Source: Moniliella sp. 'wahieum' (Eukaryota). From it: a DNA stretch of 64,000 bases. The translations under genes were made by a program, and so were the position numbers. Location: contig RSEE01000004.1 of NCBI GenBank assembly GCA_003971905.1, positions 186,001-250,000 on the forward strand, in the 5' to 3' direction. The notes below the pieces were generated by a model that saw only the letters and a program-made list of their open reading frames with translations, was not told the DNA's origin and made no database searches. Positions 1-64,000 of the stretch are shown here, one piece after another (within the stretch, counting starts at the first letter, position 1; every line of letters begins with the position of its first letter).

Positions 1-127
1 AAGGGTGCAGCCGAGGCCACGAGCGCTGCATCTGGGGTCGTGTCCGTGCAGGTGAGACTTTGGGGTCAAACTGCAAATCTCAGCCCATGCAACTGTCCTT
101 TCGGGGACAAAGGACACGGTGGATGGC

Positions 128-1769
128 ATGGATACCAGGGTGGAAGAGACAAACAAGTCTTGTCTGGTACTTTGCTTCCGTGATGGTGGTCTTAGCCTTT
201 TGCGCGAGGACGATTCGACCATTGAGCCCGCGTTGGCCGCAACTCTTGCGGCACCTGAGATGACATTGAGCTGGCCGGCCCCCTGGGATAAAGGAACGCA
301 ATTGCCTCCGCCCTCGCGTTGTATCAAGAAGGACCCGGACGGTGACGGATGGATGGAAGAGATGCGGTTTCCCCTCCCCCGAATCGCTACCCTCACTGCT
401 AGTGAAGTTGCAATGCCCTTGGCCCAAATTATCCTCGGCCGCAACAGAATCGAGGTTCAAGTCGCAATCATGGCGCGGTGGAAGGGTGTGCTTGAAGACT
501 CTCCGGAAGTTCTTCCATCTTCAGTCGTGTGGCAGCCGGACACCTTTGGCGAAAAAAAGTGGGACCTGGGCAGCCCATGATGGATAACACACTCCATGCA
601 TGGCGGATGTTGGCGCTGTACAACTTCAATGGCTCTTCGACTGCAACAAATCGAGGGTGGTGTCAGGCCAACACGTGCGCTTGGACGTGACACCAGCGGC
701 GGTGAAGGCAACCGACCTAGGTTCAACTCATGGGACACACCTCGTCCATGGATACGATAGTACGACGCTCAATCCCAAGGATTCATCGGACTGGGAAACG
801 ATAAAGTCGGCGCGGATCGTGCTCGGACGCCATCGCAAGTCGCGTGAGGCGGAAACAGTACACCGCCGGGTGGAAGCTTCTGTATGTCTCCTCTTGGTCA
901 CTGAGTATGGCATATTGACTTGCTCTCCCACTATCATTTTTTATCACAGATTACATTTGATATGGAACCCGCTAAGGTGTTGCTCAATCTGCCCGCGAGC
1001 GGAAGTAGCATTGCCAGTACAAATGTCCGTCCGCACTTGCCCGACCGTCGTCGACGGATGCTTTGGCGTGACTGGGGCCGATCACGGCCGCGACTGCAGG
1101 TACTGGACGGTCCGTATGGGGCCGGGTGCCGCCTCCGCCGTTGTCCAACCGGGTACACATTGCTCAACCTGCGGCTTCTAGGCCCCTTAGTTTTCAGCAC
1201 TCGCCGCTGCGACCCTCAGTGTGGATGCCGTCCCGTGACGATAAGCGCATGAACCACGGCAAAGGATTCTTCCGCCGCTCATTACACGCCGCGACGATTC
1301 CGTGGCGAATATCATGGACCAGCAAACGGCCAACGCTGCGTCACCCATTCCAGGCCCAGCGCATTTGGATGAGATCAACTGTCTCTCACCTGATGAGGTG
1401 GTCCCGCCGGTCGACCCTCATCTGAACGGGAACCACGGTCCAGTTGCACCGCCCGAGGAACCTATTGAAGAAGCACCTGTGCCGGATGAGCAAGAGAATT
1501 TCTCTTTCGAACATCCTGAACAGCATGTGGACCAAGAGGCGGATGTGACACTTGTTGCTATTCCTACATCGCCGATGGCGAAAGAGGCTGGACCAAGCCT
1601 GAAGCGCAAGCGGGCATCCGAGCCTGAAGACATACAAGACCAGCAGCAGCAGGCGCCGCCTACAAAGCGCGTTATGCGGGAACGCGTACGCGACTTGTTG
1701 TTGGGCGGAATAGTGGGTGCTGTCGCCACTTTCACTTCGCTTGCAGCTTTGGGAGCTAGCTTGGAGTAA
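128..1769 (+). CDS. FHA-domain protein with a C-terminal transmembrane (tail) anchor; frameshifted, probable intron ~882-949
   Basis: FHA-like motifs VVSGQHVRL...ATDLGSTHGTHL (ORF 600-1181). Acidic/Pro linker, then a terminal hydrophobic segment LLLGGIVGAVATFTSLAALGASLE* (ORF 1302-1769). GTATGT...TCACAG intron signals. Confidence 0.62.
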
Positions 1770-2359
1770 ATTGCCCAACTAGACTGCCTTACCTGGATTC
1801 ATGTTCATACGTGTTTTGCGTTTTGATACTTTTGGTACTATACTACGTCTCGCTTCGACTTCTCGCCCATCTTACTTTTTCATGCCTCTTCTCCCTTCTT
1901 CCCTTATCGGTTCTCATTTCTCTCTGCCTCCCTGCTCTACCCTGCGCACCGGATTAGCTACTGTTGATTTTCCTATGATCTCTCGCCGCCATATTGCCGC
2001 CAAGGGTCAAGTTGAAGTACCCCTCCTCCGCAAGAAGACGAGAGGGGGGGAGTGGTTGTTGGCCCGGAAATGTATGATTTTGACTTCCTCTAAACATCAT
2101 GCTGCTTTCAATCGGCATATAACAGTGGCAACGAATGCCCTCTATAAAAGTTCAGGTGGCAAGGCGTTCGCGAAATGGGCACCGTTAAGGTCACTACAAT
2201 GTGCTGAAAAGGAGTTTGTGGGTCTCTCGCCACTGTTCATAACGAGGTTCAAGCATCCACGACCGTAGATCTCGTTGCATGTTCTTCGGCTGGCGTGCTA
2301 GCTTTCCGGCCCCTCTAACATGGAACGGTTGCCGCTACGCGCCACGGGCTACGGAAGCC

Positions 2360-3260
2360 CTTAAAGCTTTTGATGCTTGATGCTTGAGGCTTCAGGCCTG
2401 AGGCAAGCCCCCCGAGGCCTGAGGCTCAGGCCTGAAGAACGCGTAGCGCGTAGCGCTTCCTTGCATACTGTGCGCATTCATATATTCTCACTACGTGCGC
2501 GTGAACGTTCACGCGTTCACGCCGTTCACGCGCTCTCAGATGTCAGATGTCAGATCTGTTCGATGATCTTAGATCTTAGATCTCACGTGCTCAGGCGTCC
2601 CAGCCATGCGGTGCGAGAGGGCCAGCATCATGCATCATGCATCATGCATCATGTGACATGGCGCGTCAGCGCGTCAGCGCTCAGCGCGCGAGTATAGCTG
2701 CCGTCGTTACCTGGTACATATTCATACCTCTCAGAGATCGCATCAATCTCAGATCTCGAAGGTTCAGTGCTTTGAGTACCAAACGTACCAACGCCGAGTA
2801 TAGTACTGAGTTGCTCAGGACGGATTTATACTGAGTCTTCTCACATCTGAGAACTACTCTCAGTGTACAGAGTACTGTGAGTTACTGAGAGAACTGGACT
2901 GGCATGCATTATCCGCCGGGGGAAGCAATGATGGGATGGCCACAGCGTTCGATTAGTATCCTCTTTCAATATTCCATGTCAAGTCAAAACAGAAGCTTCA
3001 ACCCTTGAAACCCTTCATGCTCTCAAGTTCAGCCTGGCCAATTCCAGGTATAGAGCTGATCGATGATCGATGTCGAGAGTATCGATCGATTATCAAAAGC
3101 GAGATCCAATTTCCAATGAAGGAACGCTACCAGCGTGAGTTTAGATGGCCGCAAACGTTTTAAGCTGTTACATGTTACGTGCTTTATATTGTCCAACGTC
3201 CAATCCCCTGTAACTAGGTAACTAGGTTGCTAGTTACTAGTTACTTAGTTTATACGTATA
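2360..3260. repeat. Cluster of 7-bp-period palindromic heptamer arrays (A-xy-y'x'-T-N)n
   Basis: AACGTT-C-ACGCGT 2504-2516; AGATCT-T-AGATCT-C 2571-2584; (ATGCATC)x3 2630-2650; also AGGCCT, AGTACT, ATCGAT, ACATGT and ACTAGT units. Confidence 0.9.
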
Positions 3261-3836
3261 GGCCGCGAGTTGCTTTGTGTATGTGCCCCCTTCCACCCCC
3301 CAATGGGGAGTCTACTCTGCGATTTATCGATTATCGCACTCACTGATCCGGAGGACGGGATTCAATTTATCAATGCGGCACCCTTACCCACACACTCAAG
3401 AGTGCCCCCTTTGTGTTTTCGACATCCATGATGCATGAGGCGGCGAGTGAGTATGCATGAGTGTCTGTGGGCACGTATATGGTGTACGAGAAGGGCCTAG
3501 GAGCTTGGCCGTTTGCCGATGCTCGCATGTTGCCCTCTCGCATGGGCATGCTCGCTCTATGTCTCTGCAATGCATATGGTTCCCGGTTATCGAGGTAATG
3601 ATCATCCTCTTGAAGCGCTGAGCTTCAGCAGCCTGAATGCTTTTTGATGGGGCAATGCACGATACCTGTCTAACCTCTCCATGAGCCATGAGCCTATGAG
3701 CTCCATAACTTGCGGAGGGAGGAGAATGGAGGATGTGTGTGACGCCACACTGGTGTAGTGGTGCAGCTGGCCCAAGTCCGGAACCTTCTGGTTCGTTCCG
3801 TATAATATTCCTTCCTGGCGGGCAGGAAAATATTAT

Positions 3837-4166
3837 CAAGAGCCGTTTTTCCCCCTGGTTTTGACGACGCGAGGATACTACGGCACCAAGACGATGGGCA
3901 AGTTGTTTGCGCATTGGAAGGAGTTGGCTACTAAGTCTCAGTGAAAATGGTTCCTCGCTCGGATGTCAACCACGTTCCTCCGTGTCCACACGCGCTTCCT
4001 AGGGTACGGGACCGGATGGCGTGAGCCGGAGGGTCCTGACATCCTGGCGATCCCCCTGGTTCCTTGACCTTAGTGGCGCCCCCAAGTAACCCCCGCAACA
4101 TGAACGGTTAGGTTTAGACGTAGCGTTCCCCCTATCCCAGCCTTAAGCTCTGCCAATGAATGGACG
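3837..4166 (+). mobile_element. 3' fragment (copy 1) of an RLE-type (CRE/R2-like group) non-LTR retrotransposon
   Basis: Diverged direct repeat of ~8119-8462. Translates EPFFPLVLTTRGYYGTKTMGKLFAHWKELATKSQ*KWFLARMSTTFLRVHTRFLG, matching the F-x-P-x-V...G tail of a restriction-like endonuclease domain. Confidence 0.72.
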
Positions 4167-4227
4167 TGGTCTAGCCTCCGTAGCTCATGTGCAATGCAAT
4201 ACACTACCAACTGTCTGCTCTCTGGTC

Positions 4228-4390
4228 TGTAACAATATGGTTATAAGGAGAGGTACGGGAGCTTTGAGAAGGGTAGGGCCTTATACAGCCGAGGGAACCG
4301 CGGAGCCGAGGGAGCTTCCCGGCGGGTAAGAGGGGTGATGCAGATGCCTATCCCACGCAGGAAGGGCGTGATTGGGGCATTGCCCCAACA
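4228..4390 (-). mobile_element. Possible short solo LTR
   Basis: Begins TGT and ends ACA, with TATAA on the minus strand. The flanking 5-mers TGGTC/TGGCT are only an imperfect TSD, and no second copy was seen in the window. Confidence 0.22.
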
Positions 4391-4459
4391 TGGCTTTTCA
4401 TTTTTGCATCTCCTCGCTGTTTCCTTCCGACAGAGGATCCAAAGGAGCAGAACCTGCTT

Positions 4460-5565
4460 GTGCTACGCGTTAAGCCATAACGCGTAACGCGGAACGTTTA
4501 ACGCTTAGGCTAAGCGCTAACATGTAACAGACATCCGGTGATCGGATCCGCTTTCCCTAGTAACTAGTAACTAGTAACAGGTGACCAGTGACGCGGTGAC
4601 GCCTGATGCATGATGCAGACGCGGGACTAGTGACCCTAGTGACCAGTGAGTGACTTGCGATGTGTGGCCCCACGTGGTCGGGACCGCGGGACCGGCGATA
4701 AATTCACGATTTGATCGACGAGAAGCTGAGGCGCAGAGGCTGCCGGGCAAGGCCAACCCTTCATGGCGTGGAGCCAGACATTTGATTGGTCCGAATTGTG
4801 TTCCGGACATTTGAGATGTTGTGGCTTGACGTAGTGGGCCAGAGTGGACCAGGTGAGGGCGTTGCGGAATTTGCCTCCTCTGGCAAGTACCAAGTTAGCG
4901 GGTAGCATCAATGTCAAAGAGCGTTGGCCCAATGCGCTACCGATGTTTGGCGCCTACGTATGGGCCAGAGCCCCCACGGTGATGCGTGCGAGCTCTGTCT
5001 GTCATCCGTGTCGCCGTGTCACCGGTCACCGGTCACCTGTCACCAAGTACACAGACCGGGACAGCACCCAGAACATAAACCACGTGGTACAATATAACCC
5101 AAAGTAACCGGTGACTACTGAGTACTGAGTACGAGTACTGATTAAATTACTGATTAATGATTAAGGCCTTAGGTCGATTAAGCTTCAGCTTTAAGGATTA
5201 ACGATTCGTGACGCGTGACGCGTGTTTCGGGACAAGCAGGGTGCGTCAGGCGTGACGCATGGCTGGTCTCAGATGTGGTTCACCCGGTGAGCGCTCAGCC
5301 TGAGCGCTGAGCTCAGGCGGAACGGTTACATGCAAGTCATGCACTGCAGATGCATCATGCATTATGCATCACCTGCATCACACATCCTACGCCCCATGCA
5401 TTCTCCACACCATACCCAACATGCATCACACATCAGCCGCCCCAACCTATCTGACCGCAACGCTGGGCCTCCGTCGCCACGGATGGAGCTGAGGAAGGGA
5501 GCAGATGGTAGGGCCAGCCATCAGGCCTCAGGCCTGACCTCAGGCCTCAGGCCCAGGCCTCAGGA
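4460..5565. repeat. Dense cluster of palindromic heptamer arrays upstream of the SSUH2-like gene
   Basis: (ACTAGTA)n 4557-4576; (ACCGGTC)x2 5021-5034; ACCGGT-G-ACTACT-G-AGTACT-G 5107-5127; ATTAAT-G 5153; ACGCGT-G-ACGCGT ~5210; ATGCAT-C-ATGCAT-T-ATGCAT-C 5350-5370; AGGCCT-C-AGGCCT 5523-5535. Confidence 0.9.
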
Positions 5566-5707
5566 GTGCCGCGGCTGGGCCCCTCATCTTCTGTGGGCAA
5601 CTCGAGGCGATCGATGGGCATGGTTGTCTGGTTATAATCCGGCCATTCTGCTTCCAGCAGCGTTCGCACCCAACTTTGGCCCTTCACTTCTGTCAGCTGC
5701 GGCCAGC

Positions 5708-7702
5708 ATGCAAGCCCAGGCCTACCCGGCGCCCTGCGCCCGCGCAACCACTTCCGCTCCCCCAGCGACAGCGATCCAAGCGGCCCTCCTACTCCCTCCG
5801 ACCACACCACGCCCTTCTACCTGCAGCGCAAGCCCCTCGTTCAGTCCAGCGATGCCCAGCCTGGTCGCGTTCTTATGCCCCAGACGCTATTGCGTTTCGC
5901 GGAAAGAGCCCTGACGAGCAGCAAATTGAACACCTGCGCACTATGCTCGCCCACATTGCTCCTGACGGTACGTGTCCCTATGACCCTTACCCGGTCACGC
6001 CTTTACAAAATTCTGACAACGTCCGCCTTCTGCCCATAGGCCACCAAGCGACGTCATACAATTATTACCCAAACGACCCCACGGACGTAACCGTGCCGGG
6101 TACGAACGCCGCGAGTGGAAGTTACGCCAGCCGCAACGCGTCTACGCCCTCGGTCGAGGCGTGCAACGCTGATGTCGAGGTCATCGAGACACTAGACGAG
6201 CGGGCAGCGGGCAAACCTCTGGTGCTGACTCCCATCAGCTCGTCCATCATGGGCGACGGAAGCGATGCCAAAGTTGTTTCCAACCTTTCTGCCGTCGATG
6301 TACAGTTCCTCGTGTCCAACCAAGAGCCCATCCCGCCCTCGTCGGAGGAGTTACGTGACCGGATTGTTAAGCAGCATCGGTTCCTCAGTCAGCGCATCGA
6401 GCCTGGTGCTAAGGCACGCAGCCGCACGAGAACCCACCTGCCGTTGACAAGGCCATCCGGGCTCGATTCAAGCCTATTGGCCCCGAAGAGGAGCAAGCCC
6501 GCCTCGCCGCCCTCCAGGTGCAAGTTGACAGCGTGATGGAACAGAGCGTTGTGCGTGGCGTCGTTGTCCTCGAGAAGCGGGAGGCTGTGTGGAAGCCGTT
6601 GGGCTCTGAGCCACCTGCTGACCGGGTGGGTATGGTAGAGACGGTGGAGCGAGCACCTGCTCTACCTTCTGCCTGGCTTTTGCCTCTGGATGCTACTTCG
6701 CACATTGCCACCGGCAAAGCCAAGAGCAAGAAGACGTTCCGTTTGCCGGAGTTTGAGGCCATGGCCGGTTGCTCTTCGTGCAACGCCAAGGGAAAGACCA
6801 TGTGCCCTCTTTGCAAGGATGCGGAGCCGGATGAATGTTTCTGGTGCGAGGGCACCGGCATCCGGAAGCGCAAGACGTGCGACAACTGCCACGGTCGCAA
6901 GATCCACGCTTGCCTAAGGTGCGACGCGCGGGGTACGATCGATTGCAACGAGTGTGGTGGTAATGGCCAAGTGTATGTGGGTGCGTTTGTCGACGTCAAG
7001 TTCCGCACCATCTCTCTTCCTCCCATTGCGGTCAAGGACTTGGTTTGCCCTGGTACCGGTCGGCCCCCGGTCACAGCCGAGGAGGTGGCCGAATGCTCTA
7101 AGCTGAAGATGGCCCAGACGATTTCCGAACTGTCCCGCGTCCAAGCTACCAAGGGATCGCCCTCGGTACCGGTATTGGCTCGCTGCGTGTGGCACAAGAG
7201 TGTTAAGCGCATTGTCTCGGTCACCCGCCCGGCTACCGTCGAGATGCCGGGACAGAAGAAGTTGGGTTTGAGGCACAAAGCGCATCAAGTGGTTGTGGAG
7301 GGAGATACCCACCGCTTCCTTGTCCCCAGCGACAAGACAGCTCCGATCGTTGAGATCACAGCCACGGCAGCCGCTGCTGCTGTTGCTGCCAATTCTCGGC
7401 CCGGCCCCTATTCCAGTAGTAGTATCTACATGGGTGATACTACGCCTTCTACTTATTCGACGGTGCCCACTCCGTCCACCTCCGTGGCCCACTTGCAAGC
7501 GCTGGGCGCCAGGCCGATGTTGTGCCTTCCGTTCCCGCCGTTCCAGATGCCTACACATCCCTTGAGGTGGGGAGTTACGTTCCGGCCCCCACTTCAACTG
7601 CGACAGTACAGGCCTATTAAGCCAATTACTGTTGCTGTGGTACCCCTGCTGCGCTCACATACGCACAAATGGGGCCACGCCATTTGCATAATGTTTCGTT
7701 AA
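5708..7702 (+). CDS. SSUH2-like protein with DnaJ-type CxxCxGxG zinc-finger repeats (no J domain seen); frameshifted
   Basis: CSSCNAKG, CPLC, CFWCEGTG, CDNCHGRK, CLRCDARG, CNECGGNG in ORF 6518-7702, preceded by E-K-R...W-K-P...P-S-A-W as in the SSUH2 family. Confidence 0.6.
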
Positions 7703-7887
7703 TTTCTTCTCATTTTCAGTCGCACACTTTGCTGCATCATTAATTCTATGTTCTCTTCCCTTTCTTTCACTCCAATTGTTGCCATTCCCGTATAGTGCTT
7801 ATTGCAGTACCTTCCCCCACATCATCTCTTTGTGCATACCCACATTTGCAAACCTCCTTTCATCCTAGCCTATAGTCCATCTTATTA

Positions 7888-8466
7888 ACAGAGCGCACCG
7901 ACTAGCCTACCGCGTCATGGGGCCCGGAGCACTGGGAGGACCAGGAATGGAAGTGGACCACACGCTACGAGACAGGGAACGCAGGAGGCGCAGAGCGCGT
8001 ACCGGAGAGTGGTGCACGAGAGCACCGCGACGCCTTTGGAACGCCGGGAGAAGGAGCTCTGCTTCGGCTGCTGGAACAAGCAGAATGCGAGAAGAACGCC
8101 AAGTACCACGGACGCACCCAAGAGCCGTTTCCCCCTTGGTTTTGACGACGCGAGGATACTAGCACCAAGACAACGGGCAAGATGCTTGGGCATTGGCAGG
8201 ATTTGACTACTGATTAGTGACTCTCAATGGAAATGGTTCCTCGCTCTCGGATGTCTATACCACGTTCATCCGTATCCACACGTGCTACCTCGGTATGGGG
8301 ACGGATGGAGTGCACCAGAGGGTCCTGATATCCTGGCGATTCCTCTGGTTCCTTAAGCGGTGTTGACGCTATACTAAGCAGCACACGCAAGATGAACGGG
8401 TCGGTTTATAGGCGTATAGCGTTTCCCTGTCCCAGCCTTGAGCTCTGTCAATGATACGGATGCAAT
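7888..8466 (+). mobile_element. 5'-truncated, degenerate RLE-type non-LTR retrotransposon (copy 2)
   Basis: Reconstructed across indels: TERTDYRVMGPGALGGPGMEVDHT...LLEQAECEKNAKYHGRTQEPF-PLVLTTRG. This gives the R-x-D...D...K-x-x-K-Y...F-x-P-x-V motifs of the PD-(D/E)xK restriction-like endonuclease. The 3' ~340 bp is homologous to 3837-4166. Confidence 0.8.
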
Positions 8467-8479
8467 ATAGAGATAGTTG

Positions 8480-8529
8480 GTGTTGATCGATGATCATCCA
8501 TTCCTTTATTGCCGATCATCGATCAACAC
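8480..8529. repeat. Perfect 16-bp inverted repeat with an 18-nt spacer
   Basis: GTGTTGATCGATGATC (8480-8495) is the exact reverse complement of GATCATCGATCAACAC (8514-8529). Confidence 0.92.
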
Positions 8530-11079
8530 ACGTAATACACATGTGAGACGCGTTTGATGAGCTGGATGCTGGGTTTGCTCCTGGCTGTTTTTCTTTCTCT
8601 CCCCACAGAGCATGAAACTTCTTCTTCACCAATAACTACATTTTGTCTCCGTATGTGTGTGTCTCTGTGTGCTTTTGTTTGGGAGACCAGATAGCAATCG
8701 GTTCCCGTATTACCCAGTACTAAACGACAGTGCTCGGTATACTCACGGTTAAATAGTCAAAACACACGACAGTGAACTCATGTGCCTCGGCAGTGACTGT
8801 CACACATGTCACAGTCGAGGCTAAGGCGAGGGAGACCAGAAGCGGGACTAGGCCATGGGGTGTAGCAATCGTTCGTGGGGAAGAAGCAAGAACAGAGGAC
8901 ATGGTGCGAAGTGGAAGTAACAGGGAAGGAGCGAGATGCTCGAGACGAAGAAATCGGAAATGGGAGCGAGATCAGCCAAACGATGACAGTGATCGACGTA
9001 CTGTTTTGTTCATTTTTAATTGCATGTGGCAGCTCGCGATTGTGCACATAAAAAATGGAGACTGTAACAGTCGCGGGCGATGCGAGTGGGGCCAAGTACC
9101 AAGAGAAGCAAATGATGCACTGCTAGGGGAAAGGAGAACCGGATCGGCGAAGAGCGGTGAGAAAAATTTACCTGGTTATAGCCAAGGGGACCGTGGCAGA
9201 GAGAGTAAATTAAATACCTGCTTCCTTCTTGAAAAGGAATGTCTGAATCCTCCTGCACGGTAACCGGTAAGGCCTAAGGCGTGACATATGCAAGGAATGC
9301 CCCGAATCCCCAATGGAGCTTGGGATACGATACCAATGTCACTATCCCACAGTGTGTGATGTGCCACAAGTCGGCCAGAACGTCTCGCCAAGGCCTGCTG
9401 TTGGCCAGGCAAAACGCTTCTTGTATATTACGTCTATTTTATCATGTCTCACAAAATGACGATCTCTCTTGTGTCTGACACAGCTTCATGGCGGTTTTAT
9501 AGCTGCACTCACGTCACGCGTCACTGTCTGGTCTTCTCGCAATGGGTCTCAGCTCAGCCTCCGTTACATGTTACATATCGATTGATGCTTTGACCACACC
9601 GATAGAGTCGGAAATGAAGGAGGCCAAAAAGTTGGGCTCCGGAAGTGTGTGTAGAATGCCCGGAGGAAAGGACTGCTGGCACGGGGCGGACCCGCCAGGG
9701 CCTCGCTGGGGTTTGTGGTGTAAAATCCCTTAGGAGACGGTAGGTCGACTCACGGTAGTTTCGGGCTCGGCTAGTTATAGTGGATCCGAGCGGAGCTAGG
9801 GAACGAGAGGCAATTGGGTGCGAAGCTGAAGGGCTACTGCACATGTGGGGAGGCTGCGTGTTCTCCGACTTCGGCCGTAGTAGTAACACACGTGTCTGAA
9901 GCCTCCGGAACTGAGGGATGGGTAGTCGGAGGCAGTACGGGTCAAACACTGCCTGAGCTGAGACTGGACAGGGACGGCTGTCCGCGTCGCTGGAACGGAA
10001 CCCACGCGAGGAGCTGTTGCTACGGGGAATCTACGCAGCTGAAGGATGGCTCGGGCGACTGGACGGATGGAGAGCTGGAGGACGAGGGCGGAAGAGGAGA
10101 TGGGAGCTAAGTGGAAAGGAGGCTGCCTGTACTGAATCAATTGGCTGGAAAACGTGCAGGAACTGGACAAGGTAGGTGGGAAGGGACGAGAATGGAAGGT
10201 GAAGGAAATGAGCCCCACCTACCAGAGGTACAGGCTAGACCAAAACGGAAAACGGAGACACAATAGGGGGTGTAGAATAAAGGAAGGCAAGTTAAAAGAG
10301 GGATTGGAAAGGAAATAAGTATTAAGTGGTGACGAGGCGACAGTCGTCGCAATGATAGTGAAAGCTTGGTGTCCTTATTTAGGCCATCTGACTGTCCCCT
10401 CGGGCCACCGTACCTCATTTAACTAACCATCATTATCACACCAGTGGGTTGGACGTCGGAACGCGCTCCACTGGGCATGTACAGAGCAGCAGGCCTTCGC
10501 TTGGCTCGGAACATCTCGGCTCCAACGCAGCCCCTAAAACAGCTTCCAAGCGCGAGCTGTGTGAGCAGGCGCGGATTGCGAAAACGGCAACCATTAATCG
10601 CCAGTTTTGCACAGGCCAGCGAGATCGTCCGCTGTCTCGCCATCGGCCGGCAATCGATAATCCGATCAACGTACGGCCTAACCCATCGTTAAAGTTATTG
10701 TCTGTCGACATTCCAGTGTGTTAGTACTATGTATGCGACAGTGCACCGTGTTGAGCTGGGTGGTTGGACGAGGTACACAGCAAACTATTCAAGGCTGTCG
10801 CTGCTGGACACAGCAAACGAGAGATGTGCGAATGACTACATCCGACAAAACCGTTTCAGGGGACTGAACAGATGCATACAGGGGAGAGACGGCGAAGGAA
10901 AGGGCATGAGCAAAGAACCGGATGAAGAGAGAGACGAAGGAGGTACCAGCCAATAGGCCAGACCTACAGGATAGGACAAGAGGGCCCGGTAGCGAGAGAT
11001 ACAAAAGGGCGAGAGGATCCAGCTTCACAAAAGGGGGGGAGACAGGAAGGAGCGTATCCAGTCTGCGCCGTATGAGTGC

Positions 11080-12604
11080 TTACTCCTCATCGGCGGTAAG
11101 CCAGATAAAGAAGTTGCGGGCAAACCAGTCGGGGGCATCTCGACCAAGAGATGGAATACAGTCGCAATAACGAGGGCCAGGGGCACGCAGGCAAGAACTG
11201 GGCAGCGACGATGGCGCCTGATCCCGTAGCGTGACCAGCGACGGACATGTGCTGCCAAATCAGCGGGCCGAGCGATTGGAAAATGGCGCCCTCGACAAGG
11301 AAGAGAGAGTAGGAGATGCGGCCAAGGAAAAGGAGAACAGGGTTGTTGGCAAGAGTGCGCGAGCGGAACCAAACATCTCAAGCAGGATCATTGCATTAGC
11401 CGCAACAAACCAGTCGTCGATACGCGGGTAGCCGGTCGCGGAGGGGTCAAAGTCGGTCCAGAGCAAGCCCGTCTGCGAGTTGTCATGCGCAACCCACTCG
11501 TTCCGGTGGTCTGGCGCCGCATCGCCGAACACATACTTGAGCATCACGCCCACACACAACCAAAATGCCGGAATAGTCCAAGCAGGAATGACGTTGAATA
11601 GTTTCTTGGTCCCCAGGGACCCGAGGTCGTACACAACCACGGCCTCGGCCAAAAAGAGACCGGTAAGGGAGTAGTAGGCAAAGTTGCCAAGCCACCAGGA
11701 CCAGATCCAAAGGATCGCACCAAAGATAAACTTGGGGTAGCCACGAACGTAGGGAAGCATAATCGCAAAAGCGTACACCGAGTACGACTGAATGAAGTTA
11801 CGCGTTACAGTCCAGAGGACACCACGGGGTGGGAAGAAGTCCATGGGCACAGTGTTGATAGCGTTGGAGTTGTCAAAGACATACGCAGTCAGTGAGTCCA
11901 AGTAGTTCAGCACGCTCTTCCACTTGGCTGCCGGGCGACAAAGGTGTTGTTCAGGGCATAAGAGAAGGGCTCAGCGGCACCAAAGGCATTTTGAGAGGCC
12001 ATGATGGTCACAATTGCTAGGGCAACAGCCAGAGGGAAAAAGACGCGGATGGGCGGCGGAAGGCGGCGCCAGCAATGGAGGTGTTCGTGCGGCGCTCAAT
12101 GAATGTGTGCACGCCGACACGAGCCGCAATAAGGAAGAAAAAGGTGGACTGCAGCGTGCCATCCCACAAGAGCGGCTGGAAGACCTTGCGAACAGTGCTC
12201 TGCCACTGAGGCGAATGCTCAAGAAGGGAGCTGGGCGCACGTTAAACTCATCCGTGTCGGTTGCAATGGCTGCAAAGGAAATCGAGTCAGTCAGTGCTTC
12301 GCCGGCAAAGAAAGGGGATGCAGGGGCATACCGGCGCCAAGAGACGGAAAAAGGCCCAGAGGCAGACCTCGAAAGCGATGAGGCCGCGCAGTGCCTGGAT
12401 GTAGGGCACGCGTTCCGAGTAGGAACGGCCGTAATCGTGGGCAGTGTCGTTGGTAAAGGCAAAGGGAGTCACGCCAGTCAGCTCGGCAGTGGTTTCGAGC
12501 TTCTTGTACCCCATTTCGGAGATGGGGCCGGCCATGGGCTCGACAGGCTGGGCCGGAGTCTGCTGCTGGACCTCGGACTTCTCCCGCAGCTTGGAGAGAG
12601 GCAT
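11080..12604 (-). CDS. Multi-TM acyltransferase-3 (OafA/Acyl_transf_3)-like membrane O-acyltransferase; intron 12270-12331; frameshifted
   Basis: N-terminal RVPYIQALRGL motif, many hydrophobic helices, GVLWT motif, C-terminal FHLLVE...WFARNFFIWL. GTATGC...ACTGAC...GCAG intron. Confidence 0.7.
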
Positions 12605-12884
12605 GATGATGGTGGGGGTGGGGGTGGTGGGGTGGACGAACGAGCTGGGTGGGGTGGGTGGGAGGAGGTTTTGGCTGTGGTGGGCTGGCTGCTGCCAATG
12701 CCCGCTGCTCGTGGCTCCTACGCCGCATGGGGGGCCTACGGGCGCAGGCAGCCACACTGGCCCCAGGCTGTCGTCTCCTGGGGTGTCCGACGCAGCGGCA
12801 GTGGCGCCGTGCGAGACCGCTGCGACGGGTGAGGCCGAGTGTGCTATCTGACGCATGATTTGCGACAGAGGGGCCACAATCGGA

Positions 12885-15800
12885 GATGGGTGATGCATGA
12901 TGCATCCAAGCTTTCAAGCGGCAACTTCGTGGCCGCAGGCCTCTCAGGATCTCAGGCCCTCAGCGCTCAGCCGCTGATCCTAGTGGATCTGAGATCTGAC
13001 ATGTGCAGGCGGCAAGTGCGCGCAGATGCGCGCTGGCTGAGCGCAGCGGGTAGTCGACTGCGTCACGCGCCATTTCCGCCCACCTGTGGTGCTCGTTTGC
13101 AGGCAGTATGGCTGGTGCTTGGACAGTGCTTGGGCGGACGCTGTGTGACCGGCGGGACGCGTGACATGGACATGCGGCTGGTATCGATCGTATCGGTGAC
13201 ATGAGACCAGTGACCGGTGACCTGCGCCTCAGATAGTCCCTGCAGGTCCCTGCTCGCGTGGGGGCTTGGGTCATATGCATCACATGACACTGCTCTCGTG
13301 GCTCAGCACCCCCACACCACAGCCCCATGCAACCACACCATGTATCATTCATCGCCCGCATCCTAGCGACGCGTGAAGCGCGACGCCAGCACTCGGCCAA
13401 ATGATGCACAGACATGATGCGTGATGTGTGATGCATGATGTGCCGCCCTGACGCATGATGTTTGTTGCATAATGTGTGATGTCATATAGGTGACTAGGTG
13501 ACTGCGCCAAGCCAGCCGCACAATTTGAGATTCTGATATCCGAGGTTCTCAGAATTCACCATTCTGATGCTCGGCGTCAGGCTGAGGCCCTCAGCCTGAG
13601 GCCGGAGGCTAGATACTGGCCAAGCCCCAGGCTTGACAAAGTAATACTCGCCGCTGAATTTCAGTTCACTCAGATCTCAGAACCACACAGCTGTGCAGAG
13701 TGATGTGTGACGCGTGACGAACGTACGAGTGACAGAACCGATTGAGAACGTTTGAGGCGTTGTCGTGTTGTCTGCTGTCCAAACCCTTTGGTACTTTTGA
13801 TCCCCACCGGGGGCTTGTCGTTTCGCTTCTGAAAACGGAAACGGCATTGTGTCATCCTCTGCCTGCCCCCCGCCCCCCCCAGATCCCCGTGGCTTCCGCT
13901 GTACTTGCCATGTTCTCCATGTGCATTGGCATGATTGATAGTCCTCGCCCACAACAGATGCACAGGGAGAGACCCCACGATCGCACGTCGAACGTAGTGA
14001 AATCCGCGTTACACCCTGGACTGATAGTGCAGAGTACTGATATAACGCGTAACGATAGCAGATGCATACGTTGGACACTGTTGAAAAAACCCCAAGTGGC
14101 AAGACTGGACAAGAGCCTGTCACATGTCCGCTGTCCGCGTTCAGCGCCACCAGCCACACCAGCAACACATATGAGCGAAACAGTATAAGCTACTCAGATA
14201 TCGATAACCGTCAAGCTTCAAGCTTCAAGCTTCAAGCTTCAAATTCGTCAAACCGAGGACACGTACGATCGAAAACGTAGACGGTAGCTTTTACCGGTTA
14301 CCCACCTGATAAAACCTGCCGGCTTTAACGAAAACAGGCACGTTGGCTTGGTGCCCCAGCATACCCCCGCTTGGCAACTGTGGTGTCTGTATATAGTCAC
14401 CGTAGTGTGATCGGTAAGCGCTAAAACGCGTCGGTCAGCGGTGTATATGGTAGTTTTTCGCACTGTATAATGTCCACGGCGCCAGTGAACCCCACGCCGC
14501 AGCCACTCCCACTCTGTACGCCCATCGTGCATCGTCTGTAGAGCCCACATTGTGCGCTACCCATTGCAAACCTTATCGTCCTCCGCCGGCGCCTCTGCCC
14601 CCTATTTAATACTATGGACGGGTGCGAGAGAGCCTTCTTCCATGTGGCTCAGCGCTCGGTTGCTCATACGCTCTCTCAGATACTCACAGAATCCATATGG
14701 TCTTTTTTGGCCCCACCTTCTCTCCTGCGTGCTTACAATTGCTGAACGCACGCCGCCGCTGTGGGGACCGCGAGCGAGCAAGCTCTGCTCTGCAACGAAA
14801 AGCCGCACACCAAGTTGCGAGCGGCCAACAGTTCGTTGTCGCGGTAGTGCGCGTAGCGTTCAACCATTCTGTACCAGTATTATACTAAGGCAGTGTATAC
14901 TTGGCAGGCGGGGGGTTGATGCGGTTGATGCATGTGACGCGTTGACGCAGTTGTTGCGCTAGGGCTAAATGCTGGGCTGATGCACTGATGGCGCTGATGC
15001 ATGATGCCCAACGCATATGTTCTGTTTGATCGATGATCGATGACCGGGATGCGGTACCGTATCGACGTATCGACGACCGGCTGATCATGCATCATGCATT
15101 GTGCATCCTGAGCTATTCAACGTTCAACCATCCACCGTTTGATAATCTCGTATCCGAACTATGCACTGCTCCCAGAGCCGGATCACCGGATCACCACCGC
15201 CTCCATCGAAATCGGCGGCGATGGGACGCGGGATGAATGTGATGAACAAGTGCGGACGATCGATGACGATAGGTGGACTGTCCCAGTCCTCTGTCGGAGA
15301 GCACCACCAGCCGAGTGCAAGCCATTTGACAGAAAAACTTGCGAATGAGCCGGTGACCGTGACTAGGTGACTAGTGCCCGATGATCTGGTGATGCAGGTG
15401 ATATACCCCGCGTGGCATAGCATCTTGGAGGGCTGGGGGCTGCCTGCGGCGCTCAGTCTGAAGTTCAAGCTTAAAGCTTGAAGTTTTAACGTTTAACTGA
15501 ACGCATCTCGGGTCTCCGGCCACTGGCGTCACCGCGTCACCGGGCGCTGCGGCCAGGGGCATACGTACGTTGGAGCGGTGGCGCCGTGCGGATTAGAGGC
15601 GGGTGGGTTGTGGCGCTGGCAAGGCCCGAGCAGACTGGCTGAGGCCGAGCCGCCCGGTGCGACCCCCGCTGACCCCCCGGGACAGAGAGCGCGAATGTCG
15701 CAAGCGTAACCGCTGACCGCTGATCGATGAGGCAGTGAGAACAGTGCCGGATGTCACCAGTCACGCGTCACGCGTCACGAGTCACTAGCTTCAGCGCACG
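12885..15800. repeat. Extended cluster of palindromic heptamer arrays in the divergent acyltransferase/GT2 intergenic region
   Basis: AGATCT-G-ACATGT ~12992; (AAGCTTC)x4 14213-14240; ATCGAT-G-ATCGAT-G 15029-15042; AAGCTT-A-AAGCTT-G-AAGTTT-T-AACGTT-T 15467-15494; (ACGCGTC)n ~15763-15776. Confidence 0.9.
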
Positions 15801-16079
15801 CCTAATTGTGTGTGATACCATTGTGGTTTCAAGCACAGCACGGCACCAGTATCACAGCCCCCTGCACTGGCGCGGAGCAGCTCACTCGGCCAGCACCCTG
15901 GCCAGACAAAAGCAGTTGGTTCCTACACAGCTCCAGTGCCCCACCGGCACTGCCTCTCTCCCCCCCTCGCCCGCACCTAGGCCACCGCCCACCTCGCCTC
16001 AAAACTAGGCGCTGCCAGCCTAACCACCGCCCCTTTTTCCCACCACCGTCTCTCTCGACCTACTGGGACTGCTGCCACG

Positions 16080-17579
16080 ATGGGACTTGGCCGCAGCTTG
16101 ACCGCGCGTCCAACTGGATCATCGGGTGTATGTCCTTCCTCTCATCTACCCTTTGGAGCTCCGCGCGTACTGAGCCTCCGTTGCCGCTCGTAGGGACACC
16201 CATTTCGTTGATGGTCACCATGCCGTCTCAGTGTTCTTCTACATCCTGATCCCACCTGTCCTCAACTCGGCGCTATGGTATACGTACATGGGCATCCAGA
16301 CCTTTGTAGTGTCCACTGTTGAGAGAGGCCATCTCTTCCATCCGCCCTAACGTCGAGTCCCGTCGTGCTCGTCGCAAGGTTGCCAAGGTCGGCTTTCCCG
16401 ATCTCGACGGGGAGGAAAACGAGCACAAGTGCCCGAAGATCGACCTGGTACTTGTCGCCTACCTGCCCAATGAGCGTACATCATCAAGCGCCAGATCCGC
16501 TACGCTATGACACAGATTGAGTACCCTGCCTCGCGTCTGACGATCAATGTGGTGTACAACACCCCCAAACCCATTGAACTCTGGAGACGGAGCTGCAAGA
16601 GATGACAGGCCAGTACGGACACCTCAAGGTCATTTCTGTTCCAAACTCTACCTCCAAGGCCGACAACATCAACTACTTCCTCTCGCTTCCCTCTGACTCG
16701 GAGATTATTGCGATCTTTGACACGGACCACTATCCTTCTCGCTACGCTCTCAAAGGGTCGCCCGCGCGTTCAACAAGGGTGATGTGGACATTATCAAGGC
16801 CGCTGCTGCATCTACAACTACTCCGAGACTTGGATCACCCGCTGATTGCAGCCGAGTTTGATATGATTTACGGTTTCCATCCGGGTCGTGCTCGCTCATC
16901 GTTTTGGTCTTTTTGGTGGATCAAACGGCTATTGGAATGCATCGCTGCTTCGCTCGCTCGGAATGCAAAAGCACAGCTCACTGAAGACATTGACTCACGC
17001 TGCGTGCGATTGTGTGGGTGCACGGATCAAGTACATGCTCAGTGCAGTCTTATGAGACCGCTCCCGAAACAGCAATGGCGTTGCTCAAGCAACGCATGCG
17101 CTGGACTCAGGGTTGGTTCCAAGTTACCCTCCGCCACGCGCCCCTTCTCTTCAGTACGGTGCTTACGGAACGATCAACCCGTCGGCGATGAGCACCAAGC
17201 TCATCTCTCGTGCTGGTCTTCTTCCTCTTGGTTTTCCGTGAGGCCTTCTTTTACTTCATCTCCCAGCTTTCTCTACTGCTTGCCAGTTTCGCCGTGCACC
17301 CGCCTCACCGCTGGCATGAGCTGTACCAATCATTTGAGGGCTTCAAGATCACCGTCTGGCTCTTTGTCCTGAACGCCATCTGCATCATGACAGCCACCGG
17401 CATCACTGCCCGCAACCGGAGCGAGTTCACCTCTGTCTGGGCCATCTTTGCCTTTGGCATCCTCTCCCACCTACTACACCATCGTCACCTTCATGTCGAT
17501 TACCTGCCACTTCCGTGAACTGGTGCAGTATTCTAACTGGAACCCGACCTCTCGTTCGGCTCCGAAGAAGACGACCTGA
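16080..17579 (+). CDS. Processive family-2 glycosyltransferase (membrane polysaccharide synthase-like); frameshifted
   Basis: PKIDLVLVAYLPNE, SKADNIN, DTDH (DxD), LTED and KQRMRWTQGW (QxxRW, ~17090-17104), plus N- and C-terminal TM helices. Confidence 0.9.
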
Positions 17580-19313
17580 AGCTCTCGTTTGCACTCCCCC
17601 CCCCCCCCTCCCCTCCACTCTCCGGTTTCTTGTCGCCGGTCCTCACTATACGAGGAGCATGCTACGGTCCTACCCAGGTATATTGCCCCTGCTTCTTTCT
17701 CGTGCACGCCTTCGTTCTCGCACCAATGCACCCGCACCTGCTTTGTATTCTTGACGCTACTTTCTTTCTTGTCTATTGTAGCGTCTGCCGGGTCGGATTT
17801 TTGTATTTCTCTCGTTTTCCCCACTGTTGAGATCTTGTCCTGGCCATGACAGGTCGGCCTGAGGTGATGGACAAGATCGTGCCAGCGATCGGTCAGTCAC
17901 AAATATCCCCCACTTCGCCCCGAGGCGCTCGGCGGCTCGGCGATCACAGCTCTTTCTTACAACCTTCCCAAAATGCGAGTCAATTTATAGCCGCTTGCAG
18001 AACGAGCACAGGTGCTCTCCGCTTTGCGACAATAATGCTTCGTGTGCGAATGTATGTGGAAATGGGATACCACAGGAAGACAGACACGCAGAGCTTTCTT
18101 TGCTTGAGAGTGTTTTGGGACGATCCGGGGTCGGGAGTTGCCAATGGGGTGATTTACAGACTTGAGCTTGAGGCCGGTCACTATACTACTATAGTGACTA
18201 GTTTTGCTGGAGCTTTTGCTCGCGAGCGACAATGGCCAGCTTATGTCGCACTCGGATCGTCCTATGCCTCACCGCTCAGGGGCACTCACCCCACGTGGTA
18301 AAAGAAAAACTGGGGTCGCGACCAAAAGTACAAGAAGGCTCGGCCCATTCAGACACGCTCTTGCATGCCCCCACACAGAAAAAAAGGCGAGCCTGTAGTG
18401 ACTATAGCCATAGCGACTATGTAGTGACTAATAGCTATAGTGACTGTCAACATGGGGAAAATCGAGTATGAAACTAAAGTGGAGAGACGTGTGCTTAATA
18501 AGCGTCTACAGTGCCGGGATCGAGGAGAGCAAGGCACCTATATATGCGTGGTTCCTACTATCATATAAGGTTGTTGTGAGATGACACTCTGCGATGGATG
18601 ACCGTAGCCTTGAAAGCATCCTCAATTCTCACTAATATCATATTGTATTGTAGTACACTATATTACGGGACAGAGTTAGCATCTGTGCTTCATCGATGAG
18701 AGGGCTGCGAAATCCTTTGTATTCGAAAATCACCCGATTGCCGCATTCACGAAGGGGCGGAGCGAAGGGAGAACTCGAGCTGTCGCTGTGGTTCCTCCTA
18801 TCCCCTAATTACAGTAGGTTGAGGTGATGCATGATGCCGGGTGATGAGACCTGGAGCCCCGATGGTCCTCGATGATAATGCAATCGCAATCGCACTGGTG
18901 GTGGCGGTGGGCTAAACTCGAGGACAAGCCTACAGCGATCATCGAGCAGCGACTCTCCACAAGGGGCTAAGCTGCGGAACAGGAAAACAGGAGAGAGCAA
19001 CAACAGAATTCCTAGGCCTGAGGAGGAATTGAAGCGACGTTGGCCAAAGCACGAGCCATCACCCGATGGCTCAACATGAGGGAAGCTGATTCACGTATAT
19101 ATATCGCAATTAAACAGACGTGCGACTCTCTTATACAATCCACAACTGAGTATGCGTTGAAACCTGGAATGCATATAGCTGTTGTGTGCGCCACACTCGC
19201 GGTATATATATCAGGACGGTCGCAGTGTCCTCGATGCTTTGGAGAATCCCCCCACCCTGCAATCCCACCACACCCACACCTCGGACCCTCCCGTTATACC
19301 ACCATCAGCTTCG

Positions 19314-21511
19314 ATGCTCGGCCGCTTTCCTTTTGAGATCCTTCTGCAATCGCCACCAGCGGCCCCTTGCACCTCGTGAACTCATCCACCTGTCGTGGAC
19401 TTGCCAAGGTACTCACACCTCCCTCCTGCATGTGCAACCGAAGCATCGCCCTATGCTAGGAAACGCATCTGTAGTATCCACAGGCCTCCATGTCGCATCC
19501 GCTAACTTCTCTGTCCTCATCCCAGGCCTCCATGCTATTGTGCAAGACGAAACGCTGTGGCACCATGCCGCTTTACACTTCTTCTCCATCCTCCCATCCA
19601 TGGCCACCACTCTCCCGAGGCCGCCCAGTTGTGCCGGTTTTGAGGTCCCCCACGCACGTGGCAAGGGACTGCTCGTTGCTTGTGAGATGCTGGAGGAAGA
19701 GTTTGGGTGGACCATGACGGGAACCTCTCTGCGTCCCAAGCGTTCCACCTCTCACCGAACTGGTCTTCGTTCATTCATGCGACGACCCCCGTTGGGCAAA
19801 AGAACACGGTCAACCCCAGACTCACCTCTTACCACCGGTTTTCCCCTCGTGTCCAGTGCAATGCGACTCGTTGCCTGTTGGGTGGTCCAGCTCGCCGATA
19901 CCCACCGTTTGCCTCGGCAACGGTTATGAACCTCCAGCGCCGGAACATTAAAGAGTTTAACGATCCCCGAATTCAGCCACGGGAGGGCATGGTTGTCATG
20001 ACGGAATTGTTTTCAATATACTCACCATCCCACGTCCTCTGGTCTTGCCGGGTGCCGGAAGGAGAAATATTTTACGGCGGGATGGTGCTGGAAGAAGGCT
20101 GGCTTTTGCTCCGGTGGAGGATCGTCGAAATGTCCACGGCCACGGCGTTATCGCGCAGCGGTGGGGTCCAGGAACGTGCGGTAGCGTATCGGGCAAAAGC
20201 ATGCCCCCCTGGAGAGTTTCGATCCCATGAATGCCAAAATTGGGACAAAGTTTATGACGTGCTGTACTTCGGGAAAATTGATGCAGCTGTCGTTCAATAC
20301 CCTTACTTGTGTACCTTGTGAGTGAATCCTCATCCTAAAATGGGAATCGTGCGCACAATTTTGTACCTGACCTGTGGGTAATCGCTGTGAATCTCATCAG
20401 AAGCTACTCACCGAATGACGACGACCAGGCTGAACTCACCACTTACAATCTCCTTACCCAAGAGAAGAGGGATGAAGTGGCACTTGTGAGGCGCGCCGAT
20501 ATTATACTCGATCATTGGAGATTTTATCCTGGCCCCAAAGAACACCTTAGGGTCGATCGGAAGTGGGCCTATGTTTGGACCAAACGTACGTGGATCGTTA
20601 TCGAACGTGCGACTGGCACATGCATTTTCAATTTTACCCAGCTCATGTCGGCCCAAGCCGGAGTGAAGATGTCCCGGTCTTATTTTAGGCTCCAACGCCC
20701 AGCCACCCCTCAAGGTAACTCCTCGTTCCTGAAGACAGCGCCTACATTTCCAGATTTGGACGCAACACGTGAACCTCTGTGGGGGTTTACTGGCTGGCCC
20801 TCATCGGATACCTGGGTCTTTATATTCCACAATAGCACGACGAACTTGGTGCATCTAGTGCTGGTCAAACATTACCGCGCCATATTAGCCCCGCACTCCC
20901 TGAGCCCTGATCCGTGGATGGTGGTCATTGATATCGGCCCACCAGAGGTCTCCAACAGGTGCCTGACCGATTGGGAACGGCGGGATACCATCTACAACAA
21001 ATGCGATCTTGTTCTCGACGATGGCCGAGCTCTTTTGCCTGTCTTGGTTCCCAACTGGCACGTGAAAGTGGCGCAGACACAAAGAGACCGCGGCGTGATT
21101 GGCCAGCACAAACCGATCGGAAGGTCCTCCATTTGGCCTAGGCTTCAGTCTGCAGATCAAGATGTTGTTGGATCGATGCGAATGGTTTTGGTGGATTGGA
21201 AGCATGCGTCGCGGCCAGACGAGATTCGCGTGACTGACCTCCCCCTTCCTGCCATAATGGTGGACGCGTCGAAGTCTGACCCAACAGTGTTGGGCACAAA
21301 CTTTTCCCTTCCGGGCCCATGTGCAGAGGGAACCCTGTGGTTGAGCACCGTGCACTGCACATCTCAATTTGCGCTGTCCTCCAGCCTGCTCACACCGGCC
21401 AGTGCCACCGTCGCATTCACTTCTTTTAGCGGCTCCTTATCGGAGCGCGTAACACATCTATCATCGCAAGTACGTGTACTCTCGTTCCAATTGGCAACGC
21501 AATGTGATTAA
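19314..21511 (+). CDS. F-box protein with an uncharacterised C-terminal region; introns and frameshifts
   Basis: N-terminus reconstructs as MLGRFPFEILLQ-ATSGPLAPRELIHLSWTC...LHAIVQDETLW (F-box pattern), followed by downstream ORFs 19707-20321 and 20387-21511. Confidence 0.58.
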
Positions 21512-22649
21512 CCCCCGGATTCCTGCTGTGGGATGAAGCCAGAGACACAATCCATGCTGAACACCATCCTCCGAAAACTCGCACCTCTGGACAGCGACGG
21601 ACGCGATGGACTGGGCAAGGAAGCCAGCCAGCCTTATGTGGTGCACTGGGACTGGGGCACGCGGGCACGCGAGTGGCTGAGGACCCATTGAGTGTGCTTC
21701 AGTATACCGCTATCGTGGCACTCTCTGTCCATTGTGGTGGAAAAAATGCTCTGAAATATGATGGTGCAGTGCGGCCGTAACACTGATTAATACCAAAGCA
21801 TGGGAGAGAGTCGATCACCACACCACTTCTGGCCCGCCACAGTTTCCTCAGCTTCTTCTGTTCGGGTGCTCAGACACTCTCAGGCGTCCAATTAGAGCTA
21901 CTGCTCTGTCATCTCCACACTCAAAGTACTAAATATCGTCGTTTTGTCCCATACGTTTTGATATATAGCTCGTTCGTTCGTTAGACATGTGTTGGTCAAG
22001 ATAGTTGTGCTGGCGGCAGAGCAACAGCAGCAAATCCTTAATACCTGTCTCAATCTCCTCCCAAGTGAATAAGTAACCACAATCGAAGGAAATGGGGAGA
22101 GGAAGAGTGTTACACCGAAGAGGGTTCTGATACGTATATGTTTCCCCTTTTTTATAGGAGCAAAAAACTCTCTCCGAGAATTCTTTTTGTAGTGGAGAGC
22201 CACACAATCTGTTCCTCACGCGTAAAGTATCTCTCCCTCGTCTCTCTTCCTTCAAACACGCCTATCGAGAAGTTGTCTTCACGAGCTTGCTGGCATGTGC
22301 GAAGCGTCGTTGTTCCCTTTTTACGCGGTTGCCATATAATTGGAGCCATTAGGACCCAGGCTCTGGTGCCATGGCGGCGACCCCATCTCCCGAGTATGGG
22401 AATAGATAAAAACGGAGAGAGCATAAGCAAAAATACTACTCCCGCACCTGGTCAATCGTCCAGGCCAGCAGCCTGCTGACTGCTGTAATGTTCTTACGCC
22501 CTCGAGGACTTTGTCCCTGGACTCAGGCAAGATTCTATATGCCATCATTGTGGATAACGCCCCAGTGTATATATATCAGTCCCATGGCATGGTATTTCAT
22601 TTGACGCTCGCTTGCTCAAGACGGTCAGAGGGGAAACGAAGAGGCGCCA

Positions 22650-24836
22650 TTATCTTCTGCCGAGGTCATGGAGCACCCACAGCTTAATCTGAGCTTCGTC
22701 CCACAGCCCTCGCATGAATCCATCTTTCCTTCTCGCATCCCGTATCCCTTCCCCCTTTGACCCTACGTCAATTCTTTTGCACGGTCCAGCCACGCCCAGT
22801 GTTCGAAACCTTGTTGCCCCATACGCGCTCCCTTTATCGGCAACTGCATCCATAGTCACTTGAGCATTGTCCAACTCCCTTTCCATCCATGAATTATCCC
22901 AACGTTTTGGACGAATGGTGAGGTATATCTTGCGCTACACTTTCACTCAGCCAACGCCAACCAAGTGGTCCCAGCAACGACGATCAGCAACGTGCGCACC
23001 TCCTCCGCCTGGGGCCTGCCAAGGAGCGCAGACGCCATTTCCGAAGGAATCCATGAGAGTTGGTGCACGTCCAAGGGATGGAACCGAGTCGTGTTCAACC
23101 GTTGCCCTGGTGCGGGCGGCTGGGCGAGGGGGACGGTGGCCGCGGTCATGGCGGTCTGTGAGGTGGGTGAAGTAGCTGGACGGTCACGACGTAAAGGGTG
23201 CGCCAAGGGCTCGGGACGCGGCGCAGGCGCAGGCGCAGGGACCAAGACGAGATTCGTAAGGGAAGCAAAGCTTTCGGTACAGAGGTAGGCGTCGGTCCCA
23301 CTTCGGCCCCTTCCAATTTCCAAATGCGAATCAGGCCATCGGGGCAGACCATGGCTACGAACGGGTAGGCGGCAGCGACGGGAAGCGCGACCGAAGCAAA
23401 ATCTTCCCCCCCGATGGAGGAAGGGAGCGGACGATGCAGTTCGGCGCGGAGATGGGCGATTGGACCCGCGGGTCGGTGGGGATCTCCCACAGCCGCGCTG
23501 TGCCGCTGTAGTGGACGACCAACACCCGTTCTGGGTCACCCGTGCGGACCAAGGGAATATACTTTGAACGGGGTCGCGCTGCCTGAACGAGGTAGGAGGA
23601 GAGATCATGCCACAGACGCGAGGGAAATCGATCTCCTCTTCCGACGGGGGCGAATCAAAACGAAGGGGTGCAGCGTACAGACGCTCTAGACGGAGGATTT
23701 GTCCGTCCCGTAAGCCAAGAAGAGAGTAGTAGTGCTCGGATAAACGGCAAGCACATCGGGCTGAGATGTCCTTTTCCTTGACTTGTTATTGTACGAGGAA
23801 AAGTAATGCTGTAGGGCCTCGTTTTGTTTGTCGCGAGCCCCGTAGAGGACCGGACCCATGCTTGCACCACCACCCCATCGTCGGCTGGTGGATGTAGTGG
23901 TGACGACATATATCCGTCTTTACTGGCAGACAGGATGAGGCCCATTTGACCCAATCACTGGGTCAGGTGAAACGATGGTCATGTCACAGGCATTGCCATC
24001 GACAGTGTCCTCGTCAAGGTTGACCGAACCGAGGCAATGGCAGAGCGTCCTTGGCGCATGAGGATGAGCCACGAGCGGGGCCTGAGCTGCGATGGAAAGA
24101 CCAATGGTGCTGGGCAAGTCAGGAGAGAGGAGCCACTGGAGAAGGTTGCGGATGCCCAAGGAAGCCCCAGCTACTACCGGCAGGCCATAGCTCCTCCCCG
24201 ACTGACTGAACGCAAAAATTTCCCCGATCATTTGATGATTCAGAGCCCAGGGCGGGATGTGATCCAAAAACCTGCACGTGTTTCTCCCAGGAGAGTGACA
24301 GCACCTCCGGTAAATACAACGAGGATTGCACCTTTCCCTCCGACCAAGTCAACGCCTAGCGATCGGGGACCCTCTTGCTCAAGGTGGGGGCATTCCACCA
24401 CTGGGTAAAGGTTAACATCTGTGCGAAGACTCATTCAAGGGAAACCGGCGTACATCATGTACCGAATCCCCGCATCAGAATGCTGGGGGAAGATATTGTC
24501 ATTTCAACGAAGGAAGCCAGAGCTGGGTGGTGGACAAGCTGAAGACGCAGCTGATTGGCCCACATATGGTCCCATTCGGATCTGATCGCGCCTGGCTGGG
24601 CTAAGCCCTGACGCAAACGAAGAAGGGCGGAGGTGCCGGAAAAAACAGGGGAGGGCCCAAATGCGCTGGGGGCCCAAGGGGGGCAGGCACAGCTAGGCGA
24701 TGGCCAGTGGAATCCGCAGAGGTGTCGTGGGAAGGAGGGCGCTTGCGTTTGCGTGGCGGCGGTGGCTGCACCCCTGCTTTTTGTGGTGGCGCTTTGAAGA
24801 AGCGTTGCCGCTCTGGTCCCATGTGTACCCTGGCAT
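22650..24836 (-). CDS. WD40 beta-propeller protein, DCAF4/WDR21-like; frameshifted
   Basis: N-terminus reconstructs as MPGYTWDPERQRFFK, like the PGFYxDPEKxRYF motif of DCAF4. WD-like blades ILSASKDG, SGTARLWEI, DGLIRIWKL, QIKLWVL. Confidence 0.55.
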
Positions 24837-25179
24837 CTCGAAAGGGGGAGAAACGCCCATGGTGCTCGATACGAGGCAATCAAAATGCCTGCCAAAGGGA
24901 TGATGTCGATGGTAACGTGGTAACCGGAAAGGGCTAAACGAAATTGGCCCTCAAAAAGTTGGCGGTTGATATGCAATCACAATCGGTTGAAATGTTCTCT
25001 GGCTATGCTGTTTTTGCTTTGGGATACATGTTCTGCGGTTAAGTAGCTGTAAAGTCCCCCGACCCTACTCCATTCTGCCCTTTTCAAACTCTATCGTTTG
25101 TATATGTATCCGTGCACCGACCTTTCCAGACCAAATATCTGTATCCTGTGTCGATCGACATTAAGCAAACACACAGCCC

Positions 25180-26814
25180 TCACTTGTCCTCCGGCTCCGG
25201 AGCCAGTCCCTGGCGAGTGGCTTCAGTGGCACGAGTGTGGTGGTCGGGCGTAGCGGACTGGGTAGGCGCCGAGCCTTCCGAGACAGCGTCCTCCGCCGGG
25301 TCAGTGGCCATGCCCTCGTCCAAAAAGTCCTCGGTGGCCGGGTTGGGTCAAACTCCACCTCCGGCTCGGAATCCGGTTGTTCTTCCGGGTCCAGCTCCAC
25401 CGTCTCTTGCTTCCCCCACGTCGCTGGCTCCGCCTCGTCGGTGGCGGGCGAAGTAGCAGGCGCCTCGGGCGTGGTCGCCTCCGTCACAGGCACACTCTCC
25501 CCGACCCGGAAGCCAGGGCAAACGATTTGGGCCGGCCGCCGATTGCAGAGACAGCCTCCTTGCCCGGCAGCGCAGCACGGTATTGCTCTGCGGTCCAAGG
25601 AAGGTGTTTCTTAGCGGCCATTTGCTGGGCCGCCTTGCCATCCGCGCCAAAGCTGACGGGGAACCCGAGCTTGGCAGACTCGACCACGTTGGGCGGGACC
25701 GAGTCCGGGTTGCCCCACGGCAACGACTTGTCCCATGGCTCCGCCGTCTTTTCGGCCATGTTCGAGTAGCCACCCACCTCTGCGCCAACCATCTTGGACA
25801 ACCACGTCGAGGGGAAGGTGCGGTAGGTTGCACCGTTGGCCCGCTTGAGCTTGTTCTTGTTCTTCTGGGAAGCGGTAACATGACGAATGACAGGCAAGTC
25901 GTCAAAGTAGGGTCCACGCTACAAGGCACCAGAGCGGAAAGGGAAGAAGGGTAAGAGGAGGGTCAGTATCAAAAACAGCACATTTGCAACACGCCAATGG
26001 GCAAAGGAATGGGTAGCGTACGTTGGATTCAGCCACCATGTCATCAAAGCGGTCGAAAACCCACTTGATGTTTTGGTTCACGTTGGGGAAGCGGGCGCAA
26101 GAGATCTTGACCCAGCCCAAGCCACGCTCCAACACATCGTCCCACGACATGGCGCCAACGAACGGTAGGGGGCCTTCTCGGTTCCGGGCATGTGGTTGAG
26201 AGCGTCCGTGCGCGAGGGGTCGTAGCGCGTAGCAGCAAGTTGAAGGAACTTTTTGCGAGCCTGCTTGGTAGGCAGCAACCCGATGCAAAGAGCTTCTCGA
26301 CCGGGAAGTCAATGCGTGCCTTGAGGGTCATCGGCTCGTCCTTCGTGCCTTGAAAGTGCATGGTGCGCAGACGCAGGAAGTGATGCTTGTCCGGCACGCG
26401 AAGGGCGTGACAAATTCTGCGGGGGATCAGCGGGCAGAGAGGTAAAGAACCAAAGTGAACATAGGCCGAATGGTTAGAGGGGGGGTTGCACCACAATCAT
26501 CACGTGGACGAGGGAGACCAGTACGCACGAGATAGCCTTGGCAGTTCGTTCTCCACCAAACGCGCATAGGTGGCGAGGACACGGTGGCGGTCAATGTCCT
26601 GGTGGAGGGGGAAGGGGACATCCTGATCCAAAAAGTCGTACATCTCCTCCATGCGGTGCTCCGGCTTGGCACCGCGCTCGAGGAACCAAGAGCCATGGGA
26701 AGTGTTGACGGACATGGCCTTGGAGTGGGCCGCGGCGGACGTAGAAAGGGCGCGAAGGCCCGTGGCGGACCGAAGGGCGGGTGCCTGCCGAGCGACAGCG
26801 CGAGCGAGCAGCAT
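25180..26814 (-). CDS. RSM24: Mitochondrial small ribosomal subunit protein mS35 (Rsm24-like); two probable introns
   Basis: Presequence MLLARAVARQAPALRS; HQDIDRHRVLATYARLVENELPRL; KFLQLAATRYDP...GWVKISCARFPNVNQNIKWVFDRFDDMVAES matches the MRP-S28/mS35 pattern. Confidence 0.78.
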
Positions 26815-28032
26815 GGCGCGCACGGGGTAGACCTGGGAGGAGGTGGGACAGGGGGCGCGCAGCCTCTGCTTGGGGCAAGAATGAATGAGCGAACGAAGAT
26901 GAGAGCTGAGGACCACCTCTTACGTCAGCCGAGCTTCCGGGTCTCCCCGCTGGTTCCGCCTTGGGTGTCAATCCGACGCCGGCATGTCTGGGATGCGATC
27001 GGTGCAATGCAGGAGTGGCCGTGCTTGGGCTGCTGGGGGCGCAGGAGGGAGCCGGACTGGCGCCGAGCGGCGCCGTGCACGGGCCCGCCTTGGGTTCGAT
27101 CGGATGGGCGGAGCCGCACAGGGCCGCTCTTCTGCGTGGGCCTGAGCGGGAGCGCGTGAGCAGCGGCAGCGGTGTGCACTGGGGGGCGGATACACCGCAC
27201 GGGGTTGCACCTGCCACGCCAGCCATGGGGGGCGGCCCGCATGCGGCACGGGGTGGCAGACCGACGGCAGACGCCAGCGCTGGCAGGGGGGGAGCGGATG
27301 GCGCCGAGACGCACTGCCGCAGTGTGTGGGAGACCGCGCGGCGGGTGGGTGCTGTGCTACGGCAGGAGGGGGCGGGTGTGTGGGCTGGTGCGGGTTGCGC
27401 AGGCGGGCGCACGGGCGGCGGCCGCAGCAGCTGGCTTGCTGGCGGCGGGCGGGCGGCAGGAGCGGCGCGTGGCAGCCCACCGGCCTGCGCCGTTGGCTGC
27501 GCTGAGCTCTGCTCTGCTCTGCGCACAACCGCATTGCTTGCGTGCCAACCCTGCCCACCCCGTCTCGCCCCGTCTCGCCCTTGCCTGCCCCACCGCGCGC
27601 CCACTGCAGCCGGCAGCGCCAGCACCTGCCAGCACCCCGCACCCCGCACCCCCCCCCACCCCGCACCCAGCACCTCACCCATCGGTCCAGTCAGCCAGTC
27701 TAGTGTGCTGCCTGCTGCCTGCTGCCTGCGGCCTGCTGCTCCACCCGTCTCGGCACCGACACCGCACCGCCACAGCTGTCACCGGCACTGCCCCTTGCGC
27801 CTGCCTCGCCGCCGTGACACCTGCCGCCTGCGCTGCGCTGCGCTGCCCCCCCTGCCCTCCACGCCCGTCGGCTGCGTTTAGCGTAACCCTCCCGCTCCTC
27901 GCCCCCGTGAGTGCCGCCTGCCCCCGCCCCGTGTCCACCGTGCCGAGCGTGCTGACCACTGACTGCCTGCCCTGCCTGTCTGCCTGCTGTCCCAACCGCT
28001 GACCCCCCCTCGATGCGTGCCTGCCCCACAGC

Positions 28033-29330
28033 ATGGACCCTCCCGACGCCTTTGGCTTTGGCGCACAGCCGCCCGCCGCTGCCGCCGGCTCCTTCCCCGG
28101 CTACCCCAACCTCGGCTACGCGTCCCAGCACACCGCCCACCACCACCAGCCCCACCACCCGTCCCAGCACCATCCGTCCGGCGCATATGGCGCGCCGGCC
28201 GCCACCGCCTTTGCCCCCTCTGCCAACAGCATGTACCTGCCGCCCTCGGCCGACCCCTACCAGCAGCCCCCCGGCCAGGCGTACGGCGGCATGTCGGCCT
28301 ATTCGGCCCAGTCCGCGTACTTCCCCACGGGCATGGTGCCCTCCCAGCTCCCGCCCCAGTCGGTCGACTCCCTTCTGACCCCGTCCGCGCCCAGCCACAA
28401 CCACGCCCACACCCCTATTGCGCGCCAAGCGCGTGCGGGCGACGCGCGCATGCTACCGCCCGCCTACCCTCTTGACGACCCTCAGTCCGAAGCCGACAGA
28501 GGCCGAGGCGGATCAGTCGCCCCCTCCTCCCGTTCGGCCGCGGAAAAACGGGCCGTGCCCGAGGCAGCCAAGAAACCGATGCGGGCGCATGTCAAGCCGC
28601 CGAAGCAGGCACCGTCGGCGTGGCAGCTCTTCTTCACCAAGAGCTGGCACTGCAGCGTAGTGCCAATCCACAGGGACGACTCAACGTTGCCCATGTCTCC
28701 AAGGGCGCCGGGGAGAAATACAATGCGCTGCCCGCGAGCGAAAAGGCCAAGTACCAAGCCGAGAGTCTCCGTCTCAAGGGAGAGTGGGAAGAAGCGATGC
28801 GCATATGGACTGCATCCTTGTCCCCCAGGACATCAAGCTGGAGAATGCCTACCGCACCCAGCAGCGCAAGGCGGGCAAGTCCCGCAAGGCCAACCTGAAG
28901 GACCCGCATGCACCCAAGAAACCATTGTCGGCGTACTTTTTGTTCCTCCCGGCATCCGCGCCTCGCCTGAACTTACCCAGAGCGTGTTTGCCGGCGCGGT
29001 AGGCACCACGAAACAATCCATGCTGGCCGCGACCCGTTGGCGCGAAATGAGTGAGAAGGAGAAGTTGCCATTCATCACCAAGGCGGAGCAGGACAAGGTG
29101 CGGTACGAACAGAGCCACAAAGTGTATGAGGCAGCCTTGGCCCGTGGCGTTCCCCACGACCGCATCGGTCGAAGCCAAGCAGGCCGGTTTGGCGGCAGCA
29201 GACCAAATGGCCAAGTCGAGTCCGGTGGTGGCGCAACTGATTCAAGAGGGTTTGCCTCGAGGCATTTCGTTTGACCCCAGCTCCAAGGAGTTTGACGGTA
29301 CCGGCGGCGGCGGCAGAACGGGCGGAATAA
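28033..29330 (+). CDS. Tandem HMG-box protein with a Pro/Gln/His-rich N-terminus; frameshifted
   Basis: KPPKQAPSAWQLFF and KDPHAPKKPLSAYFLF...RWREMSEKEKLPFITKAEQDKVRYE. Confidence 0.9.
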
Positions 29331-30054
29331 CTAGGTACCCCCCCCCCCCCCCCCCGCTCTCCTCCTTAGCCTAGGTCGAACTAGGACACCCAAAACTCCT
29401 CGGCCGCATTGCTGTTGTCTTGGGCCTGATCTTGCTGTGCGGTTGCGTCCGCCCCCCCTCTTGGCCCCATCTCTTTTTCTCTGATCGATAGGATGCAGAG
29501 GGGGCCTGTGCCCCTCTTCCCTGTCTCGCCTACTATGTGTATGACCCCCCGTGTATTTCCCCCCGTTCCCTTGCCCTGACCCCTGACTCTGAACGTCGGG
29601 ACGCTCAAGAGCACACCCTGGCCGGTGGTGACCACAGCGAAGGTTACCCTGCTAAGCCTTCCTTCCTGTGCGGCTCTATTTGTACAAATTTTGTTGACTC
29701 TGTTCGTGCGGAACGAACCGCACCCTGCTTCATTGACAGCAGTATACATGCGATTTCGTTCTCTTTGCCCTCGATGTGCTTTGATTGTGCTTGATACGTA
29801 TTATAGTGCCGTGGCTAGCGCTAGCGCTCTACATTAACTTTCTGTGGCGCATCGTCCATTCCAATGGCAGGCGTGTACGACGACCATGTGCCTCAGTGAT
29901 CAAGGATGACTTTTGTGGAAGACTCCAAATGTGAAGGAGGGTAGATTGGAAGGCCCACAAGATACCAACGGAGAGTTATCTAAAGCAAGATCGACGGAGA
30001 AGTAGGGAAGATATACAATCCGACACAGACGGTGAACCGTTCTCTCCGCTCGAC

Positions 30055-31726
30055 CTAAATGCGCCCGCGCCGCGTCTTGACAGATTGGAAGCCATCGGCT
30101 GCAACGTTGTCGCCGCCGCGGTTCTTACCTGAGCCTCGATTTCGGTTGTTGGCAGCCGGAGCAGTCGACTCCCGACGCTTGGGCCCCACCTGTACCACCG
30201 GCTGTCCTGGTGCCGTGGTAATCACGATGCCCTTTTTGGCTTGGGACGCGGCCAAGGCACGCCGGGCCACCTCGGGCGAATCAAAGTCAACAAACGCACC
30301 GCCTTGTGCGGCAAGAGGTTGACATGCAGCACTGGACCAAACGGCGACAAGGCTTTCCTCAAGTCCGCCTCCTTGATGTTACTCGTGACCGACTTGATGA
30401 AAACCGATGCATCTTTCACTTGCCCCTTGGGCGATGGTCGCGGAGCAGGGGCAGGTTTAACCGTCTCATTCTCAGCCGGAGCCACGACGGACGAGGTGGT
30501 AGAAATGGTGCTCATGCGGCGCTGGGTTGCCCCTGGTGCTTTGGAGGCCGCGGGTGCACTAGCAGCACCCTTGGTTGGCCCATGGGTTTCAGTCGGTTGT
30601 TTCGCCACAAGGCTCGCCCAGGTACGTTGGTTGGGTGTAGGAGAAGTAGGGGCTGGGGCTGGGGCTGGGATAGGGGTAGGGATCGAAGGAGAGGCTTGAG
30701 TTTGGGGTTGGGTTGTGAGTGGGGCAGGGGCAGGGGCTGGGCTGGGGCTGGGGCTGAGGTAGACGCAGAGGCCGAGGGACGTGTGGGGCGGACGGCGTGG
30801 GCACAGGTAACGCATCCTTAGTAACAATTGCTTGGGGAAACGGCCTGAGCGTGCGCGGGGTACCAGTAGCACTTGAAGCGGGGGAGTGGAGGTCGGAGCT
30901 GCCGAGCTACCTGCCGAGGGAGCAACCGATGTGGAAGAGGCGACTGATGATTCACCAACGGCGGTCGGAGGTGTGGAGACAGAAGGAGTCGCTCACAGAT
31001 GGTAGACTCGGCTGAGAGATCTCCTTGGCGACCTCGACAGTGGGCGCCGAAGTATGCTCTCCGTGCTGTCCAGCGTGGAGGCCATTAGCACAGGCGCTAC
31101 CGAAGGTGACACTTGCTCCGCCTTCACCTCCTGTCCCACCGCAACCGAGTTGGCAGTTGCCGTCCCATTGGGTACGGGGCCCGAGGGAGCAGCTCGTCAT
31201 CTTGCTCGAGGCGGAGAATGTCACTGAAGATAGAGATGATACCGGGGTGTCGATGGGGCAGAGGGGACGGAACCGAGCTGAATACGAGGGACTGGGAGAA
31301 GGGCGGAAGGGCAAAACAGTGCCTGGGCGGTGGGCAAAGCAATCTCCCCCACCACCTGGGTAAGAATTTGATGGGCACCAACAGGCACACTGTCGATCGA
31401 CTTGATGTACACGTACGTCCCGGGAGCTTGACTTGCATAGTAGGAAGCATGTGCTACGGTCCGAGTCAGACACCGCCATTGCAGAGGGGAAAGAGACGAA
31501 ACGTACAGTGTGGCCCATGACCTGGAACGGGATCGGTTCACCCTGAGAACGGGAGAGGTGAGCATCGGGATGGTAGAGCTGAGTTAGGTCGGCAGGCCGT
31601 TCGTGAGCAAGCTGCCAGTACCGGCCCATGACAAACCAGCTGAGAGCGGTGGGTTGTCAGCATACTGCCCAAAGGCGCCGAGCCAGAGTCTGCAGGGTCC
31701 GCAGCTGAAGTATCGGTGGCGGGCAT
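30055..31726 (-). CDS. NTF2-like + RRM protein of the G3BP/Bre5/Nxt3 family
   Basis: RYWQLAHERPADLTQLY (NTF2-like start), TWASLVAK motif, RRM SVFIKSV...LRKALSPFGPV, RG-rich tail. Confidence 0.8.
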
Positions 31727-32327
31727 GGCGAAGCAACGGGCGATGGAGAGGCGGAGATGGTGGCGAGAGTCTGCCCGCCGGTCTTTTTATCCAAGAAAAC
31801 CACCGATTTGCTAGTCTGCTAGGGTTACGCAGAGCGCCTGCCCACCTGCCCACCAGAGCACCCTGCTGCAGGCTGGTACACGGCCGCTGATAAACGCTTC
31901 ATCTGCGTGGCAACCTTCGTACCCATGCACTCGTGCCGGCCTGCGTGAGCATCTGACGGTCAAGCTCGCGTCTCGGTGCATACGTGCGTCGCCACCACCG
32001 CCTGGGTACTGAACACTACTGACCGACCACACGCCAGAACGCTATTTCACGACAAGCTAGCAGGTATGCAAGAAGAAACCTAATTAATAGGTCGCGGTGA
32101 TGCCGCAGGGGGACAGAGGCCGTGGGTAACCTCCCAAATGAAGCGAAGCTTTTAAGCAATGCATAACCACTAGCGCCTGGGATCAGGCATACCTTTTATC
32201 TGCACTGGGCCGTTGGGCAACCAGCGAGATGACCACCGCGGACCAACCAAGCAGCCTCAATGTGGATCAGCCCCCCAAGAAGCTCTCCACAGGCATAGCC
32301 ATAAGAGGGGGAGAATGTGCCTCAACC

Positions 32328-33535
32328 TTAGATGAGGTCGGCAATGTCCATGGGCATCTCCTCAATGTGGGTCGAGTAGAACATCTCAATCTCGCGCATC
32401 ATGGGGAGGTCGTCCTGGGTGACAAAGTGATGGCCACACCCTTACGACCAAGCGACCGCCACGGCCAATACGGTGGATGTAGTTCTCGCGGTTGGTAGGC
32501 AGGTCGTAGTTGATGACCAGCGACACTTGTGGACGTCGTATACGGGCAAGCAGGGTCGGTGGTGATGAGAATACGCGAGGAGCCGAGCGGAACTCCTGCA
32601 TGATCACGTCACGCTGCGACTGCTCCATGTCACCGTGCATGGCCGAGACAGTGAAGTCCTGGCTGATGAGCTGGTCGGTGAGCCAGTCGACCTTGCGGCG
32701 GGTGTTGCAGAAGATGACGGCCTGGGTGATGGTGAGCGTCTCGTACAGGTCGCACAGAGTCGCCAGCTTCCAGTCCTCCTTCTCGATGGAGATAAAGAAC
32801 TGACGGATACCCTCAAGCGTAAGCTCGTCACGCTGACCAAGATGCGGACGGGGTCGCGCATGAACTTCTTGGTCACCTCCAGCACATCGGTAGGCATGGT
32901 GGCCGAAAGAAGGACGACCTGAGTGTCTTGGGGAAGGCGCTGGAAATCTCGTACATCTGCTCCTTGAAACCCTTGGAGAGCATCTCGTCGGCCTCGTCAA
33001 GGCAGAACATCTTGAGGCGCTGGTCACAAAGTGGCCACGGTCAATCATGTCGAAGACACGGCCGGGGGTACCGACAACAACGTGAGGGCCCTCTTGCAGG
33101 CGGGCAATGTCCTCCGAGATACGGGTGCCACCAACGCAGGCATGGCAGTTGACCTTCAGGTAGTCACCAAGGGCGAGCACGACCTTCTGGATCTGGAGCG
33201 CAAGCTCACGGGTGGGAGCCAGGACAAGGGCCTGGGTCTTGTTGACCGTGGTGTCGATGCGCTGGAGAATCGAGATGGAGAAAGTGGCAGTCTTGCCGGT
33301 ACCCGACTGGGCCTGAGCAATGACATCGTTACCCTTGACGATGGGAACAATAGCACGCGCCTGGATAGCCGAGGGCTTCTCGAAACCATAGGCGTACACA
33401 CCGTGGACAAGGTCAGGCTTGAGGTCCATGGTGTCGAAGTTGTCGCACACCTGGTCCCAGTTGGACTCATGGTTGGCTCAGCCATGGGGTCGGTGCTGCC
33501 GCCAGCGGCGACCGGGGGATCTCAGTGTTAGACAT
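32328..33535 (-). CDS. TIF1: Eukaryotic translation initiation factor 4A (DEAD-box helicase); intronless, with apparent sequencing frameshifts
   Basis: [60 protein letters not shown], terminal [10 protein letters not shown]. Confidence 0.97.
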
Positions 33536-34124
33536 GATGGGCGAAGGTTAGGATCGAACTGAACTTTCCTTGCTCAGGAAAGAACCACTCGGAGAAGTAG
33601 GGGGGGGGGGGGTCGGAGGGGAGGTGGCTGCGAGGAAAGAAAGGTTAACGACCGCACGTGTGGCAAATAAGCGAGAATCACCCGAAGGCAACAGCGAGAC
33701 AAGGAGCGTGCACGATGCTTGCCAACGAGGGCATACGCACTTGGGATAGCGGGTAAGGATGGGATCCTTGGAGGAACAGAAGAAGAAAACGGAGACGCCG
33801 GGCAGCTTAAAGGCCATCATGTGGGGCGTGCAGTGCTCCAAGGAGCTCTAGGCCAGTGTCGACCAAAAATTGAAGGAAAATTTCAGCAGGGCGGCTCACT
33901 GCCTGTTCGGCAAGGGTTGCATGGCGTCTGCAACGCACTGGCCCTGTGCCGTCGCAGCAGCAGCGCACTGTTGGGCAAGAGCCGCAGCAAAGCGGAGGAG
34001 CACTGCCCCTTTGCTGTCGGGGTTCTCCGAAAAGGCATCGGTGCATCAGCTCGGTTACGTGGCCTTTGAAACTTCACAGTGAAAACTTAATATTTCAGGC
34101 TTGGCTGTGCAAAAAAATATTGCC

Positions 34125-34300
34125 AAGCGACGTCACGCGTCACGCGTTACATGTCACACGTCGCACGTCACGTGCCGAGGCGCCACCCAATGAGTAACTA
34201 GTAAGCGCCGTAACATGTAACAAGCCGCCAAAGCAACTCCTTCCCTCGAGATCATGCGACCCCTCCGTTGGGATCCTTGTTCGCATGTCATGCATGTCAC
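34125..34300. repeat. Palindromic heptamer arrays upstream of eIF4A
   Basis: ACGCGT-C-ACGCGT-T-ACATGT-C-ACACGT-C-GCACGT-C 34135-34169; TA-ACTAGT-AA ~34195; TA-ACATGT-AA ~34211. Confidence 0.85.
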
Positions 34301-34719
34301 ACCCGCGTTTGTACCATCTCCCTTCTTTGCCTTTGCCTCCTTGTCTGCAATGCAAATAGACTTCGATACTTTGGCTACCCACTTCACTTCCTTGCCTGAG
34401 GTGAAGGGGTGTTTCGCTTCTCTTGCTGACCTTCTTCTCTGCAAATGAGATTGCCTTGAAGAGTTTGCGGGTATCCCTTTGCCTCCTCACCTTACCTGGA
34501 TGCTGCCCCCGCAGCTGATCCCACAGGTCTCTGAATGTCTCCCAAGTCGTACTCTAGCACTCTAGTCCATTTACCGCAAAAACGGAGACACCGGTCTTTT
34601 CAGAACAAAAAATAAGGTACGTGGAGGTCGGGGTCGGACCATAACGGGACCAGAACGGGAGCAATGGTGCTGTGCGAAAAGGACACCAGCAGGCAGGGGA
34701 TGCTTGTTTGCTTGGATAA

Positions 34720-35490
34720 TCACCGCAGCTTCTTATCCTCGAAGAATACCTAGAGGGAACATGTACGTCAGAGAGGGATGCGAACTCGATGAACCAGGAA
34801 AAGTGGAAACTTACCCGCAGGTGGCGCAGCTGCCAAAGGCAGGTACAAAGAAGAACAACCAACTGAACTGCCGACCAGTACACCGCGCGTGAGTTGGTCT
34901 TTTCAGAAAGGTTGCGGAACTCGGCTTCGCGTTCGCGCTGGTATCGTTGTTCGCGGCGAATGTCGCGGACGAGCGCGTTAAGGTCTTTAACGCGGTTGGA
35001 CAACTCATTAACGTGATTCTGATTCTTGTGCGAGTGATCGGGCTTGGCGTCGCCAATATAATGTCAAGGGTGCATACGAATTTGGCCGTGGTCAGAGCGG
35101 TGGGAGGAGAGGTAGTCGGTAGACAGGCAATCTCGTGTTCCCCTTGTGGCTCGTAAAAGCAAACTTGCCCTCGCTAGGTGCACGGGTGGAGGTGAGGACG
35201 TGGGAATTGTCCAGCCACGAATCAAAATGTTCATACCCAAGTCATCATGGATGTTAAAGCGTTCCCTCGGACTTGTCCCATTCCTCAGCCATGTAGTGGC
35301 CCACGACAACTGTGTCGGAGGGAAGGTCCTCGATGAAGCACTTGCGCTCGTGCTGGTCAAGATAGAAGTAGAGCTACCCAGTCGAGAAGAGTCAGCATTC
35401 AATCGCCCAAGTCCGTGGAATAATACAAACCCCGTGCACAGCGTGTATCGAGGCGATGGCGAAGAGGCTGACCAACAGAAGCAAGCGCAT
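34720..35490 (-). CDS. p24/emp24/gp25L family cargo receptor, alpha-type (Erp1/TMED9-like); two introns
   Basis: Signal peptide MRLLLLVSLFAIASI; LYFYLDQHERKCFIEDLP; QRYQREREAEFRNLSEKTNSRAVYWS; TM followed by FFEDKKLR* (dilysine motif). Confidence 0.9.
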
Positions 35491-35845
35491 TGTTGTCGTA
35501 GGACAGCCGGGATCTCGGGTAGTGGTGGCGTCCAAGAAGCCAAGGCAATCAATCATCTGGCCAACGTGGAGCGCACGAGATCTTACCTAACCAGCTTAAC
35601 TCCACGTACCAGCGCGGATGAAATGTGAAATTCTATTCAGGCTCTGGACTATGGAGGCTCAATTAAAACCCCTGCCCACCACCCAATACGCTCAGGGTAA
35701 GCGCAGCTTGTGTTGAGGAAACCGAGAGCCAGCTTCATATACCCCCCTATTCGCTGTAACATGTAACATTCTATGTGCAAGAGCATTTCTGTACCCTCTC
35801 TCCCCTCTTGAAAGCATCCCGGGGGGGTCAGCATGTTCCAATCAT

Positions 35846-36873
35846 TCATCCCACTGCCCACACTTGGATGCTGCCATCGGTACCGGCTGACACACCTTTG
35901 GCAGAGCCATCAGGGCACGAAACAAGGTCACTCCAAAGTACCTGCACCGCTCTCGAATTTTTACTTGGAGGGGTATGGAACGAGGTACAGGCCGCTGGCT
36001 GTAATGGGGGCACGCCATTGGGGACGACATCGGCTGATGGTATTGACTGGGTGTCCCATAGGTAGACTTTCCCGTCTTCTCCTCCACCCAAAGCGGCTGT
36101 CCCATTGGATAGAATGTCTGCGTGACAGCGATAGTTTTGGTGCGGAGCACCCTCTAGCCTAGCCAACAGGGAACCGTTGTTGATGTCCAATAATCGAGGG
36201 GGAGCGTGCAAAGCGGTGACGAGCATGCGGGAATCCGCGTCCAGCACGATACTAGTGACTGGGTCGCCCATATCGTCCGCGAACATGGTACCGGACCGAA
36301 CATCGTAGATGCGAACAAACCCATCGACGCTACCACTGACAAAGGTATGGTCACCAGTAGCCAAAGTGAGGATAGCATCCTTGCCTTCGGGCAGCTCCAT
36401 CAGAGGTCTCCCGCCCTGAGAGCGCAAGTCATATATGCGGACCATGCCATCAAAACCTCCCACTGCAAGGGTGCTCCCATCAGGGCGAAATGGTCCTGCT
36501 GAGTTCACATTGCGGCCGGCAAAGACGACCGCGTGTGTTCGGCCGCTGGTGCTGCCTTGCAGCCTGCGGACCGGGGAGGCAGTGACCACGTCCCATAAGA
36601 TGACGTTCCGGTCGTTCCCGGCACTTGCAAACGTAGAATTATCCTGCGTCACATCGATCGCCAGAACCTCACGAGCAGTTGCCTTGTAGGATTCAATGGG
36701 GATATGCAGGCCTTCTTTGCTGAGCGTGTCGGCTGGGGGCTGGACGCGTTCCACAAACAGACCCGCCCGTCAGCGCCGCCAGTTAAGACGTACTTGCCCT
36801 TGGAAGCCAGACGAGCTACATGCACAGGGCCGGTATGGGCGTGACTGTACCGGGGTCCACGCTCGATACGCAT
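35846..36873 (-). CDS. WDR83: WD repeat protein WDR83/MORG1
   Basis: AHTGPVHVARL..KGKYVLTGGADGRVCLWN; DNSTFASAGNDRNVILWDV; GFDGMVRIYDLRS; GSVDGFVRIYDVRSG; GGEDGKVYLWD. Confidence 0.85.
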
Positions 36874-37118
36874 GAGCCGACGCGCAAGAAGGTGGGAGTT
36901 GTGGAGTTGCCGAGGTGATCAGTGCATTGGAACATGGAAAGCGGCGGGCGGAACAATGCGAGTAGAAATCGGAATCCGGGACGACTCTCGCGAAAGCTGG
37001 TGGTTACGTTATTTGTCGCTTGTCAACACGGTGGCGCGACAACGAAGTAATTTAATTGGTTTGACCATTCTGTACGCACCACTGGGCGTGGCGCCCAACC
37101 ATCGCCCAATCCAGCCAC

Positions 37119-38445
37119 ATGTCCGAGCGCGGCGGAGCCGACGAGATTGGCGACCCCAGCGACTGGAGGGAGAGATGCGCTGGGCTGCTTCATTAGACTC
37201 GAGCATGCGGTGTGAACTGTGCTATGACGTGTTCGTCGCACCCGTCAGTCTACGCGCCTGTGGCCACGCGTTTTGCAGCGTCTGCATCCGGACCCACATC
37301 AACCAGCCCCAAGCCAAGGGTCAATTCTGCCCCAAGTGTCCAGCCAAAGGCGTATGACTCGAGCCTTGTGCCCCAACCAGCACTTGAGATTGCAGCCGAT
37401 GTCTGGAGATCCAACCGCTCGCGGTTGCGTGCTGCCCTTGAACGCCAAGCCCACGATGCCGCCACGATTGCCCAATTAGAACAACGGATCCGCTCACTTG
37501 AGGCAATAGTTCAAGAGCAAAATCAACGAACCCATCCCGAATCTTCGATGATGGAAGAAGATATTACTGCCCCCCTCCATCCTCCTGACGAGATGAAAGA
37601 GGATGAGCCGTTTGATCGCAACCTCGAAGTTGTCCAAAAGATAGGACCGGGGCTCCAGTTCCCTCCCTCTGGCCAAGCGGAGCCGGAAGCTCCACGGCAA
37701 ATCCGCGGCCCATCCTCCAAGCCCTCCTCCCTACTCAAAAGAAAGAGGTCTCGCAGTAACAATTCGGACAACTGTGACGTTGAGATTGTTCAGGCCACTC
37801 CCAAAGCGCTCAATCGCCATTTGGATAGTGGCCGGTGCAAAGCTGACGAGAATCCAAGTCAAAGGGGACCCAGTCCTCCTCTGGCGCATCGCCTGACCGC
37901 TCAAACTCACGAAATGAGGTATGTGCGCCCGTTTCGTCCCGTTTGCGTAAACGAGCAGCAACAGGACGGATTGGGTCGGACGTGACGGCTTTCTTTGGCG
38001 GCAGCGCCCCTGACAATGCTCTTGACCCCCAAGCCAAACGATTGGTTCGGCCCCATTACCATGGACAACGGGATAAGGACCTGCGCAAGTTACTCAAGGA
38101 TGCAGGTCTTTCAGGGGTGGGATCGCGCCAGCGAATGATCCAACGGCACACTCAATGGGTCAACTTTTGGAACGCAAATATCGATGCTACCCCTTCTTTG
38201 CGCAAGTCGACGGCCGAACTTCGATCCCAATTGCACCAGTGGGAAAATAAAGTGCTTGACGCCTACCGCCCACCTTACCCTCCGGCAAGACCTCTTCTTC
38301 GGCAGTGTCAAGTGACGCATGGGTTGCCGTTCACCGAGATCAATTTCGTGACCTGGTCCGAGCCGCCCGCACTTCGGCTATGCACGAACGCAAATGTCTT
38401 GCTGAGTCGACTACGAAGGAGGCCAATGTTTCCGTTGAGCGGTGA
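37119..38445 (+). CDS. RAD18: E3 ubiquitin ligase RAD18 (RING + SAP); frameshifted
   Basis: LDSSMRCELCYDVFVAPV...CGHAFCSVCIR...CPKC (RING); DKDLRKLLKDAGLSGVGSRQRMIQRHTQWVNFWNANID (Rad18 SAP region). Confidence 0.9.
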
Positions 38446-39474
38446 TGCCCAGGACGGAAGGACCAGTGTTTATGCTCGCCATGGGGGAGATCTGCATGAT
38501 ACCCCTCGGTTGTTGTGCCGCATCTTGTTGTCCCCCACTCTGTACCGTATTGTTACCCCCTCTCACCTCTCATCCGTACTTTTGACTATGGGAACTATGC
38601 TCATAATGCTATTTGAGTTTCTCTGATATAGAAGCTCGGGCTCTCCCTGTTGGTTCTCCATGGCCGGACTGACATCCAGCATCAAGTGGTCAACGCAGGC
38701 TTCGCCCTGTTTTCTATCTAGATGCAGTCTCATAAAGGCTGGAAAACAAAATGTCATTGAAAAATGTCCTTGCTACAACAAGATAAATGCTTGTGGCTTG
38801 TGTTCTCATCGTCAATAACGAAAACCTTCAAGCTTCAGTCCCGAACAACTCTTCTTTCTATAGCTTTTCGGTTCCAACAATGGAAAACGGCTTGTAAGTG
38901 CGATGTTATTTCTTGTCTTGGCCCCACCCCCACCCTCTGGAGCAGTTGGGCTCTTCCCAGATGCAACACATCGCTACTCTGATTCAAGCCTCTCCTGCTC
39001 TCGGTTATGATAACGTCGCTTTCTTTTATGCATCGCGGTTCCTGATGGGTCCCGTTTCCCTAGGTCCTGACCAAATTGATCATACAGAATCGAGACATGC
39101 ATGTGAGGGGAAGGGAGAAAAGTGTACAGATGCCGTTTGGACAAGATGGCTCGTCGGCTATTGACGAGGAGAGAGGGAGGTGAAAGGCCTGAGGGCAAAA
39201 TCCGGGGGGATAGGTGAAGCCGTCGTTGGGAAGGAAAAATGGAGTTGTAGGCACATGTGTATTGGGCACAGGGACGTCTTGAAAGCTTTCCCCCCTCCCC
39301 ATTCCCGGCATGGTAGATGAGGAGGAGAGGTGATATGAGAGAAGAAACATTGGGGAGAAACCCAGGTGTCGAAAACCGAAAACAACAGAAAAAAAGGTGT
39401 ACACCATCTGCGTTTCGTGCGTATAGCAGAGGTGGGGCTCGCACAATCCACGAGGGAGCGAGAGGTACCGGCTT

Positions 39475-41293
39475 CTAATTTGGGCGGCGGCCTGGAGGAG
39501 GTGCACCGTTGGATGCCGCATCATATTCAAAGGCGGGAAGGACGAGGGGGGGTTGTGTGGCCCCCGTTCCCAGATGAATGGGTTGCAAGGCAACGGGCGC
39601 AGGGCATCGTTGGCGGGCCGCCCCTAGTTTGATTATGTGGCTGGCTCGGCCCAATGGAGGGGGCGGGGAACCTGATTCAACAGAAGCGCGTGTCCGATGC
39701 TGGCCAATCGAAGTTAGCGTGGGCACCTCGAACGATTCCACCGATGTCGTATGCCCCGGGAACGAGTCAACCGCCCGTGGCTCCGCACCGGCCATCCGAG
39801 CCGCCTGCTGCGGAAAAGCCAGGGGTGCGGTAGGTAGGACCTTCCCAGCTGAACCGGTGGGGCTGTTGAAACCCTCGTCCGTTCGACGGATCCAGCTCAG
39901 AGCGCTGTCCTGTAGGGAAACCTCCGGTAGCCAGCTGCTGGCTGAGCAAGTACTGGTATATAAAGACTTGAGACGGATCCAATCCACTCGCAACCCAAGC
40001 TGAGCTCGCTGGAGCGCTTCAGAGTCATACGCGCCACGAAACATCCTACCTGTGTTGTTGTCGAAAACAAGAGGAGGGTTAGCCAGCCCTCAGCACAGCC
40101 ACGGCAAAGAAATGGGTACGGTCAACTCACCCTCTCGTGTCCGCGAAGCGAACCGGGCGGGCGGAAGAGGGTCGGGTTGGTCTGTGTCTTCGGTACGAGA
40201 GCTGAACCGAGATGCACTTCCCTCCATGCAAGCTCCATCAATCGCCGTGATCGCTGCCTCGGCCTCGGCGGGTGTAGCCATCGTGACAAACCCAAACCGC
40301 GGGACTCGGTTGTGCCCTGATGATAAACAACGTTGGCATGAAGTACCTGTCATTTGTGCGTTTATTGCACCACCGCCACCCAGCTGCCCGTTAGCGCACT
40401 CGGCAGCTTCACAGCACGAATATAAAAGCACTCTTCTCCCCGCAGAGGGGATGTAGGTGAGAAATACGTACCTGTCCATAAGGTTCGAACATAGGCCAAA
40501 CCCTGGTGGTCAATGTGGCTGGGTAAGCAACGGATATAGAGTGCATTGCCTGGATTGCGTTCATCTGCCTCGCCGTCGTAGCCGTCGCCTGGGTGGGAGA
40601 AGTGGGTACGGTTGTGTGTGTAGAGTAGTCACGCTCGGCGCGCTGAACGTGGGGCACGAGGCAGCGGACTCCGACTCCGACTCCGGTCCCGTCTCTGCCG
40701 TGAGGCCCATTGGCCCCGATCCAAGTCCATGTCCAGCTCAGAGCTGGTTTCGCGATGGCGGAGGGTAGCATTACCCTGTGAGGGAATCGCTCGATGGAGA
40801 ACGGCGGCGGGTGATGCACATGACCTTCCGGGTCATCAGATCCACTGTTGGTCCAAACAGAGGGTCGTCCTGTTGAAGGGGACTGAGAGGCGGAGGGGGA
40901 CTGAGAGGCGGAGGGGGACTGAGAGGGGAGGGGGACTGAGAGGCGGAGGGGGACTGAGAGGCGGAGGGGGAAGAGTGGTCAAGACGGACCGAGTCAGAGC
41001 GGACGGACCAGCGAGAGCTGTGATCGTAGTCCTGATGGTTGTCAAACATGGGGGGAGAGAGTTGGGACGGAGAAGTAGGTGCTTGTTCGTCGCTGAGAGC
41101 GTCGCTGGGCGGGTGGGCATGACGAACTGGGGTCGAGGTAGGGATGGGGAGGGGGGGCAGAAGATGAAAGGTAGGGAATAAGGCAAGGCAGAACACGTGT
41201 CAGTGCATGCAAGAGCAGATGAGACGCGGAGGGTTGCGTGGAGGCGGTGCGAGGCAGAGAAGAGAGAGACACACGGGCAGTAGCAGCCGCCAT
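39475..41293 (-). CDS. Single-RRM RNA-binding protein with a Pro/Ser-rich N-terminus; boundaries uncertain
   Basis: NALYIRCLPSH...MFEPYGQ (RNP2 region, followed by a GTACGT intron) and RFGFVTMATPAEAEAAITAIDG (RNP1). Confidence 0.6.
40878..40966. repeat. 18-bp coding tandem repeat x5 (PPPLSP on the minus strand)
   Basis: GGGGACTGAGAGGCGGAG x5; the third unit lacks one C. Confidence 0.92.
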
Positions 41294-41572
41294 GGTGGGG
41301 CCTGTGAGGACGGGACGAGAGAGGAGGATGAGAAGAGGCAGCCGAAGCAGAATGGGGTGGTGGTGGGAGAGAAGGGGGTGGACAGTACCGTCGGGGGTCT
41401 CGGGGGTTGGGGCGGGAATGTGTGGGTTTTAGGTTGGTGTTAGTACGGTGTATGATGCATGATGCATGATATATTGAGGCAAGATGCTTGCCGCCTGCAC
41501 TGCACCCTGTGCCCAGAGTACGTGCAGCGGCCGAGCCCCGACAGCTCCTGGCGGCGCAGCAGCCAGCAGCAG

Positions 41573-41605
41573 GCCGCCGCTTAGCCGCCGCTTAGCCGCC
41601 GCTTA
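41573..41605. repeat. 11-bp tandem repeat x3
   Basis: GCCGCCGCTTA x3; each junction forms GCTTAGC. Confidence 0.88.
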
Positions 41606-42298
41606 GCAGCCGGACCGGGGTTCGTGGGTCTTTGGGTGTGGCGACAGGTGGGGAGGACGACCAGGGGTCTATAATCGATCTAACATCCATCCCTATCAGC
41701 CCTCAAATCCAACGCTCAACGTCGCTCACCGTCAAGATTCAATCCCACGTATAACAGTGGCAACAGCAAACAAGCGACCTGGATTGCTTCTCCCTCTTCG
41801 CACACACATTTAAAGGTGCAGAGCGCAGACTACATATACATACCACCCGCTGTTTCGCCTACTTATCTGGAGCCACGATGCGCAGGCATCAGCAGTGCCC
41901 TGCCTTCCCAGCACCATCCTCCCGGCATTACCAGCTACCTAGGTCCTACTTACTCCCTATGCTGCGTTTTCTCGCTTCAATGCAAGTCCCTCCTCAGTGT
42001 GGAGCAAGCGACGGCGACGCGCGGACGCGGGACGGCTCACGCGCTCACGTGTGACATGTGACATGTGATGCATGGCCAAATTACAATCATGATTTTGATG
42101 TCTCGGATCGTCACAGACATGGCCTGCTCTCCACGCCACAATCTGCCCCACACTCTCCCCATGAGTGCATGAGCCACTTCCTCAGCCTCCCAGCCCATTC
42201 CGCCTGGCGCATTCCGCGCTGAGCACCGCGCACAGACACGTTGCAGCAACCCGAATATAACCCGCCCCTCCATCACCATCTCCGCCTCCGTTGGCTTC

Positions 42299-42843
42299 AT
42301 GGACGCCTGGCGCAAAATCGACATCGACCAATGGGACGAGGACCGCGTGCTCGAGGCGGAGCTCGCACCCATCGATCCGCGTTCGGCCGCCGAGGTGCTC
42401 TCTGCTGTGCGCCAAGCCGGCCAGCAGGCCCGCTCCTCATCTCGAGCGGCGATCAGCCGGGTGCCCTGGCTGCGCTCCTCGCTGAGCCACCATATGGCCC
42501 CGATGTCGAAGTGGGCGAGGCAAAACAGCTTGTTCTCGCCTCGCTTCTCGAAGTGCTCAACTCGACTCGATCCACCGAAATTGCCAAAACCATCGCCTCC
42601 CTCGACTTGGACACAACACGACCTGCTCATGGCATATCTTACAAGGGTCTCGCCCACCCAGAGAATGGCGCATCGGCAGTACTCCTCCAATGGCATGAGA
42701 AGGTACGTTGATCCAGCCCTGCGGCCGCAGCTTGTTGTACGAATGTTCTGCGCCCTAACCTGCTCTATCTTTCCTGTAAGCTTACCGAGGTTGCTGGCGC
42801 TGGCAGCATTGTTCGCGTCATGACTGATCGTCGGAACCTTTAA
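42299..42843 (+). CDS. ARC15: Arp2/3 complex subunit 5 (ARPC5/Arc15); intron 42703-42780
   Basis: MDAWRKIDIDQWDED...LMAYLYKGL...SAVLLQWHEK / LTEVAGAGSIVRVMTDRRNL*. Confidence 0.92.
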
Positions 42844-43429
42844 TGTAACAGTGGTGCGCTCATCCTCTTGGGTCATGGACTCGTTTTTCAACATGTCAAC
42901 CCAGAATTATTGAAATGCACTGATATCTAGCAGCTCATCGACTTTGGCGTTGCCTTTCCGCTGCCCTCCGCGGCTAGGCACAGTGGAACATCTGATCCCA
43001 CTTTTCTCGGGCCCCTAATCTGTGAAGCAGAGCCTGGCCGGAGTGACTTTGTAAATGGCGATGGAGCTTTGTCTCCATTCAATATCCAAGGTCTCATGAG
43101 CACACGAGGTTGTTAGGCTTGCTTTCTCTCCAAGCTCCCCCCTTCGTTTCCCTTGGTCCCAGCCAACGCCAGCGCTGGTACTACGGCACCCCCTTGATAT
43201 GATAACTGCACTCCCCTTCTCGGGGCTTGCAGTTGCATACATCCATTCGAGCCAAGCACAAGACATGGCTTGCATTGCAGTTGAGTGCTGGCTACTCCTT
43301 AGCAGACCGTCAAGGGATGAGCTTGTGGGCGCAAAGGGGCTTCAAAACCCGTTGAAGCATCTGAAGTCACCCTTCTATATAGCTCCCCACAAGTCCCTTG
43401 TTTTGGTCTTACTCCTTGCCGTGAGCGCG

Positions 43430-44480
43430 CTAGGTTGAGGCCTGAGGCTCAATTCAACCCACAGGCGTGGGCTTCCCTCTGGCCTGATCGATCTGATCGC
43501 CTATACTTTTCATGATGCAGGACGCCCTGAGCTGGCAGTCACACGATGACATTGCTTGATTGCCATTTCTGTCGGTATATCCCCCGTGGCCCATAGGTAC
43601 TCCGCCGAGGTTTAAGACAAAGGCATCCAGTCTTCAGAGGCTAAAAGCGGAGAGGCGTCTGAACGCCTGAATGAGGGACAGGAACCAGCCACTATAGATT
43701 CAGGCGTGAGCGCCTGCTCCAGGCCTCGGGCCCATAGGAGACCTGGAATATAAATGAGCTTAATGAGCGACGCGGCATGGTCTGTGGAGAACTCAGACTC
43801 AGATCTCAGATGATACACATCAGGTACTCAGTACTCAGCCCGTTATCATGCGCATGTGCATGACTTGCACATTACTCACTCTCTCTATAGTGAGACTCTA
43901 GTGACTAGTGATGCATGGTGCATGACGCGTGACGTTAGATTATCTCGACATCGGCCGCTAGCAAAAGAGTTGACAGGGGTTGGCTCTGCGCCCACGCACC
44001 TGTAGGTAACGCAGGAGTGCTGTGGGAAGATAGTGGTCGATGGGGTCAAACGAAGCTGGGGGAGGGGAACCTTCGGCATCTGGTCGCCAGCTCAAGCAGC
44101 ACAAGCTCAGGCCCAGGCACTACTGTCACATATAATGTCACGCGTCACGCGTCACGCGGCATTACACTATGGATCACCAAGTCACGGAAAGTCACGCATG
44201 TCACATCGCGTCACCGATCTCAGCGCCTCAGTAACTAGTAAGGACCAGGTCTTGCAGCGTGAGAAGTAGGTTCCGTTGAACGTTGGAACGCGGATGAATA
44301 TTGAATCGATGAATACAATCCAAGAGTGGGGAGCGGGTATCTCGGTGTACTCGATCGTGGGAGTTGTGCATGATCGTGTGCAGATTCCCGGTTGGAGACG
44401 AGAGACCAGCCAGGGTCGTCGCGCACGCGTCACACATGAGCGACCTCTGAGATCTGAGATTGGGCGGCTCAGCGCAGAGC
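43430..44480. repeat. Palindromic heptamer arrays upstream of GH32
   Basis: TGAGGCCTGAGG ~43437; AGATCT-C-AGAT 43801; AGTACT-C ~43830; TCTAGT-G-ACTAGT-G-ATGCAT-G-GTGCAT-G-ACGCGT-G 43897-43931; (ACGCGTC)n ~44140-44158. Confidence 0.9.
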
Positions 44481-44561
44481 GGCTGCAGCCAGGTGCAGGC
44501 ATCGTTACAAAACTGGCGCCATGCCGGTTCCGAAATAGCGCCGCCGGTTAAATTTTAAAGT

Positions 44562-46771
44562 ATGCCCGTGCCAACAGTGGCGGCAGCGTTGGCTTGTAGC
44601 CGACGGATCGGCTGTGCGAGCCAGCAGCAGCCCGCGGGGCGGGAACAGCGCTTTCATGAGAGATTCAAGCCTGTACTTGTTCCACCACCCTCTCTCACAT
44701 GGCCACCCGCTCGCCCGACCCACGATTTTCGGATCAGGCCTTGGCCGAAGCTGCAGACCGACTGGAAAACGCGCCCCTATTTCATGCCCATCGCCCAGGT
44801 GCGTCGCACGTGTGCCGATGAACCCCATAATACTACCTTCGGGTCGCATCCAGCCCCGACTGACATATTTTCGTGTTCGTTCCTGTCTGTCATCAGGTGC
44901 CCACGTCATCGCCCCCTTTGGTTGGCTCAATGAACCTACTGGCCTCGCCCTTCTTCCCGACCCTCACACCCGCACGCCCACCTGGCACCTGTACTACCAG
45001 TTCAACCCGCTCTCTTCCGACTGGGGCAACGTCAGCTGGGGCCATATCCAGTCCACCGATCTGGTGCATTGGACGCCACCTCCGCCCCCCCATCCCTTTC
45101 CACGCGTACCAGCCTTGTCCTTAACTCCCTCGCGAGGTGGGCCTGCAGCAGAGGGGTATTCAGTGGCTGTGTGCGTCCTTGGCCCAGGTCGGCGGAGAGG
45201 AGCAGGACACTGGACTCGCTTGTCTTTACACTGCTGTGTGTCGCCTGCCTCTGCACTGGAGTTTGCCCTACCGTCGTGGGACCGAGAAGCTGGCATTGGC
45301 CACGACCGCGGACGGTAGCCACCTCACTCCCCTTGCTGTCCTCCTTTCTGGCCCGCCCGAGCATCTGGACGTGACAGCATGGCGAGATCCCTTTGAGGCG
45401 GCGTGGCCGGCACTCCGTTCCTTGTTGGACCAGGTGGCGCCTTGCCCCAATCCGATCGATTTGGCCTCTTAGCTGGTGGTCTACAGAAAAAGGGTCCCTG
45501 TCTTTTCCTCTACAGCCTGCCGGTGCATTCGACGGGCGCACCGACTACCGTCAGCCCTGGGCATACGAAGGATTGGCACTCCATTTGCCTTTGCACACGT
45601 CTCTGGGCACCTACTCGGCCGACCTGGGAACCAACTGGGAAACGTCCGGCGTGCTGCGCTTCCCTACCCCGGGGCCATCCGGTCGCAACGAGACGGCCTA
45701 CTTCTGCTCGGCGTCGAGGGCAGTTGTGCCTTGCGACGCGATGGCAAGCCGTGTCAAATCCTTCGCGGACCAGCGGGAACGCACGCTGGATCGCTGTTCG
45801 CCTTCCCTCCCAGGCGCCTTCCGACCCACACGCCTCCCTCCTGACCCCCCTCGCCTCAGCCGCGCGGACTATGGCTCGTTCTATGCCCCCCACACGCCGG
45901 GGGGGCAGGAAGACGCAGTGAGCAAGTTGATTTGGGGTGGGTGACCGAAGACAGTTTGACCGCCTCGGGCCGTGGACTCAGGGATGGGCAGGGTGCTTGT
46001 CAGTACCGAGGGATGTGATGCACCAAACCATCTTGGGCGTCGCTGGCAGTCTCTTCCCCGTCCCGCTGCCGCAGACCGGCTTGGTCTGGACCGACGCGGA
46101 CGACGTGGGTACGGTCCATCTGCTTGGTACGCGGCCATCTCAGGTAGTTTGGCCCCAGTTGCTCACTGGGCGGAGGTCCACTCACTCACCCCGATCCCAT
46201 TGCCCTCCCCGCCCCGCACGAGCCACCACCCACCAGGTGCCCCTCGTGCCCCATGCCCCGCCGAGCTGGGCGTAACATGGGCGGTGCGGACGCGGATCGT
46301 GTTACCTGTCTCGCCCAGGGCGCGGGTGGGCGTCGTGATTAAGCACCATGGGATGGGCAGTCGAGCTGGCTCTGGATCAAGGAAGGAAGAGATGACCAAG
46401 GACAGACCGTGGTGTATTTTGACCCGCTTGCTTCCACTTGGTTGTCGACCGAAGTGCGTCGCATGCGCACCTGGTTGACGGGGAGGGGAAGCAAGTGGAA
46501 GTAGACAGGACCGAGGACTGGGGTCCTCTTCCCCTTTTACCGTCCTCCTTGGGCCCGGCGCCCGAGGCGATCGAGCTGAGCCTCTTTTTTGACGGCAGCG
46601 TGCTGGAAGTGTTTGCCAACGATCGTTTGCGTTGACCAGCCGCATTACCCTGCCACCACCCACCATTCCCTCTGGGGCTTTGTGCACGCCAGCCCCGGCC
46701 CTGGCACAACAATGGTCCTAGGCCCGACCGAGGTTTTTGCCAAGGTACCGCGCACCGTGACAGCCGCCTAA
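44562..46771 (+). CDS. Glycoside hydrolase family 32 (beta-fructofuranosidase/inulinase-like); no obvious signal peptide; intron 44799-44896; frameshifted
   Basis: GWLNEPTG, WHLYYQFNP, WGHIQSTDLVHW, GVFSGC, AWRDPF, NWE, DYGSFYA, GWAGCLSVPR, FDGSVLEVFANDR. Confidence 0.9.
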
Positions 46772-47586
46772 TCGAGCCTGAGTCTCGTAGGCATATGCCT
46801 CATGCAGAGGCATGCGTGTTATGCCTTGCCCATCCTACTGCCCAGCCTCACAGCACCCAGAAGGCCATGCCACACACATCCTGGTATGTGCCTTCGTGCG
46901 CGCTGGAGCAAGGCGGGAGGCAAGCTGCGAGGCTCGGTGGCAGGGGGTCGGGGGGGGGGTGGTGCTTGAATCGTACTGAACGCTGAGCTTCCCCAACTAG
47001 ACACCCGGCGCTAGCGAATGGCGGCGGCACGTCGCAACCAATCTGGCTAACGTGCAATCCAAGCTCCCCTGTTCAAACCGCACTGCACGCGCACTGAACG
47101 CGCTCGCAAAGCAGGCAAAGACAAATCAATGCATGATCCGTCAGGGCTCCTCGAAGCATGGGTGGGGCCGACATCCAGCCATGACAAAACAGCGCACGAG
47201 GCTAGAAGAGAACCGTTAGCCAGGGAACAGAACAGCGCTGAGATCGGGAATCGCACATAGGTCCGATGCCTACTTGGTGACGCGGGCCCATTCCGCACAA
47301 GCGCGCGCAAACCCGGCGCAAGGCAAGGCAAAATACTAGAACGACGGCGAACAGAGCGGCGAAACAGCCTGAGAGGCGTCGGGGGATCGGATGGACGAAA
47401 CGAGTTCCAACAGCCATCAACGTCAACACCAGGAAAGGTATATGGGTACGACCGGCCGTGAACGGTGCATGGAAGCACGCAATCATTAATCATAGTGGGC
47501 AGGCTGGTCCGGCAACAGGAACAGATCCCAGGCGGAGTGAAGCGGGTGGCGGGGGAAGAGAAGAGCAAGCGGCAACCCACAGGGTG

Positions 47587-48886
47587 TCATGCTTCGCTAG
47601 GTAGGTGAATTGGGGTCAGTTCGTAGTCCAGCGCCTCCTTTTGTGCCGTCTCGGCGACGAGCATTCGTCCAAGTGTGAAATGGGCCGGACCATCGGCCCC
47701 GTCGGGTGGGGGGGAGAGAGGACCGGTACCGCCCCGTCGGCACCACACGGTCAACGAAAGCCCGAACGGACTCGATCGAATCCAAGCAGCTTGGATCGAG
47801 AGCGGCGGGCAGTGTGGGCAGAAGCATGGCGTGGGTCCACATGGGGGTGCCCAGGCCGACCAGGTGTGAGGAAAGTGAGTCTGGACCGAGGTGGGGGTGA
47901 GCAGAGCACGCGCCTTGTTTTCCAACTTTCTGGCTTCCTCCATTTTGCCCAATGCGTGGTAAGGTGCGAGGCAAACAAGGTCAGATCCCCACTGGTTTTG
48001 CCCAGAGACAGGCTTTTTGGTCAAGTACCGCGTCACCCATCCTTCCAATAGGCCGCTCGAAGCAGCGTAATCCGAGCCCGCAGCATCATCATGAGCGCAT
48101 CAAAGGCCTGGGCCCAGGGACGAGGACGCTTGCGCAGCTGCTGCATCGCATGATCAAGAGAGGGAAGAGCTGCTCCCACTCGGCAGCGCCTCGTGCATCG
48201 GTCGACCGTTCCAGCGGGAGTGTCATGGGCGCTTCCATCTCAGCCCGGACCTGGAGAAGAGGAAGGTTCCGAAGGACAGCGCAAGCGTTGATCCCGGGCC
48301 CAGGAAGCATATGCGTACAGCAAAAGCTGTCAGCTAGCATCAGCGCGACAGTATCCCACTTTCTGCTATTCAGGCCACTGGGCGAGCTGATCAGTGCATC
48401 GGCTCGCTTCTTGACACTGTGCGCTGTTTCGCGGTAGTGGGTGTACAACTCCTGGCACATTGGTCCCGTCCATCGTGAAGCAGAGGAACGAAGCGCGGGG
48501 GTGGGATTGTTGCTAGCCCGTTGTAACGCAATCTGAACGTGGTCCGCTACCCTGCGAGGGGGGGGACTTGATCTTCCGCTCACCCTTTCGGGACTCTGTT
48601 TTATCCTGAACCTTGCGCGGCTGGCCTGGGGCGCGTTCGCGAGCCGGCGTCTCCGACGTTTCTCGCCTCTCCGATCCTGGTGAGGAGGTCCCTCTGGTAC
48701 TTTCCTTGGACCGATCTGAACCGAGCGGCGACCGGCGCAGGTGAGGGAGAGGTGTGACGCTTCCAGCCGACATGGCCTTGGCTCCTCTCTGAGATGAGAG
48801 AGAGATCGGTTGGCAGGGGCGTTGGATTGGGTCGAAGGCTTGGGTTCTGGCCTCGGGCTCTCCTCGTCCGGCGCCGTTCTGTTCAT
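47587..48886 (-). CDS. Hypothetical protein: disordered N-terminus plus a helical C-terminal domain (possibly AFF/Ebp1 C-terminal-like)
   Basis: Protein-like segments across frames (YTHYRETAHSVKKRADAL...; ARALLTP..VQTHFPHTW...LGRMLVAETAQKEALDY). The family assignment is tentative. Confidence 0.45.
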
Positions 48887-50177
48887 CGGGGCGGAGGGAG
48901 AGCGATGGTCCCTAGATCCTCCCACAGGCCGTGGCGGGCGCCGATGAGAAGAAACCGAGCGTGTGCTGGATGCGGCGCTGGAAGATGGATGCCGCAGAGG
49001 CGGGGGGTGAGGGGGAGCTTGTTGAGCGCCTAGGGGGGTGTGAGCAAAAAAAAACACACACACACACACAAGTCAGTTGAATCGGGAGGGGGTCAAGGAC
49101 CAGAGCGCATCAGCGCTGGGTAGCAGCTGAAGGTGCAACGTACATGCAAGCCGGTCCGCATGCGTTCCAGGTGGTGGGCTAGGTGGCATGGGACTTGGGC
49201 GTGGGCGAAGAGGAGACGCGGGGCCGCTTGGTGTGGGGGCGGGGGGGGGCGGCCGAGGCGGGGCGACGGGCTGGGGCAGGGAGGGGGGCGGGGAGGCGGC
49301 TGACGCTGAGGGCGAGGACGTGGGGCGGCGGACGGATGCGATGGAAGCTGGGCAAGGGGGCCTCCATGGGGGGGGGTGAGGGGGTGGAAGAGGAGGAGAT
49401 GCGAGGTGCTGATGAGACGCAGCGGGTGAGGCTGGGTTAGATGGGGGCGGGCGAGGCTGCGCTGGTGCCTGATGCATGACAGGCAGCTGGGCCAGAGACA
49501 CGGGGTGGTGATCGCAGGCATCCACCGCATCCCACTGCGGCTGCTGGCTGCGATGGAGATCTGAGGGCGCTGGGCTGCAGAGGCACAGACGCGCTGCTGC
49601 TCGCCCATCACCCGCTGCTCAGGCTCAGTACTCAGTCTGAGTATCAGTGGCTCTGTGGCCATTTCCTTTCCGTAGCCAGGGCCCACCGCACCCAGAACAC
49701 CGTCGGCCGTCGGCGGCCCCGCTGCGACCGAATGGGGCAAGTGCTCAGCACGCCCTCCCGCTCGCAGGTCATGTGACCATGAGACAGCGACCAGCGACCC
49801 CCCCGGCCCGACGGTGACTGGCCCGCTGACATGGACATGTACATGTGACACATGTGACAAGCCAGGTGACTCTAGTGACTTGGGCCGGTGCGGTGCTGCA
49901 GCCTGGTTCCTGCTGCGGCTGTCAGCGGTCAGCGGTCACCGTCATCCAGCGCCGCTTTACCCCCCGCAGCCGGCATGCTTATGTCAGCGCCGCCGCCCCC
50001 CGCTCCACTGGGCTCGGCTGGAGGACTACTTGCCTCCCTGCAGGCCGCAGCTGGGCAGACGGCAGGGGGGCAGCGCCGCAGCGCACGCGAGCGCCTGGCA
50101 TATATATATCCGCCTCCTTTGCCTCCTCCTCCGCCTTCCTCCGCCTCTGCTCCACCCACCCTGCGCTCTCGATCGGC

Positions 50178-51716
50178 ATGCGCGCCCCGCCTCTGCACCC
50201 GCGCTGCTGGCGCTGTGCTGTCCTCGCCCCTGCCACCAGCCTCCTGCCCGCCCACGCGCTGGCCATCAACGCCTTCTCCGCCCTCTCCGCCCTCCCGCCC
50301 ACCTCCAGCTTGCGCCCGGCCAGGAGCCTCCGCTGCGGGTGTACAACCCATTCTCCCATCCCACCCTCACGCCTCCTCCCTCTGGCCCCGACCCCAACAC
50401 CAGCACGCCCCCCGCCTCCGACACCCCCGATAGCCCCTCTCCATTCCTTCCCCACCCAACACCCACCATTTCCTCCCCCGCCCCGCCTCCGCCCACAACG
50501 CCCACCCCCTCCGCCCCATCTTCGCCCGCCCCTTCGCCCACACCAGCCTCTGGGTCCCCCGATCTGTTCACCCCTCTTCAAGTCGCGATCTATCAAGCGG
50601 ATGTGCAGGTATGTTAGGTCGCCTATGGAATATGCCTTTCGAGGCCTCTTCCGCTTTTCCCAATGAGAATGCATACAGAGCTGATGATATCAACCCCTTT
50701 TCTACTCTTCTCCCACAGGTGGCGGCCTTTTACCTATGCCCTCAACACCTTCCCGGATGTGAACTGGTCTGGGCTGGCGTGGACGACACGGGTCTTGTTC
50801 AGCTCGGATGGATGGCCGAAACGTCCCAGGCACACCGTACCTTGCTCGCCAACCAGCTCAAGCAACTTGGTGGGCCTGTGCCGGCCGGCCGGCAACTACA
50901 CCTGGCAGTTCCAAACCGTTTCCGATTTTGTCGATTACATGATCATCAATCTCCAAAACGGGATCGGCGGCCTGCTCGGCTCGGTGCAGGCGGGCGGGAC
51001 GTGTGACGTGGGTCCTCTGGCGGCCACGATTGCGGCAGGAACGAACGGGTATGGTGCAGATTCTGCGCCAGTTTCGTGGGGTGGCCCAACCCTGTCGTCG
51101 TTCTCCCCTTCTTCCCCTCGATTACCACTGGGGGCCTTCGCGCGACATTGCTTCCTCTGCCCCGGGCAACCCAGCCCCGAATCTCCCCATTTACCTAGCT
51201 TGGTTGTCAGCAACATGCCAACCTACCATACTAGCCCCCCGGCCATCAACACTCTTGATTTTCCCAGTTCACTGTCCCCAACTCCACGTCATTGAGCTCT
51301 CCTGGCTTCCCGACTCGGTGCAGGGTACGTGTGACATGTCTCGTCGTTGTTGAACGTTGATGCACCTCAGTTTTGTTTTGCTCTGTTTTCTTCTGACCGG
51401 CGATTTGACTGTCTGGTCGTAGGTCCTTTCAAACGCCTCCTGGCACGTCCATCTCGGCGCCGACCCATGCCCTCTTCATTTCGCAATCGGTTGTGCTCAC
51501 TACATCTTCTGTCCGTCGATGTGACGAACAAAACGGCAACGGTGATTCAGCCGTTGGACCTCGAGGTGGCGATCAATCTGTTTCAACAACTGGTCCCAGC
51601 GGTGAACGGGACCATGTACATTGCCTTGGTGGCGATGATTCATGCTACTCGCCGTACAACTTGACTTTGGTCGGTGGCTCGACGTTTGCCGGACCGACTG
51701 CCTACCGGCTGGGTAG
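50178..51716 (+). CDS. Secreted Rds1-like (ferritin-like fold) protein with a Pro/Thr-rich linker; introns
   Basis: Signal-like N-terminus, P/T/S linker, AAFYTYALNTF...AHRTLLANQL...GNYTWQFQTVSDFV...GIGGLLGS, C-terminal VNGTMYIALV...FAGPT typical of Rds1-family ends. Confidence 0.55.
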
Positions 51717-52224
51717 ACGACGGAACGGATCTGGTCACCTCGATCCTGCTTCGTCCCACAACACCTTCCCACATATTTCCTAAGCCCGTTTTTTTCCGTA
51801 CCGCTATGTACCGTTTTTCATCGCCCCCCGTCCATCCTTTCCCGTCCCGCCGGCCTGGGATCCGCTCCCTGCCCCTCCCCTGCGCCTCATGTGCCTGCAC
51901 TCGAAATGTGGGGATGGACCTGATGGTGGACCCGCATCCAGGCCCAGGTTACTTTTGGGCAATCCTCGTTAGAAAGGTAGTAATGCCACTCTCCATGGCG
52001 GTTTTGTTTTTATTGGCTTGATTGAATAGCTACGTTACTTGAGACCTTTCTTTGGAACCTCCTCCTTTGCCTGCCCCTCCGTCCGTGGGGGGCGTACGGA
52101 TGCACCGCGCCACCCACCCACTGATCTTTCCTTCTCTCCGCTTGGTCTCGTTTGGGCAGAGAGAAACCAAGGAGAGAGGGGAGGGCGCGGAGGCATAGGC
52201 ATTTCCCATGCATCCACCCACGGG

Positions 52225-52260
52225 AAGAGAGAGAGATAGAGATAGAGATAGAGAGATAGA
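52225..52260. repeat. (GA)/(GAGATA)n microsatellite
   Basis: gagagagatagagatagagatagagagataga directly beyond the stop of the adjacent minus-strand gene. Confidence 0.85.
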
Positions 52261-55055
52261 TTACTTGTCGTCCGTATGCGTCTTTTGCTGGATCACCACC
52301 CTAGTGCGTTTGAGTGTCTGTCAGCTTCTTCTCCAGCGGCCCCGCCGAGTCGGGCAGATTGCCCATCCGGTCCAGCGGTACAGGCTGGGCGGAACCAAAG
52401 CGAGTCAGTCAGTCAGTCACAACAAATGGTACAGGGAGGCTAGTTGCAGGGGGGGGAGGCACATACAGGCAGGACCAACAGACTCTTGCGTGGCTGGCCC
52501 GCAGCCCCCCGATCGCGTGCTTGGTGGTGGTGTGCTGGTGGTGCGGGGCTGGCTGCAGCGGTACGGCAGCTGTCCCAGATCCGTCCCCGCACCCCAAACA
52601 ACTCTGGCGCCCAGTGCACCGCCTTGACTTGCCCCGTCTCAGGGTGAGCGGGCACCGACTTTCCCCTGCGCCCCGACGGAGCCGACGCCGGCGCTCCCCA
52701 CCTCATCCTCGCACCACTGTGCCGCCTGTCGATCGGGCGCCGAGTCGACCCAGCCTCGACCTCAGTCTCGACCTCAGTCTCGGTTCGGTCTCGGTCTCGG
52801 TCTCGGGCTCCGTCTCCGCCTCCGCCTCCAGGTCCGACACGGGAAAGAGCAGCAGGACCCAGCGTCTGTGCCTCGGGTTGGGCAGCGGCTTGGTCCTGGC
52901 TCGCGCATCCAAGCGCGGGACGGTGGCCGAGGACGATGGCAGCCGGTCTCGGTCCAAGGCCACTGCCACCGGACGAAACTCGAGGTGCACAGCCACCTTC
53001 TCGTTGCGACGCTTGTTGGCATTGGTGAGGCGGAGGAGCTCGGTAGTGGTCAGGGGAAGCAAGCCCCTGCGCACGCCCTTGGACCGCACATGGGAAGCAG
53101 ACGCTGGCTGGCCTTGGTACTGCGGTGACTTTGGCCCCGCGTTCCCACCCCCCCCGTCTAGGCCCACTGCGAATTCGCACGGCCCGGACGGGACGCGAAC
53201 AGGCTCCTGTCTCCCCGGCTGCCGCGGTGTGTCCAGCCCCCTCGCATCGTTGGACCGAAGGCTGGGCGAGGCAGAGGCCGAGTGGGGTACCGGTTTCTTT
53301 CTTTGCCTTCTTTTCCTTTGCCCTCGTGGCCAGTTTTTTCCATGCGTTCCGTATCACTGGGCCCGATCGAGGAGACTCCGAGGCAGGAAGGAGGACATGG
53401 AGGAGGCCATGGAACACACCGCGCCAGACGTAGGCCGGCCAAGCCTGGTCCAGCCAGACCAAGACCAAGGGGAGCAGCGTCCTTCGCTCCGGTTTCCAAG
53501 GTTGCCTTGGCTGCTTGTTCAGCCTGCCATTTCAGCCCGGCCACACGGATGATCGTCTTGCCCGATCCACAACCGCTTTCCGAGGTGGATGCAAGGAGGG
53601 AAAGCGTGTGCACCTTGATCGGCATTGTGCGTGACTGCGAGACGGGACCTTGGGCCTGCGGCGTGCTGGATGAGGCCCGGAGGGACGAAGAAAGGTGGCC
53701 ACGTTGGGCGCGCCGCGAAGCGAGTGATAGATGGGCACGGGCGCGCTGGGTACGCCGGCGAAGCGAATTGCTGGAACGCAGTGCCTCTGCCTCGCTTGAC
53801 GCTGGCGATTGAGCTCTTGGTTCGGGGGGAGGGGAAACGGCGTTGCTTGGGGCCAGTCCGGCCAGTAGCGGAGAATCAGAAGAACGGCCATCTTGCCACT
53901 CAGCTTCCGACTCAGTCGGGCTGGGACGGAGCGGACTCGTCACTTGGCAGGTCTTTTGGCGACGAGCACACAGGTCCGGCGCCGGATATCTCCTGCTGAT
54001 CTTGGGGGGGACAGGAAGAGGGGTCAATGGGGGCCAGCGCAGGCGTACGAGGAATTGGAATTTGCTTCCTCCATCGAAACGAGCGACATAGGGTTCTCGG
54101 TTGATACCTCCCCGGGGCTCTGGGATGCTGGTTCCAACGACTTTGACAAGGCTCCCTCTGCAGAGGTGAAGTGGCACGTCTCCAATGGAGACCAAGGAAC
54201 AGCGCAAGACTGCCAACCGGGTGGATTCCTCCTCATCCTCGTTGGTCATCAGCACGGCTTCATCCGCGCCCATCTCTACGGGGCTTGGCACCGGAGGGGT
54301 CGCTACTGTGATTGGCTCAGGGCTGGGAATGACACCGGCTCTACTAGAGCCGCACGTGCACCCGCTGAGGATGAGTCTACCCGCCCTGTCTGGGCAGTGG
54401 AAGCATGAGCTTCTTGGCCTCGGGCATGGGACGTGCGCGCGACCGAACGGGTGGGGCAGACTTGCTTGGTACCACGCTGGGTTCAGTGGGGTTGCGCAGT
54501 CCGGTCGCTGGTTTGGGCCGGGGCAGACGACTGCTACCCGGTTCCACTGGAGGCAGCGAAGTGGAAATGCAAACGGTTTGGGTTGCCATCCTGCTCGGTT
54601 CTGCCCCTGCGCCTGGTCTCGCCAAAGAAGCTGAGCCAACGGGGGCGGCCGAACCACGGTACTCATGCGACGGAGCCCTAGGCCAGCGGGGCGGATGGGG
54701 CCTAAGTTGACGACGCAGGCAGCGGGGTCGGGCGGGAGGCGAGAGATGATTTGGTGGACAGAGTTCCGGTGGCGGGGGGAGATCCGGCATTGAGATGGAC
54801 CGCGGGGGCGCTGGGCGCCGGTGCAGTGGCTGCGGGGCGGGGGAGATTGAGAGCTGGGCTAGAGCGGCGGAGAACAGTAGTAGAGAGGGCAGGCACCCTT
54901 GAGTTGGGTACCGACGCCGAGGAAGAACGCATGGTGGGCCTGCTGCTGCGCGCTGCCGCACTGCTACCCGTGGATTGGAGGGAAGGCAGTGCCGAATCGT
55001 GGGCGGACGCATGAGAAGGTGTTGGCGGGGGTCGGGCCGGGAGGGTAGGGGCCAT
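52261..55055 (-). CDS. Large, mostly disordered hypothetical protein; frameshifted
   Basis: Continuous Pro/Ser-rich ORF segments with conserved-looking C-terminal blocks ELLRLTNANKRRN, VKAVHW and LDRMGNL; stop at 52261-52263. Confidence 0.5.
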
Positions 55056-56135
55056 GCGCGTGGCACCGGTGGCAGGGGTAGGGGTTGGGGCGGGCTGAGC
55101 GCTGAGTAGACGAGCAAGGGCCAGTCGAGTGCCCGCGGCCAGCTTAGACCGCGGCGCAGGCAACGCAGATGGTGCGAGCGGGCTGAGGATGGGGCGGATG
55201 CTGCGAGCAGAGGCGGAGCAGCAGCAGCAGCAGGTGGTGCTGCGCTCGCTTTGCGGCTGGTCTGGAGGCGGCTGTGGCTGGGCAGTTAGTTAGCTGCTGA
55301 TTGGCTGGCTGATTAAGATGGGCTGGCCCATTCAGCCAGCCAGTGCCTGCGCCGTGCTATCTGTGTTGCATGTGATGCATGCGATCACGAGCACTCAGCA
55401 GACCACGTGCCTGGCCCCTAATTTTAATTGCCTTATCGCCCCGTCTGGCCTCCAAGGCAACGCGGCTCGTTTCGACGCTTGCTTCTCCCAAGCCGCGACC
55501 GAGTCGAGCCTTCCTCAACTGCACTGGTACCCCGTTGGCTCTGCCACTGGGGTGATACCATGGGGGTGGATGCTTGTTTTGGAGGCCCCTTCAGGAACCT
55601 CACCCTTCCCCTGCCAGTGCAACCACTAATTCGACGGGAATGCAGACCGGGCGGCTAGTTCCGTGCCTTGGCCCGCTGGGTATGAGAGAGGAACGGAGCA
55701 GGCTCTGGGACTTCAGTCATGCACGGAGTCGGCCTGAGTAGGGCATAGGGGTTTTGTCGGCACTGAAGCCCATGATGCATAATGGACAATCGAGGCTCAC
55801 ATGTAACTACGCGTAAATATGTTCCCTTTGGTCTCTCCTTTCCATGTAATCGATCTTCCCACGAGCAGGCACCCATTAAAAGGCGAGGACATATATATAA
55901 GTACCCACACCCTTGGTCTATGGGCACCCCGGACGTAAATGCGTCTTGTTCAAAGATTCAAGCTACGCAGCTTTCCGCGCACAAGCAGACGGCTTTGGGA
56001 ATCACGATCGCGATGTCAGGTTGAGTGTAGTTCACATTGGGACACCATAACCAATAACCGCAGAGGCAGGAAAAGACAGCATCGACGGACCGTATCAAGA
56101 AACGGTAAAGCATGGATAGATGGCGGCAAAAACCA

Positions 56136-57977
56136 TCATTGGCGTTGGACCAGGGGAGTATGCTCATCATGATCCATCCCCTGGATCTCAAGCTCCGATG
56201 GGGGTATCGGCGAAGTCTGCATTGCCATCGTCGATGCAGTGGTGGGATCAGCAAGTGGGATGTAGGCCTCAGCTGCGGTAGCAGGCGTGTAGGCATAGGA
56301 TAGGAATATGATGTTCTCCCGGGGGGTACGTGTATCCCCCAGACACGGTGGAAGTGCGTCCGTCTGACGGGTAGAATGTAGTGTAGTCTGAAGCAGGAGC
56401 TGTGCTGTTGCCTACAGCAGAGGAAGCGGCGGCTGCCTCGGCCGCCTCTCGCGCCCGCTGCTCTTGAAGCTCAGGCGGGTCCAGGTGAGAATAGTCCGGG
56501 TAATGCAACGGGTCACTCGTCGCGTCTGGAGCGGATGCGTCAGCCCCCGTAGATGTACGATGGCCCAAATTTCTTCCGCCCCCAGCGGCCCCATCAACAT
56601 CGTTGTCGATATCATGGTCCGTGTAGAGGTCAGCCAGGGCAGCAGTGTGCATTTCGTGTGCGCCCTCGCCCCCAAGGGATCAAACGAAGGCCAGTGCCCA
56701 CCCGCTTCTTCATTAAACGGGTCCATCCGATCCCCAGACTTTGGTCGATTTCCAAAACACATAAAGTACGCTGACCCCGTCCGGGCCTTACGGCGACGGA
56801 GGAGGCAAGCCAGTAGCAAAAGGAGTGTCAAAGCCGCTACGCCACCAACCACCCCCCCCACCCACCGCCCTCCAACCACACCACCACTTGTCCCTCCATC
56901 ATGGTGCGATGAGGCCAAGCCGCCCGGACTACCGGTTTGAGTAACCATCACGACAGTAGTACCGGTGACGGGGATCAAGGAGCCGTCGCTGTTCGTACTT
57001 GTTGAGGTGAATAAGCTGAGAAAACTGGAAGTACGAGTCGAAGGTGAGGCATTACTAGCGCTCGAGCTGATCGTGGGTGAGGTTGACGAAGAAGTTGGGC
57101 CATCGGAGCTAGTGCTCTCTTTATTCGAGCTCGAGCTGATGCTTTGCTGTGTTGAAGTTGGGTCGTGCTCGGGACCTGGGAGGACGAATGCGTGAACGGT
57201 TGGGTGGATGAGGCTTGACTGGACGATTGCACCGAAGGCTGGGTCGAAGACTGTTGAGTTGAGGACTGGGTAGAAGCCTGAGTTGAGGGAGAGGTTGAGG
57301 GGGAGATGGAAGGAGAGGCGGAAGGAGAGGTGGAAGGCGAGGTAGAAGGAGAGGTAGAAGGAGAGGTGGAGGGAGAGGTAGAAGGAGAGGTGGAAGGAGA
57401 GGTAGAAGGAGAGGTGGAAGGTGAAGTGGAAGGCGATGTAGAAGGAGAGACGGAATCAGGCGTGGAAGGAGAAGTGGACGGTATGGTTGAGGGTGGGACT
57501 GAAGGTGAAGTTGATGGGGTCGAAGATGTATCATCGGGCGTAGTGGAGGGGGAAGGAGTATTAGACACAGAATGATCGGCCGAAGAAGGATGGTCCGTAC
57601 TGGGGGTATGGGTAGACGTGGGATCGGGGGCAGGCTCGCTGTTGACGGAGGCGTTTTTTGTGTTTTTCACCTCCGCTTGGAGACACTGGCTGGCTGTGGG
57701 TGTCGTCTCCACTACCAGATGAACTGGCCTGCCGAGCAAAGTTGGAAGCTGAAGTGTGCGCCTGCGCCTCTGCCCCTCGAACTACATTTGGGCGTGAGGT
57801 GGGAACTGTGCACACCGAGAGGATCGTCAGCCGCTAAGCCCATAGGACTTCACTATAGTCTCATCGTGTCATGGAGAGCCCAAAAGATTGGGGGGCACTA
57901 TAATGGGGTGAGGGAGACGAACACGTACACAGTGGGGCGGCACGCGCAGCAGGGAGTAGCTGATTGGCACTGCGCAT
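56136..57977 (-). CDS. Ser/Thr-rich single-pass membrane protein (Mid2/Wsc/mucin-like cell-surface sensor)
   Basis: (STSP)n ectodomain, TM VGGVVGGVAALTLLLLLACLL followed by RRRK, then a cytoplasmic tail. The start is uncertain. Confidence 0.7.
57305..57450. repeat. 12-bp coding tandem repeat (STSP)n
   Basis: About 10 degenerate copies of GGAAGGAGAGGT/AGAAGGAGAGGT. Confidence 0.9.
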
Positions 57978-58592
57978 GGCGAAAGGACCTGCGAACAGCA
58001 GAAGGAGAGCAGGTGGTGGTAGTAGTACGACAGAGATGCAAGACAAGACAAGGCATTGTGTGGCGGCGGTGGCGGCGGTGGCGGATGTGGGAGTTGTGCC
58101 GCACGCCACATATCGATGATCGATGACCGTCTCCTGAGTAACCTAACAAAGCATATATATCCGTCGTGCAGGCCGTCGAGGTGTCTCAATGCCACCCACC
58201 GATACCCGATATGCCCTCTATTCTCGATTCTCTTTCCGCTCCACCCGCCCACCAGCTGTCTGATCCCCGTTTGAGAGCTGAATAAGTTGCTCACATTGGT
58301 ACAGCTCCTTCTTCAAGCTTCACCAGTGACTATGTTCATCCCTCTCGCCTTGGCCACGGAGAGAGAGCACATACGGAAGGCAGAAGACTATATATGTCTC
58401 TTCTCGATCGGAGTCGCGTTTTATAAATCTCGCGTTGTCTCGAGTCGTTTCGTCAGGCCGCCTCAGGTTCATTTTCCCATCGCTCTCGCAACAATTCCCA
58501 CTGACTGTGCTGCGGCGGGAGATATGTGGATCCCATCATTGTGGCCTGTACTGTAGACGAGAGGATACCCGTCCGAATGTACACTTCCATTT

Positions 58593-58683
58593 GGGTTCGT
58601 GGTGTAGTGGTATCATGCCTCTTTAGGGTGCTGTTCTTTAGCACGCGTAGAGGTGGTCCTCGGTTCGATCCCGGGCGGACCCC
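58593..58683 (+). tRNA. tRNA-Pro(AGG) with a 19-nt canonical intron (58629-58647)
   Basis: Acceptor GGGTTCG/CGGACCC; D arm TGGTGTAGTGGTATCAT; anticodon stem CCTCT/AGAGG with AGG at 58625-58627; T loop GGTTCGATCC; Pol III terminator TTTTT at 58684-58688. Confidence 0.95.
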
Positions 58684-59345
58684 TTTTTCCTCTTTCTTTT
58701 TCTATTGGCCTAGGAAGTACCAAGTCACTGGGCCAATTGCGAATGCTGAGGCGCTGAGGGCGCGGGAGACGGGGGCGAAGAGGGCGGGATGTGTATAGAA
58801 GAGCTGACCACGGTGGCAAGAGATCGCACAGAGAGCATGGGGCTGTGCAGCGTGTTGGGTGTGCTGATTTGGTGATGGCGATGATGATGGGCGATGCACA
58901 CGTGACATGTGACAGGTGACATGTGGGATGGGGGTGGATGACCGATCGGATTGGTGAGATGGCGATGGGGTGGCATGCAACAGGCATGACATGCATGACA
59001 TGGGTGAGTGGGTATGACATCAGCTGGCTTAGAAACAGCGCCGGGGGGGCACCGGGGCAGAGGAAGGCGAGCCACTGGCCCAGCTGCGCACAGCTGCCCC
59101 TGGGGGTGCTGTGTGCTGGTGCGGCTGTGTGCTGCTGTGTGCTGCCTGTGGCCCGCTGCTCGCAAGACGAGGCTGCGAAAGGCTTGGCGAGCGAAGCCAT
59201 GGGGCCCATCAGCCATCGCCCCCTCACCGGTCCCTGCCCAGCATCGCGTGTCTGTGTGTGTCGGTGCGTCTGCCCTGCGCATGGCCTCGCCTCGTCTCCT
59301 TCCCCCCCACCTTCCTTCCACCGTCTTCCCACCACCCCACCCCCC

Positions 59346-62300
59346 ATGCGTCCAATGGGGCCCCCCGCGCCCCCCCCCACGCCTCCTCCTCCCCCTCCTT
59401 ACCCCACCCGCCCCCGCCCTCCGCTGCTGGCCGCGTCCTCTACCCCCTCAAGGCCACCTACAATCGCCTTGCCGCTTCTCTCGCGCCCCACATCCATCTT
59501 CGCCCTTCGCTCTGCCTCCCAGTCGGAACTGCCTGTGCACAGCGATGACGCCGCGCCCCTGTCGCCTTCCCGCTCTGCCGATGCCGACGCTGACGCTGAC
59601 GATGCGCCAGCGTTCCGCCTCCCAACCCGACTGTCTTCAGCCATCTGACCAAACACGACACGTTGGAACGCCTCGGCGTCCGGAGCGATGTTGGCGCGGC
59701 TCGGGAGGAACGAAGGATACGTCGGTGGATGCGGACAAGGAAGGAGTGCGCTTTGCCTACCTTCAGCATGGTCTCGGTCCGAGGAGGTGGAGAACGGCGT
59801 GAGCAGAGCGGCCGTAACGCATTTACGGAGCACGAGCCCGAGTCGCCGCTTGACAAGCTTCTGGAAGAACTGGGCGATCCAATGATCCTCCTTCTACTCA
59901 CCTCGGCTGCGATCAGTTTTCAATTGGACAAAAGGACGATGCGGTGAGCATTACCTCGCCATCGCGATGTCGTGACAGTCGGGTGGGTGCAAGAACAGCG
60001 TTCGGAAAAGTCGCTGGAACGCTCAACAGTCTCGTTCCCAATTTTTGCCATCTCATTCGTCTGCCCCGCCCTCCTCGCCGTCGGCCTCGGATGCAGCCTC
60101 TGCCCGATCGCAAAGCAGCAACGCTCCCAACCCTGCTAGTACCAGCGCTCCAACCGAAGATACGTCTTCCACGTTGGACCAAGACTCGGAATCGGATTCG
60201 CTCGAACCAAAGTTCTTGCTGATGAGCTCGTTCCGGGCGATGTGGTGACGTTCTCGACGGGCGACCGCATCCCGGCCGACATTCGTCTGTTCCAATCCGT
60301 CCAATTGGAGGTGGACGAGTCGACGCTTACGGGGGAAACCAAGCCACGCAAAAGTCGACCAAAGTGGTGGCTCGTTGGCCCCTGGACGAGGTGGACAAGC
60401 GCATCGCTCAGCACATGGACAGGACGGCGCAGCATCAAACTGCGGACAATGAAGACGACCAGCCTCAGCAACAGGAAGAGCAGCCCGAAGACAGTCCAAG
60501 GACAACATTGTTTTTATGGGCACGATGGTCAAGTCTGGCTATGGCCGTGGTGTGGTGGTTGGTACCGGGCTTAACACAGAGTTTGGCAACGTCTTTAGCA
60601 TGGTGGACGATGTTGCAGAGAAGCGGACGCCGCTGCAGCACAGCATGGACGACCTGGCCAAGAAGCTGACGCTTGTCAGCTTTGTGGTGATTGCCATCAT
60701 CTTTATCGTCGGAACGTTCCAACACCGCTCCCTGCTTGAACTGGCGACCATTGCTATCTCACTTGCGGTTGGCGCATCCCCGAGGGCTTGCCCATTGTGG
60801 TCACTGTCACCCTCGCATTGGGTGTGCTGCGAATGAGCCGCGGAACGCGATTGTCAAACGCCTTCCCTCTGTGGAGACGCTCGGGAGCGTTTCGGTGATC
60901 TGCACTGATAAGACGGGTACCTTGACGGAGAACCACATGACGGTCATCAAGCTCTACACGCTTCAAGACGGGGTGGTCGACGTGGATCGGGACAAAACAA
61001 AGAAGCCCAGCAATGCTGCACAGGGCAAGGAGACCCAATCTCCGGCCATGGCAGGCTCACTCTTGGTGGGCAACGTGTGCAACCGTGCCGTGCTCGACCA
61101 TGATGGCCAATTGACTGGTTCCCCTACCGAGGGTGGCGATGATCGACGTGCTGGGTGCGTATGGCTGGTCGATCGCCGCCGTTCGTTCGATCAGACGGAT
61201 GAGGTGCCATTTGACACGAACTGGAAGTACATGACCGTTGTCGGCCAGTTCGAAGGGGCCGGAGTGTCCGAGGCAGAGAAGGAAGTGAGAGGGTACACCA
61301 AGGGAGCCCCAGAAGCTGTCTTGGCCCGCTGCAGCCACGCGATTGACAAGACGGGCAAGACAGTGCCCATTACCGATGCCTTTACGCAAGAGATCCAAGA
61401 CACGCTCAACAAGCTCGCGTCGGAAGGCCTCCGGGTTCTGGCAACTGCGACGGGCCCCGCACTGAGCAAGGAGGACCACGACGCTGGGCCCGAGAAGGTG
61501 CGCAAAACGCTTACGTTCTGTGGCCTTCATGCGCTGCAAGATCCACCGCGCAAGGGGGTGAAGCCGGCAATTGAGGAGCTTTCCCACTCGGGTGTTCACA
61601 TTGTTATGGTCACTGGCGACTCTCCTTCAACCGCAGTGGGCATTGCCAAGCAGCTTGGCATTCTGCACCAGTCGGCCTCGGCTCCCTCAAGTTCTGGTGC
61701 CGGTAGTTCCGTGGGATCGAGGGGTGATGACCGGGGCGCAGGTGGACCAGATGTCCGCCCGCCGGCTGAGGGAGGTGGCACCATCGATCAGTGTCTTTGC
61801 CCGCACCACTCCCCGGCACAAGATGGCCATTGTCTCGGCTTTCCAAGAGGCTGGGCAAGTGGTGGCGATGACGGGAGACGGTGTGAATGATGCGCCTGCG
61901 CTCAAGATGGCCGATATTGGGATTGCGATGGGGGCGAGCGGGACGGATGTAGCCAAGGAGGCGGCGGACGTGATTTTGGTCGACGACAACTTTGTCACCA
62001 TTCTCAATGCCGTCGAAGAGGGCAAGGCCATCTTTGGCAACATTCAGAACTTCCTTGCTTTCCAGCTTTCCACCTCGATCGCCGCGCTTTTCCTCATCCT
62101 CATGTCCATCATGTTCGGTATGGCCTTGCCGCTCAATGCGATGCAAGTTCTTTTGATCAATCTCGCCTGCGATGGTCCGCCCGCCAGTCCTCGGTGTCGA
62201 TCCCGCCGACGCATCGTCTTTCGCAAGCCGCCCCGGCCCAAGAACAAGCCTGTGCTCGACAAGCGTGTCTTCTTTGACATTCTCTTTTCCTCTGCCATAT

Positions 62301-62743
62301 CTTGGGTGGCACGCTGTTTGTCTACCTGCACGAGGCTGCCGTCGACGGCACGCCGGACGAGCGCGACATGGCCATGACGTTTGTCACCTTTGTTTCCCTC
62401 GACTTGATCACGGCGGTGCAGTGCCGCGGGCTTCACGTGGGTCTGTTTGCCAACCGGGTAATGACCATCACCCTCTCCGTGTCGTATGTGGTGCTGGGCG
62501 CGTTGATCTACTTCCCCCCGCTCCAAGCCATCTTCCAAACCATCCGCTCTCGTTCCCCGACCTGTTGTATGGGCGGGCCTGACCGGCATCACGTTTGCTC
62601 TGCACGGCGTGCGCCGCAACCTGCAACGCAAGCGTGAAGCCAGCCTCGACCTCGCGCCATGGGAGGCCCAGGTCGCTTGAGGCACGCACCTGCCACCTGG
62701 TGAGGCGAGTGCAGCAACCTCCCCGGAGCACCTGAGCACCTAA
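59346..62743 (+). CDS. PMR1: P-type IIA secretory-pathway Ca2+/Mn2+ ATPase (SPCA/Pmr1); frameshifted
   Basis: [72 protein letters not shown]...DGPPA. Confidence 0.95.
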
Positions 62744-63737
62744 GCCCAACCAACTCTACCCTTCCACATGGCATGCTCCTTCCCTTTCATCTGCTTGATT
62801 TCTTATGGACCGACCCTTTTTGCTGTGGGGGCCCTGCCCTCTTTTCTCTTGCTTTGCCATCTGGGCCCCCGTCCAGATTCTCATCTGGACCGTTTATGCT
62901 AGGCGTGCTCTCGTTGGATGTTTGCCTGCACACCGCAAGACAGTACCTACCACTAATCCTCATCAGCATCAGTCTCTCTCATTCATCTTGACCCCGGGCT
63001 TGGGGTTGGGGGTTGGGTTGGGTTGGGCGACCGCGGCTACGTAGTGTTGTAGGGCAGAGCGAAGGTCGGAGGGGGGAAATGTGGTGGAGGTGTCATAAGT
63101 GTATAGGTTTTTGCACGGCCAGGAAATCAGTTTGGCTAAAGCGGACACGAACGCCACAGGAATGGCGTTGATGACCTCGATGGCCGGTCACGTCGGTCAC
63201 GCGGGGACTGGCCACTGTTATAGGGCTGTGAAGATGGTACTTCCCTAGACAAGAACGCTCTGCGAAGCTAGCACCGAGCCATGGCTCTGTCTTCTTGCCG
63301 GTACTTTCTTGCCGTCCGAGTAATGGAATCTAAATCTACTGTGGTCGCTTCCCCTCTTTTGTATGCCCTCCACGACTGCCACCGCTTCTACTCTAGTAAT
63401 ACGGTTGGTTCACCGTTTACCGTGTACCGTGCACCGACATCTGTGCTCGTGATCAGCTAGCTCGCCATCTCTTCTTTCAGTCAATCGGGGCCATTTGATT
63501 GAAGTCAGTGGGCCATGGCACGACACAACCGATTGCTCGGTCGTATGCGCAGTCTCAGGACTGGGAGAAGCAGGGAACAGAAGGAGGATCGGGGGGGCCA
63601 GTTGACCAATCAAAGTGCACAGAAACAAAACGTGAACAGCTAGGTGTGGGGGGGGGTCAGTTAGATGCGAAAGAAGGTTGGTTCGCTCGACAAGGAAAGA
63701 AAAGTGGGCGGATAGAACAGAGTCCAGGGGGAAGAAG

Positions 63738-63781
63738 AACAGGAACAGAACAGACAGAACAAAACAGAACAGAACAGAACA
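63738..63781. repeat. (ACAGA)n pentanucleotide microsatellite
   Basis: aacaggaacagaacagacagaacaaaacagaacagaacagaacaa. Confidence 0.8.
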
Positions 63782-64000
63782 AGCCGAGGCATAAGGGGCC
63801 AGGCGCAAGGCGCACGCTTCAACTTTTACTTGATCGTGCTGCCCGAGGCACCCAAAGATGAAGGCCGCGCTGGAACGGGAGAATGGGAGAAAGGAAGCCC
63901 GAACTCTTGCCCATCGGCTGGGCCAAGTTGAAATCCGATTCGCGCAAGAGGGGGGTCGACTTGCCCGTGGCCAAACCGTACTGGGCGCACGGAAACGCAT

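Follow-up and report, generated by a model that had tools for sequence, protein, structure and literature searches.

Distribution of the arrays

The window (the whole stretch of DNA analysed, 64,000 nt) encodes proteins closest to those of Ustilaginomycotina, with Tilletiaria anomala as the top named match. It contains arrays in which T-N-A trinucleotides alternate with 4-bp cores. At 2370..2435, a 7-bp chain (tgaTGCT tgaTGCT tgaGGCT tcaGGCC tga) is followed by TCAGGCCTGA units, and its cores move between palindromes by single substitutions. The cluster at 2502..2688 holds TGAACGTTCA, the period-8 CGTTCACG (TCA+CGCG+T), (TCAGATG)x2.9 continuing into GATC, (GATCTTA)x2.7, (GCATCAT)x4.1 (29 bp) and a further period-8 array, GCGCGTCA (TCA+GCGC+G). 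At 3057..3250 are found (TGATCGA)x2.3, TGTTACATGTTAC, and the period-8 GTAACTAG followed by period-7 ACTAGTT. A TAA-phased run (taaGCCA taaCGCG taa ... taaGCGC taaCATG taa) lies within 4471..4644, as do (CTAGTAA)x3.1, TGATGCATGATGCA and the period-9 CTAGTGACC. The densest stretch, 5000..5564, comprises (GTCACCG)x3, TGAGCGCTCAGC.., ATGCAT-C/T-ATGCAT and (TCAGGCC)x6.7, together with a TNA-phased run at 5105-5224 that uses the cores CCGG, GTAC, TTAA, GGCC, AGCT and CGCG; the bin 5001-6000 has 15 decamers of the type T-N-A, 4-bp palindrome, T-N-A.

Minimal 12- and 13-mers, TGATCGATGATC and CGATCATCGATCA, occur at 8484..8525, and 9258..9576 contains CGGTAACCGGTAAGGCCTAAGGCG, CGTCACGCGTCAC and GTTACATGTTACAT. 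The interval 12891..13719 includes TGATGCATGATGCAT, CTCAGCGCTCAGC, GATCTGAGATCTGA, GTGACCGGTGACC, tgaTGCG tgaTGTG tgaTGCA, the period-8 TAGGTGAC, CTCAGATCTCAGA and GTGACGCGTGACG. In 14043..14424, TAACGCGTAACG, TTACCGGTTACC and tgaTCGG taaGCGC taa accompany (TCAAGCT)x4.6, the longest perfect array (32 bp). The interval 14995..15785 carries TGATGCATGATGC, (TGATCGA)x2.4, (ATCATGC)x2.3, TTCAACGTTCAAC, (GTCACGC)x2.9, the period-8 CCGGATCA, GTGACTAG, GCGTCACC and the chain tcaAGCT taaAGCT tgaAGTT ttaACGT tta.

Between the eIF4A-like and p24 genes (34131..34222) are tcaCGCG tcaCGCG ttaCATG tca, AGTAACTAGTAA and GTAACATGTAACA, and between the p24 and WD40 genes is TGTAACATGTAACAT (35755..35769). Upstream of the Arp2/3 p16 ORF, 41452..42068 contains (ATGATGC)x2.7 and tcaCGTG tgaCATG tgaCATG tga. 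Ahead of the GH32 ORF, 43436..44559 has TGAGGCCTGAGGC, CTCAGATCTCAGAT, GTACTCAGTACTCAG, CTAGTGACTAGTGA, TGACGCGTGACG, (GTCACGC)x3.1, another AGTAACTAGTAA, TGAATATTGAAT, TCTGAGATCTGAGAT and TTAAATTTTAAA. At 49470..49938, TGATGCATGA, CTCAGTACTCAGT and the period-9 ACATGTGAC are joined by (GTCAGCG)x2.6, which lacks a palindrome yet contains TCA. The last group, 58112..59002, consists of ATCGATGATCGATGA, CTTCAAGCTTCA, GTGACATGTGACA and the period-9 GCATGACAT.

Enrichment and specificity

The T-N-A palindromic pattern is genuine and far above chance: T-N-A, 4-bp palindrome, T-N-A is observed 102 times in the 64,000-nt window, against 7.1 expected (order-3 Markov). Under the same model, other centres are close to chance (ANT 5 vs 5.8, CNG 27 vs 21.8, GNC 28 vs 23.2). 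A second A..T hexamer palindrome follows the first at offset 7 in 31 cases (0.48 expected), while offsets 6 and 8-11, and outer bases other than A..T, remain near chance; where the same hexamer palindrome is repeated at offset 7 (n=23), the outer bases are A..T in all. Perfect period-7 arrays of at least two copies number 53 (3.5 expected, order-1 Markov), and 31 of them contain an A..T hexamer palindrome. Phased TNA chains of at least three units show the same period (38 vs 2.8 expected), with periods 5, 6, 8, 9 and 10 near chance, and TSA autocorrelation has its maxima at lags 7 (2.38), 14 (1.73) and 21 (1.80). The first-pass annotation had described, by eye, a 7-bp-periodic family of A..T hexamer palindromes; its coordinates for 13 hexamers are all right (13/13), as is ATGCAT-C-ATGCAT-T-ATGCAT-C at 5350-5370, and the excess over composition-matched controls, the specificity for period 7 and the autocorrelation peaks bear it out.

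The near-complete core usage reported there from a by-eye count of 13/16 also holds: within TNA-core-TNA, every possible 4-bp core except TATA occurs (15/16). However, cores do not change freely along an array, as adjoining units rarely carry two differing perfect palindromes (3 cases, compared with 17 in which the core is the same). Likewise, the spacer N varies as claimed, but it is mostly C or G (93/133) and is usually identical in neighbours: among 66 isolated decamers, 55 have equal N and 6 have complementary N. Since N is copied and not complemented, the event is a direct duplication.

Anatomy of the minimal unit

Rather than a clean tandem duplication, the form seen most often is a 12-13-mer, TNAxy + y'x' + TNAxy: a 5-base direct repeat with the inverted complement of its last two bases in between. 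When the sequence was scanned without bias for 5-mers u followed by revcomp(u4u5) and u again, 140 matches were returned (7.8 expected naively), 96 of which have T.A at u1/u3; the remaining 44 are mostly second palindromes within ATGCATC or ATCGATG arrays. Among direct repeats of the form TNAxy-ab-TNAxy, ab equals y'x' in 97/122 (chance 1/16), compared with 0-5 for nine other triplet classes. T and A are both needed for the unit: NBxy+y'x'B'+NBxy is counted 107 times with B=A, 3 times with B=C, 2 times with B=G and 0 times with B=T, and T precedes 97 of the 107. Palindrome length is equally strict. With equal N, TNA-[palindrome]-TNA is found 83 times at a length of 4 bp (1.9 expected), compared with 35 vs 40.3 at length 0, 10 vs 7.2 at 2, 0 vs 0.7 at 6 and 0 vs 0.1 at 8; two adjoining 4-bp palindromes are likewise not seen (0 vs 0.3).

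Array lengths (n=71) are distributed as 10 bp (3), 12 (16), 13 (21), 14 (8), 15 (6), 16 (4), 17 (3), 18 (1), 19 (3), 20 (2), 22 (2), 29 (1) and 32 bp (1). Because this distribution peaks at 12-13 bp (37/71, in a fixed frame), the commonest class has less than two full copies. The 12-mers (n=16) divide into 8 in the u-P-u frame (P being the inverted dinucleotide), 7 in the mirror frame and 1 symmetric. The formula proposed in the first-pass annotation, T-N-A-x-y to T-N-A-x-y-y'-x'-T-N-A-x-y (+7 bp), matches this anatomy in both the T.A matches and the 12-13-bp class. The flank profile is symmetric around N, with T depleted at -1 (8/75) and A at +1 (7/75). An excess of x' before the first T (14/36 arrays of 12-13 bp) would support microhomology at the junction, but it is weak; full palindromic 14-mers, y'x'TNAxy twice, are absent among the eight 14-mers (0/8). 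Among the period-8 arrays, 7/15 read TNA + 4-bp palindrome + one added base, as would be expected of a junction variant.

These data bear on two alternatives. In the first, the arrays are ordinary microsatellites whose heptamer units expand by polymerase slippage, foldable units (a hexamer palindrome plus one base) being preferred since two neighbours pair into a stem of 5 bp that leaves TNA as a triloop. Perfect arrays do reach 4.6 copies, lengths above the commonest class climb by about 7 (19-22, 29, 32), and adjoining palindromic cores are mostly the same (17 vs 3). Multi-unit arrays fold as proposed (-3.5 to -7.3 kcal/mol; z = -4.3 for the (TCAAGCT) array), and the metagenome contigs L049, L062, L061 and L006 have many heptamer arrays of other kinds. 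Nevertheless, neither slippage nor clean tandem duplication yields a fixed-frame majority class with fewer than two copies. Moreover, the minimal forms fail to fold (-0.2 kcal/mol, z = +1.3), 7/8 folded stretches lie within about 1.3 sd of their own shuffles, and stability predicts C..G or G..C outer pairs, whereas only A..T is enriched. The need for both T and A, and the free N, are left unexplained, so slippage as the source of the pattern is unlikely.

The second alternative considers the units as canonical footprints of PIF/Harbinger-like transposons with a 3-bp T-N-A duplication (TNA + t1t2 + t2't1' + TNA), two bases being left by each terminal inverted repeat. A fixed staggered cut would produce an exact 4-bp palindrome, as in Tc1/mariner footprints, and the PIF/Harbinger target is indeed T-N-A with a free middle base, according to PMC4561436. 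However, 15 cores would require many families with differing termini, and the predicted bare 10-mer is rare (3/71). In 55/66 isolated decamers, the core's first two bases equal the flank after the second TNA, or its mirror, which is unexpected for element-derived bases. No such element was found in the window, either in the ORF scan or among 100 inverted-repeat pairs, of which the 25 longest were inspected. As excision in this superfamily is also described as usually precise (PMC4561436), we regard this explanation as very improbable.

Decay, location and a paralogue difference

Mutated forms accompany the perfect units: 97 are perfect (0.45 expected), 119 have one constraint broken (10.45 expected) and 259 have two (125.6 expected). 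In phased chains, non-palindromic cores are mostly one substitution away from a palindrome. Since only 3 pairs of neighbouring perfect cores differ (about 0.8 by chance, a rough estimate), chain heterogeneity is mostly due to mutation rather than independent events. The setting is non-coding: with dinucleotide shuffles within each 1-kb bin, the 40 bins of low 3-periodicity hold 91 TNA-pal4-TNA decamers (4.6 expected), and the 24 coding-rich bins hold 11 (2.5 expected). Finally, two paralogous segments of 330 bp (79% alike) show a single 7-bp gap between them, located at TNA (TGATTAGTGAC vs TAAG): seven bases of tgaCTAC tgaTTAG tga (8204..8220, + strand) are missing in the paralogous copy at 3929-3945.

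The location between genes, the exact geometry (4 bp only) and the symmetric T and A requirement would also suit cis-elements under selection. One form would be phased binding sites of a symmetric protein, another a structural feature of promoters or terminators, T-N-A being contacted every 7 bp; the succession AGCT, TGCT, GGCT, GGCC, for example, resembles compensatory drift between palindromes. The first-pass annotation had listed such sites among its candidates, but they fit poorly. Because 15/16 cores are used and N is free, T.A is all that the units share for recognition; the unit seen most often, u-P-u, lacks symmetry, and 7-bp spacing is mismatched to the helical repeat. The excess over expectation is similar for perfect, one-off and two-off forms (97, ~108 and ~133), as in neutral decay and not maintenance, and one of the two paralogous copies lacks a unit that the other has. 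Selection for such sites is thus unlikely.

A sequencing or assembly artefact is extremely unlikely. The pattern is restricted to non-coding bins, substitutional decay is visible, paralogous copies differ in an indel-like manner, and unrelated metagenome assemblies (L051, L064) contain a small number of units built in the same way. No basecalling error is known to us that creates T.A-specific 7-bp insertions with an inverted dinucleotide.

Proposed mechanism

The arrays look like scars of one precise, repeated 7-base insertion at T-N-A sites. At about even probability, we propose that they are not functional elements but the scars of a recurrent, lineage-specific and ongoing +7 insertion at NN-TNA-NN with a hairpin-type (P-nucleotide-like) junction, lengthened by repetition or slippage. 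Direct support comes from the anatomy, the T.A and period-7 specificity, the non-coding location, the series of mutated forms and the one 7-bp paralogue difference at TNA; slippage alone, selected binding sites and artefact fit worse. A literature search found no earlier description of a T-N-A-anchored palindromic 7-bp insertion signature.

In each event, a T-N-A site would gain seven bases (TNAxy to TNAxy-y'x'-TNAxy, or its mirror image where the event falls on the opposite side of TNA). TNA and two flanking bases would be copied directly, and the two junction bases would be the inverted complement of the adjoining two, like P-nucleotides left when a hairpin is opened two bases from its tip. 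Geometrically, the simplest agent would be a symmetric enzyme with TNA at its centre and its cuts spaced 7 bp apart (NN-TNA-NN), one hairpin-derived 4-nt overhang being retained at rejoining. The event may then recur at the new TNA, or ordinary slippage may act, extending the unit into arrays by 7-bp steps that point mutation would subsequently erode. The stretch 9258-9284 (CGGTAACCGGTAAGGCCTAAGGCG) reads as two independent one-sided events with one TAA in common.

The hairpin intermediate and the 7-bp stagger are inferred, as is the nature of the enzyme, which could be the transposase of a cut-and-paste transposon with a 7-bp target duplication, both copies being left upon excision, or a free-standing or domesticated nuclease. 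Among the candidates of the first-pass annotation, the best fit would be a hairpin-type junction made at NN-TNA-NN by a nuclease or transposase. A fixed-geometry template switch, also listed there, may be considered, but no workable path could be drawn up. No transposase domain was detected in 152 scanned ORFs of the 222 ORFs of at least 110 aa in the window, and no terminal-inverted-repeat element was detected among the 25 longest of the 100 inverted-repeat pairs. To our knowledge, no eukaryotic superfamily makes a 7-bp NN-TNA-NN duplication.

With 1,666 TNA sites in its roughly 40 kb, the non-coding DNA has tens of young scars; the implied event rate is very high for transposon traffic, which weighs against the proposal. 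The hairpin-type footprints of hAT, Transib and MULE elements are of variable length, and the single outcome here is a further point against it.

Comparison with known systems

Hairpin-forming transposons (hAT such as Ac/Ds, Transib/RAG, MULE) make target duplications of 8, 5 or 9-10 bp. Here the duplication is 7 bp, or 5 bp with the site at one end; there is one outcome rather than variable-length footprints, the target is T-N-A, and the ORF and inverted-repeat scans of the 64 kb found no element or transposase. The footprint density is far above any footprint load that we know of. As in those systems and their P-nucleotides, both copies of the duplication are retained, and the adjoining flank reappears at the junction as its inverted complement (97/122 TNAxy repeats). 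In both, footprints derive from the flank and not from the element; the palindromic flank-derived footprints of Ac/Ds excision are interpreted as hairpin evidence in PMC4561436.

PIF/Harbinger elements (Tourist, mPing) share the symmetric 3-bp T-N-A target with a free middle base, but in PMC4561436 their duplication is 3 bp and excision usually precise, whereas 7 bp are added here. N in the arrays is mostly C or G rather than A or T, and the window has no detected transposase. Like the canonical footprints of Tc1/mariner, the units have a short palindromic filler of fixed length between two target copies; in Tc1/mariner the filler consists of element-end bases at a TA target, while here it mirrors the flank, takes 15 of 16 sequences and lies at TNA. 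The Tn10/IS10 hot-spot target, GCTNAGC, is likewise a symmetric T-N-A-centred site with flanking bases and a staggered cut, but it is bacterial, with a 9-bp duplication, fixed GC flanks and no palindromic filler. Microsatellites and short tandem repeats resemble the arrays in their head-to-tail arrangement (up to 4.6 copies) and growth by unit steps. In contrast to them, the units here are limited to TNA + 4-bp palindrome at period 7 only, and the commonest class has fewer than two copies in a fixed frame.

Gene content and other repeats of the window

The window comes from the nuclear genome of an intron-bearing eukaryote and has a G+C content of 51-68%. Its genes are ordinary housekeeping ones: an eIF4A-like DEAD-box helicase, p24/GOLD, WD40, RING, Arp2/3 p16, an HMG box, a P-type Ca-ATPase and a GH32 fragment. 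The nearest named relatives of its proteins belong to the Ustilaginomycotina, which makes the organism a basidiomycete related to the smuts, with no closely related sequenced species in the collections searched. The top named match of the eIF4A-like ORF comes from Tilletiaria anomala (64%). The ATPase ORF has named matches in Tilletiaria anomala (45%), Violaceomyces (44%) and Testicularia (41%) and matches one other protein at 66%; the protein atlas returned solely bacterial-dominated P-type ATPase clusters. The longest ORF (566 aa, 53158-54858, minus strand) falls into no Pfam family and has no relative among 8000 scored candidates. Rfam gives no match in the window at gathering score. The sole tRNA call of the window scan, a doubtful one, is a 91-nt tRNA-like gene with anticodon TTA reported by ARAGORN at 58593-58683 as 'tRNA-Stop', possibly a false call or else a tRNA with an intron.

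Three other repeats occur. The first, at 57288-57478, has a 12-bp unit (GGAGAGGTGGAA) that recurs about 16 times in a long, strongly 3-periodic ORF region and probably represents low-complexity coding sequence. An 18-bp unit (GGGGACTGAGAGGCGGAG) is present in 5.3 copies with 97% matches at 40878-40971, and 29338-29355 is a run of 18 C.

Abundance and specificity of the TNA-palindrome units

The basic element is a decamer, in which two T-N-A triplets (TNA) enclose a 4-bp palindromic core. It occurs 102 times in the window against 7.1 expected, and the same build centred on A-N-T, C-N-G or G-N-C stays at chance level. The first-pass annotation had placed A...T-bounded hexamer palindromes at 13 positions and held that nearly every core is in use; all 13 are found there, and 15 of the 16 possible cores lie between two TNA triplets. 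Spacing is equally specific, as phased TNA chains are in excess at period 7 only, with periods 5, 6, 8, 9 and 10 at chance, and the autocorrelation of TSA peaks at lags 7, 14 and 21. Chains of at least three phased units at period 7 number 38 (2.8 expected). By dinucleotide shuffles within each kb bin, 91 decamers fall in the 40 bins of low 3-periodicity (4.6 expected) and 11 in the 24 coding-rich bins (2.5 expected). The window-wide pattern is real and striking, and an origin in sequencing or assembly is unlikely.

Perfect head-to-tail arrays of period 7 with at least two copies are also in excess (53 vs. 3.5 expected), and 31 of the 53 contain an A..T hexamer palindrome. Slippage, or tandem duplication as in a microsatellite, accounts for such array growth; as the only process it is nevertheless improbable, since it explains neither the restriction of the outer pair to A..T nor the units shorter than two copies and the T.A requirement described below.

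Anatomy of the smallest units

When every perfect period-7 run containing a decamer with equal N is collected (n = 71), the arrays measure 12 bp (16), 13 bp (21), 14 bp (8) or more (23), and the bare 10-mer is rare (3). Tandem duplication of a heptamer would yield at least 14 periodic bases, and 37 of the 71 arrays, those of 12-13 bp, are shorter. These units keep a fixed frame: among the sixteen 12-mers, eight read TNAxy-y'x'-TNAxy, seven are its mirror image and one is symmetric, so that 15 of 16 show this build or its mirror. The first-pass annotation had proposed a 7-bp gain of precisely this form, TNAxy to TNAxy-y'x'-TNAxy, and the formula proves right. An unbiased scan for any 5-mer that recurs after a 2-base gap holding the reverse complement of the 5-mer's own final two bases (u-P2-u) gives 140 matches against a naive expectation of 7.8, and in direct repeats of the type TNAxy-ab-TNAxy the dinucleotide ab equals y'x' in 97 of 122 cases.

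The triplet itself is strictly constrained. T at the first and A at the third position of u are found in 96 of the 140 matches, the remainder being mostly the second palindrome within ATGCATC or ATCGATG arrays. For constructions NBxy-y'x'B'-NBxy, the counts are 107 with B = A, 3 with C, 2 with G and 0 with T, and T precedes 97 of the 107. Both T and A are needed in the triplet. Among 133 triplets of phased chains, 93 have C or G as the middle base. In isolated decamers, the two triplets share this base in 55 of 66 cases and have complementary bases in six; the triplet is therefore copied directly rather than inverted. The palindrome between two equal TNA is in excess at 4 bp (83 vs. 1.9 expected), while palindromes of 0, 2, 6 or 8 bp and two adjacent tetramers show no excess. 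Seven of 15 period-8 arrays consist of TNA, a 4-bp palindrome and one extra base. The flank profile is symmetric about N, with T just before the triplet (8/75) and A just after it (7/75) both rare. The T.A rule has rare exceptions: units of the types CGCGTAG and CTACGCG (2440-2456; 26221-26233) carry TAG instead of T-N-A with the same combination of direct repeat and inverted dinucleotide.

When multi-unit arrays are folded as single strands of DNA, they give a 5-bp stem with a T-N-A triloop (-3.5 to -7.3 kcal/mol), and one of eight folded stretches lies far from its own shuffles (z = -4.3). A 23-nt stretch with a minimal 13-mer has no fold (-0.2 kcal/mol). Because the minimal unit is unfolded and a single stretch stands out, hairpin stability cannot explain the origin of the unit; it may help longer arrays to slip.

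Decay and history of the units

Palindromes make up 51 of the 95 cores in phased chains (chance, 1 in 16), and most of the other cores differ from a palindrome by one substitution. With respect to the seven identity constraints of the 12-mer, 97 sites are perfect (0.45 expected), 119 have one constraint broken (10.45) and 259 have two (125.6). The similar excess in the three classes suggests a steady supply of units followed by mutational erosion, a pattern less expected of maintained sites. Pairs of neighbouring perfect palindromic cores comprise 17 with identical and 3 with different cores, the latter against about 0.8 expected by chance on our own estimate; differing neighbours being so few, most of the heterogeneity within chains is attributable to mutation. 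The segment 9258-9284 reads CGGTAACCGGTAAGGCCTAAGGCG and is most simply explained by two one-sided events at one TAA, one using the left flank GG and the other the right flank GG; cases of this kind are few.

The segments 3837-4159 and 8119-8454, each of about 330 bp, are paralogues with 79% identity. Both are located in intergenic DNA rich in heptamer units, and they differ by a single 7-bp gap. The gap sits at a TNA, copy B reading TGATTAGTGAC and copy A TAAG; of the 7-bp indels that the first-pass annotation expected at TNA, this pair supplies one case. The segments have no terminal inverted repeats, and the only ORF scanned over copy A (3399-3965, minus strand) has no Pfam match. An old duplication, a dispersed repeat and an RNA gene are candidates for their nature.

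These observations also bear on whether the units are selected binding sites, such as an array of transcription factor sites. Their location and exact geometry would suit such a role. They share no common recognition sequence, however, as T.A alone is constant while cores and N vary; moreover, the minimal unit is asymmetric, the 97/119/259 series is one of decay, and one paralogue lacks the unit, all of which make selection rather unlikely.

A proposed +7 insertion process

The pattern in the window is best read as footprint-like insertional mutation combined with microsatellite-like growth. A hairpin-capped end that is opened two bases from the tip characteristically leaves a perfect, spacer-free inverted dinucleotide derived from whatever sequence flanks it (P-nucleotides), as is established for V(D)J joining. 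Staggered breaks and target-site duplications characteristically leave a direct repeat to either side of the junction. Taken together, the inverted dinucleotide and the direct repeat define the event as TNAxy to TNAxy-y'x'-TNAxy. For Ac/Ds footprints a hairpin intermediate is likewise inferred (PMC4561436).

A symmetric enzyme recognizing T-N-A could produce this event if it broke the DNA 7 bp apart, with the stagger centred on N (NN-TNA-NN), and if the ends were rejoined via a hairpin intermediate, one end keeping a 4-nt hairpin-derived overhang and the other losing two bases. With a stagger of this geometry the two mirror forms should be equally frequent, which agrees with the 12-mers (eight and seven). 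Junctions might also involve one-base microhomology, to which the x' preceding the first T in 14 of 36 arrays of 12-13 bp is weak evidence. Candidate agents are a transposon of the cut-and-paste type, which would leave both copies of the target, and a nuclease, either free-standing or domesticated. We lean towards a non-selected, ongoing and site-specific +7 process; its hairpin-and-stagger detail is put forward tentatively.

Several other schemes do not reproduce the units. If TNA lay at one end of a symmetric 5-bp duplication with P-nucleotides on either side, the mirror form TNAxy-N'A-TNAxy should occur; it is absent. From a 3-bp duplication of the CACTA type with P-nucleotides one would expect TNA-TA-TNA or TN'N'A cores, and these are not in excess. 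A hAT target (nTnnnnAn) predicts T-N4-A units and an A-N-T junction, neither of which is seen. Inverted duplication would complement N, which is copied. Of several template-switch schemes considered, none does away with the need for a pre-existing palindrome. If the units served to place stop codons in every frame, the palindromy would be left unexplained, and TAG is not used.

Heptamer arrays in metagenome contigs

When metagenome contigs are scanned with a 20-base (ATGCATC) array as query, 118 stretches (393,912 bases) are recovered. Among the 68 loci that reach 1.5 kb or more, decamers outside the seed number 95 against 73.4 expected. Over all 118 loci the T.A class of u-P2-u matches counts 14, six of them from one array, and other classes count 3-13; the T.A class is thus not set apart, and the process is not universal. 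One locus, L051, has five decamers (0.9 expected) clustered at 4150-5013, where units of the same build (GATAATCGATAATC, GCTCAGCGCTCA, TAAGTACTTA) lie beside a (CATCATG) array. L051 may be a weaker case of the process in another organism; together with five further contigs of the same project, which may likewise show a weaker version, it holds 15 (about 4.3 expected). The large contigs L049 (4115-5276), L062, L061 and L006 carry many other heptamer arrays (GAATATT, GATGCAA, AAACGTC, CAGGATG, ATTGCAG) without the TNA-palindrome build, which indicates that heptamer-rich genomes exist in other lineages too.

Implications

It is conceivable, though doubtful in its full extent, that a smut-related fungal lineage harbors an endogenous, highly active and exact insertional process, in which a symmetric T-N-A enzyme, a 7-bp break and hairpin rejoining can add 7 bp to each open non-coding TNA at about the rate of point mutation and so act as the main builder of intergenic DNA. 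If so, one exact site-specific insertion reaction would largely shape the intergenic DNA of the lineage, as a templated and sequence-specific type of indel formation that is not known from any eukaryote. Such DNA would be a natural, readable record of hairpin-type break repair and would point to a transposon or nuclease not yet known, with 7-bp NN-TNA-NN geometry. The process would also be a strong source of promoter length variation and would continually make palindromic hexamers from arbitrary sequence. Whatever the reading, repeat maskers and aligners will handle these regions badly, and 7-bp indels at TNA are an expected common polymorphism.

Comparison with known systems

A full-text literature search covering sources other than subscription journals and bioRxiv supplements found no description of the TNA-palindrome pattern. 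The nuclease or transposase offered as a candidate by the first-pass annotation, cutting NN-TNA-NN with a 7-bp stagger and passing through a hairpin, agrees with the units in its geometry, but nothing transposon-like accompanies them in the window. No transposase Pfam family is found in the 152 ORFs scanned of 222 of at least 110 aa, a scan that left out overlapping shorter ORFs on the same stretches, and none of the 25 longest of 100 inverted pairs resembles terminal inverted repeats.

PIF/Harbinger, the eukaryotic superfamily that targets T-N-A with a free middle base, is described as producing a 3-bp duplication and usually excising precisely (PMC4561436). The units require both T and A and leave N free; 7 bp rather than 3 are added, and TNATNA is not in excess (35 vs. 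40.3 expected). Within the window, neither a DDE transposase nor a Myb-like domain turns up in the 152 ORFs scanned, and the 25 longest inverted pairs include no terminal inverted repeats.

In the canonical Tc1/mariner footprint the filler comes from fixed element termini; here, the filler takes 15 of the 16 possible sequences, and core and flank agree in 55 of 66 cases. More generally, footprints left by the ends of TNA-targeting transposons are very unlikely as the source of the units, given the 15 cores in use, the agreement between core and flank and the scarcity of the bare 10-mer.

Hairpin-type excision footprints resemble the units in two respects. The junction is the inverted complement of the adjoining flank, and a direct repeat lies on both sides of it: TNAxy is repeated with an identical N, as a duplication of 5 or 7 bp, the two being indistinguishable. 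Such footprints show a spectrum of junction lengths, whereas here the 4-bp palindrome alone is in excess, with one extra base in about half of the period-8 arrays.

Follow-up and report, generated by a model that had tools for sequence, protein, structure and literature searches.

A decayed copy of a mobile element in the window (the whole 64,000-nt stretch of genomic DNA analysed here) carries 7 nt that neither of its two relatives contains. These 7 nt are derived, and apart from a single base they correspond to a direct duplication of the 5-mer TGACT with the dinucleotide AG, which is the final CT of the 5-mer in reverse-complement form, set between the two copies. The same 5+2 arrangement, written below as TNAxy + y'x' + TNAxy, is prevalent in the window. 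We assign a probability of roughly two in three to the reading in which a dead retroelement copy would have received the 7 nt through a stereotyped mutation of this kind, followed later by one C-to-T substitution.

Self-BLAST of the window returned a sole repeated pair besides the tandem array at 57.3 kb. Its members, copy 1 and copy 2 (Table 1), aligned over 3837–4159 and 8119–8454, respectively, with 78.0% identity in 341 columns (E 1.7e-67). Their global alignment contained 55 substitutions over approximately 320 aligned bases and nine indels (in order 1, 2, 7, 2, 2, 1, 3, 4, and 1 nt), of which the 7-nt indel was the largest. The substitutions were spread flatly over the codon phases (20/19/16), without codon periodicity. 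The 7-nt difference is situated between two anchors common to both copies, namely CATTGG (3912–3917 in copy 1, 8191–8196 in copy 2) and AAATGGTTCC, which begins at 3945 in copy 1 and at 8231 in copy 2. The initial annotation had counted 27 nt between the anchors in copy 1 (3918–3944) vs. 34 nt in copy 2 (8197–8230) and had reported TGA triplets starting at 8204, 8211, and 8218 in copy 2. Both the lengths, equal to a net gain of 7 nt at the site, and the triplets, as read from the copy 2 sequence starting at 8204 (TGACTACTGATTAGTGACTCT), agreed with that description. MAFFT positioned the additional 7 nt at 8211–8217, a placement that is ambiguous across 8211–8220; removing any 7-nt window that starts at 8211–8214 leaves an identical pre-insertion string.

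Table 1. Positions of the two element copies and of the parts of the derived insertion, numbered from the first base of the window.
Feature	Position	Strand	Description or basis
Copy 2 of the element	7890–8454	+	Decayed 3' fragment; P0003 residues 127–278, then ~100 nt of non-coding tail; tblastn, three-frame reading
Copy 1 of the element	3837–4159	+	Shorter 3' fragment; P0003 residues 204–278, one frame
Stretch of ancestral length in copy 1 (9 codons)	3918–3944	+	Anchors, alignment, BLASTP
Three heptads (TGACTAC-TGATTAG-TGACTCT) with three in-phase TGA	8204–8224	+	
Derived 7 nt, MAFFT placement	8211–8217	+	Global alignment, model comparison
Rule part: left copy of the 5-mer	8211–8215	+	Now TGATT
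Rule part: inverted AG	8216–8217	+	
Rule part: right copy of the 5-mer	8218–8222	+	TGACT
Lone departure from the canonical product	8214	+	T; the rule predicts C

Copy 1 could be read in a single forward-strand frame of 76 codons, with its own stop at 4065–4067 followed by a tail, and with one in-frame TGA (3942–3944). When this TGA was read through as X, a phmmer search of the frame against 1,835,955,588 representative proteins gave one match, P0003 (E 2.5e-31), which has W at the position of the TGA. P0003 is an uninterrupted ORF of 279 amino acids from a 1174-bp JGI/IMG contig; it is labelled 'hypothetical protein' and its cluster is a singleton. BLASTP aligned the copy 1 frame to P0003 with 52 identities in 75 positions and 0 gaps, the site included, and no frameshift separates the two. 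Around the site, HWKELTNETKWRWF in P0003 is aligned with HWKELATKSQ*KWF in copy 1, the stop standing opposite W. A tblastn search of the window with P0003 recovered both copies (Table 1), the match to copy 2 being distributed across all three frames; since this match begins at residue 127, the true start of copy 2 is near 7890. The two copies have a common 3' end point (..CAATGA) and unrelated flanks, and their 5' truncation points, given that there are two copies only, differ (P0003 residue 204 in copy 1 and 127 in copy 2).

The comparison with P0003 supplied the polarity of the 7 nt. Because the copy 1 frame matches P0003 without gaps, 27 nt is the length of the coding state, and the additional 7 nt are derived. 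This is what had been claimed earlier from the breakage of the frame, and it is borne out by an outgroup, one predicted protein from another source (the 1174-bp contig), which like copy 1 lacks the 7 nt and is aligned gap-free through the site. In the shared coding part, all six indels (−1, −2, +7, +2, +2, and −1) are located in copy 2. Two further single-base losses upstream bring the frame-breaking indels of copy 2 to eight, compared to none in copy 1, and one of these eight derived indels is of the rule type. Either the surroundings of copy 2 are indel-prone, or some of the 1–2-nt indels are assembly errors. To compare codons, copy 2 was projected onto the codons of copy 1 with inserted columns skipped, which left 72 comparable codons. 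Identity amounted to 51/72 between copy 2 and P0003, 50/72 between copy 1 and P0003, and 54/72 between the two copies. The three sequences are about equidistant, and two of them, including the only intact one, are without the 7 nt. When the 7 nt are omitted, copy 2 remains in the same frame on either side of the site. As two of the three lineages lack them and the frame is continuous once they are omitted, the 7 nt are a derived feature of copy 2.

To characterise the insert itself, all ways of deriving the observed string from the string minus 7 nt were compared. A 5-bp duplication of TGACT combined with an inverted AG left one mismatch (T for C, 8214) and was the unique best model, whereas plain 7-bp tandem duplications left at least two mismatches each and 14 other model variants also stood at two; the margin is one mismatch, in a comparison in which many variants were tried. 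The earlier claim of a single substitution between the insert and the predicted product was right, and the model behind it was the single best of those compared. An alternative partition, with a 4-nt copy and three inverted bases, yields the same product. The site displays what an excision footprint of the flank-hairpin type is expected to contain, i.e. a 5-nt direct duplication (one copy mutated) and an inverted AG. The AG precedes the right-hand TGACT, the dinucleotide being repeated and accompanied by its reverse complement, as the rule asks. The 4-mers between the TGA triplets, CTAC and TTAG, each contain one broken palindrome pair and neither is an exact palindrome; the right-hand one, TTAG, is one substitution from CTAG. 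In the pre-insertion string, TGACT was present twice, at a spacing of 7 bp.

The arrangement found in copy 2 recurs throughout the window. Exact TNA-palindrome-TNA 10-mers (hereafter TNA units) were found 83 times, vs. a mean of 2.3 and a maximum of 6 in 50 Markov simulations. These exact units form 71 runs, 62 of which consist of single units. The flank rule TNAxy + y'x' + TNAxy was obeyed by 64 of the 71 runs, compared to a chance expectation of approximately 12% (simple arithmetic); the flanking dinucleotide was repeated on both sides in 9 runs, on the left only in 19, on the right only in 36, and on neither side in 7. Triples of TNA that agree in N and recur every 7 bp, to which the triple at 8204 belongs, numbered 30, whereas the summed mean over 100 first-order Markov simulations was 0.60. 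A table of duplication length against inverted length was confounded by period-7 arrays and was set aside. Removal of 7 nt at other units gave a few longer reading frames, which were not counted as cases because long ORFs readily occur by chance at such a G+C content. A search of the window for transposons through their inverted repeats mostly returned the TNA units.

Three other origins of the 7 nt have to be weighed. In replication slippage, the heptad TGACTAC would have been copied in tandem and two later substitutions would have given AG and T. This is unlikely in our judgement, but it keeps some weight because the margin between the models is one mismatch and TGACT was already present twice at 7-bp spacing, so that the string minus 7 nt holds a 5-nt direct repeat on which slippage could act. 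Moreover, the window is rich in 7-bp tandem arrays, and with 55 substitutions over ~320 aligned bases the copies are old enough to have been substituted afterwards. However, slippage needs two specific substitutions within 7 nt vs. one for the rule model, one of these must produce exactly the inverted dinucleotide that is seen in 64 of the 71 runs, and slippage leaves the 62 single-unit runs unexplained. Compared with slippage at 7-bp mini- and microsatellites, the site is alike in that one 7-bp period was gained beside a similar heptad; unlike there, the new heptad matches neither neighbour in full (5/7 and 4/7 identities, by eye) and it carries an inverted dinucleotide.

It is very unlikely that an unrelated insertion, e.g. 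filler DNA at a repaired break, came to resemble a TNA unit by chance, since 22 of the 16,384 possible 7-mers differ from the canonical insert by at most one base (simple arithmetic), and triples of such quality (at most two broken palindrome pairs, the one at 8204 included) were seen 28 times vs. 0.18 per simulated window. This has to be set against the inexactness of the unit at 8204 and the indel-prone character of copy 2, with its seven other small derived indels. Hardly credible at all is the suggestion that copy 1 has lost 7 nt that were present ancestrally, or that the extra bases of copy 2 are an artefact of assembly or sequencing. An indel cannot be polarised from two copies alone, but here the P0003 ORF and the copy 1 frame are both without the 7 nt in a gap-free alignment, inclusion of the 7 nt would bring three TGA into the frame, and a complex, non-homopolymer string of 7 nt would be an unusual read error.

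The reading preferred here, a 5+2 mutation in a dead copy, would involve the following steps. A mobile element, probably of the non-LTR (LINE) type, would have left two 3' fragments, both truncated at the 5' end, between genes of this smut-related fungus. Once copy 2 had ceased to code, its TGACT would have been hit by a stereotyped mutation that appears to be widespread in the non-coding DNA of the genome, in which a 5-mer starting with TNA is directly repeated and its final two bases are inserted between the copies in reverse-complement form (here AG), with a net gain of 7 nt. A subsequent C-to-T substitution in the left copy would then have produced the present TGATTAGTGACT. Such a product is expected when broken ends with a 5-bp stagger or target duplication are rejoined, one end having first formed a hairpin whose opening lay 2 nt from its centre (P nucleotides). 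The likeliest sources of such ends would be the insertion and later excision of a cut-and-paste transposon, or a break made by a nuclease and repaired likewise. Judging from its decay, the DNA of copy 2 would be neutral. It lies ~190 bp beyond the stop codon of the forward ORF at 6413–7699, within ~3.5 kb that contain no recognisable gene, and because of this location the unit at 8204 is not obviously within a promoter.

The initial annotation had reasoned that the units arise by mutation and had pointed out that a single event was at hand. The derived, rule-like +7 supports the core of the first statement; the second also stands, in the sense that one event was recorded, which is not an exact instance of the unit. 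Other TNA units are known from their pattern alone, whereas in copy 2 the pre-event sequence could be inferred independently, from the reading frame that copy 1 and the intact P0003 have in common. The unit can therefore be recognised as a +7 gain that is derived and has the composition predicted for it, a 5-bp copy and two inverted bases. This argues that TNA units are written by mutation and are not kept as designed signals. What is new here is one polarised before/after case, a fairly ordinary single data point, and the polarising of indels in dead repeats is a recipe for obtaining the rate and recency of the process.

A more specific proposal, which we regard as possible yet doubtful, is that the units, instead of being relics of transposons that vanished long ago, result from a process still at work after the death of copy 2, the agent being either a flank-hairpin transposase with a 5-bp target (RAG/Transib-like, not hAT-like) or a TNA-cutting host nuclease with a 5-nt stagger. 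If such a post-death process were real, the site would provide the first before/after view of a new class of footprints that is unusually stereotyped, and these footprints would be datable and countable with dead repeats as the clock. Flank-hairpin transposons, including hAT elements (Ac/Ds, Hermes), whose target duplication is 8 bp, and Transib/RAG, with a 5-bp target duplication, leave excision footprints with P nucleotides. The site in copy 2 resembles these footprints in its retained direct target duplication, its short inverted copy of adjoining bases, and its net gain of a few bases. It differs from them in the duplication length (5 bp vs. the 8 bp of hAT) and in its stronger stereotypy, as the inverted bases are always two and always taken from the end of the 5-mer that is far from TNA; furthermore, the window yielded neither an element nor a terminal repeat or transposase.

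In Ustilago maydis, '10-bp repeats' have been interpreted as footprints of transposable elements (Ali et al., 2014, PMC4081816, citing Laurie et al., 2012 and Schirawski et al., 2010). They share with the TNA units the smut lineage and the very large number of tiny intergenic repeats read as transposon scars, and TNA + 4 + TNA likewise measures 10 bp, a likeness by length alone. Unlike the present case, the account of these repeats in that paper gives, in the portion that concerns us, neither a before/after case nor a 5+2 rule. Full-text literature searches returned nothing more specific on footprints in Ustilago and nothing relevant on excision footprints generally. The class of TNA units is probably already in print.

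Copies 1 and 2 are probably, though by no means certainly, dead fragments of a LINE-type element. The non-LTR reading is adopted because the two copies have different 5' cut points and one 3' end. P0003 has a C-x-C-x7-H-x3-C motif at residues 66–80 (by eye), and its nearest named clusters in the ESM-Atlas all contain zf-RVT, with scores of 0.88–0.90 that serve as a lead only. In the R2, CRE, and NeSL types of non-LTR retrotransposons, a Cys-His motif and a nuclease-like region follow the reverse transcriptase, and the element fragments together with P0003 may lie downstream of such a reverse transcriptase region. Like dead copies of non-LTR retrotransposons, the pair has a common 3' end, variable internal starts, and decay by frameshifts and stops, and a Cys-His motif is located upstream in P0003. 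Unlike in those elements, no reverse transcriptase, poly(A), clear target duplication or Pfam match was seen here, and one relative was detectable in 1.84 billion representative proteins. The label 'retrotransposon' in the initial annotation is thus plausible but unproven, with the anatomy and a weak language-model lead (the zf-RVT neighbours) in its favour and the lack of a recognised domain against it. The P0003-like family appears, from these comparisons, to be a rare or undescribed lineage of mobile elements.

Pfam assigned no family to the 84 ORFs of at least 45 amino acids around the copies and gave no match to P0003 at E ≤ 1. Among the 118 ORFs of at least 150 amino acids in the window (E ≤ 1e-5), a transposase, reverse transcriptase or integrase was found in 0; a reverse transcriptase was accordingly absent from the Pfam results for these 118 ORFs, for the 84 shorter ones near the copies, and for P0003. 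By eye, neither copy has an A-rich tail or a convincing target-site duplication, and such duplications could have been erased by decay. A PDB search by sequence with P0003 gave 0 matches, and the AlphaFold2 model of P0003 alone had a mean pLDDT of 36.4. Word-index protein searches yielded no match for the forward ORF at 7889–8203; for P0003 they yielded none among longer proteins and only itself among proteins of similar length. In metagenome contigs, a protein-guided scan with P0003 detected no relative, and an exact 24-mer common to both copies had 0 matches.

Several other identities were considered and rejected. A SINE was dismissed on finding no Rfam match in 1–16000 and no tRNA in the copies, and a solo LTR was abandoned after the coding frame had been found. 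An apparent CCHC 'gag knuckle' at ~8060–8100 proved to result from translating the P0003-like frame out of phase. The minus-strand ORF at 3399–3965, which extends across copy 1, was judged spurious, because only its first part is common to copy 2 and P0003 matches the forward strand.

Some further features of the window were recorded. A perfect 16-nt inverted repeat begins 26 bp past the 3' end of copy 2, with arms at 8480–8495 and 8514–8529 that are 18 nt apart; each arm holds one exact TNA unit (TGA-TCGA-TGA or its reverse complement), and the structure could be a tiny hairpin or the remnant of an element. The sequence TGACTACTGAGTACTGA at 5112–5128 starts with the same heptad, TGACTAC, as the site at 8204, follows the mirror form of the rule, and has an exact GTAC palindrome. 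Removal of 7 nt extends the spanning stop-free frame at 57209 (149+265 codons, minus strand) and at 44548 (135+106 codons); these may be further units in former coding DNA, or may be due to chance in G+C-rich sequence. The forward ORF at 6413–7699 is an open frame of 429 codons with, by eye, a CxxC cluster like that of a DnaJ-type zinc finger, and it had no Pfam match at E ≤ 1e-5. Two tandem arrays are located inside long ORF regions, one at 57288–57478 with a 12-bp unit (GGAGAGGTGGAA, 15.9 repeats) and the other at 40878–40971 with an 18-bp unit (5.3 repeats). Additionally, ARAGORN called a 91-nt 'tRNA-Stop' with anticodon tta at 58593–58683, interpretable as a tRNA with an intron, as a suppressor-like gene or as a false positive.
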